Source: Paragordius varius
Lineage: Eukaryota > Animalia > Nematomorpha
Reading direction: 5' to 3'
DNA: 64,000 nucleotides
NCBI GenBank assembly: GCA_964247055.1
Contig: OZ176054.1
Coordinates: forward strand, 11,470,001 to 11,534,000
The position numbers were made by a program, and so were the translations under genes. This document shows positions 1 to 64,000 of this stretch, piece after piece. Under the pieces are notes generated by a model. It was not told where the DNA came from, searched no databases, and was given only the letters and a program-made list of their open reading frames with translations. The number at the start of each line of letters is the position of its first letter. Positions within the stretch are counted from its first letter, which is position 1.

Positions 1-60
1 TTTTGATAATTTTCAGTATGAGTTAGTAAACAATGCTTTATCATATTAATTGGGATATAG

Positions 61-2484
61 CAGTGGTACTCAAACCGCGGCCCGCGGGCCGGAGGCGGCC
101 CTAAGAGTGCTTTAAAATTGCCCTATGACCATATTGTTACTTACATTTTTTTTATTGATAAATTTTTAAAAAGCACATAAACGAATTTTCGCTTATTTTA
201 ATATTATTTTTTTTCTTTAGATTTAATTTTGGACCCAATTTGAAATGTAAAAAAATTTCCCTACATTAAAATGATTTTAAAATTTTGGCCCACGATGTTT
301 CTGTTTCTGTATTCTATTTTTTTGTCTTTTTTGAAATTTTTATTGCGTTCCTTTTTTGTATATAAGCAAGCCTTTCACCCAAACTTGCATATACACACTC
401 TTTTCATTGCTCTCCTGCATCATTTTTTTAACTCATTTCCATAAAATATTTTTCTAATCAACATCATTAAATTTCGACCTGTTTTTTTTATAGCATAATT
501 CAAACTATATTCCTATTTTGAAAAAAATTACATAATATTTAAACATAAATTCAAAGGATGACATCTAATGCTAAAAAACGTAAATTATCCAATTATAATC
601 GCTTTTTAAAAATTATGGGACGAAAAATAAATTTGTTACTTGCCTTATATGTAAGTACAACATAATTATTAAAAAATACAATATTGAAAGACATTGTACA
701 ATCCATCATTTTCATAAATTAACAATCATGAGGAAAGAAACGAAAAATATAAAAAGATTAAGGAATTATACCAAAAAAATCTATTATGTCCATAGCTTCC
801 CAATAAAAGCATCTGAAATTTGCTATATTTTAGGAAAAATATGAACCGTTTACTGATTCCCAACTAATAAGAAATTGTTTAATAAATGGTTGCACTTTTT
901 TATTTGATAAATTCCAGAATAAAGATCAAATCATGAGGCAAATTGAAAAACTTCCACTTTCTGATTCAATATGTGCTCGACGCATTGAAAATATGACTAA
1001 ATACCTTTTTAACAATACATTATTGGCTCTGAAAAACTGCAAATATTTTAGTATTGCTATTGATTCTAGTACTGATAGTTCAACACCATGTAGGATCTTC
1101 GTGAGATTTTGCAACGACAACATAATCAACGAGGAATATTTAAAATTTTTACCAATTAATAATGCCACAAAAGAAAGTGAGTCTTGAAATTATTAGCACT
1201 TTTTTCGATGATATGGTATATCTATCAAAAAATTGGTTTCTATCTGCACAGATGGCTGTCTCTCTATGATTGGAATAAACAAAAAAATAATCCTTTCACT
1301 GCTTTGTTCATCATCAAAACTTGGTTTCGCGTATAAAAGTAGTATCACTCAATTGAGTAATTAAAACAGTTTTGGATATATTTAACCACATCCGTGGCAG
1401 AAAATTCAACCGCCGTATTAAAAACCATCTGATATCCACAGTGAGTTTGATGATATTCTTTTGTACTCCGCTGTGCGATGGATAAGCCTTAAAGTATTAA
1501 ATGAATTTTTTGTTTAAAGGGATGAAATTCTATTAATAAAAGATACCAGAAAGTTTGACGAGGAAATCAATAGTAACAAATGGTGGGTTTTATTAGCCCA
1601 CCTTTGCGACATTACTAATAAACTTAGTTTTTTCAATTCAAGTCGTCAAGGGAGCTAATAACCCAATTTAGTAATAAAATATTTTCTTTTGAAGAAAAAT
1701 TAATAATATGTAAACAAGATTTTATAAATTAAACACTATACTTTTCAACACAATACGATTTATAAAGAAAATATGGAATTTAACGCCGAATGAATTTAAC
1801 AATAGATAATCATTTAACATTTTTATCTAATGAGATGAAATTCAGATTTCAAAAATTAAGGATTATTAAAAATTGCTTAAAACTCGTCGAAAATCCATGG
1901 CATATGGATATATCCAATAATAAACATGATCATTTCAGTTCTGATCAGGCGCATATCATTGAGGAATTCGTAGATTTTATAAATGATTCCAATTCGGAGG
2001 CTATATTAGAGGGGAATCGTAGAGAAGAAAGATATGTAGAGTTTTGGCAAGATATGCCAAATAAAAATGAAAATGTAAAAAATGTGCTTTTTTCCTAACT
2101 GTTTATCCTTCAACTTACACGTGTGATAGAGCATATACAAAAATGAAATATGTCATGAATACATACCGCTTAATCGATGATCGTATATACGACGTATTAA
2201 GATTGGCCGTCATGAGGCAAAACCAAATTTGTCAAAAATTATTGGTTAAAATCAAAATAAATGTTGTTATCAAAATATTTTAATTTTTAAACTAAATGGT
2301 ACAAAACGAGTTTTTAGCTGGATATACATGCAATCCGCAAAAAAATCATTGTTCTGATTTAGAGTATATATATGTACATATGTGCCAAATAGCTATGGAA
2401 TATTTGTCATTATAAGGTTCATGGCCCTCGAGAAAAAAAATATATTATATTTGGCCCGTCAAATTTTTTTACTGAGTACCACTG
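61..2484 (+). mobile_element. hAT DNA transposon, Buster/Charlie (GTF2IRD2-like) type, degenerate transposase
   Basis: TIRs CAGTGGTACTC (61-71) and GAGTACCACTG (2474-2484). 8-bp TSD GGATATAG/GCATATAG (7/8 match, central TA as in Buster elements). Transposase relics with frameshifts and stops: LPLSDSICARRI, FSIAIDSSTD..IFVRF and the dimerisation motif PSTYTCDRAYTKMK. Confidence 0.92.
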
Positions 2485-2598
2485 GCATATAGCAACAGCA
2501 CAGAGCATTAATTTTGGCAGTACAAAGTGGAAAAACTAACTCTTAACCAATAATAACTCCCTTTGTTGCATATATATATATAGATATATGTAGATATA

Positions 2599-3640
2599 CT
2601 GTGTGCAAAGAAGGGGATTATTATTTTTTAACAAATTTTTTTTATGAGATAGCTTATAACCAGCGAATTCATCATTTGCCACAAAAATTTTTATTTGTTG
2701 GTGACCTAGTTTTCTTAATATTAAGAGAAAAACGAAGGGCGGCAAAAAGTGAAAATAAAGGATAATTCAAAAAATAATGAAAAAATTTGATATATTATGG
2801 TTTAGCATCAAGATATATTTTCAATATATAAATATCCTAAATCATTTAGTTGAGTTATGAAATTTCAGTTCAAAAGATAGCGTTTTCTTTACACACAATT
2901 AAAAGAGAGAAAAATTTTTCAAACTATATCAAAATAATTAATTATTTTATTTATTGCTAAACTCACTATTAAAATCTCAATATTTATATTTTAAGCACTA
3001 AAAAACTTATATATCAAAATAACAAAAAATATTGTTATTTATTTTTTAATTTCTTTGTCATCTGGTTTATAAATGTATCAAAAATTTATACTGTTTTATT
3101 TTGCAATACATTTTAGTCTGTTTTAAGACAATTTAATATTTTTATTTGGATTTGTACGGATTGTTTGTTGTATTCAACTACTTTTATATCCTATTTGGCC
3201 TATTTACTTAAAAATTGTCACTTATGCAAGATTCCAAACAGCATTTATACACTCATTAACATGACAAAAAAATGAAAAAATAAAAAACAATATATTTTGG
3301 TTTTATTTTGATATATAGGTTTTTTTACTGACTAAAATTTGAATATTAAGATTTTATTACTGAGTTTAGCTAATAAATAAATAAAATTTTATTTTAATAT
3401 CTGAGATTTTATAGAAACCTTAACTATTGATTTTAATTTATATATTTAAATATGCCTTGATAATAAACCATAATAACCAAATTTTATCATTATTTAAATT
3501 ATCCTTAATTTTCATTTTTTGCCGGATATCGATTTTTTCTCAATATTAAGAAAAACTAGGTCACAAACAAATAAAAAATTTTACGGCAAATGAATATGCT
3601 GGTCATAAGCTATCTCATGAAAAAAATTTTTTTGCACGCA
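2599..3640. mobile_element. Non-coding foldback/MITE-like element with ~400-450 bp imperfect inverted arms
   Basis: About 2600-3075 is the reverse complement of about 3245-3640 (e.g. TTATGAGATAGCTTATAACCAGC vs GCTGGTCATAAGCTATCTCATGA). TA-rich microsatellite on both flanks. A related solo arm lies at about 15700-16235. Confidence 0.75.
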
Positions 3641-3714
3641 TTATATATATATATATATTATCTGTCAATAATTAACAAAAACTTGCAATGCATACTTTAT
3701 CATAGTAATGTGAA

Positions 3715-5720
3715 AGTAATCTATATATTCATAAAAATTGAAAATGCTGGCTTTGTGATCTGTTTCCAGAAAACCGGTAGACTCAATTAAATCCAAATGT
3801 TAAAAACATTAAATTCATTAATGAATGCCCAGACAATAGCTTCGCCTTTTTTGAATTTCCCCCCAATTCAGCCCCGTGTGAGAATGGGTGTTATTTAAAA
3901 ACAGAAGTCCAAATTCTTTGAGACAATTTTCCGAAAAACGTGTTGGGTTATTCGATTTCAAATATGATTTTTTCCCTAATTGCGCCGAACATAGTTGGCT
4001 CGCTTTTTTAATTTAGGCCCTCCTACCCGCTCCCGTAAAATGTCATTTTGTTTAAAAAACTAAGTCCACAAAAATAATTTTTTAAATCTATCATTGGCGC
4101 AAGGTATGCCGTAAAAATTCAATGAGATTACAGGTATTCCCTGTTAAAAGGCAAAAAATTAGTCATTCATTTCTTTTACATTGGCTGCTGGGCAAGAAGA
4201 TATCCGATAAAAACTGCCCCGTCATATCGAAATAACTTTTTTAGGAGTTGATTTTCAGAAAACCTATCAGGCCATATAAGTTCAGCTGCTTATAATATTA
4301 CCCGTAACAAGGGAAAAATTCAGGTCGTGTGCTTTTATAAAATTCCGATAATTAGGTCCTTCACGCCCTAAAAAAGGCGCTACCATAGAATGATTTTTTA
4401 ATTTTGAGGAAATTTTTCCCTAAACTAATGAGAGCATGTGGAATCAATCATGATTCCAGGTCTCCGTAACAAGGCAAAAATTATATTCAAGCGCTTTTTT
4501 TGTATCAGCCTCTGGATAGGAGGCTACCCGCCTAAAACTGAGCCACCATATCGGAATTGCCGTGTTTAAAGTTAATTTTCGGTAAACTTATCATGCCATA
4601 TAAGTTTAATAAGGGCCTGAAATATTACCCGTAAAAAGGTAAATATTTAAGTTGAGCAGTTATTTTATATTATCCGTTAATTAGGCCCTTTATTCTCTAA
4701 AAAATGCGTTATCATTTAACTGATTAGTTTTGAAGCCATTCTTTCACAAATTATTAAAAAGATATGGAATGAATGATGATTTCAGGTATCCCCCTATAAA
4801 GGCAATTTTTTTTATCGAATGTCGTTTTTATATTGGCCTCTGGGTAAGGGGCTATCCGCCTACAGCGCCACCATATACAGCGTGACTTTGAGGGGAAACT
4901 TACCAGGTCATATGAGTTATGAACTTGAAATATTCCCCGTATAAGGTAAAAATTTAAGTAGAGTGGTTTTATTAAATTGACCTAGGCCTTTGCCCTTTAA
5001 ATGCCTCACTCAGAATGACTTTTTTGAAGCAATTTTTTGAAAATCCGACGAAAGCATATGGAATCAATCATGATTCCTGGTATTACCCGAATTAAGGTAA
5101 TTTTAATCGAGCGTTTTTTTGTTTCGCTTTTGGGTCTACCCGCGTAAAACGTGTCACCATATCGATACAGCCTGGCTTTGGAGCCAAATTTCAGAAAACC
5201 TATGAGATTAATAGGAACCTATGGATTTATTTATCATATAAAGTCAAAAATTTTGCCCCATGCTTTATACCGGCCTCTGGGTAAGGAGCTACCCGTCAAA
5301 AACTGCGCCACTATATAGAAATTGCGTTTTTCTGGTGCTATATAAAGCCATATGAGCTCATTAAAGGCTTAAAATATTATCCGTAACTAGGTAACATCAG
5401 ACGTTTTTAAGCCGTTAATTTGGGGCGTTTATGCCCTAGAAATACGCCATAATATAATGATTATTTAGTATTGAGGTATTATTCCAATAACCCATGTGAC
5501 GATAATATCAAATATGATTTCAAATTTGTCCTATAAAGGCCATAGAGGTCTATGGGTAGGGGTCTACTGGTTAAAAACTGAGGCGCATACAAAAATGTCG
5601 TGTTTTGGAGATTTTTCAAAAAGCAGCCATACGAGTTCAGTTTAATACATTTCTGGGGAATTCGTATAATATCATTCTTTTTTTTAAAAAAAAGGAACAC
5701 AAATGATTTATTTTTTATAT
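3715..5720. repeat. Degenerate tandem array of ~160-bp monomers arranged as ~320-bp dimers (segment A, copy 1)
   Basis: Recurring GATT(C/T/A)CAGGT..AAGGCAAAAAATT at ~4120, 4445, 4775 and 5065. Recurring GGGTAxGxGCTACCCGCCTAAAACTGCGCCACCATAT-like core. The whole segment is duplicated at about 22465-24480. Confidence 0.8.
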
Positions 5721-6299
5721 CCTTTGATCCCAGCTACAACTTCAAAATAAAACTTTTAACCATGAATTCGTAAAACATCTATAAATAAATCCAATGATAG
5801 TTGAATATTGACTATAATAAGGGACATATAAATATGGTCATTTTCAAGTAAACAATGTTTGAGCCTATGCAAAACCCGTAAGAGAATAATTAAAGACATT
5901 CTTTTTTATTATTTTTTATCTCCATTATCTCTATTTATTGCAAATTATTAGAAATAATTATCGGTGAGAGATATAATTGGAAAAATATTAGTAGAATATA
6001 AAAAATATAGTTAGTGCTATTAAATGATAACTAGCTGCGTAGTCTAAAAACTTACACGGTGCGCAAAAATAAATTATCTATCATTCATTAATTAATTTTA
6101 AAATCAGTGTAGCTTATTTTAAGTGGATTGTATATTTAAGAATTGTTTGATTTTTCTAAGTAATCCGTATAAATCTTAACTGTGTCACTCTATCAGTAAT
6201 CGCTTTAACAGGCTAATACCCCTCTATCATAAATAATTATTGGAAAAACTTATATATTTATCAGCTTTTCTGGGAATAGGATAATCTTATATTTACACA

Positions 6300-7378
6300 A
6301 TGAAAATAATCTATAACTATTCAATAGATCACCTTATCAAACGAACGGATGTTCAAATCAGCATTGATTTTATGCGGATTTTTTTTACTTTAACTATGTT
6401 GATTTATTTTTATTATTCTGTTTTGGCTTGGAAGAGAAAAAAAGTCCGAATGAATATGGCCCGATATGGTTTATGCACTCTAATGCTATGTTACCGAATG
6501 ACATTAGATTCCATTTATGATTAAATGTGGTTTTGATTGTTCCCAAAGAAAGAAATTTTTCTGTCATTTGCAAACTTTCAGCAATAAAAAATGACATGTC
6601 TATATTCAGTTTTATTCTTTCACATTAATTTATCACAAGCGTCCTAAATCAAAGTGAACGTGGCCTGTATAAAATAAATTGTAGGAAAAGGGCTTCAAAG
6701 TGTTTTTCCTACGTACATGATAACATCCATCATATATTTAATATGGGTAATTTGCCTTGCCCGTGGTACTTCAAACAAATTTGTGGTTGTGAATCAGAAT
6801 GGAACTCTAAATATATCTTCACCCAAATATCCTTACTGCATTACCAATAGTAGGCTTCTTAACGATTTCGTTTCAAAACAAGAGATAATAGATTGGTATC
6901 TGTATTTAATTGTCTACGTAATTACATTTGTGATCTTAATTTAATCTCTATACATTTTTGGCCGCAGATATAGCAAATTGAGTAACTTGCGTAAAGATAC
7001 GCTATTTAAACAACTTATGGAACAAAAAATATTTTACAACTTTAATACAGTCTTAATATTAGCTGCAATATCTATTGATATACCCCCAAAACCAAATGTA
7101 ACTAAAACGGTTGTCCGACTTAAAAAATATCTTATAGCTAAACGGATAAATCGCAAAATATTAGTCGTATTAATTTTATAGACAGGGATTTTTTATTAAT
7201 ATTTATTACAACAGTTATCAGGAATCATTTGTTTATCTCTCTCTACATTTTGGATGCGTAAATGTTTGAAATTTTTATGATGACCTATATGGAGCTCAAG
7301 CTACAAGCATATACCAACATTATGGAGATTATTTACTCTAACCAAAGAAACGGTGCAATAGGTGTGGAATGCGTTTAA
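6300..7378 (+). pseudogene. 7TM/GPCR-like pseudogene, copy 1
   Basis: Collinear with the copies at 20763 and 27625. The consensus shows seven hydrophobic segments, a Cys at the start of TM3, SER at the end of TM3, an N-glycosylated loop and an LDAKMF-type TM7. This copy has several stops and frameshifts. Confidence 0.7.
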
Positions 7379-7906
7379 AATAAAATATACATTATAGTGT
7401 GTGTGTGTGTCAAATAAATTTTCCTATTTTAATATTTTCTAGCTAATTTAAAAAAATATGGGTTAAAATGCGTCTAGAAAATTAAAACAGATTTAAAGTC
7501 AGTTATGATCAATTTTTTATTAATAACACTAGTCGACAAATTTCGACATTTTTGAGCACCACCACTCAATTTAAATTAGACTTATTTCATTGTTCTAAAC
7601 CGAATCTGAAAAAAAAATTTCCCCCAATCAGAATTTTGAGATATTATAGGTTTATTAATTTTTCAAAAACAAGAGAACATCGAGAGAAAATTAAATATAA
7701 CTTTATAATAAAAAGTTATAATATTATAAAATTAATATTATTTAATAAAACGTTTTAAACTTTATTTTTTGAATATAAATATGTCATTTAAATATCAGGG
7801 ACAAAAAAATAGTACGGATATAAACGTCAATTCAGTCTTTTTTTAATATTAAACACGGATTAATTGAATTATAAAAATACTAAAAGAGGCATTCTATGGT
7901 TTAAAC

Positions 7907-9697
7907 CAGTGGTACCCACCAAAAAAATTTGACGGGCCAAATAAAATATATTATTTTTTCGAGGGCCATGAACCTTATAATGGCAAATATTCCATAGCTA
8001 TTTGACACATATGTACATATTTATACTCTAAATCAGCACAATGAATTTTTTGCGGATCGCATATAAATCCAGCTAAAAACTCGTTTTGCACCATTTAAAA
8101 AATTAAAATATTTCGTTAACATTTATTTTGATATTAACCAATAATTTTTGATAAGTTTCGCCTCATGACAAGCAAATCTTAATACTGCGTCCATATGATC
8201 ATCGGTTAAGCGATTTCTGTATGTATTTTGGCATACTTCATTTTTGAATATGCCGCCTCACACGTGTAAGTTGAAGAAAAAACAGTATTTGGCACATCTT
8301 GCCAAAACTCTACATATCTTTCTTCCCCACGATTCTCCTAATATAGCCTCCTGAAATCATTTTTAAGATCTACAAATTCTTCAATGATATGCACCTGTCA
8401 AACCCGAAACGCTAAAGTTGCTTAATATTGGATATATCCATATGCCATGGATTTTCAACGAGTTTTAAGCAATTTTTAATGTTTCTTAATTCTAAATTTC
8501 ATCTCATTAGATAAAAATGTTAAATGAAAACCTCCGCGGTAATGTCGCAAAGGTAGGCTAATAAAACCCACTGTTTGTCACTATTATTTTCCTCGTCAAA
8601 CCTTCTGTTATCATTTATAAATAATAGAATTTTATGCCTTAAAACAAAAAATCTATTTAATACTTTGGTAAGGCTAAGCCATCGCACAGCGGTGTACAAA
8701 TATGGTCAAATTCACTGTGGATATCTTTCAGAAGATTTTTGAATATACGGCCGTTGAATTCTTTGCCACGGATGTTAACTATATCCACAAACGTTTTTAT
8801 TACTGAATTGAGTGATTCATCTTTTATACGCGAAACCAAGTTGCTGATGCAGTAAAAGGATGAAATATTTTGCAAATTATATTTTTCAAAAGGGGAATAA
8901 ATCCTTTGTTTATTCCTATGATAGAGGGGCAGCCATCTGTGCACAAAACTAATTTTTTTATAGATATGCCATTATTATCGAAAAAAATGCTAATTATTTC
9001 TAGGAAATTACTTCTTTTCGTTGTATTATATATTGGTAAAAATAAATACTCGTTGATTATGTTGTCGTTGCAAAATCTCATGAAGAGCGCACATTGAGAT
9101 GTCTTTCCATATTGATTTTTTATAATTATGTGGTCCTTAAAGGCAGGAAACAACATTTTTTAAAAAAAACGACAAAAAAAATTTCTTCCTATTCTTTTAA
9201 AGGAGCGATTTTCAGCGTATAATTTACGTTTTATAGCATTAGATGTCATCCTTTTAATTTATAATATTATGTAAATTTTTTCAAAAAAATAGGAATATAA
9301 TTTGAATATGCTATAAAATACAGGACGAAATTTAATGATGTTGATTTGATAAATATTTTATGGAAATGAGTATCAGAAAATGATGTAAGATAGCAATGAA
9401 AAGAATATGCAATTACAAAAAAGGAATAAAATACAGAAACAGAAACAACGTGTGCCAAAATTTTGAAATCATTTTAATGTAGGAAAATTTTTCTACTTTT
9501 CAAATTGGGTAAAAAATGAAAATTACCAAAATTAACTTTAAAGAAAATAAATTAATATTAAAATACGCGAAAATTCGCTTATGTGTATTTAAAAAATTCT
9601 TCAAAAAAATAATTTATGTATCAATTCGGTCATAGGGCAATTTTAAAGCACTCTTAGGGCCGCATGCGGCCCGCGGGCCGCGGTTTGAGTATCACTG
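7907..9697 (-). mobile_element. hAT Buster-type transposon, copy 2, internally deleted and inverted relative to copy 1
   Basis: TIRs CAGTGGTACCC (7907) and GAGTATCACTG (ending 9697). Perfect 8-bp TSD GTTTAAAC (7899-7906 and 9698-9705). Homologous to 61-2484, with transposase pieces LFMRFCNDNII, CTDGCPSIIG and FVDIVNIRGKEFNGR. Confidence 0.93.
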
Positions 9698-9799
9698 GTT
9701 TAAACCTTCGGCTTGATAGCCTATATTTATTTTGTTAGTTTTTATTTCGAATACTTATTAGGGTGTTTTTTTCTTCGGATTCTTACAAAAATCTTCTAT

Positions 9800-10190
9800 T
9801 TCCTAGTGGATATTATTTATTTTTTAAAATGATTGGTTGCCCTTTGAATTTTAGATGTGTTGGGTAGCCACTTTTAGTAGAAATACTGTTATGGGATTGG
9901 GCCATTTGTATTTACCTAATCTCTTCGATTAAATGGTAGAATTTATCTAATTTTATTCTGTGAATTGGTTAATTTGACATGTTAATTTGCCTGGATTTTG
10001 CTTGCAGGTCTCTCCTATCAGGCTCTACGATTACTAATTGTTACATATATGGAATAATTATAGGATCGTGGGGGAAAAGTTGCAGAGCTTGTGCACATAA
10101 GCCCTTTTAGATATTTAATACTTTGGCTCTTAGCTTGTTTGGTATCTCATTGTATTTAATGCCTAGAATTTTGTTATTCATGCAAATTTT
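9800..10190 (-). mobile_element. Possible non-LTR retrotransposon fragment (post-RT region)
   Basis: Minus-strand translation with stops: KILGIKY..NKLRAKVLNI.KGL and KLDK....SISTKSGYP. Only a loose resemblance to the LINE region downstream of the RT domain. Confidence 0.25.
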
Positions 10191-11297
10191 TTTGTACAAA
10201 TTTTAGTATCTATAATTATTCATAATATTTTCATTTTCCGTTTAGCTACAAATTTTTAAATGAATATTTATTTATTGTATATATATAAAATAACAATTTA
10301 GGATTAAAATTCCAAATAAAATAAGAAATATTGTTTCGCGAGTTTTAGCTTCAAATCATTTTATATCCTGGTGCATTTTCTCGCCAATTTGATCGGTAAT
10401 GCAATTAAACGGAAATCTTTCAATGTTCATCTATTATGTGTAGCTTTTTAATCATTACAGCCTAGATTTTATAAAATAATATACCCATCCGATGACAACT
10501 TTCTACAAGCTCCTGGCCTAAATATTAAAAAATATATTATACCCCAGTGTTAAATTTTTTAAACCTTCAAAAGCTTATTTTTCTCAGATAATAGGTTTAT
10601 AAAGAAGTTATTTTGAAAAAAAATTTTGATTAAAGGCCCATTAGCTATCCCAGCCTCAGCTTTGGCTTTACCAAGTTTATGATAATTTGAAAGTAAATGA
10701 ATGAGGCTAAATCTCTCTGGAGATTTTGTATGAATAAGCAGCATTTTTAGGCAGTTTATTTTAAATATAAAAATCAACGGCATTTCAAATAAAGTTTTAT
10801 TTAACGAATCACCAATAACATTTTCTGTAGAGTCTTCGTTGGGATCCATGCTCTGTCATTATTAATTATGGTATCAAAATATTTAAAAAGTTTTTCAGGA
10901 TTAATATTGATATTCCGCAAGTAATTTTTCTTGAAATATATTTACCACAACAGATGCAAATTTGGATCATTTTTTCATTTTCGAACTAAAATTATATGAG
11001 AATACCTGGATCTGGAATGTTACTTGCATCGACTTGCTCGTTTAAATATTTAAACATATATACACGAGGAATGATTGTTTTTTTTAAATTAAATACAATA
11101 TTATTAAATTTTGGAAAAATTCTATTGGTAACCTTAATTTTTTTTGTTTTGATCTTTCCATGCCATTATGTATCAGAAAATGCAAAAAAATGGGGTGTGC
11201 AAAACCTTGTTGAGCAGTGTAAATCAAATTAGTTATATTTTTGTAAAATTAATAATTGTAAAAAACATCCTATTATAGTTAATATTTTAGAGAAATT

Positions 11298-13980
11298 ACC
11301 CATGTTCGGGTAAGTATTAATTACGTCCTTATGCTTACATCCGTTGCTTAAATCTTTATGACGTCTTTATGCTTATATTTTTGAATAAAAATCATTTCAT
11401 CATAAGTCTGCTCCAAGTAGACTTACTAAAATTTCAAAGTGGCATAACTTTAAAAATATTGCGAATTTTTGATTGGAGGATAGAGAGTTAAATATATTTA
11501 ACAAATAATATATGGGTTTGAGTAATGTTGCTTCAATCTTTGGCATTAAAAGGGAACACTACACAACCCCTGTTAAAAAATAGATAAATCCTAAAACATG
11601 CATGCAAAATCAAAAGATTTTTGAAGAAATTGGTAGGCGTTTTATCCAACTATATTTTTTAAATTTTTTTGAATTATCAAAATTGAAATAGTTGCATACT
11701 TCGTGAAATAAAAAATCTACCAAGTTTTTAATTTTTTGAATTATTTAAATTGGAGTACAGAAAATCTGTAATGATACAAATAATTTATAGGTTTTAGAAA
11801 TCGCATCGATCTCATACACATCTTAGTTAACTAAACCGCTTCAAAAATAATCTGGAATACACTTGTAAAATCCAAAGTTTTTTAGAGGGTGTGCAAATGA
11901 TTTAACTATATTTTTTAGATTTTAATGTCATGGCGATTGAAATATCTGCGCACTTTTGTATTTTGAGGATGAAGCATTGAAGAATCTATCCATTTTATTG
12001 GATATTATAAAATATTTATTATTAGATGTATAAAAATAATATTTATTGAGAATTATTTGGAATTTAATATATCGTTTTTTAGATCTTGCAGCGTCAAAAA
12101 ATTATTTCAATCCACAGTACATAAATCTAAGGCTCTAAAAATATCCTATATCAAGTATATTCTGAGCGAATAGCATATTAGGATCATGATGCTTTTGGTT
12201 TTAAGTCTATCGAATATTTTGTTGATTGTTCCAATTAGATAAATTTATAAATTTTTTTGGTAATGCCTCTCTTTAAAAATATCATTATATTATGAAATTA
12301 ACTATATAAACCAAACAATTTATAATTTTAAGCGTAGGCTTGGGCACCAATAATAAATGGAGATTACAAGTACGTCAATAACGGTAAAAGGATAATTTAT
12401 TGTATATATGTTCGTTGGTATATAATGATCTATATATATATATATATATATATATCCAATATAATTAGGTCTAATGTATCCACATATATCAAAGTGAGAT
12501 GTTTTTTATACAATTAATTTAAGGTATAATAATAAAAATCACACGTGGTGGTGAGGTTATAATAATATAATAAAACTACAAACATAATTTACGAGGTTAA
12601 TATAATAATATATAACAGATGTTGTTCGTGCGGTTAAATGGTATAATAAATGATTTATTCAAATTAGCCTGTCAGTTACCATTATAACACATACTAGAAT
12701 TTGACAATTTAACAGATTTTTTTTCTTAAATTTTGGCAATTTATATGGTATTTTATGCTGCTTTAATATATAAAAAAACACCTTTTATATATAATTTGAT
12801 GATGCTTAACATTTCTATCACCTCAAAATTTTGATTAGCTTTTGCTTACAATTCATGGAATTATTTAGGGGTCTAAAAATTTATGATTTTTGGAGTCTAC
12901 GCTTAAAATTTTTTACTTCATTTTGGTTTTTAAATATAGTTCATTAATGATATTTTTATAAGGAAGGCATTTATCTCTCACCAAAATAAATTTATATATT
13001 TGCCTAACTTGCAACTTTTCGATAAGGAACAATTACCACAAAATTAAATATAACTCTGAATTATTCGTTAGACTTAAAACCAAAATCGCCATGATATTCC
13101 TAATATGCAATATATTTGATATATTAGGATATTTTTAGAGCCTCCGATTTTGTGTACTGTGGATTGAAATAATTTTTTGACGCTACAAGATCTAAAAAAC
13201 GATATATTAAATTCCAGATATCATATATTTATTCTCAATAAATATTATTTTTATACATCTGATAATAAATATTTTATCCAATAAAATGGGGAGATTCTTC
13301 AATGCTTCATCCTTATGCCTAAAGTGCGCAGATATTTCAAGCGCCATGACATCAAAATCTAAAAAATATATTAAATCATTTGCAAACTTTCTAAAAACTT
13401 TGGATTTTACATGTGTGTTCCGGATATATTTTTTGAAGCGGTTTAGTTAACTAAGATGTGTATGACGGGGCGATTTCTAAAACTTATAAATTATTTTTAA
13501 TATACAGAGATTTTCTGTCCTCCCATTTAAAAAATTCAAAAACTGGGTAGATTTTTTTATTTCACGAAGTATGCAAATTCAATTTTGATAACTCAAAAAA
13601 ATCTAAAAAAATATAGTTGGATATAATGCGTACCTATTTCTTCAAAAAACTTTTGATTTTTCATGCATGTTTTAGGATTTATTATTTTTTAACATGGGTT
13701 GTGTAAACCCCTTTTAATGCCAAAGATTGAAGCAACATTACTCAAACCTATATATTATTGGTTAAATATACTTTACTCTCTATCCTCCAATCAAAAATTC
13801 GTAATATTTTTAAAGTTATGCCACTTTGAAATTTTAATAAGTCTACTAGGAGCAGACTTATTATGAATGTATGATTTTTATTCAAAAATGTAAGCAAAAG
13901 GACGTAATCATAAGGATTTAAGCATAAGGATGTAAGCATTTTATGCATAAGGACTAAGTAATACTTACCCGAACATCGGT
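11298..13980. mobile_element. 2.7-kb non-coding foldback element with ~1-kb inverted arms
   Basis: About 11300-12345 is the reverse complement of about 12890-13978 (ends ATGTTCGGGTAAGTATTA / TAATACTTACCCGAACAT). The ~550-bp spacer contains (TA)n. The flanks join to match the uninterrupted paralogous site at about 28945-28965. Confidence 0.88.
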
Positions 13981-14369
13981 CAATATATATGGACCAAAAT
14001 ATCATTTTTGTGTATATTTCACTGATTTCTTTTTAAATTGGGAGTATCCAGCACTTATGCCTACCCGTGTCGCATTACAAAATATATCTTTTCAATAAAT
14101 TTAACACATATCAAACACAGCACAAAAATGAAATTATAGCACCGATATATGGACTAATTATTTAATTTTTGTTATTTTACTGGAACATTTTAACATATTG
14201 AATTTCATATTAAATTCGGTGAGATCCTAAAATTATGTAAATATATTCACGGTTTTCGCATATATAAAAATAACAAGAACGTCATGACCTAGGTCTAAAT
14301 CTGATTTATTTTTTAGAGAGAAGTAATTTGAGAATAAATAATGTCCAAAAAAATACCCTGTTGAAATAT

Positions 14370-15420
14370 TATTCTGATAGATAAATATATCATGATTATT
14401 ATGCTAGTCTTGGATTTTACAAAGGGAAGTGCTCCATATCAGAAAATAAAAAAATTTACGCTTATTTATTTCTTTTGGTGCCATAACTATATATCACAAA
14501 CCTTTATCTTGCCTGAAAAAAAATTCAACAATATGTGTGCAAATCTTGGCACTTATGTGGAGTGGTTACCACAAAAATGTTTAAAACTTTCTTTCACTCA
14601 TAACCAAAGGCACCATGATGATTCTGACATATTTTTTTTGAGAATATATATATGAATTTTAAATAAATGCTAAATTTTAATATTAACAAAGAGTAGTTAA
14701 AAAAAAGCTGTTTTTTTCAAAATTATTTTCATCAAAACGTTGTAGCTTACTTCATACAATTTAAGCCTAATGAGACGGTATATAAATGCTTAAAGATGCT
14801 AGAATATAATCAGCTTATTTAGAATATATTCGTTTGTGTTTAAATTTATGTTAAACATAGAGTTTTTTTACAAAAATTACTCAAAATTTTAAAAGCAAAA
14901 ATTTTTTTAATTAAATAAAGGATAGAAATGTTCAGCATCCTAAAATGTTTAATGTATTTTCATTTTCATCCCTAAGAATAGGAATCCGTTAGAAACCGGA
15001 GCTAAACAACCGACTGACTACAATAATGTTTTTTTAAACCCGCCATAAATTTCCCATCTTCTAATTTCCCTTTCTTGACAATATTATTAACTATATATCA
15101 TTTTCAATCGAACACATAAACATACACCATAAACAAATTGAAGTAGTGTTATTCATATTTAAGCGCAACTATGAAAAGGGTTAATTAAGAGTAAATAAAC
15201 ATTTTTTAAGAGAATGAAAGGTTAAAAATGCCGTTGTGTTTGGTACATTTATGCCTTTTTGCCAAGGTGTCAATACAACATTTCTATCCATTTCTATTAA
15301 AAGAACCGTAATTCAACGCCCCTTAATATAACGCTTGTGAAATCACACCACTAGCTCTTTTTTTCCAACACCAGGTTATTGAAGGATCTGTTGAAAGACA
15401 CATAATTGAGTAAATTTATT
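14370..15420 (-). pseudogene. Heavily decayed class A GPCR-like relic from a second family
   Basis: Minus-strand motifs in TM order: LLIEMDRNVVLTPW (DRY-like, ~15280), F*TFLW*PLHI (FxxCWxP-like, ~14565), then a hydrophobic TM7-like stretch. Many stops. Confidence 0.35.
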
Positions 15421-15699
15421 ATAATTTTTTGGTTAAACGGGGTCTGTGTAATGGAAACATGAATGGAAAAAAATGGATTGTAATTGATGATTGCTTAAAC
15501 TTTATCATAGGTATAGTGATACGTGGACGCATTTAAAGTTTTTGAAGTTTTGGCTCCTTGGGGAAAAACGGAGGGAATAAAAAATCCTGGATCGGAAGAA
15601 TATTTTTTCGAATTTATCACCACTTTGTACACTACTATTATAATAATCTAAATAGCTATGATAATGCCAGTTGTATAATTTTTGTATTGATTATTGTAC

Positions 15700-16235
15700 T
15701 AGTTTTGATTATATACTTTATAATTACCACTCATGTAAGATTCCAAAATAAAAGAGTATAAATTTTTTTGTACATTCAAACATGAAAAAAAATAAAAATA
15801 TAAAAAACAATTTTTTTTGATATTGAAATATAAGTTTTTTACTGAATAAAATATAAATATTTAGAATTTATTAGTGAATTCTAGTAAATATTAAAAAATA
15901 TTTAATATAGTTTCATAAAAGTTTTTATCTTTTAAGTATCAGAAGAAAATGCCATCTTTTTAGCTGAAATTATAAAAACTCTATAACAGTTTTAGGCTAT
16001 TTATTTATTGAAAATATATCTTAAAGTGATAATAAACCATAATATCTCAAATTATATCATTATTTTTTGTATTATCCTTAATTATCCCTATTTTTCACTT
16101 TTTGCCCAATTTCGATTTTTCAATATTTCATAATCTAGGTTGTCAACAAATAATATTGTGTAAATTGAATTCGCTGGTCACAAACCACATGAAAAAATTT
16201 TTTTGTTAAAAATTAACCCTCTTTCCACACAAACA
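15700..16235. repeat. Solo arm of the foldback family at 2599-3640
   Basis: Similar to 3220-3640 (GATAATAAACCATAAT, GCTGGTCA, ATGAAAAAATTTTTTG), ending in a match to the element terminus. Confidence 0.6.
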
Positions 16236-16249
16236 GTTTTTTACTTAAC

Positions 16250-18350
16250 TTCCGATTGTTTCCGAATGGATGGAATTGCGGCTTATAATCTCAGACCTCA
16301 CATTTCTGGCCATATATATAATAATATAATTTTTCTAACCCAAATAGCAAAGCCTTCCAACAGAATAATTTTTCTCTGCATTCTGGCTTTTTCTTGACAT
16401 GAATGCAATTGGTATCATTATCTTATTCTCCATTTGCAAAAGGACAGCTCTAAAGCCTTTTGTAGACGCATCCACTTGTATTAATGTTTTATTATTTATG
16501 TTATAAATGGCAAGTAGAGATTCTCTTGATATTAGTTTTTTGCTTGCTTACATTTTGATGTTCTTGCGACATCTCCATTCCTTTTTGGATCCTGTTAGTG
16601 CATGTAGATTACTAACTTCCCTTTCTGGATCCTGTTAGTGCATGTAGATTACTAACTTCCCTTTCTGGATCCTGTTAGTGCATGTAGATTACTAACTTTG
16701 ACATGTAAGCCAGGAATAAAACGTTTATAAAAATTAAGCAATCCCAAAATCGATCTTAAATCAGTTTTATTGGTAGGTGTCGCACATTTCTTAATGGCGT
16801 CAATTTTATCTTGTACACGACGAATTTCTTGTTTTAATAGCTCAAAACTTAGGAATTTAATATTGTTTTGAGTTAGGGTATCGTTAAGATTTTTATCATA
16901 TTCATCTTTCGTTTTACCAACAATCAATACATCGTCGAGGTAAGCCATTGTGCCCCTGCAATCTTTGAATACCTCATTCATTATTCTCTAGAAAAGCATG
17001 GGGGAAACCTTCAATCCAATTTGTAGACGATTAAATTGGAAATATCCCATCAAAATAGTAATAACCAAATATTTTTTGCTCTCCTCATCCACCGGAATTT
17101 GAAGGTAAGCGTCCAAATGGACAAGAACCATGTCGATCCCGCACATTTAGACGCGATCGTGTCAAATGTCGGGATAATCTGAGATATGTTCTCCATCAAA
17201 GAATTGATTGTTACCCGGAAAACAGCGTACACCCTGATTTCCCATTAGTTTTTACGACGTTAACCGTAGGAGTCGCCCATTCCACATGGTCTTGTGTAGG
17301 ATCAACAGGACTCACTATCAGGTCCATCAGTCTCTGCATTTCTATTTCTACTTTACTCTGTGGTGCCAATGAAATTCGCCGTGCAGTGCGGACTTTTGGT
17401 TTTGCATCTGATCGAAACCTACAATTTAACAGGATCACTGTTGTAACAACCCAAATCCCCGTTAAAGAGTTTTGGGAATCGCTTAAATACATCATCATGA
17501 TCATTATTATTATTATATATTATTTGATTAGCTTTCACGTTATCCGGTAAGGTCATGCCACAACCAATGATCCAAGGCAGCCCAAATATCAGAGATATCT
17601 CTTCTTCCGTCACAAAACATTCTAATTTCTTAGTAATCCTTCCCATTGTTACATTAACAACTGTTTTTCCCAAGAGTTTTATTGGGTTGTTTCCGCAGAA
17701 AGTTAATATGGGAGCACGTTTTAGTAACGGAGCTCCCACCGTCTTCCATACATTTTTATTAATCAGAGAAGCAACAGCTCTAATATCAAAAACCATACTG
17801 ACAGCTTGGCCATTAATCGTAGCGAATATCGTTTTTTATGGCTTGCCTGAAAATGATTTTTTTTACAATTGTGGCATTTCCGAACGCGGGACATTGTTTA
17901 GTTATATGCGATTTACCACATTTGCCACATCCCCGCTTTCATTTATTATTTTAGCCATCATTTTTTTATACTCCTGATTATTACTATTATTATTATTATT
18001 ATTATTACAATTATTATTATTATTATTCGACCGATTAAATTTTGGGATACTGCTTGGCGACACATGGGAGGCAATATCGGCCCTTGCAAGTTCCTGAGCC
18101 AAGACCATGTCGACAATGGTGGTTAATGACACCGCCTTCCCATCATACTTCGCATCAGGGAATCGTTAATAAAGATCCACCTCCAATGATTGCAAGTTTA
18201 ATTCAGCCACAAAACTGTCTCTAATTATCTCCTCCATGTTTGGAATTCAGCCTTTTCCGCCACACTCTTGTTTGCAAAAATTTCGTAAATGTTTCTCCAT
18301 CATTTCTCCGCAAACTCAAACCTTGCAGCGAAGACAGACTTGGCGGGTGA
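16250..18350 (-). mobile_element. Ty3/Gypsy LTR retrotransposon internal fragment (gag-protease-RT-RNase H); no LTR or integrase seen
   Basis: Gag EEIIRDSFVA; decayed protease FDIRAVASLI; RT EWATPTVNVVKTNG and MAYLDDVLIVG; LRSILGLLNFYKRFIP; RNase H VDAS, IAFMSRK..NAEKNY and YIYGQKCEV*DYKP. Multiple frameshifts. Confidence 0.92.
16581..16698. repeat. Three tandem copies of a 40-bp unit inside the Gypsy RT
   Basis: CTTT(T/C)TGGATCCTGTTAGTGCATGTAGATTACTAACTT starts at 16581, 16621 and 16661, with no spacers. Confidence 0.95.
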
Positions 18351-20762
18351 GAAAATAATATTCGGTGGGAGATATAATTGGAAAAATATTAGTAGATATC
18401 CAAAAAAAATATTAAGATAAAATGATAACAAGCTGCGTAGTCTGAAAACTTACATGGTGATGAGAAATAAATTTTGAATCTATCCTTCGATAGATAAACA
18501 GGATAATGAATATATATAATGTATGCGATTGAAATATTAGAAAAAAAAGATAATTTATTTTTTTCTGCCATTAGCCAAAACCAAATATCACATTTTTATT
18601 GAATATTTGGTCAAATAAAATGCACAACTAATAAAAACGTAAAAAAATTTTATTTGATTTAATATAGCATAAGGATAATTATGAACATAAAATATATCGG
18701 CAAAGTTTCACCTTTTTTTGAAGGCCCTAGAAATATTTACAAGAATATAAGCTAATTTTAGGATTAATAATCATAAAATTTGCCAATAAATAAAAGATTT
18801 TAATTTATATTAAAACATCATATATTTACAAGCGTAGTTTGCATTTCTGGCGTCAGGTGCATTATAGTGTCAACCCATCCCCCTCCATGCAACCGCTTAT
18901 AAACATGTTCAAATGTTAAGCCTATTCATAAGTGGCCAATTTTTTATGCATTATTTAAAATAATAACTTGCAAATACAATTTTTGTAATAAAATTTGAAA
19001 TTTTTCTCTAACTATAGGACCCAGTGCATTAAACCCGCTTCCAACCTCCCTCTTGGCTACGCTGCATATATTAAATCTAAATATAACTACAATATATCGC
19101 TTTTAACAAAAATTTTAGCTCTATATAAAAAATTTTTCGATATTTTGCACCAAAGCGGAATTTTTACAAAAAAAATCCAATATATATTTCCATACAATTC
19201 AATGCTTAAAAAAGTCTATCGACTCAGATTGTTAATTGGGGGAATTGTTATGTTTTAAAGACTGTAAAGCCAAGATGTCTCCAAAAATATATAATTAAGA
19301 TTTTGGGGCAAAAAATTCCTTAATCTTTTTTATATAAGGCGTATTTTTGAAGGGGCCACATTGGGTGATATATATATAAACATATATATCTAGAGTTTTA
19401 TATATATTGGCTTTAATAAAAATTAAATCTTTTACCATATATTAATAAGGTTTTTTACATATTTGACGACAAAGTCCGATTTTTTAACTAATATTCTGGG
19501 CGTAAAAATGTATAATCTTTGTTGATTATATTTTGCGTTTGGATTTATCCTTATGCTATTTTGACACCTTCTTTGTATATTTAATTTTATTCTAATATGC
19601 TAAAAAAATGCGAATTTTTAATTGACTAATCTTTTCTAGTTAAAGCATATATCATTTCAATGTTCAATATCATGAAGATTTTATATGATGTATAATTCAT
19701 TAACTTTAATTATAAATCCTCTTTGCCGCACAATGTTATTCTCAAATTTAGCCAACACATTATATTTTTAATAAAATGTTTTTATCTTTATAACAATAAT
19801 TCGACATTACATTTTGTAGGATCCATAAAAAAAGGTTCTTTGGTTTCTACCTATACCTTGCTTCTTATAGGGAAAATTTTAGTGTTTTTTTCGAATAAAA
19901 CGCCTTTTACGAATGCAATTCAAATAGTGTTTTATTTTAATACATTTTCACTTTTTCCTAGATATTTTGGTAGCTTTACAGTTTATTTTGTAAATAAGCG
20001 ACAGTTTTGAAAATGATTTTATTAAAATTTAATTATCAACATTGTTCTCATGCATTAAATAAAAAAGCTTATATTTTTTACAGTTTTGTAACGTCTAAAA
20101 TCTAAAAGCACAGCTCCAAAACATGATTGAAACGAACAGCTGATATTAAAACAAAATATTGCTCGTAAAATATAGTAGAAAGTCTTTTAAAATTATTTTG
20201 CATCTTCTAACCATATACATTTATTTGCCGGTAGCATTATCGATTTAAAATAATATGAAAAAAATGACGGAAAAAAATGAAGGTTTTTAATACAAATTCA
20301 CCCTTTTTAAAAAAATTTTTTGTATAATCCGCCTATAAGGTGAAAAGCATCTTCAAACTCGGCTTTACACCTTAAATATTTTAAGATATTTAAATTTTAA
20401 ATCCCTCCGGGATATAAAACTGCCCCAAAAGGAAATGGTGTGTTTATTATGTTTTCGACTATTTAATCGAAACATTGTCATATTTATGGAAATAAAATAT
20501 ATGGATTATAATATCTTTTATTAAATAATAGGATAGTAAGCTTCTCAATAATCCTATTATTCTTTTCATTTTTTACTTGATTAATATAAAGAAAGGGCCA
20601 GGTTATTTTGTTTATTATATTTTATGAAAGATTGTACAGGTTATTTTACAATTCAATAAAGAAAAGTGATAACACCTTTAGAAAACCCCTTCATAAATAA
20701 TTATTGGAAAACTTATATATTTATCAGCTTTTCTGGAAATAGGATTATCTTATATTTACACA

Positions 20763-21839
20763 ATGAAAATAATATATGACTATTCAATAGATAACCTTAT
20801 CAAACAAACGTATGGTCAAATCAGCATCGATATTATGCGGATTTTTTTTACTTTAACAATGTTGCTGTATTTTTGTTACTCTATTTGGAGAAAAAAAGTC
20901 CAAATGAATATGACCCGATGTGGTTTATGTACTCTAATACTATGTTACCGAATGACATTAGATTCCATCAATGTCCTATTAAATGTGGTTTTAATTGTTC
21001 CCAAAGAAAGAAATTTTTCTGTCATTTGCAAACTTTTAGCAATTAAAAATGATATGTCTATATTCAGTTTTATTCTTTCACATTATTTTATCATAAGCGT
21101 CCTAAATCAAAGTGAACGTGGCCTATTTAAAATAAATAGTAGGAAAAGGACTTTAAAGTGTTTTCCTACGTGGTAAATGTTTTTTACATGATAACATCCA
21201 TCATATATTTAATATGGGTAATTTGCATTCAAACAAATTTGTGGTTGTGAATCAGAATGAAACTCTAAATATATCTTCACCCAAATATCCTTACTGCATT
21301 ACCAATAGTAGTTTTCGAAACGATTCCGTTTCAAAACAGGAGACAATTGATTGGTATTTGTTTTCAATTGTCTGCCTAATTACATTTATGATCTTGCTTC
21401 AATCTCTCTACACCTTTGATCGGAGATATAGACAATTGAGCAATCTGCGTAAGAATGCGCTATTTAAACAACTTATGGAACAAAAAATATTTTATAACCT
21501 TAACACAGTCCTAATATCGGCTATGATATCCATTGATTTACCCCCAAAACCAAATGTAACTAGAACGGCCGTCCGACTTAAAAAATATCTCGTAGCTAAA
21601 CGGATAAATCGCAAAATATTAGTGGTTTTAAGTTTATACACAGGGACGTTTTATTTAACTTTATTATAACAGTTATCAGGAAACGTTTGTCTATCTCTCT
21701 TTACATTTTGGATGCAAAAATGTTTGAAATTTTTACGATGACATATATGGAGCTCAGGCTACAAGCCTATAATAACATTATGAAAATTATTTATTCTAAC
21801 CAAAGAAATGCTGGTTCAATAGGTGTGGAATGCGTTTAA
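20763..21839 (+). pseudogene. 7TM/GPCR-like pseudogene, copy 2
   Basis: ORFs 20763-21176 and 21214-21669 plus the tail ILDAKMFEIFTMTYMELRLQAY. Indels at about 21165-21220 and about 21660 break the frame. Confidence 0.75.
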
Positions 21840-22464
21840 ATAATAAATAAAACATACATTATACTGTGTAAGTTCAAATACATTATTCTTATTTTGATAC
21901 TTTTATTCTAGCTAATTAGAAAAAAAGGGGTTACGATGAATATAAAAAATAGATTTAAAGAAATCAATTTATTTTTTAGAATTCTTTTGTTGTAAAATCA
22001 TTATAATAAAAAAACATAAATTTCAATATTAATATTTTAATAAAATATATATGAACCAAAATATTAATTCTGTGTAAAAATTCACTGATTCCTAATAAAT
22101 TGGGGGTGTCTAACACTTAAGGCCTTTCGGGTTGCATTATAAAATATAACAAATGCATCATTAAATATTTTAGCATATATCAAAAAAAAAATGTAAATGA
22201 AATTACCCGATATAACTACTAATTATATAATTTTTATTTCGATGGAATATTTAAAAAAACATATTTAGATTCGTTTATTAAATTAAGAAGGTAAGCTTAT
22301 CCTAAAAATTTTTTGACATTCACGGTTTTCGCATATAAAATTTGAACGAAGGATTTAAAAGGACTCATATCAATATATAAGGTTACAAGATTAACTTCCC
22401 CATTGCCAAACAATTAATGGTGTTATGAATAAAATTCCGAAATATTATTATTGGAAAATAATAT

Positions 22465-24480
22465 TTATAATCTATATATTTATAAAAATGGAAAATGCTG
22501 GCTTTGTGATCTGTTTCCGGAAAACGGGTAAACCCATTCAAATCCAAATATCGAAAAAATATAATCAATAATGAATGCCCCGACAATAGCTTCGCCCTTT
22601 TTTGAATGAGGCCCCCAGTTCGGGCCCACCTCGTGTAAAAAATGGGTTTTTTTTGAAAACAGAAATCCACAAAAATCGTGTCTTTGAGACAATTTTCCGG
22701 AGAACGTGTTGGACCATTCAATTTCAAATTTGATTTTTGTTTAGTTATTTTCGATTGCGCCGAACATAGTCGGCTCGCTTTTTTAATCTAGGCCCTCTTT
22801 TTACCCGCTCCCCCCATAAAATGCCATTTTTTTCAAAAAACCAAGTCCACAAAAATAATTTTTTGAATTATTCGCCTAAGGTATGCGACCGTAAAAATTC
22901 AATGAGGATTCCAGGTATTCCCTGTTAAAAGGCAAAAATTTTAATCGTTGGTTTCTTTTACATTGGCTGCTGGGTAAGAAGATATCCGCTAAAAACTGCC
23001 CCGTCATATTGAAATAGCTTTGTTTAGAAGTTGATTTTCAGATAACCTAGCAGGCCATATAAGTTTAATAGCTGCTTAAAATAATACCAGTAACAAAGAA
23101 ATAGGTTCTGGGGTTATTTAAAATTAGCCCATAATTATACCCTTCACGCCCTAAAAAATGCGCCACCATAGAATGATTTTTAAGGTAATTTGTCCGAAAA
23201 CTAATGAGAGCGTATGGAATCATACAGGATTTCAGGTATTCTCCGTAACAAGGGAAAAATTTTAATTAAGCTCTTTTTTGTATCAGCCTCTGATAGGGAA
23301 ACTGCGCCACCATATCGAAACTGCGTTGTTTAAGAGTTAATTTTCACGAAACTTATCAGGCCAAATAAGTTTAATAAGGGCCTGAAATTTTACCCATAAA
23401 TAGGCAAAAATTTGTTCGTAGAGTTTTTTTTAATTAGCCGTTAATTAGACCCTTAACGCCCTAAAGCGCTATAATTGAATTTTAGTTTTAAAGCCATTTT
23501 CCAAAAACTATCAATAACATACGGAATGGACGATGGTTCCAGGTATTCACCTATAAAGGCAAATTTTATATTGAACGTATTATTGGCCTCAGGGTAGGGT
23601 GCTATCCGCCTACTTCGCCACCATATACAGCGTCATTTTGGAGGCAAATTTTAGAAAACTTATCAGATATTAGTTCAATAAGCGCTTGAAATATTACCCG
23701 TATAAAGGTAAAATTTAAATTGGGTGGTTTTATTAAATTACCCCATAACTAGACCTTTCCCCTAAATGATGCGCCACTTAGAATGACTTTTTTGAGTATT
23801 TGAAAATCCCACGAGAGCATATGGAATTAATCATGATTCCAGGTATTCGAATTAAGGCAAAAAATTTAATCGAGCGTTTTTTGTTTCGCCCTTGGGTAGG
23901 GGGCTACCCGCCTAAAACTGCGTCACCATATCGATACAGCCTGCCTTTGGAGCCGAATTTCAGAAAACCTATGAGACAAATAGGAACTTATGGATTTATT
24001 TCCCATATAAAGTCAAAAATTTTGCCTCATGCTTTTATATACCCACCTCTGGGTAAGGAGCTAGCCGTCAAAAACTGCGCCACTATATAGAAATTGCGTT
24101 GTTCTGGAGCTATACGAAGCCATATGAGCTCATTAAAACCTCGAAATATTATCAGTAACTATGTAAAAATAGTCAGGCGTTTTTTAGCCGTTAATTTGGG
24201 CCTTTATGCCCTAAAAATACGCCATAATGTAATGATTATTTAGTATTGAGGTATTATTCCAATAAACGATAGTATCAAATATGATTCCAAATATTTGTCT
24301 TATAAAAGCCATATGGGTCTATGGGTAGGGGCCTACTGGTTCAAAACTGAGACGCCATACAAAAATGGCCTGGGTTTGTAGAATTTCAAAGCAGCCATAC
24401 GAGTTCACTTTAACATATTTCGGGGAATTCGTATAATATCATTCTTTTTTTAAAAAGGGACCGCAAATGATTTACTTTTA
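22465..24480. repeat. ~160/320-bp tandem array (segment A, copy 2)
   Basis: Collinear with 3715-5720. Dimer starts at about 22900, 23225, 23550 and 23830. Confidence 0.8.
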
Positions 24481-25218
24481 TTATGTCCCTTGATCCCAGC
24501 TGTGTGAACTCAGCTTCGAATAAAACTTTTAACGGTGATTTCGTAAAATTTTTTAAAATAAATCCAATGATAGTTGAATAACAACTTTATTAAGGGACAT
24601 ATAAATATGGTCATTTTCAAGTAAACAATTTTTGACCCTATACAAAAACGAAAAGAAAAATTAAGACATTTTTATTAAATATGTTTTTTATTATATTTTA
24701 TCTTCATTATCTCTATTTATTGCATAAGAATAATTATCGGTGACAGATATAATTGGAAAAATATAATTATAATATTAAAAAAATAAACTTAAGTGCTATT
24801 AAATGATAACAAGCTGCGTAGTCTGAAAACTAACATGGTGCGCAGAAATAAATTTTAATGAATCATATATCATTCTATATATTAAAGCTTCAGGATATAT
24901 TGATAAAGTACGAGGTTAAAATAGTAGAAAGTTATTTTAATTTTTTTCTGCCATTAGCCAAAACCAATCACATTTTTATTGTATATTAGGTCTAATAAAT
25001 TCACAATAAATGAAAACGTAACGGAATTTTATTTGATTAAATATAGGATAAGCATAATTTTAATCACAAAATACTATCAGCAAAGTTTCATTTTTCGAAG
25101 GGTCCCAGAATGATATACAAGAATATAATTTAAAATATTATATTTTAGGTTAATAATCATAAAACTTTCTAATATGCGGTAAAAGATTTTGATTTTTATT
25201 AAAACAATCATATATTTA

Positions 25219-25462
25219 GAGGGGTAGCTAGCATTTCTGTAGCCAGGTGCATGTATCCATGGTGGCACCCCCTTCCCCCCCCCATGCAACCGCCAATTTA
25301 AAAAGATTTTTAAACCCTATTCATAAATGGCCAATTTTTTATGTATTATTTAAAGTGATAAATTTTAAATACATTTTTTATAATAAAAATTAAAATTTTT
25401 TAAAATACCCCTTCAACTATAGCGCCTAGTGCATCAGACCCGTTCCCTCCGCCTTCGCCCCT
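25219..25462. mobile_element. ~240-bp MITE-like insertion in segment B (paralog at about 18827-19067)
   Basis: GC-rich ends AGGGGTAGCTAG and C(T)TCGCCCCTG, or GCTACGCTG in the paralog, resemble hAT-derived MITE TIRs. The match is degenerate. Confidence 0.4.
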
Positions 25463-27624
25463 GCATATATTAAACATATATATAACAGCAATATATAGCC
25501 TTCAACAAAATTTGTAGCCTTATATAAAAAAATTTTTTTCGATAATTTGCACCAAAGCGGAATTTAGAAACATTCAATATATATTTCCATACAATTCAAT
25601 TCAGAAAAAAGTCTATCGACTCAGATTTTTAATTTAGGGAATTTTTATGCCCTAAAGCCAGTCATAAAAGCCAAGATGGCTCCAAAAATATATAATCTAG
25701 TTTTCGGGTAAAAAATTCCTTAATCAAAAACCTGAGATGTTAGATCTTTTTTTCTGCATCGAAATGAATGGATAAGGTATTTACAATATATATATTGGAA
25801 GTTTTGTAAAAATTATAGGCAGCCGCTTTTGTACAAATTATCGAAAAAATTTCTTTTTTATATAAGGCGCAATTTTTTTGAATGCGATATATTGGGTAAT
25901 ATATGTATATGTAGAATTTAATATATAATTGCTTTAATAAAAATCAAAATCATTTACCTCATATTAATAAGGTTTTATGATTCATATTTGACGACAAAGT
26001 CCGATTTTTTAGCTAATATTTTGAATATTTCTGGGGCCCTCGTAAAAATGTAAAATCTTTGTTTATATATTGCGTTTGGAATTATCCTTATGCTATATTG
26101 AAACAAATAAAATTTAGTTGGCACGTTTTCTTCTATATTTAATTTTATTTAACCTAATATGCGAAAAAAATGTGATTTTTAATCTAATAACAAAAAAATT
26201 AAATAATATTTATAATATGTAAAGCATATATCATTTCGATATTTATTATCATGAAGATTTTCTAGCGAATGATATAAGATTCATTAACCTTTATTTTTTA
26301 AACTCCATTTTCGCCGCACAGTGCTATGCTTGAATTTAGCTAACATCTTATTTGGGTAGATTTTTTAGTAATCTTTATAACATTTGTTAACAATAATTAA
26401 ACATTATATTTTGTAGGATTCATAAAAAAAGATTTTCTTGGTTTCTACTTATACACGCGCCTCATGCTTCTTATAGGGAAAATTTTAGTGTTTTCCCGGC
26501 TGTTTTTTTCGAATAAAACGCTTTTTATGAATAGTATTTTCAATAAATTTTTTTCACTTTTTTGTCCTAGTTTACATTTTGGCTGAGCTAAATTTTGTAA
26601 ATAAACTACAGTTTTAAAATTATTTTATTAAATTTTAAAACTTTGTTATCAGGTATTATATGAAATTGTAAATTATTTTATCAAAATTTAATTATCAACA
26701 TTGTTTTCATGTATTAAATAAAAGTGCTTATATTTTTTACAGTTCGTGACTTCTGAAATCAAAAATTAGCACAGCTCTAAAACACGATTAAAACGAACAT
26801 CTGATATAAACACAAATATATTTCAAGTTTTGCTGGTAAAATGTAGCAAGAAAGCTTTTTAAAGTTAATTTACATCTACTAACCATTATTTGCCGGTTGC
26901 ATTATCGATTTTAAAAAAATATAACAAAATGGTGGCAAAAAATAAAAGTTTTTTACAATTTTATCTTTTTAAAAACATTTTTTTGTATGCGCCTATTAGA
27001 CCAAAGAAAGCATATTTTTAAACGGCTTTACATCTTATATATTTTTTAACACATTCAAATTTCTCGCTCTGGGATATAAAACTGCCCCAAAAAATGGTGT
27101 GTTTATCATGTTTTCTATTATTTAATCAAAACTTTGTGATATTTATGGGATAATATATGGATTATATCTTTTATTTAATAATACGGTAGTAAGCTTTTCA
27201 TAAAACTATTATTCCTTTCATTTTTAAAAATATAAAGAGGGAAATAGGCCAGGTAAATTGTATATTATTTTATAAAAGATTGTACAAGTTTTTCTACAAT
27301 AAATTAATAAAGAAAAAAGATAACATTTTTAGAAAACCCATTAGGATTTAGGGGTGAACAGGAAATATTTGCGAACTATAATTTTTAGTGATGACATCAA
27401 GAAAATAATATCCATCATTCATTAATTAATTTTAAAATCAGTGTAGCTTATTTTAAGTGGATTGTATATTTAAGACTTTTCTAAGTAATCCGTATATTAA
27501 TTCTTAACTGTGTCACATCAGTAATCGCTTTAACAGGCTAATACCCCTCTATCAAAAATATTTATTGGAAAAACTTATATATTTATCAGCTTTTCTGAAA
27601 ATAGGATAATCTTATATTTACACA

Positions 27625-28711
27625 ATGAAAATAATATATGACTATTCAATAGATAACCTTATCAAACGAACGTATGGTCAAATCAGCATTGATTTTATGA
27701 GGATTTTTTTTACTTTAACTATGTTGATTTATTTTTATTATTCTGTTTTGGCTTGGAGGGGAAAAAAGTCCGAATAATATGTCCCGATGTGGTTGATGCA
27801 CCCTAATACTATGTTACCGAATGGCCTTAGATTCAATCTATGTCTTATTAAATGTGGTTTTAATTGTTCCCAAAAAAAGAAATTTTTCTGTCATTTGCAA
27901 ACTTTTAGCAATTAAAATTGACACGTCTAGACTCAGTTTTATTTTCACACATTATTTTATAACAAGCGTCCTGAATCAAAGCGAAAGTGACCTGTTTAAA
28001 ATAAATAGTAGGAAAAGGGCTTCATAGTGGTTTATTTGCGTAGCTAATGCATTTTACACTGTATCATCCATCATATATTTAAGCTGGATAATTTGTCTGG
28101 CTCATGGCACCTCAAATACACTTCAGATGAATCAGAATGGAACAGGTATTTTTTTTACCAATTACCCTTACTGCATTACTAGCAGTCGTCGAAACGGTTT
28201 CTTTTCCAAACAAGAGACAATAGATTGGTGTCTGTATTTAATTGCCTACCTAATTACATTTATGATCTTAATTCAATCTATATATACATTTGGCCGGAGA
28301 TATAACCAATTGACTAATTTGCGTAAAAATATGCTATTCAAACAACTTATGGAACAAATAATATTTTACAACTTTAATACAGTCTTTATATCAGCGGCGA
28401 TATCCATTGATTTACCCCCAAAACCAAATGTAACTAAAAGGACCGCCCGGTTAAAAAAATATCTCATAGCCAAACGGATAAATCGTAAAATATTAGTGGT
28501 GTTAAGTTTATACACAGGGGCTTTTTAATTAATATTTATTATAACGGTTAACAGGAAACGTTTGTTTATTTCTCTCTATATTTTGGATGCAAAAATGTTT
28601 GAAATTTTTATCATGACTTATATGGAGCTCAGGCTACAAGCCTACACCAACATTATGAAAATTATTCATAACCAAAGCAATGCTGGTCCAATAGGCGTGC
28701 GCTGCTTTTAA
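27625..28711 (+). pseudogene. 7TM/GPCR-like pseudogene, copy 3 (closest to intact, ~360 codons)
   Basis: Two 1-nt deletions at about 27765-27778. TAG at 28025 where the paralogs have AAG, and TAA at 28526 where they have TAT. Otherwise one frame through TM2-TM7 to TAA at 28709-28711. Confidence 0.78.
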
Positions 28712-30544
28712 ATAATAAATAAATTATATATTTTAGTGTGTAGGCACCAATACGCAATCTATCTAATTTCGGTATAATAGTGATCTAGCTAAGAAAATGG
28801 GGGTCATGATGTACATAGGAAAAAAAATTAAAACCGATTAGAAGAAGTCAGTTATTTTAATCAATTTTTCGATAAATTATTTTTAAATCAAATTGGTTTA
28901 ATTTTTGTAAAATCAACAATATTAAGAAACATAAATATCAATGTTAATATTTTAAGTCAATATGTCTGAACCAAAATATCATTTCTGTGTAAAAATTTCA
29001 CTGATTCCTTATTTTCTAAATTGGGGGAGTTCGCAGGTTGCATTAAAAAATATAACAAATAAAGATCAATAAATATTTTAACATATATCAAACATGTGAC
29101 AAAATTTACAATATATCTACTGATTATTTATTTGTTATTTCGAGGGAAAACTTTGAATACATTAAGATTTGCATATTAAATCATTAAGGTAAGTTTGTCT
29201 TAAATGAAATTGATACATACACGTTTTTCGTATATAAAAATTTTGAACGGAGGATTTTAAAAGGACTTATAGTAATTTACAAAATCAGTATATAAGGATT
29301 ATATGTGGTTTATATAGAATATTTACAAAATTAAAATACCCATTGACGAACAATTAATTGTCTTATAGATATAACGAAAAATTAATATTAGAAAATTATA
29401 TTTATAGTTTATATATATATATAAATTTTATAATATCACTAAGATAATTCTTAAAATTATGATGCATTTATTTTGTTTTTTTTAAAATTATTGGAGGGCC
29501 AATTTTTTGAAGGGCAGAGTGTTGGACATTCCGTATATTATTTCTTGGATGCAACACATTCATTTCAGTTCTTGGATTCGGGATTGGATACCCCAGATAG
29601 GTTTAAAATTAATATTACAATATGGTAAATGAAAATAATGGTAATTTGATATAACATTAATAAATCGAAATATTAAAAAAAAATTCATTCACAAATAATA
29701 TTACTTATTCAGAGAAACCCAATGACATGTTTAGCTAAATATAATAATGCGAACGTTTATATTAATCTTAAATATTATTTTATAAAAAGATAAAGTTAAT
29801 TGCCTTAGAATCAAAGAAACACAATATTTTACAAAATGTAAAATATATGGCGTCGAAGGAGTTGGACACGCAACTTTCTTTTCAAACTTAAGATATTTTG
29901 GCTTATATATATAATTTTTATTAGAATAAAAACTAAATATGGACCGTTTTTAGTAGTTTTAAAGATACTTAAACTAAAAATTGTCTGAGGTATTTATCCA
30001 ATTTGAATTTAAGTGTTAATAACACCTAATTAACCTGTCAACTAGATGGACGCAGGATATTTTTGAGTCTCTAGCTGATAAGGTTCGCTTAAGAGGTTTA
30101 GAAATGGGTGACTAAACTATGGGGATAATATTAAAATTAATAATCTAATATTAATTCTATCCTGCAACACAACAAAAAACACATCTGAGTTTTGGGGTTA
30201 TCTATTTTATTCTGAATGTTCCACTATAACCTTCGGTTTTATAAGCTATTATCAAAATAGTATCAAAAATATGTAATAATTTTTAGTATCTTCAGACGGC
30301 TACCAAATTGAATTTTTTAAACTTATTATCCAAATGAATCTAGTCCATATTTACGGCTAAATTAAACAAAGAGACACTATAGAATCATATTTATAAGTCA
30401 TTTATTATAATTAAAAAAACATATATTAATCCAATGCCTATATTTATATAATAATACAATATATTAAATTTTTTCTGCATATATAACAATCGTTTCCATT
30501 TTAACATACTGTTTTGTTATTGTCACAGATTCATATTTTCCAAC

Positions 30545-33500
30545 ATGGCTAGGTTCCTAAATTCTATGATTGTGCCGGCAAGTCAACATACTCTATTTAT
30601 GAGAGGGTTTTCTGGAACAATGGATAAAGAAGATATAAGGTCGTTTTTTTGTTTATTTTTAGGGATTTTTTTACGAAAGAAGGTGGAAAATGCTCATTTG
30701 ATTTTATTAAGCTCTCCGATGACAGACGATTTTTGTTTGTAGCGTTACGGTTTGAAAGTAAAGATGTTGCCAAAGAAATGTTAGCTAGGTAAATCTTATA
30801 AATTTTATTTTAGATATAATGAAACGGAAATTTTGGGTTGTCATGTATCGATAACTTGGTACAAAGATCTTAGAAAAGCGCGTCAAAAAGGTACAATATA
30901 TTTACTGCTGAATATGCCTCTTTTAAATTTGCACCTTACTTATGAGTTATCGTGAATGTGGTACATAAAACCATGATATATGATCTCAAATCTTAAAAAA
31001 TATGATGAAAATATGTATATGTGATTGATGTGAATTTACACGAACTATAATGTATGATACTGAAGTCATGTTAGTTTGTCTAACCAAAAAATTCGTTTGG
31101 AATCATAAAATCTTCTGAATCTTATGATGCACATATAATATTTGTGCGGCAAATTAATAAAATTTTAAATTATTTGATAACTCCTACATTGGTAATTAAT
31201 CTAATACTATAGAGTGTATTATCGACATTATTTTATAAAAAGTGAAATTTTTTGTCTATTTATTTAATTTTTAATGTATTTTTTATTAGCTTTTGATGCC
31301 ATGAAGGATAAACGTGAATCACGGTATGATAAAAGACAGTCACCGTCCCGAAAACGGTCCACATCATCCAAGTATTTAATATATCTATATACTGGAACAA
31401 TTTTTTTACAGCCGTTTTGAAACCAAAATTTTCGACAAAAACACAGTTCCATATACGATTGATAAAAAATAAAATAGATAGCTACAAGTTCCTTTTATTT
31501 TTATATTAAGGGCCCAAAAAAGTTTTGAATTAAACCAACCTCTTTATGTATTTTAAAAGTGCATCTAAAACGTTTTCTGTAATTTTTTCCTATAACCTAC
31601 TTTTTTAGTGATGATAAACAACGAAGCCCTTCATCCTTTGATGAGAGAAATAATGACGACTCTCAAGATAACGATGAGGGAATGGATAAAAAAAGAGCAG
31701 ACGAACCGGAAGAAGAGGAAGAAGGAAGCGAAGAAGGTGAAATCCGCAACAAAGAGGACGATGAACCCCGATCAGCTGTTGACGGTCGCCATGGCAACAA
31801 TACCGATGATGATGGTCGCTTTGGTAACAACGTAGATGATAAAAAACGACACAGAAAAGCGCCGTCTCGACGTTTTTATAACACACGCTCTTCTGCGGCT
31901 AAACGGGCAGCTGCTCGAAAAAGTAGCAGTCGATCAGCGAGTCCTCCTACATCTCCTGCTCCCCGAAGCAAAAAAGACACGACGGCCACTGTCAATGGAT
32001 ACACTAGTGGTAAGTAGAGTTAGATAATAAGTCTAATTTTTTTGTTTCCATTTTGTCAAGACTATCATTAAGCAAAACTTTTTAAAACATATCCAAGTTG
32101 TGTGGTAAAAAATTACAAATTACATTTTGATTTTTATGCACATAAAATAATACTTCTCTTTATAAAAACCTATTTAAACCTCTTTACAAATATTTTTTTA
32201 TTAGGTTTCGAGATGACATTTTAAGCATATTATAAAAGTGACATTAATTGAACAATTTCATTTTTGAAACATGGAATAATGCCCCCCTTTAGTACTTTTG
32301 TGATAAATGTTTAGGCATTTATATTTTATAGTTGTAAAATTACCTTATATTTAAGATCATAACAAAGATGAAACTGGGAGTTACGCATCCTCACATGGTC
32401 CTACTAGTCCAGAACGAAAACGGTCAATGTCACCCAATTATTCATCTACAAGACGAAGAAATGTTTATAATTATCGAGGTGGAAGTAGAGGTACTGTAAA
32501 AAATAATTTTTTAGTTTTTCTGTTTTTATTAAAAATTACACTTTTTACTATAATATAGGTCGTCGCGGAACTAATCGAGGCTTCAGAGGCGGTTATAACT
32601 ATTCGCAATACTCTAGACACGGAAGAAGGTAATGATAACTTTAAAATTGTCGACTGATTTTTGCATTTTAGACACTTTATTTTTTAAAAGATTGAATATA
32701 AGCATAAACAGCAAGATTTATTAAGATTATCACGAAAAAACCCAAATGAATAAAAATGATTACCACATGGTTAAAAAAATATGGAATCAATACACCATAT
32801 ACCACCTTTGATGAATCCTTACTGTGTGACCTACACATATTTTTTAACCATGTACTAATCATTTTCATTTGGATCATTTGTTTTTTAGTGATAATCATTT
32901 ATTAATTTTGTTGTAAATAATGCTTTACCTATGAATGTGCCACTTGTAGGCGTTTTTTTTATAAATAATAGCGAAATCTTTTATTAACATTTAATCTTAA
33001 AATAAGTTTTAAAGTTGTTTTTTTCTTATATGCAACCTAATCCCCGAATTATTTATACAAATGTAAAAGCTGGTGAGATAATTTATCCAAATTGGATTTA
33101 AAATAAACCACATTTTTGACCTGCAATAAAAAATCATTTTAATAAATTTTTTTGCATATATCATATTTTTATGCACAGAGGCGCCCCAAAAACACCATCG
33201 CTTAGCCCCCCACCCCTGGATGATGAGGCCGAAAATACCACATCAGCTCAAAATAAAGGAGTAGAAACAAATGACATGTCTGCGAGAACCGAATCAAAAT
33301 CTAAATCGAATTCGTTCAACACAAGTCATAACGCTAATATTTCTAATTCAAACACCAATGCCAATACCAACAATAATCGTGATATCGAATCACCCCTCGA
33401 TGAATATGAAGAAGATGAAGAGGATTTACAAAAACTCGGCTTGCTTAAAAACATTAATGCCGCGAATTATAAGGCAAACGCTAAAGAATCTGCCAATCAA

Positions 33501-36500
33501 GCTTCACTCCATCACGATGAACCACCTCCTCCCCCTCCTCACAAAGAAGATATTAATGGTCCAATGGAAAAAAGTACAACTAGTGGGATACGGTATCACA
33601 TAAAGGGCCTGGCGACGAACAATAAGAGCAGTAGCACAACGGTAAAACTTTAATATTTTTTAATCAATATAGACCAACAAAAGTGATAAATGTTTTTTTT
33701 AAAAAGAACCCTTATTTTTTTGAGATCGATTTATTTTGCCGTTCTTTCTGATATATAAAAAGTTTATTAAACTTTTTTAATGATTATTGTTATAAAAAGT
33801 AAAATATATATATTTTCCATGATATAACCATACCTTGATTTTTTGTTAATATAAACTATTTCTTATATCGGTTGCGATGAAATAAGGAATAGTTAAATTC
33901 GTACAACATACCACATATAGGAATTACAAAAAATGACAAAAATAGGAGTTGTTATAGGAAAAAAATATTTGTCATTTACTTTTTATTATAGTTTTGACTT
34001 TAAAATTGTAATTTTTACTGAACCAATCAAGATTAATCAGAATCACAAGTACCGTGCTGAAGGGGAGGGATGGAATATTTCCATTTCACCATCTAACAGA
34101 AAATCAGCATCTCCTGGATCTCACCACCCTGCTCATAATGAAGCCGGTGGTGCCGAAAATGATGGAGCGTCTGATGCAGAATGTAGTAAATCTTATAAAT
34201 ATATATATAATTTGGAATTTAAAGAAGAAATTTCGAAATACATTTTTTCTGTGTTGATGAATTGTGGTAATGGTATAAATAATGTCGATAATTAAAATAT
34301 TACAATTTTTTTGGAGAGGTTTTTAATTTTGGAAAAAATTACTGTTTAAGTCCCTTAATCAATATATAATATATTACAGAGGGAAAAAATGGTAAAATAG
34401 GTAAATTAAATAATTTAGGTCTATTGCAAATTTCATCCCAGAAACATCGTTGGCTGTTTTATATGTTTAGAATAAAAATGTTTAATGGCTAAATTAATTA
34501 AGAGCGAATTTGAACTGCATAAGGATTAATTTAAAGTTAGCAAGTGGCTATGTAATATGAAGCGTTTAAAGTTTAATTGCAAGTGTAGAGAATTAATAAG
34601 TTTCAAATAAATTATAAATGATCAAGGTTGAACTTGGTGCTTAAGGGTTTATTAATCAAAGATATATGTTCAAGTTAGTTTTAAAAAGGTCAAGGGTTGA
34701 TTTTTTAGCGGACATGCATTCTTCTCTTACCGCTTCGAGCGTGTTGAATTGTTTAAGGGTAAATATTGAAATTTTATGGTTAAAGTTATACGAAAAAATT
34801 TGAAGTGCATAAGAAAAGAGTTTTTTTATTTATAAATGCTGTATATTTTTAAAACCTCAATCAGTTTTTATCATATATAAATCGCTTATTGTAAACCCTT
34901 TGATTTTTTTATCCTAGATCGAGATGAATCACGATATAAACATGGAGGATCAGGGAGCCATAAACAACGCAATCATTCTCCGGTATGTTTTTTTTATTCC
35001 CTTTTTAAAACAATAATATATATATATATATAATAACCTATTGTTTTGGCCTACGAAATGAGTAAGGGCCATGCATTTTGATAGATTATACATTTAATAA
35101 TGATAAATGTTTTATAAATAGTAAAAGTATGGCTGTTTTTATGTAATTTATAATTTTTTTAATTTGAAGTCCCGTGGAAGTTATCCTCATTATAAGGGCA
35201 ATCGGGATCGATATGCAAGTATGAATGGTACGGCTGGACATCATAATAAATATCGCTCATATAATCAAAGGTAATATATTTTTTATAAGTTCTTCACTTA
35301 TTATTGTTAACAAAAGATTACTTTATTTTAAAATAAGGCACACCGGAATTAAAAGATTTTTTGCAGAGCCGTTTGAGAATACATTTTTTTCAACTTAAAA
35401 CCGTTAATTTCAAATGTGTTTATCTAGGTTTAAAATTATACAATTTCACTATAATGTCATAACTAGGTTTTTTTAAATTTTATAATAAAAGGTTTTTAGT
35501 TTAGTTTTTAGAAAGGACGCTTACAATATATTTTAGTGTATTATGTTTTTGCGGCCATATATTAATATTCTTTTATAATGGGGATGTAAATTTAAAATAA
35601 CTGAAATATAAGGAGTATTTGACTACAAACAATGGAGAATAAAAACTAAAAACTTTTTTTTCCAAAAAATACTATAATTATATTTTTTGCTAATTCATAA
35701 TATATATTTATATCCTTAATATAGAAAAAGTGGAGAATACAGACAAAATAATACCTCCTCAAATAAATATGGTGTTGAAGACGAAGGCGGTAGAAAAAGT
35801 ACAATGAGTGGCGTTCCTCATAAATTTGCTAATCGGGGAGGAGCTGGAAAAGGGAGACGTAATATTATATTTTGCTTTTTTGGATATTTTTTATCATTAT
35901 GCGTGAATTTTTAAAATGGTTCTTCTAGTTTTAAATTATTATCGTGTTTTTTATAAAGTTGTAGCATATCTTTACACACACACTCACCGATGCGTGGCAC
36001 AATGAACAAAAAAAATTATATTGATTAATAATGATTATTGGAAAAAACATAATATTAATTGAAATTAAATTAAAAGATTTATTATTTCTTAAATAATTTG
36101 TAAATGTTAAGCCGTATATTTTTTCAATAGAGGGGGTCATTATTGGCCAAGGTGTCAACTGTTTTCATATTTATCTTTTTTTCAGAAATAATTTTTTTAC
36201 TCAATATTCATTAATTTTTTGGGGGGACGTAAATATGTTAGGTTATCCTACCAAAGAATATTCAGATAGATCAAGGTCCGGTTCAGAAACTCGTTTATAT
36301 CATCACCAAAGTAAACGCCATCACGCATCCTCTGATAAAATGGGTAATATGGCTGGTGAAACCTATTCTAGAAGCCAAAGTCGTACACCCTCTTCGCCTC
36401 GGTTTTTACATTTATTTATATTTTTTTAGAAGATAAAATTGATATAAAGACAAAAAATTGTTTAAAGAAATTTTTTAAGTTTAAGTTGGAATATAATTGC

Positions 36501-39500
36501 ATTTTTTAATTAATACTCAAATGTATAAATTTAATTATTATAAAATTTTTAAACTCAACAAGGTATGATCTCCTTTAAAATCCCTATAATCTTTATATTC
36601 ACATGACACTTTTAATATTTTTTGTTTTTATCAAACATTTAATTAATTATAAATTAGTGGGCCTCCTGATCCAGAAAGTCTTAAACTTGGATCCATTTTC
36701 AAAAAGCAAAAAACTTTGGAGGAATTGGCAAAACATAAACAACTCCAATCTCAACAACTGATGATGATGGATGCTGCTGCTAAACAAAGTAAATAAATTT
36801 ATATTTTAAAAGATTTTTTTGTTTAAAAATTCTACATTGATGCAATTATTTGAAAATAACTGGATTTTTTGAAAATAGTTTGATTCATAAACATATATAA
36901 AACTTGTTATTATAAAATTCTTAAGTATTGTGGTCTTACAAGCATTAATAATTTGAACTAAATTTTAATCAATTTATCTTATTATTTGAAATTGGATTTA
37001 TGTAGGTTAAACTATTTAATATTCCGTCTTTGAACAATTACGGTGAGATAGGGTTAATCAAAAATATCAAATTTATAATTTGTTTATAATAGACTATTTT
37101 GCCGTCAGAGTAATCGTATTTATTTTTTTTATCACTAGGTGGTGATCATCAATTTGCCAATAATCCCGAATCTGAAAGTTTTCTTAAATCAGCCATGGAT
37201 ACAGCAAACACCGCTTCTGTCAAACGTTTCCAAATGTTAACTAATCCCTCTTTAGCAAGTATATATATTATAGTTATGAATGAGTTACATAAAACAGCGT
37301 TTTTTTAGATGTGTTTTAAAAGAGTACTACTAAAATTTTAGCGTAAAACAGTTAAGTTGAACGTTTTTTTATAAGACATATATTGCTTATGATACCACAT
37401 CATTGACCGACTCTTTTTTTGAGAAATTAAATTTAAATTTTTTAACCGTCATATTTAAAAAATGATTGGAAATACGGTAGCCGAAAACGTGTACATATTT
37501 TGTCCGATATAACTACAAAACTGCCAACAAAGTCTTATAGCCACCTCCCCGCGGTGTCGGATGGGGCATGTAAATGCGCTAACGGCAAAGGCGGTTTCTA
37601 ATGATATGTAAAATCATTATTTGTACACAAGGGCATGTGTACTACGTAAAAAAATCGCCTCAGATAACCACGAAGTATAAATATTATGAATATGAATTAC
37701 TTCATGGTAAGAATTCCGAATTCGGAGTCCTACCCTTTATGAGATAACTACGAAACTGTGACTTTTTTTAGAAAAAAATTATAATATCATGAGACAGTTT
37801 TAGCGCCCTTTATTTATTAAGCTCATTCATTATAAGAGCGCTTTTCTGTATTTTAAAAGTGGTGTTTTCATTTTATTATGTTTTAATTCTAAAGAAGAAA
37901 GCAATTATTACGGCAATGATACCGCAATAAATATTAACAAGAGTATGGAATCGAATAATAAGTCTGGACAAAGCGGTGCTTCTCAATCCTCGCAACAATC
38001 CAAAATAAATATTAACTTTAAAAATTTCCAAAGCAATTACTCCGCACCCGATGATATAAATATGAATACGATGGAAACTCAAAACTTTAATAATTTTAAT
38101 GCTTCTTCCAATATCCAATTATCGGCTCATGATGCTGAAATGTTGGTAGCTTCAACAACCACAAATTATAAAAATCAAAGCAATATTAATGCACCCACTG
38201 CTTTGTTGGATGATTTTGATGGTTTCATTTTTTTATTTTTTGGTTGGCCTTTTTAAACATTAAATATTTGGTAAAATTATGAAGATAAAACATTATAAAA
38301 AGTAAAAGATAAATAGTCCTTTTTTAAGGGAAATAATTATATGTTTATAAACCTTGTTAATACCGCCTATCGTTTTGGGGGGAATGGAGATATAAGTAAA
38401 ATAAAAAATATGGGTGTTTTTTTAAAAAATATTAGTTTTTTATTTTTCGATGCATAATTGTTCTTAGTTATAAACTTTCGACATATTAACATTAAACATA
38501 AAAAATTTTTTTTTCATTATTATTATATGTTCTATATTCAATATTAATATTATTTAGGAGATGATGATTGGCGGACCATGGCAGGAAAATTTTCAGGGAA
38601 TATGAACAAATCAGGAGGAACCACTGTAAGTACGGCCGATAAGCTTAACCAAGAATTGGAAGCTAGGTATTTTTTATAATCTATTCCCCAATATTTGCCT
38701 AGACTTAAATTTAAGGATTCAAATTCACAGCCATCTTAAACACACCTGTTTGTATCAAATTGACGCATTAGGAAATCTTATTATTAATGCAGTTCATGAC
38801 CGCATTATATCCAATCATTTAAAAAGCTTAAGTACAATGTATTTAAAAATAGGACTTAATCCGTTAGCCTATTGAATTTATACATATTTAATGGATTATG
38901 TAATTGACTGGTAAAATTTTATAATCGGCCGAACCAATTTTTATTATTTAATCGGTTTATAATCCTTATTTAAACAATATACATAGGCTTAAAGAAGTCT
39001 CTGGAAATGACACAAATGTTGCCAATCAAAATAAACGCAAACGCGTAGAATCTGCTGAGTTTGATTCGAATGATTTGATGGATAATCAAAATACTAACCT
39101 ATCCTCTAAAAATATCTCATCGGGTTCAGGAGGGGCTTATAAATTCAAAACACAAGCTGTGGTCGATACATTTAAACATTATTTAGAACAAGTTATTATT
39201 ATTGCGTTATAAAATTTGTAAAACCTTTACTCATACTCAATATACGTAATTTTATATGGTTTAGGCTTACAGAGAGGATTGCAATACATTGTATGGAGTT
39301 TCCAAGGTTCTCATGTAAGTATTTGGCCATTTTAACATCAGTTTTTGCTTAATCATTAATTAATTAATATCATTTAAAATTAATTATTTTGTGAACGGTT
39401 TTAAAAATTATAGATGTGATGATAATTTGCGCGCCTCCATACTCAAAAGCGCTGACGATAATGTTAAACAATTGGCTTCTAAAGCGTTGAATGATCTTGC

Positions 39501-39543
39501 CGACATTTTTAAACGTGTCAAAACTCAGACAATGGAGACTTGA
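30545..39543 (+). CDS. 1043-aa protein: N-terminal RRM, long RS/RG/acidic low-complexity region, C-terminal Periphilin-like helical domain (20 exons)
   Basis: Phase-consistent GT-AG model totalling 3132 nt: 30545-30639, 30663-30788, 30814-30890, 31290-31371, 31609-32009, 32356-32490, 32559-32628, 33179-33641, 34032-34182, 34918-34982, 35170-35270, 35725-35858, 36242-36401, 36658-36788, 37139-37258, 37895-38221, 38558-38666, 38987-39191, 39265-39314, 39414-39543. RRM HTLFMRGF..FVALRFES. C-terminus LEQAYREDCNTLYGVSKVLI resembles PPHLN1 IEQVYRQDCETFGMVVKMLI. Confidence 0.8.
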
Positions 39544-42183
39544 ATAGAAGAATATACCCATCTATCTTTATTTAAAAATAAACACTTTAATCTGTTTTCT
39601 ATTTCGTTCATGTATATAATTATAAATGTTTATTATACTTTATATTGCATATTGTATAAATGGTCCATTACCTGTTATTATTATGGTAAATTATATAAAT
39701 ATGTATTTGTTTTTTTTCAATATGAAGTTAACATAAATTTGCGTAATAAAATGAGAATTTGTGAAGTTTCATTAGTTCCAAATTGAGCCGATGGCGTGCA
39801 ACGGCTAAATTTGGCCGGATGGTTAATATTAAACCAATGGTCTAAGCGTTTAATTAATCGGCAAGCCGATTCCAATTTTTATAACTGATTTAATTTAAAT
39901 CAAAGAATTCGTCAATCGGATGTGTTGCTCTATTACCATAAAAATAAAAAATTCCTCTGAAGGGTAACCACCTTTAAAAACAAAGTTTCCTCTGAATACA
40001 TTAACGTTAGCTTGCAATTGTTCGACGATCCCACTACCTGGATTTAAGAAAAATATTAGTATTTTCTTATGGGTTGCTTAGGCTTTACGAGTGATAAAAG
40101 AAAGTTATTACAACTTTTGTGGTAATTACTTCTAAATGCCGAGCGCATATTTTTCTAAATTATTTATTTGCTAAAGCTAAATGCTAAAAACAAAAAATAT
40201 CACTAATAAATCAAAAAATATATAAAGCAAAACAATATATTCATATAATTTCAGTTGTGGGCTCCGAAAATCAAGTTTTTGGACCCGTCTGAATTTGGTA
40301 ATTTTCTCAAACTAAAAGCAAAGATGCCGATATGTACGATAAAATTTTTAAATATATTCAAATTTTGACATCAAAATTAGTTTTTTTTCAAAAAATTGGT
40401 TTTTAAAAAATAACATTTATAGCAAAATTTTGGTGAAATGAGTTTAACACATTTTAAAGCATGATGGAAACTGTAAAACACTCTAGATATTATAGAAACA
40501 CTTCTCTACATCATTCGATTATGCTGAACATTATAAATCTTCACAGATATTGAACAAAATACTTGTTCGCCGATAAATTCAATTATACAACATTTATAAA
40601 TTAAAAATTTGTGGTGTCATAGAAAACAGTATTTTATTAATATATTAATACTTTGATATAAATTGGGATAATTAACGACTCTAAATCATATTTATTTGAT
40701 ATTGTTAAACAAATTGAAAATAACGGTTCCCACTGATATTTTGCTATATAAAAAATATTTAAATAGGCCAAAACACATAAATAAAATTAGGTTTTGTCAA
40801 AAAATCTCAACTTGAAATTTCGACGTCATTTTTATTTTATATTTTTGGAAAATCTCGTGTTTTTTTATTTTAAGAAACTTTTTTTCATTTAATTAATTTA
40901 ATCAGAAAAAGTGGTTTATGCATTATTTTACTATACACACTGTCTTATTGGCTATTACCTTCCGGGTAATCCATAAAAGTAAATACCAAGTATTTTTAAA
41001 TGTACCTTTTCTTATTTTTAGGTAAACCAATATTATATAAGTACAAAATTTTGCAGTCCTTATCATTTTATTTCATGTTTTTGAATGTTTGATTTTAAAC
41101 AGGCCCTTGCTGTCACCAACGACCCCTATTTGAATCAATAGACTGAAATGAATGATCCAAGCATTATGGTTATTTACCGTTTCCACCATATTTCAATATA
41201 CCATAAAAGTTCATCAAAATTTTGTTAAAAATTTAATTTTAAAGCAAACATCCATTATTTCGGAAATTGTCAAAACTTAGCACATATTATTTATTATTAT
41301 GCATTATCAGAATTTTCGATTATAGTTCAAGAAAACTTTCCCATTTTAACGTATTAAAGATATCAGACTTCAAAATATACTAAAATTAAAAATTTTGTAA
41401 AAAATTTGTTTAAATTTTTATATATAGTTTATGGTATATTTTAGTGATATTTTTTGGGAATGAAGCATTAAGCCTTTACCTAAAAATATTATTTAACAAA
41501 TATGAGTAAATTTTGTCATTTTCCGATATTGAGCAGTTTCCACAAAATAAGGCCAAAACCAAAAGTACCATGATAATCCTGATTATTGAAATATTATTTC
41601 ACCAGGATATTTTTATTCTTAGATTTTATGCGAGGTGCCTATCAAAGAAGCGATTGCCTCGATGTTCATTGCATGTATAGAGATTGCGTTAGGCGCTAAA
41701 ACATATTATCTTTTTTACAATTATAATGTCTTAAAGGTATAAAAAATTGGAAATATGTTTATCACAAAAGGAACAAAAATAAAATAATATGTTACAAAAA
41801 CTTATTAATGGTTAAAGAGCTCAGGCCATAGAATGCAAATTTATAAAATTTAAAAGCAAAAATTTGATTTATTTCATATAATCATGGATAATTGGGGTAA
41901 TTTATTTCAAAAGATAATAACGCAATTTTTTATTGTAACCAAAAAAATTATAAGGTTAACACGTTCAATTTAATTTTTAATCGATTCACACAACGAGTAA
42001 GTATTAATTATTTATATTGACTATGCTAATAGCTTACCTATCACAAACTTACTATGTTACAACATCAATTAAATTTTCTGCGTAGACTAATTTACGACAA
42101 AATTGAAATATACATATTAAACGTAAAACTAAACAAGACAAATATTAAAATGATATTGTATTGGTAAATGACGGATTGATTAT

Positions 42184-42566
42184 GTTTTATAATAACAGTT
42201 GTTAAATCCGTAAGATAATGATAAACGAAAATTAAATAGAAAATTAATTGAAAGATATATTTAACAGAGATTATAAACGATATGTGAAACACTTTCGTCA
42301 ATAGCAATCGCAGACTAGTTTCGTGCTTGTTAGCACTCATCAGTACGACACAAATAATTGACTTGGGGTTTTCACATATCGATTTCATATATATATCCAA
42401 CTTTGCAATTATGGTTTAAATGCAGTCGGTTATACGAATTTAAATTAAATTTAATTGACATTTATAAAAATTAAACAGAAAATTTGAAAATAAACTGAAA
42501 ATTAACACTAGGTTACCTTAGATTTAGAGCTACTTACTGCATTTAAACCATAATTGCAAAGTTGGA

Positions 42567-42605
<39 letters not shown>

Positions 42606-42808
42606 GAAATCGATATGTAAAAACTCCAAGTCAAATAGTTGTGTCGTACTGATGAGTGCTAACAAGCACGAAACTAGTCTGCGATTACTATTGACCAAAG
42701 GGTTTCACATATCGGTTATAATTTCTGTTAAATATAATTTTCAATTAATTTTCTATTTAATTTTTTATCATTATCTTACGGGTTAACTGTTATTACAAAA
42801 AAACATAC
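42184..42808. repeat. Inverted repeat with ~240-bp arms and a ~110-bp spacer
   Basis: 42184-42426 is the reverse complement of 42536-42808 (shared CGTACTGATGAGTGCTAACAAGCACGAAACTAGTCTGCG). The right arm carries an expanded (TA)n. Confidence 0.85.
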
Positions 42809-42864
42809 TTTTTTGACCTTAGTATTTACTGCATAAACAAAATAATATATACAGTCATGTATAT

Positions 42865-43645
42865 TTTATTTTATCAAAAATTTATTTTTTTTTTCGTTAA
42901 ATGGGTATAATTATTTGGAAGAATGGAAAAACAAGAGTTCTATGGTATTAACACTTCGATTCAAATTGGGGTATCTAAATACCCCAGACTAAATTTAAAT
43001 TAATATTTTTAAAAAACTACTGAAGGAAACGGTGCCAATTTAAATTTATACTTCTATCCTTATATATATTATATAAATATGCCAAAATATCTTGATAAAA
43101 TTTTGTTTTGAAAAAAAAGCTCCATCTCAAACTACTTCGACGCCATTTTTATTTCACAAAATTTTTGCAAAATATCGTCTTTATTTAATTTTAAGGGTAA
43201 AATTAAAGCGAATTTTTTATATAAATTACATCTAACATTGATAGAAATAGAAAAAGCGGTTTAGTTTGCATAATTTTTCAATTTTACAATTTGACACATG
43301 CCACGTTGACGAAATTTTTACCTTTCGGTTTTAGCTTAAAATAAGTAATATCAAGTATTTTTGAATAAAAATTTTTTATATTTCGGTTTATTAATATTAG
43401 ATAAGTGCAAAATTTTGCCATGGTTTCGGTTCCTTCTATATTTTAAATAATTTAATTTTAAACAGGCCTGGGGTATCCAACTACCCCAATTTGAATCGAA
43501 GGACAAAAATGAGTGTGTTGTATCCAAGTGTTAACAATATCATATTCACCAAAAAAAATAAGAATACCATAGTCTTGTTTTTTCCATTCTTTACCAAATA
43601 TATATATACCCATTTAACAAAAAAATTTTTTTTTGATAAATTAAG
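42865..43645. mobile_element. ~780-bp MITE-like element with ~130-170 bp TIRs; related partial copy at about 29500-30000
   Basis: TTAAATGGGTATA..GAATGGAAAAACAAGA..TTCGATTCAAATTGGGGTA at 42897-42975 is mirrored at 43470-43620. 29540-29930 matches the reverse complement of the interior (GGCGTCGAAG..AAGATATTTTGGC). Confidence 0.6.
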
Positions 43646-43943
43646 GATATATGACTGTAATTGGGAGTGATGCCAATTTACAGCTCTATTTTTAATTTTA
43701 TTTTTTTATAATAATATAGTAGTATTTAGAAAAAAAATTTTTGTCTTTCAATATTTACACTTTGTCTATATAATTTTAATTTTTACTGTGTATAGCAACA
43801 AGACTTTTCATATGTTTTAACATTTATTATAATTGAATAATTCATAAAAAATGTAATACTATCACAAGCGTGTCAATATTAAGCTAAAAAGGTCTAAAAA
43901 TAAATGCGTTTATATATTTATATGTATGGTGTATATGAATTTG

Positions 43944-46900
43944 TCATTTTGAAACAAAATTGCTAAAATCAGTTTTAAGCGTAATAGTGGGCACGTTATT
44001 ATGTGTAGAATTAGTATTAGAAGCTACACCATTCGTTAAATGGTGAGTAGTTGAGGATGAATATAAAATAAATTTTTCGAAAGACACCTTTATATGTTCA
44101 TTGTTTTGTAAAATGTGCTTAAATATTTCATTGTATTGAGTCGCAAACAATGTTAAAATTTCGATTATTGCTTTTCGTATAGATTCAGTTTTGATTTGCC
44201 GATTATTATTATCAGCATCGTCATCATCAATTTTTGCAATAATTTTAAAGCAAAATGACGAGAGAAGGCATAAAAAGGTGGTAGATTGCGCTGGACTACA
44301 TCTCTTAAGACAGGAGATAAAATAAACAAAATAATCCTTTATTAGATGAATGTAGATATCATTAATTGCTTTCAATGGATGATTTACAATTGCGTCCATT
44401 TCTTTCAAGCATGAAGGTAGGATGGTTTGAATAAAGTAGAGAAAAATTTCTTTGGGCACAAAATCGATCTCGTTGAGTTTCGTTAAAAAGGATAAAATAA
44501 CGTTGAGAGTTTGTAGATGTGTTTTATTAGGAAACTCTTCAGTAGTGGCATTAGTTAAAGAGGAATTAATTAACTTAATATATTTATCAAATATGCCAAT
44601 TAATTCACGGGTAAAAAATGTACTACATTCACCCAAAGATTGAGATTCATGAAACATTTCACAAAGTGAAAACGTAAGGTGAAAAAATGGAATAATTGTT
44701 TGTAAGGGAGAAGAATCTGGGCTCTCATTTCCACCCTGATAAATTGTATTATATAAGGCTGCAACGATTACAATATATTTTTCTTGGTGGGAAAGATCGA
44801 TTTGAGTTTTATGAGTTGAAGCCGGGAAATTTAGATAGATACACTTAGCTATGGAAGATATACACATATTAGCTAGTGAATTAATTGATGAACGTATCGT
44901 TGTATATCGGTATAATTGATACAATTCATTCAGCGATATTATAAATATGGGCGATACATCATTTTCAACCTTAAAATTATTCAATAATATAAGTGTATCC
45001 ACTGCTTTTATAATTAATCGATACACATCGTGTTGGGACAATTTAGTTAGTTTTTGCTTGAAAATACGCTGTAATATGATTGAGATACCGATAATGACGT
45101 TTTTAAAGTCTGATGTTTCAATATCATAATCGCTCTTTTTGGTTATAGAAGTTATGAATGATTGAAGTATTACCAATACTTGAAAAATAACTTCATTTTT
45201 GTCTTCAAAAGCAAGAGTAAGTTTGTACGATATTTGAAGAATTTCCGACAAAATTTTGGGGTGATTAATAATTATAGGTGTCATAAAGTCCATGTTTAAA
45301 AGTAAATTGTTCAAAGAATCAAAGCATGCAAATAATTCACTTTTACGTAATTCAAGTGCATTATTGCACAGGGCATGTATCACAGTCCCCAAAACCAAAA
45401 AGGCTTCATCAAAGTTTACAGGCTGATGGATAAAGTACATGCTTAAAGCTCTACAAATTGATGCCCACATAGTACTATATTGTTCGTGTAGTCCTCCCCC
45501 TCCTCCTCCTAACGACTTTGTTAAAAGGGTTTCTGTCCCATTGTTGGGAGAAACAATTTTTTCAATAGAATGATGTTTAAGAAAATCGATCCAATTTGCG
45601 TATAAATATTTCAAATCTGATGTTTTGATTTCATAATCATTAATTGGATTTGTTTGTCGCGCGCTGGAAAAGTATATAAGAGAGTAGGCATGCAATATGG
45701 ATATTTTTTCCAATTTAGAAAACTTTACGTCCTCAGAATTTCTTAACGAATCAAAAAGTACTCTAAGGTTATTAGCAATGGTTTGGGGTATTGGATATGC
45801 ATTTGTTATACATTGACTGACCCATCGTCCACAAACATAACAAGCCATTGCTGTAATTAAGGCATTTTTCTTAGCAAACACATCGGTACTTTTATCGTTA
45901 CCATCGAATGTTGGCTTATCATCTAAAGGTATTGAAGATTTAAGAGATAAAGCGAAGGCTGGCTTTAAGCAAGCTCCTATTTGTGCCTCATATTGCTCAA
46001 GAATACAGTGATTTGACGAAAATTTGTCCCCTCGATCCTTTTGAATGTTGAATGCATTTTTATCAATGGTATCAACTGATTCATAAACGTTTTCAAAGCT
46101 TTCTAAAATAAGGGATAAAATTTTTAGACCCAGAACAGAAAGGGTAACACAAGTTTCAATATTGGTGACACATAGGAATGATATTCGCAATAATTCGTTT
46201 AAATGTTGGACAAGAAAATTTTGTGTAGTGCCAGATTTATGATTGACTGTATAATGTGGACCCTCATATTTATAATGATTATTGATGGTGGATATAATGA
46301 GAACGAGACATCGGGCACTTAATAACTTGGTGTCGATTGAAAATGGAACATTATTATTTAGCAATGTTGGACCCAATGTTATTTCCGAAAATTTGGAGTC
46401 TATATCATCATCAACTGTAGGGGACATAGATTCACCCATTTGTTGATTTTTGGAAAGGGGATCTAATTGTTTAGAGCCTAGAATGGTTTCAAAGGATGTT
46501 ATATAATCATTTAAATGGTTGTCAATCATGGTAATAGTTGTAACCATTTCATATATAATAAATTTAGATTCCGTTTTAACTATCATGTCCTCCTCTTGAT
46601 TTATATTGTACAAGAGATATTTTATAAAATTATTGTTATTTTCTTCGATATCACTGGATGCGTTTCTAAACCAAACTGATATTTTCGAATAATCCTTAAA
46701 GATTATTTGTTTAAGCAAGATGAGAATTTTGCGTCGTAACAAAGAGTATGAACTGTTATAATTATGTTTGCAACTAGAGAGTATATCATCTAATTGGAGC
46801 GGACTTGACTTAACATATATAAACAGATAATACATACATTCAAACGCTTCAAGTCGTATAAAATCATGATTATTATTGTTTAAAACATGACACAAAGTAC

Positions 46901-49900
46901 ATAAAAGCGATTTAAGGTAGCTAGTGTGAGTCAAGTTGTTATTTAATTCGGGTCCAACACACCCAGTTATGGCACTTATACAGCAGGCATAAGCCCAAGT
47001 TTCATAGGTAGGATCTGATGTGCTATTCAAAATACTTTGAGAGAAATTGAGCAACATAGGCTGTATTAAGTCTTTAATATCATCATAAACGCAGGACTCA
47101 ACAATAATTGCCAAACTTGTTAAGGACCAATATCGAATGTGCATGGAAACGGGATCAGACGATAAGGTAAGCAATAAGTTAATAGTAGTCTTAACCTCCA
47201 AATTTGATGCTTTGCCATTAGCTATGATACAAGCAAGTTCAATGATAAAAGCCGATCTTTGTGTTGGCTGAGTTGATTCTTTACAACCGTCAAAGGCAGT
47301 ATTAAATATATCTTTAGCATTTCTTTGCATTTTAACAATTTGGCCAATAAGCCTGGCCGACGAATAACGTAAAAATGGAGAAACCGAAGAAAATAATGAA
47401 TCCTTAGCAAATTTTACCAAAAGTTTATATTCCTCTTCTGATGCCAGATACTTGCTTGCTCTGCAACCGTACAAAGAATAGATAAGATTTAACCTCGATA
47501 TAAAATAAGGGTCATATCCAAAAACATCTTTTACATTTTTGAGTAAATGATTACACTTATTTTCTTCAATCTGTTCCCCAATCTTGATTAATGTTAGGTC
47601 AAAATGTTTTAATATTTGTAGCTTATGTTTATCTATGATATAAGGATAAATGTGTTGGAAACATTCGATTGCAGCTGACAACAGTCTTTGAGATATTGAA
47701 TGTGAAGTGCTATATACCCAAGGTTCCAATAAAATTTTTTCAAACTCGTTATCTTCCTTAACATGGGTCAACCAATGATTGGCCAAAAGATTTAAGGGAG
47801 ATGTTTTCTCATTTGTAAAATCTAAAGATGTTTGACCCAAATCATCATTTATTTTTTGATCATTTTCATTGGCATAAATAGGGCCTTTTAGATGCGTTTG
47901 GTCATACGAGTAAGTCACTAAGGGGAGACAACTATCATGTATAACGGTATTACAGTTGTTATTAGGAATACTAATTAAGGTAATTGGCAATAAGGCACTA
48001 ATTTCTCTTATATAAATATAATCTGTATCAATTGACTCAACCCCATTACATTTGGCTATGTTTGGAGATATGAGTAATTTTATAAGTGAATCAGGAGATT
48101 GGGTTATTTCAATAATGAGTTCACGAATCAGTATATTATATTGGTTATCCAGTGTTGAAGGGCGTAAACAAGTTAAGATTTTGAAAAACAATGTTTTTGC
48201 CTTAACAATCATGCATTTGTGTTGGAAATTATTAGACATTAGAATTTCACCGATGTTAGCAAAGGATTTTAAGACAAAACCTAACAATTCTTTAAAATCT
48301 TTTTCATTATCTACAAAACATTGCTTATCATATTTTAAACAGACATAGTGTAGATGAGACAATGCACCATTGAAATTTATTATAACTAACGGTTCTAGGG
48401 GTCCTTGCTTTTTTTCAATGGTAAGCGCCATATTCCAATATTTACGCATATCTTTAATTAAATCTTTGAAGTAAGTAAGATGCACCAAGCAATTAGCGAT
48501 TTTCCAGGATACTTCACTGTAATTTTCTGTTTCGATGCTTTTGGTAGCAAACGATACGTTTAATGCAATGAAAAGATTGAAAACCTTGTCATATGTCAAA
48601 TACACTTGATTTGGATAAAGTTCAACCGTGCTTTTATACAATGAACAAAGATGTACCATCGCCCTTGCATATGCGTGAACATACGTGGTAAGCGTCCCTG
48701 TTGTTGCATGATTGGACAAATTTTGTGATTTTAAAACTGACCAAAAGTACTTGAGATAATCGATTAACAGAATTGAACCCGGACCTAGGGCTTGAAAGAG
48801 TTGACATTGGCAATCAAAAGCAGACTTTCGAATGGCTGAAAATGGCATTCTCTGACCCCTTATCCATATATGATTTTCTATCGTTTGATTCATGGTGGTA
48901 ATAGTGTTAAGGATAGCTGGTCCGATTCTCTCTATAAGTAATGTTAAAGTTTGAAACATCAAAACTATGGTATCTATGATGCCTAAAAAATTTTCACAGC
49001 TGCAGATATCTTTGTTGATCCCGACCAGCTTTTTGGTTAACATAGAATGCACAATGTTAAAACAAACGTTTAAATCACATAAATCTTGGATTAAATGTTT
49101 GCAAACATTACGCATGATAGTTAAACCTATTTGTTGATGAAAAGCATAAAGCGTAGGAACGACGGCTCTTGTTTTAATATACGATGAGTTATTGTCTAAA
49201 AGACAAAAATGTTGAATTACGAAATCGAAAAGGTGATAAAAGTAGGTTACATAATAACTCACTCCTTCTGCATCTTCCAAAAAGTTTTTCACATTTTTAT
49301 GATTGGTAGAAGCAGTTGGCAAAATCAAATGAGGTTTTTTGCTCAATAGCAGCTTCATAAACTCCAAAAGTGCATATGATACACCTATTAGGGTTGTTTT
49401 ATAAACCGTAAAGGTGGACTGAATATAATTCAGAGGGTTATTATATTTTGAGTTGGCAGCGTCGCCACCAACCTTAAAAAGTGGCACCAATGTAAAATTC
49501 GTCAAATTTTCCACTTTAGAATTGATATTAGTGAGTTTTGTCAAACAGGGCTTAAATATGGTCAAAAATCCGGATGAAATAGTTTGAGGTTTCCATTTCA
49601 CGGAATTTTCTTGAATCATATCCTTGTCTGGAAATACCGTTTTAAACACTAAAAATGCAATTAATTTGGAGGTAGCTTTACGAACAAAGTAATCGGCATA
49701 ATCAAACAACTTATAACAATGATTCAATATTAGATCAAAATCATTCATTATAGTGCATCCAACCTTGGGGACATTTAGAGACAATAATATTATCTGCGCA
49801 GAAAGTATTTGTAAGGATGGGTAAAACCCTTTTTCTTTGTCCGTGTTGTTAAAAATATTATTCTTAAAAACTATAAATTTATAAACATCCAAGTATAATT

Positions 49901-50525
49901 GTGGTTTTATATCTGAAGAATTGAGGAATAGAGTTTCAAACACTTGAAGTATTGCATGTAAAAACGCTTCTTTTTCGGAGCCATCTTTTTCCAATAACTT
50001 TTTATTGATAGGACTTTGGCTTAATAAGGAAGATATATTTTTAGATAGCTTGATACATGTGCCCATCAGTTCTTCTAAATTGGTCGTTGATATTTTTACA
50101 GTAGTAATTAACTTAGATAAAACATTAAGGGTGAATAATTTAGCCATAAAAGGATTGTATAAATCATTTAGCGATTTTAATTCTTGTTGCGCATTGAATG
50201 GATATTCATTGGTAGCTTTAAGTAGAATCATAGATTTATTAAAAAAATCCAAAACCAAAAATGAATCTTCACATATCCTAAATAGATTGGCTAAACGATT
50301 GGTTATTGCCATATTAATTATCTTTCCGTTAAAAACGCCAGTAAATATAATTTGACATATCTGTCCATATAATTTGGTTTGATTCAGTTTTATATCAGAT
50401 TTATCCATGGTATATATAATTTTATCGAAAAATTTCGTCCATTCATAAATATATATTGGTTTTCGATCAACATTCAATCCAATAAGAATGGATTCATTAA
50501 GAAATAGGCTTTGACAATATTCCAT
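43944..50525 (-). CDS. HEATR5B: HEAT repeat-containing protein 5 (HEATR5A/B, Laa1-like), 2193 aa, single exon
   Basis: Uninterrupted 6582-nt ORF. N-terminus MEYCQSLFLNE..RKPIYIYEWTKFFDK matches HEATR5B MELAHSLLLNE..KRPVFIFEWLRFLDK. Internal matches include ILEQYEAQIGACLKPAF and AITGCVGPEL. Confidence 0.93.
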   Translation of the reverse strand: MEYCQSLFLNESILIGLNVDRKPIYIYEWTKFFDKIIYTMDKSDIKLNQTKLYGQICQIIFTGVFNGKIINMAITNRLANLFRICEDSFLVLDFFNKSMILLKATNEYPFNAQQELKSLNDLYNPFMAKLFTLNVLSKLITTVKISTTNLEELMGTCIKLSKNISSLLSQSPINKKLLEKDGSEKEAFLHAILQVFETLFLNSSDIKPQLYLDVYKFIVFKNNIFNNTDKEKGFYPSLQILSAQIILLSLNVPKVGCTIMNDFDLILNHCYKLFDYADYFVRKATSKLIAFLVFKTVFPDKDMIQENSVKWKPQTISSGFLTIFKPCLTKLTNINSKVENLTNFTLVPLFKVGGDAANSKYNNPLNYIQSTFTVYKTTLIGVSYALLEFMKLLLSKKPHLILPTASTNHKNVKNFLEDAEGVSYYVTYFYHLFDFVIQHFCLLDNNSSYIKTRAVVPTLYAFHQQIGLTIMRNVCKHLIQDLCDLNVCFNIVHSMLTKKLVGINKDICSCENFLGIIDTIVLMFQTLTLLIERIGPAILNTITTMNQTIENHIWIRGQRMPFSAIRKSAFDCQCQLFQALGPGSILLIDYLKYFWSVLKSQNLSNHATTGTLTTYVHAYARAMVHLCSLYKSTVELYPNQVYLTYDKVFNLFIALNVSFATKSIETENYSEVSWKIANCLVHLTYFKDLIKDMRKYWNMALTIEKKQGPLEPLVIINFNGALSHLHYVCLKYDKQCFVDNEKDFKELLGFVLKSFANIGEILMSNNFQHKCMIVKAKTLFFKILTCLRPSTLDNQYNILIRELIIEITQSPDSLIKLLISPNIAKCNGVESIDTDYIYIREISALLPITLISIPNNNCNTVIHDSCLPLVTYSYDQTHLKGPIYANENDQKINDDLGQTSLDFTNEKTSPLNLLANHWLTHVKEDNEFEKILLEPWVYSTSHSISQRLLSAAIECFQHIYPYIIDKHKLQILKHFDLTLIKIGEQIEENKCNHLLKNVKDVFGYDPYFISRLNLIYSLYGCRASKYLASEEEYKLLVKFAKDSLFSSVSPFLRYSSARLIGQIVKMQRNAKDIFNTAFDGCKESTQPTQRSAFIIELACIIANGKASNLEVKTTINLLLTLSSDPVSMHIRYWSLTSLAIIVESCVYDDIKDLIQPMLLNFSQSILNSTSDPTYETWAYACCISAITGCVGPELNNNLTHTSYLKSLLCTLCHVLNNNNHDFIRLEAFECMYYLFIYVKSSPLQLDDILSSCKHNYNSSYSLLRRKILILLKQIIFKDYSKISVWFRNASSDIEENNNNFIKYLLYNINQEEDMIVKTESKFIIYEMVTTITMIDNHLNDYITSFETILGSKQLDPLSKNQQMGESMSPTVDDDIDSKFSEITLGPTLLNNNVPFSIDTKLLSARCLVLIISTINNHYKYEGPHYTVNHKSGTTQNFLVQHLNELLRISFLCVTNIETCVTLSVLGLKILSLILESFENVYESVDTIDKNAFNIQKDRGDKFSSNHCILEQYEAQIGACLKPAFALSLKSSIPLDDKPTFDGNDKSTDVFAKKNALITAMACYVCGRWVSQCITNAYPIPQTIANNLRVLFDSLRNSEDVKFSKLEKISILHAYSLIYFSSARQTNPINDYEIKTSDLKYLYANWIDFLKHHSIEKIVSPNNGTETLLTKSLGGGGGGLHEQYSTMWASICRALSMYFIHQPVNFDEAFLVLGTVIHALCNNALELRKSELFACFDSLNNLLLNMDFMTPIIINHPKILSEILQISYKLTLAFEDKNEVIFQVLVILQSFITSITKKSDYDIETSDFKNVIIGISIILQRIFKQKLTKLSQHDVYRLIIKAVDTLILLNNFKVENDVSPIFIISLNELYQLYRYTTIRSSINSLANMCISSIAKCIYLNFPASTHKTQIDLSHQEKYIVIVAALYNTIYQGGNESPDSSPLQTIIPFFHLTFSLCEMFHESQSLGECSTFFTRELIGIFDKYIKLINSSLTNATTEEFPNKTHLQTLNVILSFLTKLNEIDFVPKEIFLYFIQTILPSCLKEMDAIVNHPLKAINDIYIHLIKDYFVYFISCLKRCSPAQSTTFLCLLSSFCFKIIAKIDDDDADNNNRQIKTESIRKAIIEILTLFATQYNEIFKHILQNNEHIKVSFEKFILYSSSTTHHLTNGVASNTNSTHNNVPTITLKTDFSNFVSK

Positions 50526-50593
50526 TTTTATCGAGGTTTAAAAAGCTATCTCTAAGCACGCTGATGAAAACAAGCAAGAGTTAAGAACTGCTG
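50526..50593. promoter_or_regulatory. 68-bp divergent (putative bidirectional) intergenic region between HEATR5 and TXN2
   Basis: Lies between the HEATR5 ATG (50525, minus) and the TXN2 ATG (50594, plus). No TSS data available. Confidence 0.6.
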
Positions 50594-51022
50594 ATGTTAA
50601 AAAATATTATAGCGTTTGGACCTACGATAACAAAACGATTTTTTGTTAAAAATGTTCAATCCGTTGAAAACTTCCGTGAAATCATAAAAGATAAAACTCC
50701 TGTAGTTGTGGATTTCTATGCCGAGTATAAATTATGCTTGTTAATAGAAAGTTGGTGTGGCCCTTGTAAAATTCTTGGACCTAGATTGGAGCAGGAGATA
50801 GGAAAACATAAAGAAAAGGTTATAATGGCCAAGGTTAATATTGATGAGTTATCTGATTTAGCCGATGAACATAATGTAGGGAATACTTTTATATTTTAGA
50901 TTGTAAATGTACCAACAGTAATTGCTTATAAAAATGGCAAAAAAATTGATACCTTTTCTGGATCCCAAGATGAAAGCTTTATTAAATCATTCGTGGAAAA
51001 GCTAATTAATGGGCCACATTGA
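50594..51022 (+). CDS. TXN2: Mitochondrial-type thioredoxin (3 exons)
   Basis: Exons 50594-50724, 50752-50875 and 50900-51022 give a basic presequence, VVVDFYADWCGPCKIL and NVPTVIAYKNGKKIDTFSG. Introns are 27 and 24 nt. Confidence 0.9.
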
Positions 51023-51780
51023 TTAGATAATTTTTGACTTTTTTATATTCTGTAAATATTTTATGCCCTAATTCAATCAACAATTTTTTATATCAAATTT
51101 TAAAATATATGCTAGTTATTATTTAAATTTTGACAAAGTTTTATTTGTATACGGTTGCTTTGGGGCATTTAAACATGCATCGCAGATTTCAAATTTAATG
51201 AATTATGCGAAATTTGGAAAATAACAGTTAAAATTAACCATCGTTTTTATCATTCCACATTGTTGCAATCGTTGTAGTTAGAAATAAACTTTTCTAAAAA
51301 AATTATTATGCCATCTTATAATAGACTTAGCAATATCCTATTCTTTCTATTGACCGACGTTGTCAATTTTCTTGCTTTATTTTAGCCCCAATTACGCGAT
51401 ATTCTTACGACGTTTGCTTACTAAGATCTTTGCTTAATAGAATATTACTATAAATAATTCGAAAACTTTTAAGATAAGTCCAAACATTCTGCCTTTGGTG
51501 TTCAGTAAAAATAAATTTTAAATTTTTACTTTAACTGATGCATTATCCCTGATTTTTTGTTTAAGATAGAAGGTTTTTAACTCTCGAATGACTTAAAATT
51601 TAAATATCTATTTTTATATTTCTTATCGTAAATGTTATAAATAGACATATACATATTATACAACTATAAACACAATGACAATTAAAATTAGGATTTATGT
51701 ATCATTAAAATTTGGTTTAAAATAATATCCACATAATTAGTTAGTTTATAATATCCATTATATAATTTTGCCTTTTTTCT

Positions 51781-54700
51781 TCACCACCTGTCCTTGATAA
51801 TTTCTCCATCAACATTATTGTGTAATTTTTTATTAGATGGCTCATTTTTTGGATCGGAAGCATTAGTATTATCACCATTTATTTTGTTTTGATGTTCATG
51901 TGATAATTGAGCTTGCCAGAGCCTATATATATATATATATATATCATAAATTAAATTGGGCATCTTAAGTTAAAACTTTGTTAAAATTTCCATTTTTTAT
52001 ATTTCTGACATTCTTTAGTATGTGCAAAAATATATTGACATTTCATATAAGTTAATTTTTTGTTGTAAAAATAAAATGTTTATATGATGCAAAGTATCAA
52101 ACCATTATTTATAAAAGTCCTATTTTAATCCAAGCGTTTTTTTGATTACATATAAAAATGCAGAAATTTATTTTAAAAATCAATCTTTCGCAGTAACAAC
52201 ACAAAAACATATTGAAATTATAAAAAGTCCTTAACCAAATAAGTCATAGAATATAATTAAGACTACTTTTCGTTATAATATAATAGTAACACTAAAAAAT
52301 CTAAAAACTTAGAAATTCGATATTACTTTTCAATATTTATTACAATACTGTATAAAATATACCGATAATAATAATTTAAATCATCATGATTTTGATTTTG
52401 TTCTGTCGCGTTTTGCATTAATGCTTGTTGAGCTTGACGTATCAAACTGCCATGTGTTCCACGCTGTACTATATGTCCAGCACTATTCATAACCAAAATT
52501 TCATCACTATCCATAACAGTTCCTAGTCTATGTGCTATAACGAGTGAAGTCCTACCTTTGGTTGCCGCTTTAAGTGATGCTTGAATATGCTAATTTTGAA
52601 ATTATTCACAAAAAAAGATAAAATTGTCAAATCTGTTATTGTGTGGAACAAACGGGGTGCATAAATATTTTTTTTTGCAAAAAAATGATTATAAATTCAA
52701 ATATTTTATCAACGCTTAGGGGTTAGCATACAAATACAAAAGGTATTTTATTTCAGTGCGGAAAAAATAGTTTTCCTTATTATGACATAGGGAAAATCAG
52801 TAAAAACGAACGGCTATTCATGACTCTAAAAATGTGTATCGTTTCGAAATTAATATTTTTCATTTTGTTTTTTGAGGGATTTATATTATAACATTAAAAA
52901 AATATTTAAATTTCTAACGATGTGGATGATCAATATATAGAGTAAAAATTATACACACAAAACGTAACAATTAAAAGACAAACAATTATTAAATAGACAA
53001 GACTTTTTTTTAACCTTGATTTTATCATATAACTTATTGTTTTTAGTCGCGAAATGGGGATTAGAAATGTAGATGGATTAAAGATCAAAATAATTTTGTA
53101 ATGAAGTTTTTATATAAGAAAAATTAAGTTGTAAAAAGCATGGTTGTCTTAAATAAATTATTTGTCTATTTTTACGCGTAATGCATGTATAATTTCAACT
53201 TTTGTGCAAATATTATTCGAGTCAAGCAAAATATAAATTTATAATTTTTTATGCGATTTTATTTCTAAATATTGGCCGATATTCCCTTTTTTAATAAAGG
53301 CAAGGGCTAATTTAGATTTTCGTTTTTCCGCACAAACAAAAATAACGTCTTTTAAAATATTAGCCCACAATATATTATTTAATCGTAAAACTCGTTTGTG
53401 CCATTTTTTCATTCATCCACTGACCAATGGTAGAGATCTTTTCGGGTTTTTTAAAACTTCCTTTAAAACCGTTATATGTAAAACTTTAATAAAAATATAA
53501 AATAACTACATAAATATGTCAATAATTTAATCCTGCGTTCTGTAATTATTAATTTTTGAAAAATATTGATAAAAAACTTTTTCCGTTATTGCATCCAGGG
53601 ATGATGTGGCTTCATCAAACAAAAATATGGAAGGATTTTTGAGTATTACCCTGGCAATTGCTATGCGTTGCTTTTCACCACCTAAGACCATATAATAATT
53701 TAAATTAACATAATATTTATGAGAAAGAATATCTAATTATTGTAGGTCATTCCTGTTAAATATAATAAAATATGTAAAGTTTAGGCGTAAAATATTATAA
53801 AAATCATCAAAGTTAAAATATTATTTGTCTAAAGATCTGCAAGTTAATAAAAGATGTCAAGTTTTTTCGCGTCAATTCTAATTATAAAAACTCAATATAT
53901 ATTATATATACAAGATTGTTAAAAATGGCATTAGACTATCAAATCCATATACAATCCCACTGTTGGGTCCATATAAAACAATGAGTTTTTACAATATGAT
54001 TGATATTATAAAAATTTGGTCTTAATATTTTCAGAAAAAAAATTTACACATTTAAGTCCACATATTCACCCCTTATCTCTCCCTAAAAACTTTAAAATCA
54101 AAATCAATCGGAAATGAATAGAAAAAAAACCTGATAACTTTAGCCCACGTTCACCCACGATAGTTTTGTATTGTTTTGGCATTTGTAAAATACTTTCATG
54201 TATTTGAGCAATTTGAGATGCTTCATAAACCCTTTCTAACGGGGCGGATAAATCACCATACCAAATGTTGTGTAATATAGTATCGTGAAACAGGATTGTA
54301 TCCTTTTTTCCCGGAAATTAATGTAGTTTTAAATAATTTGAATTTGAGATAAATTTTAAATACAAATAAGTCAAACATTTGTGAAAACTTATAAAAAAAT
54401 TAATAGTATAATATAAAAAGATTTCGTTAATCATTGAAGCGTAAAAAAATTCTCATAAAACTTTAAGATATAAAAATTCAACGAATGGGTATCTTGAGGT
54501 TAAAAAAGGCGCACAATATTATATCAATGCTGTTTTGAGATTCAATTATATATTTTATTGGATATTAAATATGAAAAAAAGTTGTTTTAACATTTTTCCA
54601 CAAAAAAAAGATAGTGATTCTCATATAAAGTGTCTAAAAATAAAACAAGATTCAAGTGTATTTAATAAATTTATAAAAAAAATTAATATATATCTATAAA

Positions 54701-56850
54701 ATTATAATTTATGATCTAAACGGCTAATAAAAAATTACCTGTGGTACTACACCAATAGCTTGTCGCAATTCATGTAATGAAACATGTCTAATATCTTTAC
54801 CATTTATGCTTATAATCCCCGATCGAGGATCATAAAAACGGTAAAGAAGACGTATAACAGTCGATTTTCTGCATACAAATAAATAAATACAGTAAAAATT
54901 TAAAAATATATTCGTATAAAAGGATAAAATAAATTTTTTTCAACCCTAAATATGAAAAAAAATCATGATTTTCACAAAATTAAATGAATTTCTTCATACT
55001 TTAAATTTATTTTTTTTCGGAAATTTTTTTAATTACCCACATCCACTCCCGCCGACTATGGCTACTTTTTTGCCTGAAGGAACGGTAAATGATAAATCAT
55101 GTAAAACATCCCTGTCGCGCAAATAACCGAATGTGACATTACTAAATTCTATTGAACAATTATTAACATTATTAACATTGACATTATTGTGATATCTGAG
55201 GGAAGTGTTATCAATATTTGTATTTGAGGGGAAAAGAGGTTCAATAGATTTGTCATCCTAAAACCAAAAATAAAAACAAAATAAGTAAAAATAAAAATTA
55301 TGGTAAGATTTTACCTTTTTTTTATATTTGAGTATCGAATCGTCAATTTAGCATAAGTGTAAAATAAAAATACTGTAATCTAAAAAATTAACATTCGATT
55401 TTTTGTAATATGGAGCGCATCTTTAATAAAATTAACCTAAAAAATATTTAAAAGTATAATGGATTATATATCAAGCGAAAGATGAAAAAATTCTTTGATA
55501 TGCATAAAAATTGTCTAACGGTTTTGATTACCATTAACCATGATAATGCGGGTATTTACAACCATCAACCATACCCTTTCAACAATCAAATTATTATATA
55601 TGCAATAATTCAGCAAAATTATATAAATTTATAATGATATTTCGATTACTACAAGTAATCTTTGTCAAACATAAAAATAAAATTTAGTAATCGAAATATC
55701 ATTATAAATTTATATAATTTTGCTGAATTATTGCATATATAATAATAACACTTCAGCGTAAACAATATCCAATCAAATTATATTAACCAGATAATGTGCA
55801 TATTTATAACAATCAACCATACCTTAACAACAATCAAATTATATTAACCGTGAATGGGTAGTTATAATAATCAACGTAAAATTATAATTTTAAATTTAAC
55901 ATTAAGATTAATTTATATTAACTTTGATAGATGGTTTAAGTTTCATGAGTGTAAACATAGTTTGCATATCAACTACACTTTGTCGTATTTCACGATAAAC
56001 ACTGCCCAAAAAATTGAGAGGAAGCGATAATTGAAATATTAATCCATTGATTAGTACTAAATCTCCAACCGTCATATTACCTAAAATTAAATATGGATAA
56101 TTAAAAATTCTTTAAAAGTTTTCGGAAAACTTTTTTAATACAGTAAAGACTTATTTTAGCATATATCGTAATTTGTTAACCCTTTTATATGGATCTCTTA
56201 GTGCAAAAACTGCGTCACTATTCTATAAAATCTATAAAAGCCTTTTGTGAGGGAAATCCAATGTCTATAGTAATATACAGCGGAAGCTTGTTATAATGAT
56301 ACTCTACCTCTGTCATAATAAGTTTTTTTTACTGTAAAAATTATCAACGTCAATGTATTTCATTAATTCATTTAAATCCACTTGTACTTGAATTTGAATT
56401 TTTGATATCGTTTCTGATTAAGACACTTTTCCAATGCAAGATTTTATGTATTAGAGATATATATAAATAAACACAGTTATTATCTAATTATATTTTAGAA
56501 TATTTTTGATATTATTTATTTACTGGTCGGGAAAAAATTGAGTATCAATTAAAATATAAATTTAAAAAAAATATTTTTTTCAAAAAAAGAATCATAATGC
56601 TTTTTTCCCACACAATTCGGATAAGGTTTTTTAAAAATAACTTAAAATATTTTATAAATAAAAACTACCCTGTACAATAGCTTGGGTAGCAAGGGACATG
56701 GTTAGTGTTAAAGCCCCACTAAAAATAAAAAATTGGCCAAAATTCAGAAGTCCTAAACTTTGAGCAGTTTTAATCGATGCCTCTTCATACTTGGCTTGTA
56801 ATTTATCGTATTGTTCGGCTTCGTAACGTTCATTATTAAAGTACTAGTTA

Positions 56851-56896
<46 letters not shown>

Positions 56897-59800
56897 ATTT
56901 ACAATTCAAATTCACTCTCGAACAAGTCTAATTCATCCTAAAAATAAACTATCTGTATTGCTAATATAACTCATTATTAATAGAAAATATATCTTTATGG
57001 CATAGTTTATTATTTTTTACGTATTTTTTAATTTTATAAAAAAAGTTTATTTTTTAAAAATATAAAAATGTACAGGTAAATTTTAATTAATAAACACATA
57101 ATTTATTTTAGGGTGAATTTGAATTGTTCGAGGGTGAATTTGAATTGTTTAAGGGCGCGTTTGAGGTGTAAATGATATATATGTATATAACAATTTTGGC
57201 TAAAAAATTAGAAGTGATTAATAATATTACTTTAACAGTTTCATAGTTTATAAGTGAGTCTACGGCCCGATTGCCAGCTTCATTATCTGCTTTATTCATT
57301 TGAATGCGATATTTCGTTCTAAAGAGCGAAAGAAAATGTAAAAGTTTTTCAAGCAAACGCAACATTTTTTCATCCAAGGGTAACATTTTTTCATCCAAAG
57401 CAAGAAAACGATTTTTTCATAAAATTTAAAATAAATATTTTTATTTTATTACAATTGTATTTATTTAATTTAAAGTTAATATAATAAAATTTTAGCGTTA
57501 AATTATAATTTTTAAGGGTTTATCATCAATATTTGATGGCAAATTCATTGATAAAATGTTGCGTTGGTTGAAAAAATTTTGCTTTTGCATGGAAAATGGT
57601 ATATCAACCATTACATTTATGTTTGGGGTTTATGGAAACAAAACGAACCGAACATCGAAATAAATTTCTTTTATTCAATTATTTATTAATACAAAAATGT
57701 GTTAATATCATTTGGAAATTACCTTTTTTGCTATTATATTTAAAATGTAAAAATACCATCTCAAATTAGCCAAAAAGTGGTCATATTTTTTTATTAGTTT
57801 ATTGTTATCAAAATAATTAGATGATATCTGTATATTAAAGAAAAAGCATTATTACGCAAATTTATAGGAGAAACCGAAAGCATATGTGAATATTCATACA
57901 TTAAAAATTTAATTATATAGAACCAAAAATTTAAAACGTAAAAAACAAAATTTAGATCAAAAAGACAACCATATTTTCTAAAATAATTTAATATTTCCTA
58001 CATTTTATAATTTTAAAGTATCGTATTGAGAATATGATGGTTAAATTACGCATTTATTTCTAGCTGCAAAGCAAAATGATCGGTTATAATTTACATAATA
58101 CAAGTTTAAATTATTTAGTAGCAGTTGATATACCGGTTTTTTCGTATATTTTCTGTTTATATTGCATATAGATGTGATTTTTTTCTCGCTTTTTTAGGTA
58201 ATAAACAATATCTATGAATGCTAATGATAATATTTAATTATAAAAAATACTAATACTTTCATAAACGCGATAATTTATATATAAAAATTTAATATTTGAT
58301 TCAAATTCCTTAACTCTTTTTTATGTGTATATATCTATAATCTTATTATTAATAAAATCGTATTTATCGCTTATATTTAAATTGTTAATTATGAAAAAAA
58401 ACAAATTTTAAATCATACAATAATTCTATAAACAATAAATTTAAAAATAAACTTTTAATCCAAAAAAAAGTAAATAAAAAAACCTCCAAGATGTAATCCC
58501 TAGGGTCCATGCCGTATAAGCCGTCATACAGGCAAGCGTTATAGCGGCATATTCAACACCACATTTATACCACTATAAATAGTATTTTTTAGATGAAAAA
58601 AAAGATTAATTACAGTAAAAATAATTAACCCTCGATCTTTGTGATAAATAATTTATATAATATTTCGTTTTATTATTATTTTTATATTTTATTGCATTTA
58701 ATCCATGTATAGTATACTCTTATATTTGTATGAAAACGATTTAATAAATTATACATTTATATCATGTTAGTATTGAAAAGTTAAAAAATTTTGGCTATAT
58801 AGATTCAAATGGTCCATTTTAAGTTTAATCCGTACATATTTTTCCTATAAAATCATATATAAATATAACATAAGAAAAATTACTAAAATTCCAGTAACGA
58901 TAGACACTTCAAGTATGGTAGGGACCAAATTAAACACCAAAGCACTCAGGACAAAATTTATACCTCTAGCGATATAAAAATATAAGGAATTTGACAGAAT
59001 TAATTTCTAAAAATATATAATTCACAATAAACACTTTAAAAAAAAGAAAATCATATTTTTGTTCCATGCTTAAAAGCTACATAAAAAAGTTTTGACTGTA
59101 AAATTGATTATAATATGCAATTAAACAAAGTAATACCGTGTCCCTCTATCAATAGCCTTTGAAAGGGCCCCCGTTTGCCGAGACAAATGGAAATCAAGGT
59201 CCAAGGAATGTAAATGGAGAAAAACACTTTTTGCCACACGGCGAATAGAGTTTTGGGCAACTTTAGCAAAAACGGCCGTTCTTAACTCCGTGAAAAGGGA
59301 GGCACCTGTACGGGCCAATCCATCTATAATATATATGGGTGCAGTGTGAATTGATATATACCATTTACAGTTCGAATTCACCCTAAAACGATTCAAGTTC
59401 ACCCTTGAACAATTCAAATTCACCCTAAAATAAATTATGTGTTTTTTAAGATTAAAAATTACCTATATTTTTTTTTTATATTTTTTTAAAAAAGAAACTT
59501 TGTATATAATCAAAATAATACTGAAAAAAAAATAAACTTTGCCATAAAAATATATTTAATTATAATGATGAGTTATATTAGACCGACTTTTCATTATTTA
59601 TTTTTAGGGTGAATTTGAATTGGTCGAGGGTGAATTTGAATTGTTCAAGGGTGAATTTGAATTATTTAAAGGTGAATTTGAATTGTAAATGGTATATATT
59701 TGAAAGATAAAAAGTAAGTAGAAAGTAAAAAAAAATATTTTAATGAGCATATACTTATAGCACGATATTTATGAAAACGTTGATGTTAAATATATTGCAC

Positions 59801-61311
59801 GACTATTGTTTTGGGCTGCAAAATTATGATTATGATATATAAATTGGTAACACAATCTATTATGTCTTTTAGTTTAATATTTTAATTTTTATTATATTTA
59901 GTTTTTCCTAGTTAGTGATAGTTAGTTTCAATAATTATACGTATTTTTTTGTCTCCTTGTTAAAAATTATAGATATGATTTATGTTTTACGGGACCCAAA
60001 AAAACTAAAATTTACGTATAGACCTTGGACTGAGAATAACAATGAAATTTGTCCAATTTTAGGGTTTGTGATAAAAAACTGAGTGTTTCAAAAATAAATT
60101 AACTTTAATTAATATTTCTCGCATTTATTAGCATAAATTTGTTCCTATAAACAGGTTTAAGGCTTTAAAGCTATTGTTGACTTCCCTATAGAAGAATCCT
60201 TTGGTAAGAAAGGTCAAAATTGGTCAATACTATAATCCTATACACTGTGTGCCAAATTAAAATTAATAAATAGCGTTTCTATCTAAGCAATTTATAGAGA
60301 AACTTCCCAGCTTATATTCGAAAAAAATTGGATGTTATGTTGCATAAAAAGAAAATGACCAATATACTGATTTTAACGAGTGAATTTTTTAAAGAATTTA
60401 CTTTGCATATTAATAGCTACTACAAAGCTCCAATATATATCAATTATCAGCATTTAAGAAGTGAAGCATTTACAATTCAAAAATTAGAATCAATTTTTAA
60501 AAAACCTAACTAATCTTATTTTAATATACGATGTTAATTAATTAATATGTTTTTACATCCAATGATAATGTATAGTCCGTATTTCATAACTGAATCTATC
60601 CCGAGTAAATTGGGTGGGACATTGAGTATCCCATTGTGAACTTCATTAAGATAATCGATAGCATATTTAAATATGAATGGAACTTGAACGTTTAAAATCT
60701 AATATACAGTAAAAATTGCAATTTTACGGACAAAACGTGAAAACTAAAGACAAATATTTCAAAAATAACATTAATATTTAAACATTGTTATTTCTTACAT
60801 AAAGTATACGATTACAAATGTAAATTATATAATGAGTATAATACCAATTAACACATCTAATTTTGATTTTACAATACAAAACGTTATTTTATATAGGTGA
60901 AAAAATATAGTTGTAAAAATATTTTGATTCTTTTTCTCCGCATTTTAATTAGAAATAATAATAAATGTTAAAACTTTAGAGGCTAAAAGAAGAGATAGGG
61001 CGGCAACTACACGAGTTTTGGTCGCTAAAGAATCTTTTGGCCAAACGAAAGCCATCATACTTTTCACAATTTCCCATCCGGATATTTGGGGATTATGAGA
61101 TAAAGTTGGAGTTAATATATTGTTACTGTTTTTTAAGGATTTAGCATTTTCATCAGGATTAGAATTAGTTTGTGCATTGTTAAATTGCGATGAAGAAATA
61201 TATTTAACCTAAATATAAATTTTTAAGAGTAACCTGACGAAAGTTAGTATATACCAACCGATTACGTATAATAATCGATCTTGCAAACTGCAAAGATTTG
61301 ATTGTATTCAT
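51781..61311 (-). CDS. ABCB7: Mitochondrial ABC transporter ABCB7/Atm1 (15 exons)
   Basis: Exons 61311-61234, 61208-60975, 60698-60557, 59323-59137, 58965-58884, 58572-58484, 57318-57231, 56843-56669, 56080-55923, 55257-55037, 54868-54739, 54302-54131, 53681-53578, 52589-52363, 51922-51781. Motifs [40 protein letters not shown], Walker [28 protein letters not shown] and IAHRL. Confidence 0.96.
55590..55746. repeat. Perfect 62-bp inverted repeat with a 33-nt loop in ABCB7 intron 9
   Basis: 55590-55651 is the exact reverse complement of 55685-55746. Confidence 0.93.
56895..57175. mobile_element. MITE with TIRs built of 21-bp subrepeats, in ABCB7 intron 7
   Basis: Ends ATTTACAATTCAAATTCAC and GTGTAAATGA with TA flanks. 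Subrepeat GGGTGAATTTGAATTGTTC. Inverted homolog of 59361-59692. Confidence 0.75.
59361..59692. mobile_element. 332-bp MITE (TA-flanked, Tc1/mariner-like) with 21-bp subrepeat TIRs, in ABCB7 intron 3
   Basis: TATATA|CCATTTACA ... TGTAAATGG|TATATA. Three to four copies of (A/G)GGTGAATTTGAATT(G)TT at each end in opposite orientation. Confidence 0.8.
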
Positions 61312-61406
61312 GGTTAGTATTTTGCAATCCTTTGATTTTACAATGCTGCATGTGAAAAATATTTTGAGAGTTTTTCATACATGCATCGGATCAGTGAAGA
61401 GTGCAC
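61312..61406. promoter_or_regulatory. 95-bp divergent (putative bidirectional) intergenic region between ABCB7 and SEC13
   Basis: Lies between the inferred ABCB7 ATG (61311, minus; presequence-like [18 protein letters not shown]) and the inferred SEC13 ATG (61407, plus). Confidence 0.55.
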
Positions 61407-63397
61407 ATGGTATCATTTGATAAATTTTAAAATTAATTTTTGTCCCAATTTATATCTTTTGTTTTCATTCATAGCTTACCTTAACAAACACAATTGATAC
61501 GACTCATGACGATATTATAGTAAATTAGTTTTTTTGACTAAATTTTAGCATGATGCTCAAGGAAATTTATATGGAACGCTTTTAGCCACTTGTTCTTCAG
61601 ATTCTACCATTAAAATCTATGAATTATCTGGCGAGGCCCAAAAATATAAGGCTACTCTCACAGGGTAAATATTAATTTGCTAAAAAATACAAAATTTTTT
61701 ATCTAATAATAAACCATTTTGTCCCTTTGATTATTTTAAATATAACCTATTCATTGACTTATAATTCATTTTTATTTCTATATTTTTATCTTTTCTATGT
61801 GTAATTATCTTTCTTTATTGCAGACATAATGGACCAGTTTGGCAAGTCACATGGGCACATCCAATATTTGGTAATATTTTAGCTTCCTGTTCCTACGATA
61901 AAAGAGTCATAATTTGGCAAAATGTGGATGAGAATTGGATTGCTATGCATGAACACACTTATCATGGTTCATCTGGTAAACATATAATTGTTAAAATTTG
62001 ATTAAGCGCATACATTTAGGGTTAGATTTGACAGGTTGCATCTAAAAATATTTGAAAAAATTTGTATTACCTAATATAAAAATGGTTTCAAAAATATCAA
62101 AACATAAAAATAATCGGGAAATTGAGTAAACGCTATTTAAGCCAATATTAGTGGTTAATTTTTTTTATATAATTTTAACATATATTTGTGTTTTTATTTG
62201 TCTAACCCATATCCGATAAGGGAATTCACGTTTTTTTACCGATAAAAAACCAAAATACATTAAGTTATATGCTTCTTGATTTAATATTTGCACAAAATTT
62301 TGGATGCTATATGTAATTTTTTTAATTAACTTTGAACAAGGACTGGGAGTCGGCCTGCTTTGTGTAATTTTTATTAGTTTTCGGAATAATACAGTTTTTA
62401 TCGGAATCGCGGTTATTTTAATAATATCCTTTTTATATATTTAGTACAATAATAACCTTATTTTAGTTTTCTACTTTATTTGAGTCATAAGTTATTTAGA
62501 TTTTTATAATTAGCCAAAATTAACCATCATTTCAAAAAAATCAAGGGGATCGAAACCAAATTTTGTCTATATAATCTTTGCAACTTTAACAAGACAAAAA
62601 ATCCATTTTGGAATTCTTTTTTACACAAAAAAATATCTTACTATTATAAAATTTTAATCATTTTTTTCATTTTTAGTTAATTCCATCAGTTGGGCCCCTT
62701 ACACTGCCGGTTTAAAATTGGCTTGTGCCAGTTCTGATGGCTCTATATCAATCATAAGTTGTCAACCAAACAAAATCACTGTTGATGATGGCGATAATGA
62801 GAATATTAATCCCACAAAAGATAGCAAGTGGACTCAACAAATCATTGAAAATGCTCATGAAGTATAAATGAATTAAAGAAATTAAAATCTAAAATATGTT
62901 TTAATCAAATACTTGATTTTTAGCGTAGTTATATTTTTTTAAAAAACGGTTATACGCTTAAAATGTTAATTTTTTGATAAAATTACGAAGTAGAAAACAA
63001 TGTTTAAAGTAATCTCGCCCTCTTTTCGTTGCTTACAATTGTATTATATGATTATGGAAATATGTTAACCTATAAATATATCACGATTAAAAAATTTGAT
63101 TGTATTAATAAAAATACACATTTTTATTATTAATTAACCTTTTTCAATAAATATAACTTAAAATTTTTTTTTTGGAGCTTTCCTATGATTATTCACTGTC
63201 CAAATTAATTATACAATTTAAACATTAATATTTTATGTTAAGTTAGGCGTAAATGCTGTGTGTTGGTCACCCTTAATATTTTCCGATAAATTATTTAAAC
63301 CGACGTTGGGGAATTCAGACGCCACCCAAACTGATGTTGAAATACCAACCCTTCTTTTAGTTAGTGGAGGATGTGATAATTACGTTAAAATTTGGAG
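61407..63397 (+). CDS. SEC13: SEC13 WD40 protein, 3' partial (continues beyond the window)
   Basis: Exons 61407-61409 (ATG only), 61475-61519, 61549-61664, 61824-61975, 62677-62861 and 63243-63397. Motifs HDAQ..YGTLLATCSSD, GHNGPVWQVTWAHP.FGNILASCSYDKRVIIW and VSGGCDNYVKIW. Confidence 0.95.
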
Positions 63398-63738
63398 GTA
63401 TTATAAAAAAATAATTTTCAGGAATTTTAGATATTGCTATATAATATCTCTATAAATCTTTAAATTATGAAAAGGATGAAAATATTTTGTTTCCCATATA
63501 TGTAGGATATATACATATAAAATGTATAATTAAGGACAATAATTGTATTAACCAATTTCTTTATATTTAATAGTGCTTAAGTATTTTTATATATAACTAT
63601 AATATTAAAATTTAGGAATTCCATACGTGATTGAGAATACTAGAATTAATTTCGCAAACGTAGTGGATTGATTGATAAAAAAGGAAAGAAGGTTCGATAA
63701 AATTATTTCAAAAAAGGGGGATTAGAATTGTTGAATTA

Positions 63739-64000
63739 TTATAAAAGAAGGTGCCATATATAAGACAGGTCTAATTAATCGTCTTTATTTAATGACGCCT
63801 TATGTTTTTGAATTTCAATGGCTTCTCTTATCATTCTTTTGTGCTGATTTTCAATATTAGTTATGACTTCAATTTTATGTATTGCAAGATTATTTGTGCA
63901 AATATGTTCGGACAGGCCCGAGGTGAATTTGCCTTTCCTGATATACTGCTCATGTTCTTTTACTCTGGTGGCTATGGCTCTTTCAGATTCTCCAATTTAC
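63739..64000 (-). mobile_element. Penelope-like retroelement, GIY-YIG endonuclease C-terminal part, antisense within a SEC13 intron
   Basis: Minus frame *IGESERAIATRVKEH..SGLSEH..KRMIREAIEI..LNKDD*LDLSYIWHLLL* matches the YIGET.R...R..EH / R...EA..I / LN.D.G..L...W pattern. Confidence 0.85.

Follow-up and report, generated by a model that had tools for sequence, protein, structure and literature searches.

We suggest that the plus strand of the window (the whole stretch of DNA analysed, 64,000 nt) contains, between positions 30545 and 39543, one gene whose product would be a nuclear protein roughly 1025 aa long, composed of a divergent RRM, about 850 aa of low-complexity sequence and a diverged helical hairpin of about 70 aa of the Periphilin/Lge1 type, a reading to which we assign a probability of roughly 0.45. 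The best reading of the data is that this protein would act as a Periphilin/Lge1-type RNA-binding scaffold, docking on a helical partner; an exon-by-exon scan of the genome did not find a TASOR-like one. The sequence has a splice-compatible reading across the whole locus, and the product of this reading is predicted to be folded at its two ends and disordered in between.

Gene model and evidence for coding

The curated model consists of 20 exons, in which every intron is GT-AG and the frame is kept from the ATG at 30545 to the TGA at 39543, so that the N-terminal RRM-like domain and the C-terminal Periphilin-like peptide lie in one reading. The splice sites of this model were picked to preserve the frame. 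The features of the locus are as follows.

30545-39543, plus strand: whole gene model, curated chain of 20 exons with a coding length of 3078 nt (1025 aa)
30545-30639, 30663-30788 and 30814-30890, plus strand: exons 1-3, putative divergent RRM-like domain (residues ~16-95)
30640-30662 (23 nt) and 30789-30813 (25 nt), plus strand: two tiny GT-AG introns, needed for the N-terminal RRM-like reading
31290-31323, 31609-32009, 32356-32490 and 32559-32628, plus strand: exons 4-7, open frames joined by splice-site pairing
33179-33641, plus strand: exon 8, longest of the chain, rich in S, N and P and carrying an acidic patch
34041-34185, 34918-34982, 35170-35270, 35725-35858 and 36242-36401, plus strand: exons 9-13, R/Y/S/G/H-rich disordered blocks
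36658-36788, 37139-37258, 37895-38221 and 38558-38666, plus strand: exons 14-17, hydrophilic S/N/Q-rich region
37401-37800, no strand assigned: repeated element in the intron that separates exon 15 from exon 16
38987-39191, plus strand: exon 18, disordered N-rich part, KRKR patch, and start of the first C-terminal helix at ~39144
39265-39314, plus strand: exon 19 (16 codons and 2 nt), end of helix 1 and core of the motif resembling Periphilin
39414-39543, plus strand: exon 20, encoding the turn and helix 2 and closing with the stop TGA at 39541-39543
39577-39582, plus strand: AATAAA hexamer 34 nt 3' of the stop, possible polyadenylation signal

The first five and the last three exons are common to the curated model and to an independent dynamic-programming model. 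An automatic exon model was rejected, because it took hydrophobic alternative frames in 32408-33072, and the curated model was put in its place; the two extra exons of the automatic model, at 37632-37706 (inside the repeat) and 38731-38838, were discarded. The acceptor of exon 6 at 32356 is weak, with an alternative at 32413, and the borders of exons 14-17 (36658-38666) are the least certain of the model. In run X3, contig depth over the repeated element at 37401-37800 reached 63-124, compared with about 5 elsewhere, and there were many loose ends. Exon 20 is present in one copy in the genome. The AATAAA hexamer is a weak signal, since hexamers of this kind occur often at 28% G+C, the value found here in an AT-rich genome. 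Given the tiny introns, a ciliate genetic code was considered, and it was rejected because the same window holds a standard-code open frame of 2193 aa. The neighbouring gene is HEATR5-like; the search with it returned fish proteins only and no hairworm relative, the exact protein not being on record.

The original prediction quoted a C-terminal peptide, which was matched exactly on the plus strand at 39144-39540 once two GT-AG introns of 73 and 99 nt were removed. A GT donor follows the exon 38987-39191, which stops in phase 0, and the 73-nt intron (39192-39264) closes with AG at 39263-39264; the exon 39265-39314 is followed by a GTAAGT donor at 39315, which opens the 99-nt intron (39315-39413), also closing with AG.

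Comparison of exon 13 with a close relative (run X3) revealed four differing sites, all of them synonymous and at third codon positions, together with an in-frame insertion of 3 nt, and these synonymous-only differences and the in-frame indel therefore support coding in that frame. In the same run, the disordered part of exon 18 carried five non-synonymous changes and one synonymous change, none of them listed past 39126. The DNA of close relatives in runs X3 and X6 is of low coverage and shows no splice joints; no run containing this stretch is recorded as RNA, and X7 and X8, which were presumed to be RNA, contained nothing of it.

The exons for the RRM and those for the C-terminal end most likely belong to one gene. 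The exon chain might instead have wrongly joined two adjacent plus-strand genes, one of RRM/RS type and, downstream of it, another with the helical end, as no RNA links the exons, the splice sites were chosen to keep the frame, the model has weak borders between 36658 and 38666, and there are several internal ATGs. However, the exons are evenly spaced on one strand, with gaps of at most 732 nt, none of which looks intergenic, and the composition is continuous throughout the model. We regard such a false join as improbable.

Layout of the predicted protein

The architecture of the original prediction, an RRM followed by about 850 aa of disorder and a helical C-terminal end, was recovered from the spliced reading with an RRM-like start, and the curated model gives 1025 aa, compared with the ~1043 aa estimated there. 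In a sliding-window profile, only residues 1-95 and ~955-1025 are hydrophobic enough to fold, and the last 75 aa, within the second of these regions, have hydrophobic residues spaced three to four apart. The 851 aa in between are hydrophilic, with 13.6% S, 10.7% N, and 7-7.5% each of K, G, A and R. This region contains R/Y/G/S/H-rich blocks and an acidic block, so its description as RS/RG-rich was partly apt, S and N being the dominant residues. Exons 4-7 encode an acidic block and then RS- and RGG/Y-rich low complexity. No family was found for exon 8 in the Pfam search and no relative by word search, which was also blank for the exon 18 open frame, and the Pfam search of pieces yielded no family for exons 14-17. 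A KRKR basic patch in exon 18 (39033-39044) may correspond to a nuclear localisation signal.

An RNP2-like motif followed by an RNP1-like motif was seen in the spliced reading of exons 1-3 only. The joined 99 aa were compared locally with an RRM HMM made from 19 of this genome's own RRMs, giving 8.4 bits in an alignment over positions 6-65, a score exceeded by one of 5000 shuffled sequences. Taken singly, exons 1-3 had no Pfam match, and the locus was absent from the 91 genome-wide RRM_1 matches. The N-terminal domain appears, as judged from its sequence, RRM-like but divergent, and would probably fall below Pfam's cut-off of 20.7 bits for RRM (PF00076).

Resemblance of the C-terminal end to Periphilin

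In human Periphilin, residues 292-367 make up a helical hairpin at the C-terminus, preceded by a disordered region rich in S, R and Y, and mutagenesis has assigned L326, L333 and I337 to the dimer interface and shown that L356 is required for TASOR binding (Prigozhin et al.). Our by-eye alignment, with a single one-residue gap in the turn, places L, L, I and L of the hairworm protein at L326, L333, I337 and L356. The human sequence in this alignment is consistent with all four numbered residues, and part of it is confirmed by a 14-residue motif in PMC3050887. Six of 14 residues of the hairworm motif are identical to this human/Brugia motif (PMC3050887), which, by eye, runs from the last part of helix 1 into the turn of human Periphilin-1. 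For an ungapped core of 21 residues, a hand BLOSUM62 estimate gave about 23 bits and a pairwise E value of about 0.03, with the human sequence confirmed in part by that motif and the freely chosen comparison uncorrected.

The database searches were run exon by exon, and they did not provide a significant score for the predicted resemblance to Periphilin, which stands on the by-eye match with its four mutagenesis-tested residues. The Pfam search with ten exon-wise pieces found nothing relevant. Exon 19 (17 aa) is too short for database searching, and the PDB sequence search with the two usable C-terminal exons, each taken singly, returned chance or repeat-motif matches only and no Periphilin (human Periphilin-1 being entry 6SWG). 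The genome was also scanned in six frames with PF11488 (Lge1), which covers the C-terminus of Periphilin as well; this locus was not matched, as expected, because single exons span just 16-35 of the 71 profile positions. Two matches of 15-16 bits elsewhere in the genome were considered spurious, one being a long open frame resembling helical repeats and the other an open frame of 135 aa without Lge1 features. The sole phmmer match for exon 20 among 1.84 billion representatives was a bacterial NACHT-HEAT-repeat protein, rejected as a homologue since the likeness is one of repeat units only, and the ESM Atlas search gave no usable match.

It is conceivable, but rather unlikely in our view, that the gene encodes an RNA-binding protein of SR/RGG type peculiar to this lineage, for instance one acting in splicing or in mRNPs, and that its C-terminal amphipathic helices resemble Periphilin by chance. 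Such a protein would fit the blank exon-wise searches (Pfam, PDB, PF11488, phmmer, ESM Atlas and word searches), and an RRM with RS/RGG tails is a very common layout. Furthermore, the L/I spacing is easily common to amphipathic helices, and the likeness of exon 20 to a HEAT-repeat unit indicates that such helices easily find look-alikes. However, the match is not limited to hydrophobic positions, as it includes identities at Y, R, D, C, T, K, D, S and N; all four mutagenesis-tested residues are kept in the by-eye alignment; and the domain occupies the same extreme C-terminal place as in Periphilin, behind the same kind of disordered region. These features speak against a chance resemblance.

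The long disordered S/R/Y/acidic-rich region described for Periphilin is present in the hairworm protein, as judged from the composition and sliding window of its 851 aa, and human Periphilin-1 (PPHLN1) ends, behind such a region, in a helical domain of some 70 aa, to which the predicted hairpin at the extreme C-terminus of the hairworm protein would correspond. The hairworm protein is nearly three times longer than human Periphilin-1, has an RRM-like start, and has a turn one residue shorter, whereas human Periphilin lacks a folded RNA-binding domain (Prigozhin et al.).

Several other systems share parts of this layout. In yeast Lge1, a C-terminal coiled-coil that binds Bre1 comes after a sticky disordered region rich in R, Y and G, but the protein has no RRM. 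Proteins of the FUS family and of the RBMX type combine, as is predicted for the hairworm protein, a folded RRM with R/G/Y/S-rich self-associating low complexity, but their RRMs are canonical and they lack a Periphilin-like C-terminal hairpin. Nematodes are the sister phylum to that of the hairworm. In Brugia malayi, A8PSR3 has, at this motif, a 14-mer that agrees with human Periphilin in 12 of 14 residues (PMC3050887), and WormBase gives Y57G11C.9 of Caenorhabditis elegans as the PPHLN1 orthologue; both proteins are uncharacterised. They provide a sister-phylum precedent, set beside the hairworm protein by their records rather than by full sequences. The Tas3 protein of the RITS complex of Schizosaccharomyces pombe, which the literature likens to Periphilin, is largely unstructured with self-associating C-terminal helical repeats. 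However, Tas3 has no RRM and RITS works with Argonaute; the comparison with the hairworm protein made here is one of layout.

The question of a HUSH partner and the proposed role

The original prediction went further, proposing a candidate HUSH-type silencing factor. In its full form, this would make the protein the subunit that binds RNA in a HUSH-type complex, docking on a TASOR-like protein to silence retroelements. The by-eye alignment, in which the four Periphilin interface residues are kept, including the leucine that contacts TASOR, would be consistent with this proposal, as would the TASOR-like proteins (DUF3715-SPOC-DomI) reported from invertebrates. However, a HUSH-type role found no support in the genome, where an exon-by-exon scan, itself insensitive, gave no credible match to DUF3715, TASOR_alpha-beta or PIN_TASOR. 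PF12509 and PF24630 were unmatched in this very divergent genome, and the single 16-bit match to PF23314, which adjoins a MutS-like gene, was spurious. TASOR, the HUSH partner of human Periphilin, was thus not found, but its absence is not established by an exon-by-exon scan of a genome in which HEATR5 is just 22-23% identical to the fish proteins. HUSH is, moreover, described in the literature as vertebrate-specific. We consider the full proposal improbable, and a HUSH-like role for the hairworm protein speculative.

In the preferred reading, that of an RNA-binding scaffold, the RRM and the arginine/tyrosine-rich disordered region would bind nuclear RNA and self-associate, and the C-terminal hairpin would dimerise and dock the protein onto a helical partner.

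The novelty of an invertebrate Periphilin is lessened by the nematode Periphilin-like proteins already recorded. The value of the finding is limited because such proteins are in the databases, because homology to Periphilin rests on a by-eye match and because the TASOR partner was not found. A more far-reaching idea, which we regard as a long shot, is that Periphilin arose as an RRM-bearing RNA-binding protein and that the hairworm retains this ancestral form in an RNA-guided chromatin-silencing module, with a TASOR-like partner too diverged for exon-wise detection; if so, HUSH-type surveillance would predate the vertebrates. RNA recognition by Periphilin, which lacks a folded RNA-binding domain, is still being studied. 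An RRM joined to a Periphilin-type tail in an ecdysozoan, if true, would bear both on this recognition and on the restriction of HUSH to vertebrates. It would suggest that the docking hairpin was linked to RNA binding long before HUSH, and it would offer a simple construct for testing this link.

Gene model and protein layout

Short open frames of coding character follow one another on the + strand at 30545-39543, and they were compared in two gene models, one automatic and one curated, which were concordant for the first five and the last three exons. The curated model has 20 exons, all its introns are GT-AG, and it encodes 1025 aa in frame, with exon borders that are uncertain within 36658-38666. 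The splice sites were picked to preserve the frame, so the in-frame chain is not proof of a single gene, and on these two grounds the model might have wrongly joined two genes, a reading that we consider quite improbable. Both the RRM-like start and the helical-type end described in the original prediction, together with the peptide that it quoted, were recovered within one in-frame model.

The sequencing runs containing this stretch are DNA from the same or very close organisms, and the stretch was absent from both of two runs that we guessed to be RNA. In run X3, a low-coverage DNA run of a close relative, exon 13 (36242-36401) had four differences, 4/4 of them third-position and synonymous, and one 3-nt insertion, in frame. 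The R/S-rich frame is thus supported as coding. In contrast, changes in the disordered part of exon 18 were mostly non-synonymous (five, against one synonymous).

One exon of the automatic model was dropped because it lies inside a repeat (depth 63-124). The intronic region 37401-37800 had a contig depth of 63-124 in run X3, versus about 5 nearby, with many loose ends, and looks like a dispersed repeat. A run X3 contig at 35136-35165 (depth about 227, with small insertions behind 35146 and 35150) adjoins a skipped repeat at 35006-35040 and is likely to be a further intronic element, short and either repeated or of low complexity.

Residues 1-95 and about 955-1025 are the only parts of the protein hydrophobic enough for folding. 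The middle 851 aa are S/N-rich, with R/Y/G/S/H blocks, one acidic block and one KRKR patch, and the last 75 aa show hydrophobic residues at a 3-4 spacing, as in amphipathic helices.

The N-terminal RRM-like domain

30545-30639, 30663-30788 and 30814-30890, + strand: exons 1-3, in RRM-like order once spliced
30640-30662 (23 nt) and 30789-30813 (25 nt), + strand: two tiny GT-AG introns at the 5' end of the gene (later introns, 68-732 nt)

Once spliced, exons 1-3 give, in order, an RNP2-like strand, a helix, an RNP1-like strand and a last strand. The RRM-like domain was absent from the unspliced reading across the two introns, and their removal restores it. Searched singly in Pfam, these exons matched nothing, and they were absent from the 91 RRM_1 matches genome-wide. 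Against an HMM built from 19 single-exon RRMs of the same genome, the joined 99 aa scored 8.4 bits (profile positions 6-65), with 1/5000 shuffles higher, which indicates a domain that, judging by its sequence, is RRM-like yet divergent.

The C-terminal end and its resemblance to Periphilin

38987-39191, + strand: exon 18, phase 0 at its end, with GT directly 3' (read from the sequence)
+ strand: intron 18/19, 73 nt, with AG at 39263-39264
39265-39314, + strand: exon 19, with GTAAGT directly 3'
+ strand: intron 19/20, 99 nt, with AG at 39412-39413
39414-39543, + strand: exon 20, terminating in TGA

With these splice sites read directly, the spliced product was identical to the C-terminal peptide originally quoted. 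An AATAAA is located 34 nt 3' of the stop codon, and the last exon (39414-39543) is single-copy in the genome.

Database searches on this end were made exon by exon. Pfam, PDB sequences, the ESM Atlas and two word searches were all blank, and the Lge1 profile PF11488, run on the whole genome, did not match the locus; its two matches were both in unrelated places elsewhere. Searched with phmmer against 1.84 billion representatives, the last exon returned one bacterial NACHT-HEAT protein, set aside because the likeness is that of a HEAT unit, and no Periphilin-type relative. These exon-wise blanks say little, since each exon holds just 16-35 domain residues; the profile and PDB comparisons left the proposed Periphilin resemblance as one seen by eye.

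The C-terminal helical hairpin of Periphilin spans residues 292-367, with L326, L333 and I337 forming the dimer interface and L356 needed for TASOR binding (Prigozhin et al.). By eye, when a single-residue gap is allowed in the turn, L, L, I and L occupy these four positions in the worm tail. The human sequence used for the comparison likewise carries L, L, I and L at 326, 333, 337 and 356. Also by eye, a Y-R-x-D-C-x-T stretch is common to worm and human directly before a 14-residue motif printed for Brugia. That motif, 12/14 identical to human Periphilin (PMC3050887), confirms the matching part of the human sequence, and the worm tail shares 6/14 with it by eye. An ungapped 21-residue core gave a hand score of ~23 bits (pairwise E ~0.03, uncorrected for the free choice of comparison in the original prediction). 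The resemblance is a good lead, short of a test. It is somewhat unlikely that it arose by chance and that the protein is a lineage-specific SR/RGG protein.

Genome divergence, TASOR and HUSH

The window is AT-rich (G+C ~28%) and is located on contig 5 of an assembly of 110.5 Mb in 44 contigs. The genetic code is standard, since the same window holds a long open frame with ordinary stops:

43944-50525, minus strand: single-exon, 2193-aa open frame that matches the HEAT repeats of Laa1/Sip1/HEATR5 (Pfam, E 4.9e-15)

The only relatives retrieved for this frame were fish HEATR5A/B, at 22-23% identity, which shows the strong divergence of this genome's proteins.

HUSH is described in the literature as vertebrate-specific, and invertebrate TASOR-like proteins have been reported. 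In nematodes, the sister phylum, a Periphilin-like protein is already recorded in B. malayi (A8PSR3; PMC3050887), and C. elegans Y57G11C.9 is the PPHLN1 orthologue according to WormBase; both are uncharacterised. The genome search for TASOR that had been suggested alongside the proposal of a HUSH-type factor yielded no credible match: scanned exon by exon, PF12509 (DUF3715) and PF24630 (PIN_TASOR) gave none, and the single 16-bit match of PF23314 (TASOR_alpha-beta), beside a MutS-like gene, was judged spurious. Beside that match, the minus strand (L036, G000:C3:8259000-8268999) carries MutS-family-like exons with a Walker-A-like GSGKS motif followed by a conserved block. The absence of TASOR is not shown by an exon-by-exon scan of so divergent a genome, and a true HUSH-type role with a TASOR-like partner is improbable. 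The locus is not yet evidence of an invertebrate HUSH. We favor, at slightly less than even odds (about 0.45), a single gene whose product is a Periphilin/Lge1-type RNA-binding scaffold that has gained a divergent RRM and would dock on a putative partner.

Follow-up and report, generated by a model that had tools for sequence, protein, structure and literature searches.

Introns of less than 30 nt have, to our knowledge, long been considered absent from animals. Among the closest described systems are the microintrons of flatworms, known from Opisthorchis felineus, Clonorchis, Schistosoma, Echinococcus and Macrostomum (Ershov et al. 2019, PMC6530080). In a survey of 51 animal genomes, ultra-short introns were found in myxobolid myxozoans and Dicyema japonicum only, and the main text of that survey leaves Nematomorpha unmentioned (Hadjez et al. 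2026, PMC13644364).

The window, the whole 64-kb stretch of DNA analysed here, comes from what appears to be an AT-rich ecdysozoan (hairworm) and holds six GT-AG segments of 23, 25, 27, 24, 25 and 29 nt, in sequence order. The original prediction had listed these as ultra-short introns, and inspection of the window letters found the GT and the AG of all six exactly at the coordinates given below, with every segment beginning less than 300 nt from the ATG (range 48–255 nt), as it had claimed. We propose, with good confidence, that the six are old U2-type introns which have shrunk, that introns in this genome fall into three size classes of which the shortest is concentrated at 5' ends and clustered by gene, and that this 5' bias is more probably evolutionary than cap-driven. 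Judged from the sequence, the six stretches, which lie close to the beginnings of four ordinary genes, are very likely true introns, reduced from ancient ones of normal size.

The GT..AG pattern is uninformative alone, since 2,759 such segments of 21–33 nt were counted in the 64-kb window, and the weight therefore falls on reading frames and homology. Joins were judged with a home-made spliced aligner that places database proteins on genomic DNA, and exons were searched singly. The aligner accepts GT-AG introns only, with an intron penalty of 12; at a penalty of 20 in-frame tiny introns became insertions, and at 10 long introns were split around false micro-exons. An in-frame insertion can pass as a short intron, e.g., at 62761-62828 in SEC13, and in-frame, stop-free intron candidates were flagged as ambiguous. 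When read through, five of the six segments cause a frameshift or contain a stop, the exception being 50725-50751. The prediction that each removal restores a frame therefore stands in so far as the frame is open after excision, but the 27-nt thioredoxin segment, already in frame and stop-free, has no frame to restore. Continuity after excision reaches the protein level in the thioredoxin, SEC13 and ABCB7/ATM1 genes, where homology carries across the joins, and is one of frame only in the RRM gene. Searches of protein databases for thioredoxin, SEC13 and Di-Ras returned no protein from the species itself among the matches. A HEATR5-like protein, with an identity to fish proteins of only 22–23%, was rejected as a guide to the organism.

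Two of the segments lie in a gene for a mitochondrial (TXN2-like) thioredoxin:

50594-51019, plus strand: thioredoxin coding region (exons 50594-50724, 50752-50875 and 50900-51019), with mitochondrial thioredoxins as best database matches
50725-50751, plus strand: putative 27-nt GT-AG intron, phase 2, 131 nt from the start codon, directly upstream of the WCGPC active site; its length preserves the frame and it has no stop codon
50876-50899, plus strand: putative 24-nt GT-AG intron, phase 0, 255 nt from the start codon, containing an in-frame TAG

The spliced product aligns at 53–56% identity, ungapped over both junctions, and five of five templates put the two introns at these exact coordinates. 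The first site (after residue 95, phase 2) is occupied by a 3,932-nt intron in Biomphalaria and a 2,130-nt intron in Myotis, and the second (after residue 136, phase 0) by introns of 419 and 8,428 nt, respectively. Keeping 50725-50751 would add nine residues and leave the protein unbroken; since it is in frame and stop-free, its status as an intron depends on homology and not on frame restoration.

A third segment with a counterpart in distant species is found in SEC13:

61397-61519, plus strand: start of SEC13, comprising the ATG (61397-61399), a probable intron of 74 nt (61400-61473) and an exon (61474-61519)
61520-61548, plus strand: putative 29-nt GT-AG intron, phase 0, 48 nt past the start codon
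61549-63398, plus strand: later exons of SEC13, separated by introns of ordinary size, namely 61665-61823 (159 nt), 61976-62676 (701 nt) and 62862-63242 (381 nt)

The 74-nt intron is the probable reading of a start whose exon, 61474-61519, has a frame closed upstream; an ATG followed by GT gives an N-terminus equal in length to that of Gnathostoma SEC13. All templates that extend to the N-terminus placed the 29-nt intron at 61520-61548 in the spliced alignment, and its site (after residue 16, phase 0) is that of a 184-nt intron in Salpingoeca rosetta SEC13, with which the 159-nt and 701-nt introns (54/p2 and 106/p1) also share position and phase (169 and 173 nt in Salpingoeca). The 701-nt intron is single-copy. 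Gnathostoma SEC13 no longer has the introns in question, and the SEC13 representatives P0131 and P0126 were rejected as references for intron position, as they derive from intron-less transcript contigs.

Orthologue introns of matching position and phase were thus found for three of the six segments (two in thioredoxin, one in SEC13). That these stand at the codon and phase of ordinary introns in a snail, a bat and a choanoflagellate points to ancient introns shrunk to 24–29 nt; at least three of the six would be older than bilaterians or animals, and all six may have been reduced to near the smallest workable size.

Polymorphism carries the argument for the segment in the ABCB7/ATM1-like transporter, the site of which falls within an unconserved presequence:

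61234-61312, minus strand: exon 1 (start codon 61312-61310), 26 codons of presequence-like peptide
61209-61233, minus strand: putative 25-nt GT-AG intron, 79 nt past the start codon, the excision of which links exon 1 with the ATM1-homologous frame
60948-61208, minus strand: exon 2, residues 41-81 of which match the Atm1/ABCB7 structures 7pr1, 4mrn, 7n58 and 7vgf

No Met was found in exon 2 upstream of the conserved helix. In a second individual four bases of the segment are substituted and two insertions of 1 nt each lengthen it from 25 to 27 nt, while its GT and AG are kept; this is a difference of ~24% compared with 2–5% in the flanking exons. Variation in sequence and length between conserved ends is the behaviour of an intron, unlike that of coding sequence. 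A single polymorphism (61538 C>G) lies within the 29-nt SEC13 segment. Five sequencing runs were listed for 60000-64000, none of them recorded as RNA. Four of these, representing two or more individuals, consist of DNA contigs that contain both the ABCB7 and the SEC13 segments (61173-61647), which are therefore genomic sequence and not assembly errors. One long ABCB7 intron in the window carries a high-copy repeat.

The remaining two segments lie in an RRM-like gene:

30545-30639, 30663-30788 and 30814-30890, plus strand: first three coding exons, with the ATG at 30545 and an open spliced frame
30640-30662, plus strand: candidate 23-nt GT-AG intron, phase 2, 95 nt past the start codon
30789-30813, plus strand: candidate 25-nt GT-AG intron, phase 2, 221 nt past the start codon, placed by frame logic only

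Both are assigned as introns by frame logic only. Retention of 30640-30662 leads to a frameshift and a stop ~34 codons on, and motifs resembling RNP-2 and RNP-1 were recognised by eye in the spliced frame. The GC content of the two candidates is 0.22 (flanks 0.30) and 0.12 (flanks 0.33), respectively. Searched one at a time against Pfam, PDB and Atlas, the exons gave no match, single exons being too short for recognition.

Beyond the window we sampled ~45 other genes of the same genome, from a few conserved families (small GTPases, CCT, HSP70, myosin), with position measured on the coding sequence as a stand-in for distance from the transcription start. Among 66 short introns there were 44 of 21–33 nt, one of 36 nt, one of 39 nt, none of 40–52 nt and 19 of 53–97 nt, and this empty interval supports the claim that tiny introns are a size class of their own. 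The original prediction had also placed no introns between 30 and 64 nt, which holds in the window but not genome-wide, where introns of 30–33, 36, 39 and 53–62 nt occur and the gap is at ~40–52 nt; among the 34 other introns that it had reconstructed, those re-derived here are SEC13's (74, 159, 701 and 381 nt). The genome would thus have three intron classes, of 21–33 nt, of ~53–97 nt and of hundreds to thousands of nt, with length growing along the gene.

The signals of the tiny introns are slight. T predominates in their tails (79% at -3 and at -5), A's occur at -6 to -14 without a fixed motif (the only internal A of 30640-30662 stands 7 nt from the 3' end), and position +3 is mostly A (69%) or else T (28%), with later 5' positions merely A/T-rich; long introns are alike in this. 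A survey of spliceosome parts, run for U2 and U2AF, found at least 35 copies of U2 snRNA in the genome, the best of which carries the canonical GUAGUA box for the branch site, together with a U2AF65-like gene. Splicing would most likely proceed by intron definition with an ordinary spliceosome, the minimal signals perhaps being a 5' G|GTA, a final stretch rich in T that leads to the AG and an A ~6–13 nt upstream. Ancestral positions and phases, the pattern of polymorphism and canonical machinery together lend good support to a reading as real ultra-short spliceosomal introns. In Paramecium there is selection against translatable retained introns. Here ~15 of 45 tiny introns have a length that is a multiple of three, which is no depletion, and stops in frame do not exceed the chance level, so that this small sample gives no sign of such selection.

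Tiny introns accounted for 28 of 55 introns within the first ~250 coding nt and for 6 of 92 deeper (combined test, p = 1e-9), and in the ~45-gene sample they are therefore not evenly spread along genes. What had been described as confinement to 5' ends is a strong enrichment, but not confinement, as deep cases exist. Across the small GTPases (24 genes, 86 introns) the tiny share fell from 12/22 at coding nt 0–100 to 1/11 at nt 400–520, the median intron per bin rose from 31.5 nt in the first 100 coding nt to 411–555 nt beyond 200 nt, and length was correlated with position (Spearman rho 0.42, p = 6.5e-5). One gene runs 23, 24, 28, 67 and 1392 nt. Only one of 64 junctions deep in CCT, HSP70 and myosin genes was of 36 nt or less.

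This position effect could be mostly a gene effect, in which short genes with tiny introns, perhaps broadly or highly expressed, are mixed with long ordinary genes. Tiny introns do cluster by gene (p = 5e-5), and among the GTPase genes four have tiny introns only and about eight lack any intron below 100 nt. However, the order within genes is non-random (within-gene permutation, p = 0.006), tiny introns lying upstream of long ones in 16 of 19 pairs, and long CCT genes open with introns of 23–27 nt and continue with introns of at least 232 nt. Over the seven CCT genes the opening introns measure 23–84 nt; of the later junctions that could be resolved, almost all are at least 232 nt, with two exceptions of ~67–73 nt. 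We therefore regard this explanation as unlikely to account for most of the pattern; a position effect and a gene effect both seem real.

The enrichment could also be mechanical, if introns of ~25 nt were spliceable only near the cap or promoter, assisted for instance by the cap-binding complex or by the polymerase as it initiates, and were restricted to 5' ends for that reason. The cap-binding complex favours splicing of the cap-proximal intron, the enrichment is strong, and the short introns of long CCT genes are the first two. Such a need is nevertheless doubtful in view of a myosin gene in which a frameshifting 32-nt and an in-frame 36-nt intron lie ~1 kb into the coding sequence, behind introns of ~600 and ~880 nt, and of two Rab-type genes in which introns of 31 and 23 nt follow others longer than 1 kb. 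Furthermore, in small genes with every intron tiny these reach about coding nt 350–435 (the cases counted here lie at nt 354–435), and in SEC13 the cap-proximal intron is the probable one of 74 nt, the 29-nt intron being second. The deep myosin intron, and the small genes with only tiny or only long introns, argue against a requirement for cap proximity, and the suggestion that proximity to the cap or promoter aids ~25-nt splicing is weakened by the deep cases in myosin, Rab-type and small genes. That the segments are never removed, because they are insertions that keep the frame, misassemblies or damage in decaying genes, is hardly credible: the reading frame could tolerate the 27-nt thioredoxin segment, but the other five shift the frame or hold a stop, core genes are affected (SEC13, thioredoxin, ATM1, CCT subunits, Rab1), GT-AG segments of the same size class occur in dozens of conserved genes, the positions of the thioredoxin and SEC13 segments coincide with introns of distant species, and independent DNA runs bear out the sequence.

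The preferred reading is therefore one of shrunken introns removed by an ordinary spliceosome. The presence of tiny introns far from gene starts makes it more likely that the 5' enrichment is an evolutionary outcome than that it reflects a mechanical need of the cap or promoter. It may have arisen through position-dependent shrinkage or through protection from expansion, possibly with a link to expression. On expansion the window points both ways, with a high-copy repeat in one long ABCB7 intron but a single-copy 701-nt intron in SEC13.

It is reasonably likely that a third animal lineage has here, independently, come to splice introns of 21–33 nt as a matter of routine, and that it is the first in which these share genes with kilobase introns, in a 5'-to-3' length gradient and with two discrete short classes. 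If so, one spliceosome would span a hundred-fold range of intron length inside single transcripts, and it would become testable within genes how short an intron animals can splice and why intron size depends on position. The alternation of tiny and kilobase introns in the same transcripts would, if RNA confirms it, rule out a spliceosome specialised to one length and provide built-in controls for minimal intron recognition. Longer first introns are usual in eukaryotes, and the 5'-to-3' gradient here is the opposite. For gene finders with a minimum intron of ~30–40 nt, the 5' ends of many genes here would be broken, and such gene models could inflate reports of gene loss in the group to which this animal belongs.

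Compared with known systems, ciliates come close in length and likewise use a conventional spliceosome (~25 nt for Paramecium, PMC5014332; 15–16 nt for Stentor, as cited in PMC13644364), but their introns form essentially a single class without a gradient by position, unlike those of the genome studied here. With myxobolids and Dicyema (PMC13644364) it shares introns of 20–30 nt in an animal at conserved positions, signals of approximately GTa...AG with a loosely placed A before the AG, and the retention of U2 snRNA and U2AF. However, tiny introns are the rule there (median intron 22–27 bp), whereas here tiny introns make up only about one in three of those sampled (30 of the 86 GTPase introns are of 36 nt or less), so that the median below 30 bp of Myxobolidae and Dicyema is not seen, and tiny introns co-occur in genes with introns of 0.3–3 kb along a 5'-to-3' gradient. 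With flatworm microintrons (PMC6530080) the likeness extends to two short size classes beside kilobase introns, a preference for 5' ends, short introns that adjoin each other, the lack of a special motif and being missed by gene finders at default minimum lengths. In flatworms the peaks fall at 37 and 90 bp and here at ~23–25 and ~55–85 nt, which places the lower class below 30 nt, and the lineage differs, the closest named relative in the databases being the hairworm Gordionus and not one of the Platyhelminthes. The gradient is matched only by the flatworm descriptions, which hints at convergence under a force that acts on intron size according to position.

All six of the very short segments in the original prediction were found in the window, with the lengths claimed for them; each starts with GT, ends in AG and begins 48-255 nt after the start codon of one of four genes:

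30640-30662, plus strand, 23 nt, RRM-like gene (start codon 30545)
30789-30813, plus strand, 25 nt, same RRM-like gene
50725-50751, plus strand, 27 nt, mitochondrial thioredoxin of the TXN2 type (start codon 50594)
50876-50899, plus strand, 24 nt, same thioredoxin gene
61209-61233, minus strand, 25 nt, ABCB7/ATM1-type mitochondrial ABC transporter (start codon 61312; exon 2 matches Atm1/ABCB7 structures)
61520-61548, plus strand, 29 nt, SEC13

The GT..AG pattern alone has no evidential value, as 2,759 such stretches of 21-33 nt were counted in the 64-kb window. Five of the six segments bring a frameshift or an in-frame stop. The exception, the 27 nt in thioredoxin, preserves the frame and contains no stop codon, and its status is therefore decided by homology only. 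An out-of-frame ATG at 50652 was rejected as the thioredoxin start.

Database proteins were aligned to genomic DNA with a purpose-written spliced aligner that accepted only GT-AG introns of 18 nt or more. For thioredoxin, all five templates (snail, amphibians, mammals) placed introns at exactly 50725-50751 (phase 2, directly preceding WCGPC) and 50876-50899 (phase 0), in gap-free spliced alignments of 53-56% identity. Aligned to their own genes, the proteins of Biomphalaria and Myotis revealed introns at the same residues and phases, of 3,932 and 419 nt and of 2,130 and 8,428 nt, respectively. All SEC13 templates reaching the N-terminus agreed on a phase-0 position following residue 16 for the 29-nt intron, and the introns of the window gene at 16/p0, 54/p2 and 106/p1 (29, 159 and 701 nt) occupy the same three places as those of the choanoflagellate Salpingoeca rosetta (184, 169 and 173 nt). 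Since positions and phases are common to such distant species, at least three of the six segments are ancient introns reduced in size. The aligner also proposed a 48-63-nt intron in SEC13 at 62761-62828, which was rejected as wrong, this being a lineage-specific in-frame insertion of ~20 residues around ...PNKITVDDGDNENINPTKDSK....

The ABCB7/ATM1 site falls in the presequence, which is not conserved. Because no methionine precedes the conserved helix in exon 2, the start codon has to be in exon 1, which is in frame only after removal of the 25 nt. The ABCB7 and SEC13 segments are present in contigs of four DNA runs and are therefore genomic there. In a second individual the ABCB7 segment carries four substitutions and two 1-base insertions (net +2 nt) with GT and AG intact; this divergence of ~24%, against 2-5% in the flanking exons, is non-coding behaviour. 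For the two RRM-gene introns the basis is frame logic and visually identified motifs; searched one at a time, the exons were too short to be recognised in Pfam, PDB or Atlas. Taken together, the six segments are very probably real introns.

The longer introns differ in content: contig word depth in the DNA runs rises ~20-fold (in run X1, about 14,000 vs about 700) at 60670-60803, indicating a high-copy repeat inside a long ABCB7 intron, and the 701-nt SEC13 intron is single-copy. Long ABCB7/ATM1 introns also hold tandem arrays with a 21-nt unit (AGGGTGAATTTGAATTGTTCA) at 57106-57164, 59367-59430 and 59606-59686, in both orientations.

The genome was sampled as a whole through Pfam matches to individual exons, and the genes so found were then aligned at sequence level. 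Short introns numbered 44 at 21-33 nt, one at 36, one at 39, none at 40-52 and 19 at 53-97 nt, the empty interval marking two short classes. The predicted gap between 30 and 64 nt therefore exists in these genes in a narrower form, at 40-52 nt.

Along genes, the tiny introns (about 21-33 nt) follow a gradient. Among 24 small GTPase genes, 30 of the 86 introns were tiny, and their share fell with coding position: 12/22 (0-100 nt), 8/17 (100-200), 5/19 (200-300), 4/17 (300-400) and 1/11 (400-520) (Spearman rho 0.42, p = 6.5e-5, 86 introns; p = 0.006 on within-gene length shuffling). It can be followed inside single genes, e.g., 23, 24, 28, 67 and 1392 nt, or 30, 27, 31, 693 and 306 nt. The first introns of seven CCT chaperonin genes measured 25, 26; 23, 23; 24, 71; 27, 28 and about 36; 61; 84, 57; and 55, 61 nt, and nearly all later resolved junctions were ≥232 nt (two exceptions, about 67-73 nt). 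Only 1/64 deep junctions in CCT, HSP70 and myosin genes was ≤36 nt. In a combined test, 28/55 introns in the first ~250 nt of coding sequence were tiny versus 6/92 further in (odds ratio 15, p = 1e-9).

The 5' bias is thus a strong enrichment; the confinement originally predicted does not hold. The clearest exception is a myosin gene (G000:C5:4359951-4360618, minus strand; locus L054), in which one intron of 32 nt, which shifts the frame, and a probable in-frame one of 36 nt lie mid motor domain, ~1 kb into the coding sequence, both after long introns. In two Rab-type genes, introns of 31 and 23 nt follow ones >1 kb, and four GTPase genes have tiny introns only, out to coding nt 354-435. Tiny introns were also clustered by gene (p = 5e-5), and about eight GTPase genes had no intron <100 nt.

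Within the window, a HEATR5B-like gene (43944-50525, minus strand; 22-23% identity to fish HEATR5 proteins) is one uninterrupted ORF of 2,193 codons, so 5' micro-introns are not in every gene. Also intron-less are two clearly paralogous plus-strand ORFs, 21214-21669 (151 codons) and 28127-28528 (133 codons), with long common stretches, e.g., ...QETIDW...TFMIL.QS.YTF.RRY.QL.NLRKN.... Start codons in the two head-to-head pairs, HEATR5-like with thioredoxin and ABCB7/ATM1 with SEC13, are 68 nt (50526-50593) and 84 nt (61313-61396) apart, implying bidirectional promoters and extremely short or overlapping 5' leaders.

Introns of all size classes carried only minimal splice signals: at the 5' end G|GT, followed by A (69%) or T at +3, and a T-rich tail ending in AG, with A's 6-14 nt upstream and no fixed branch motif. 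In the 23-nt intron at 30640-30662 the only internal A is 7 nt from the 3' end. Encoded in the genome are a U2AF65-like gene and at least 35 copies of U2 snRNA that score over the Rfam threshold, the best with a canonical GUAGUA box; many are clustered and several near contig ends (G000:C3:257000-527000, C2:11950000-11988000 and C5:12727000-12788000, contigs of this genome). From these features we infer that tiny introns would be removed by ordinary U2-type splicing through intron definition. The mechanism of cap proximity proposed earlier is unlikely, because they also occur far from the cap; for the same reason the 5' enrichment is probably an outcome of intron-size evolution along genes, not a splicing requirement.

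The assembly is 110.6 Mb, and hairworm genomes studied so far span 200-300 Mb (preprint); the two hairworm-genome texts consulted do not mention introns. The protein of an intron-less Di-Ras-like gene is 64% identical to one from the hairworm Gordionus (297 bits), other animals reaching ≤271 bits except for a match labelled Cyprideis torosa; the Gordionus match supports a hairworm-like ecdysozoan, short of proof. That top match, the database protein P0294 labelled as from an ostracod (315 bits), could derive from contamination of the ostracod assembly or from a parasite sequenced with it.

Among 51 animal genomes surveyed in 2026, introns <30 bp occurred only in myxobolids and Dicyema (PMC13644364). 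Their size is like that of the tiny introns here, but there they are the rule, and the present genome is neither myxozoan nor dicyemid. Flatworm microintrons (37 and 90 bp, 5'-biased and clustered; PMC6530080) show the same architecture of two short classes, 5' bias and clustering, although the introns here are smaller and the phylum is a different one.
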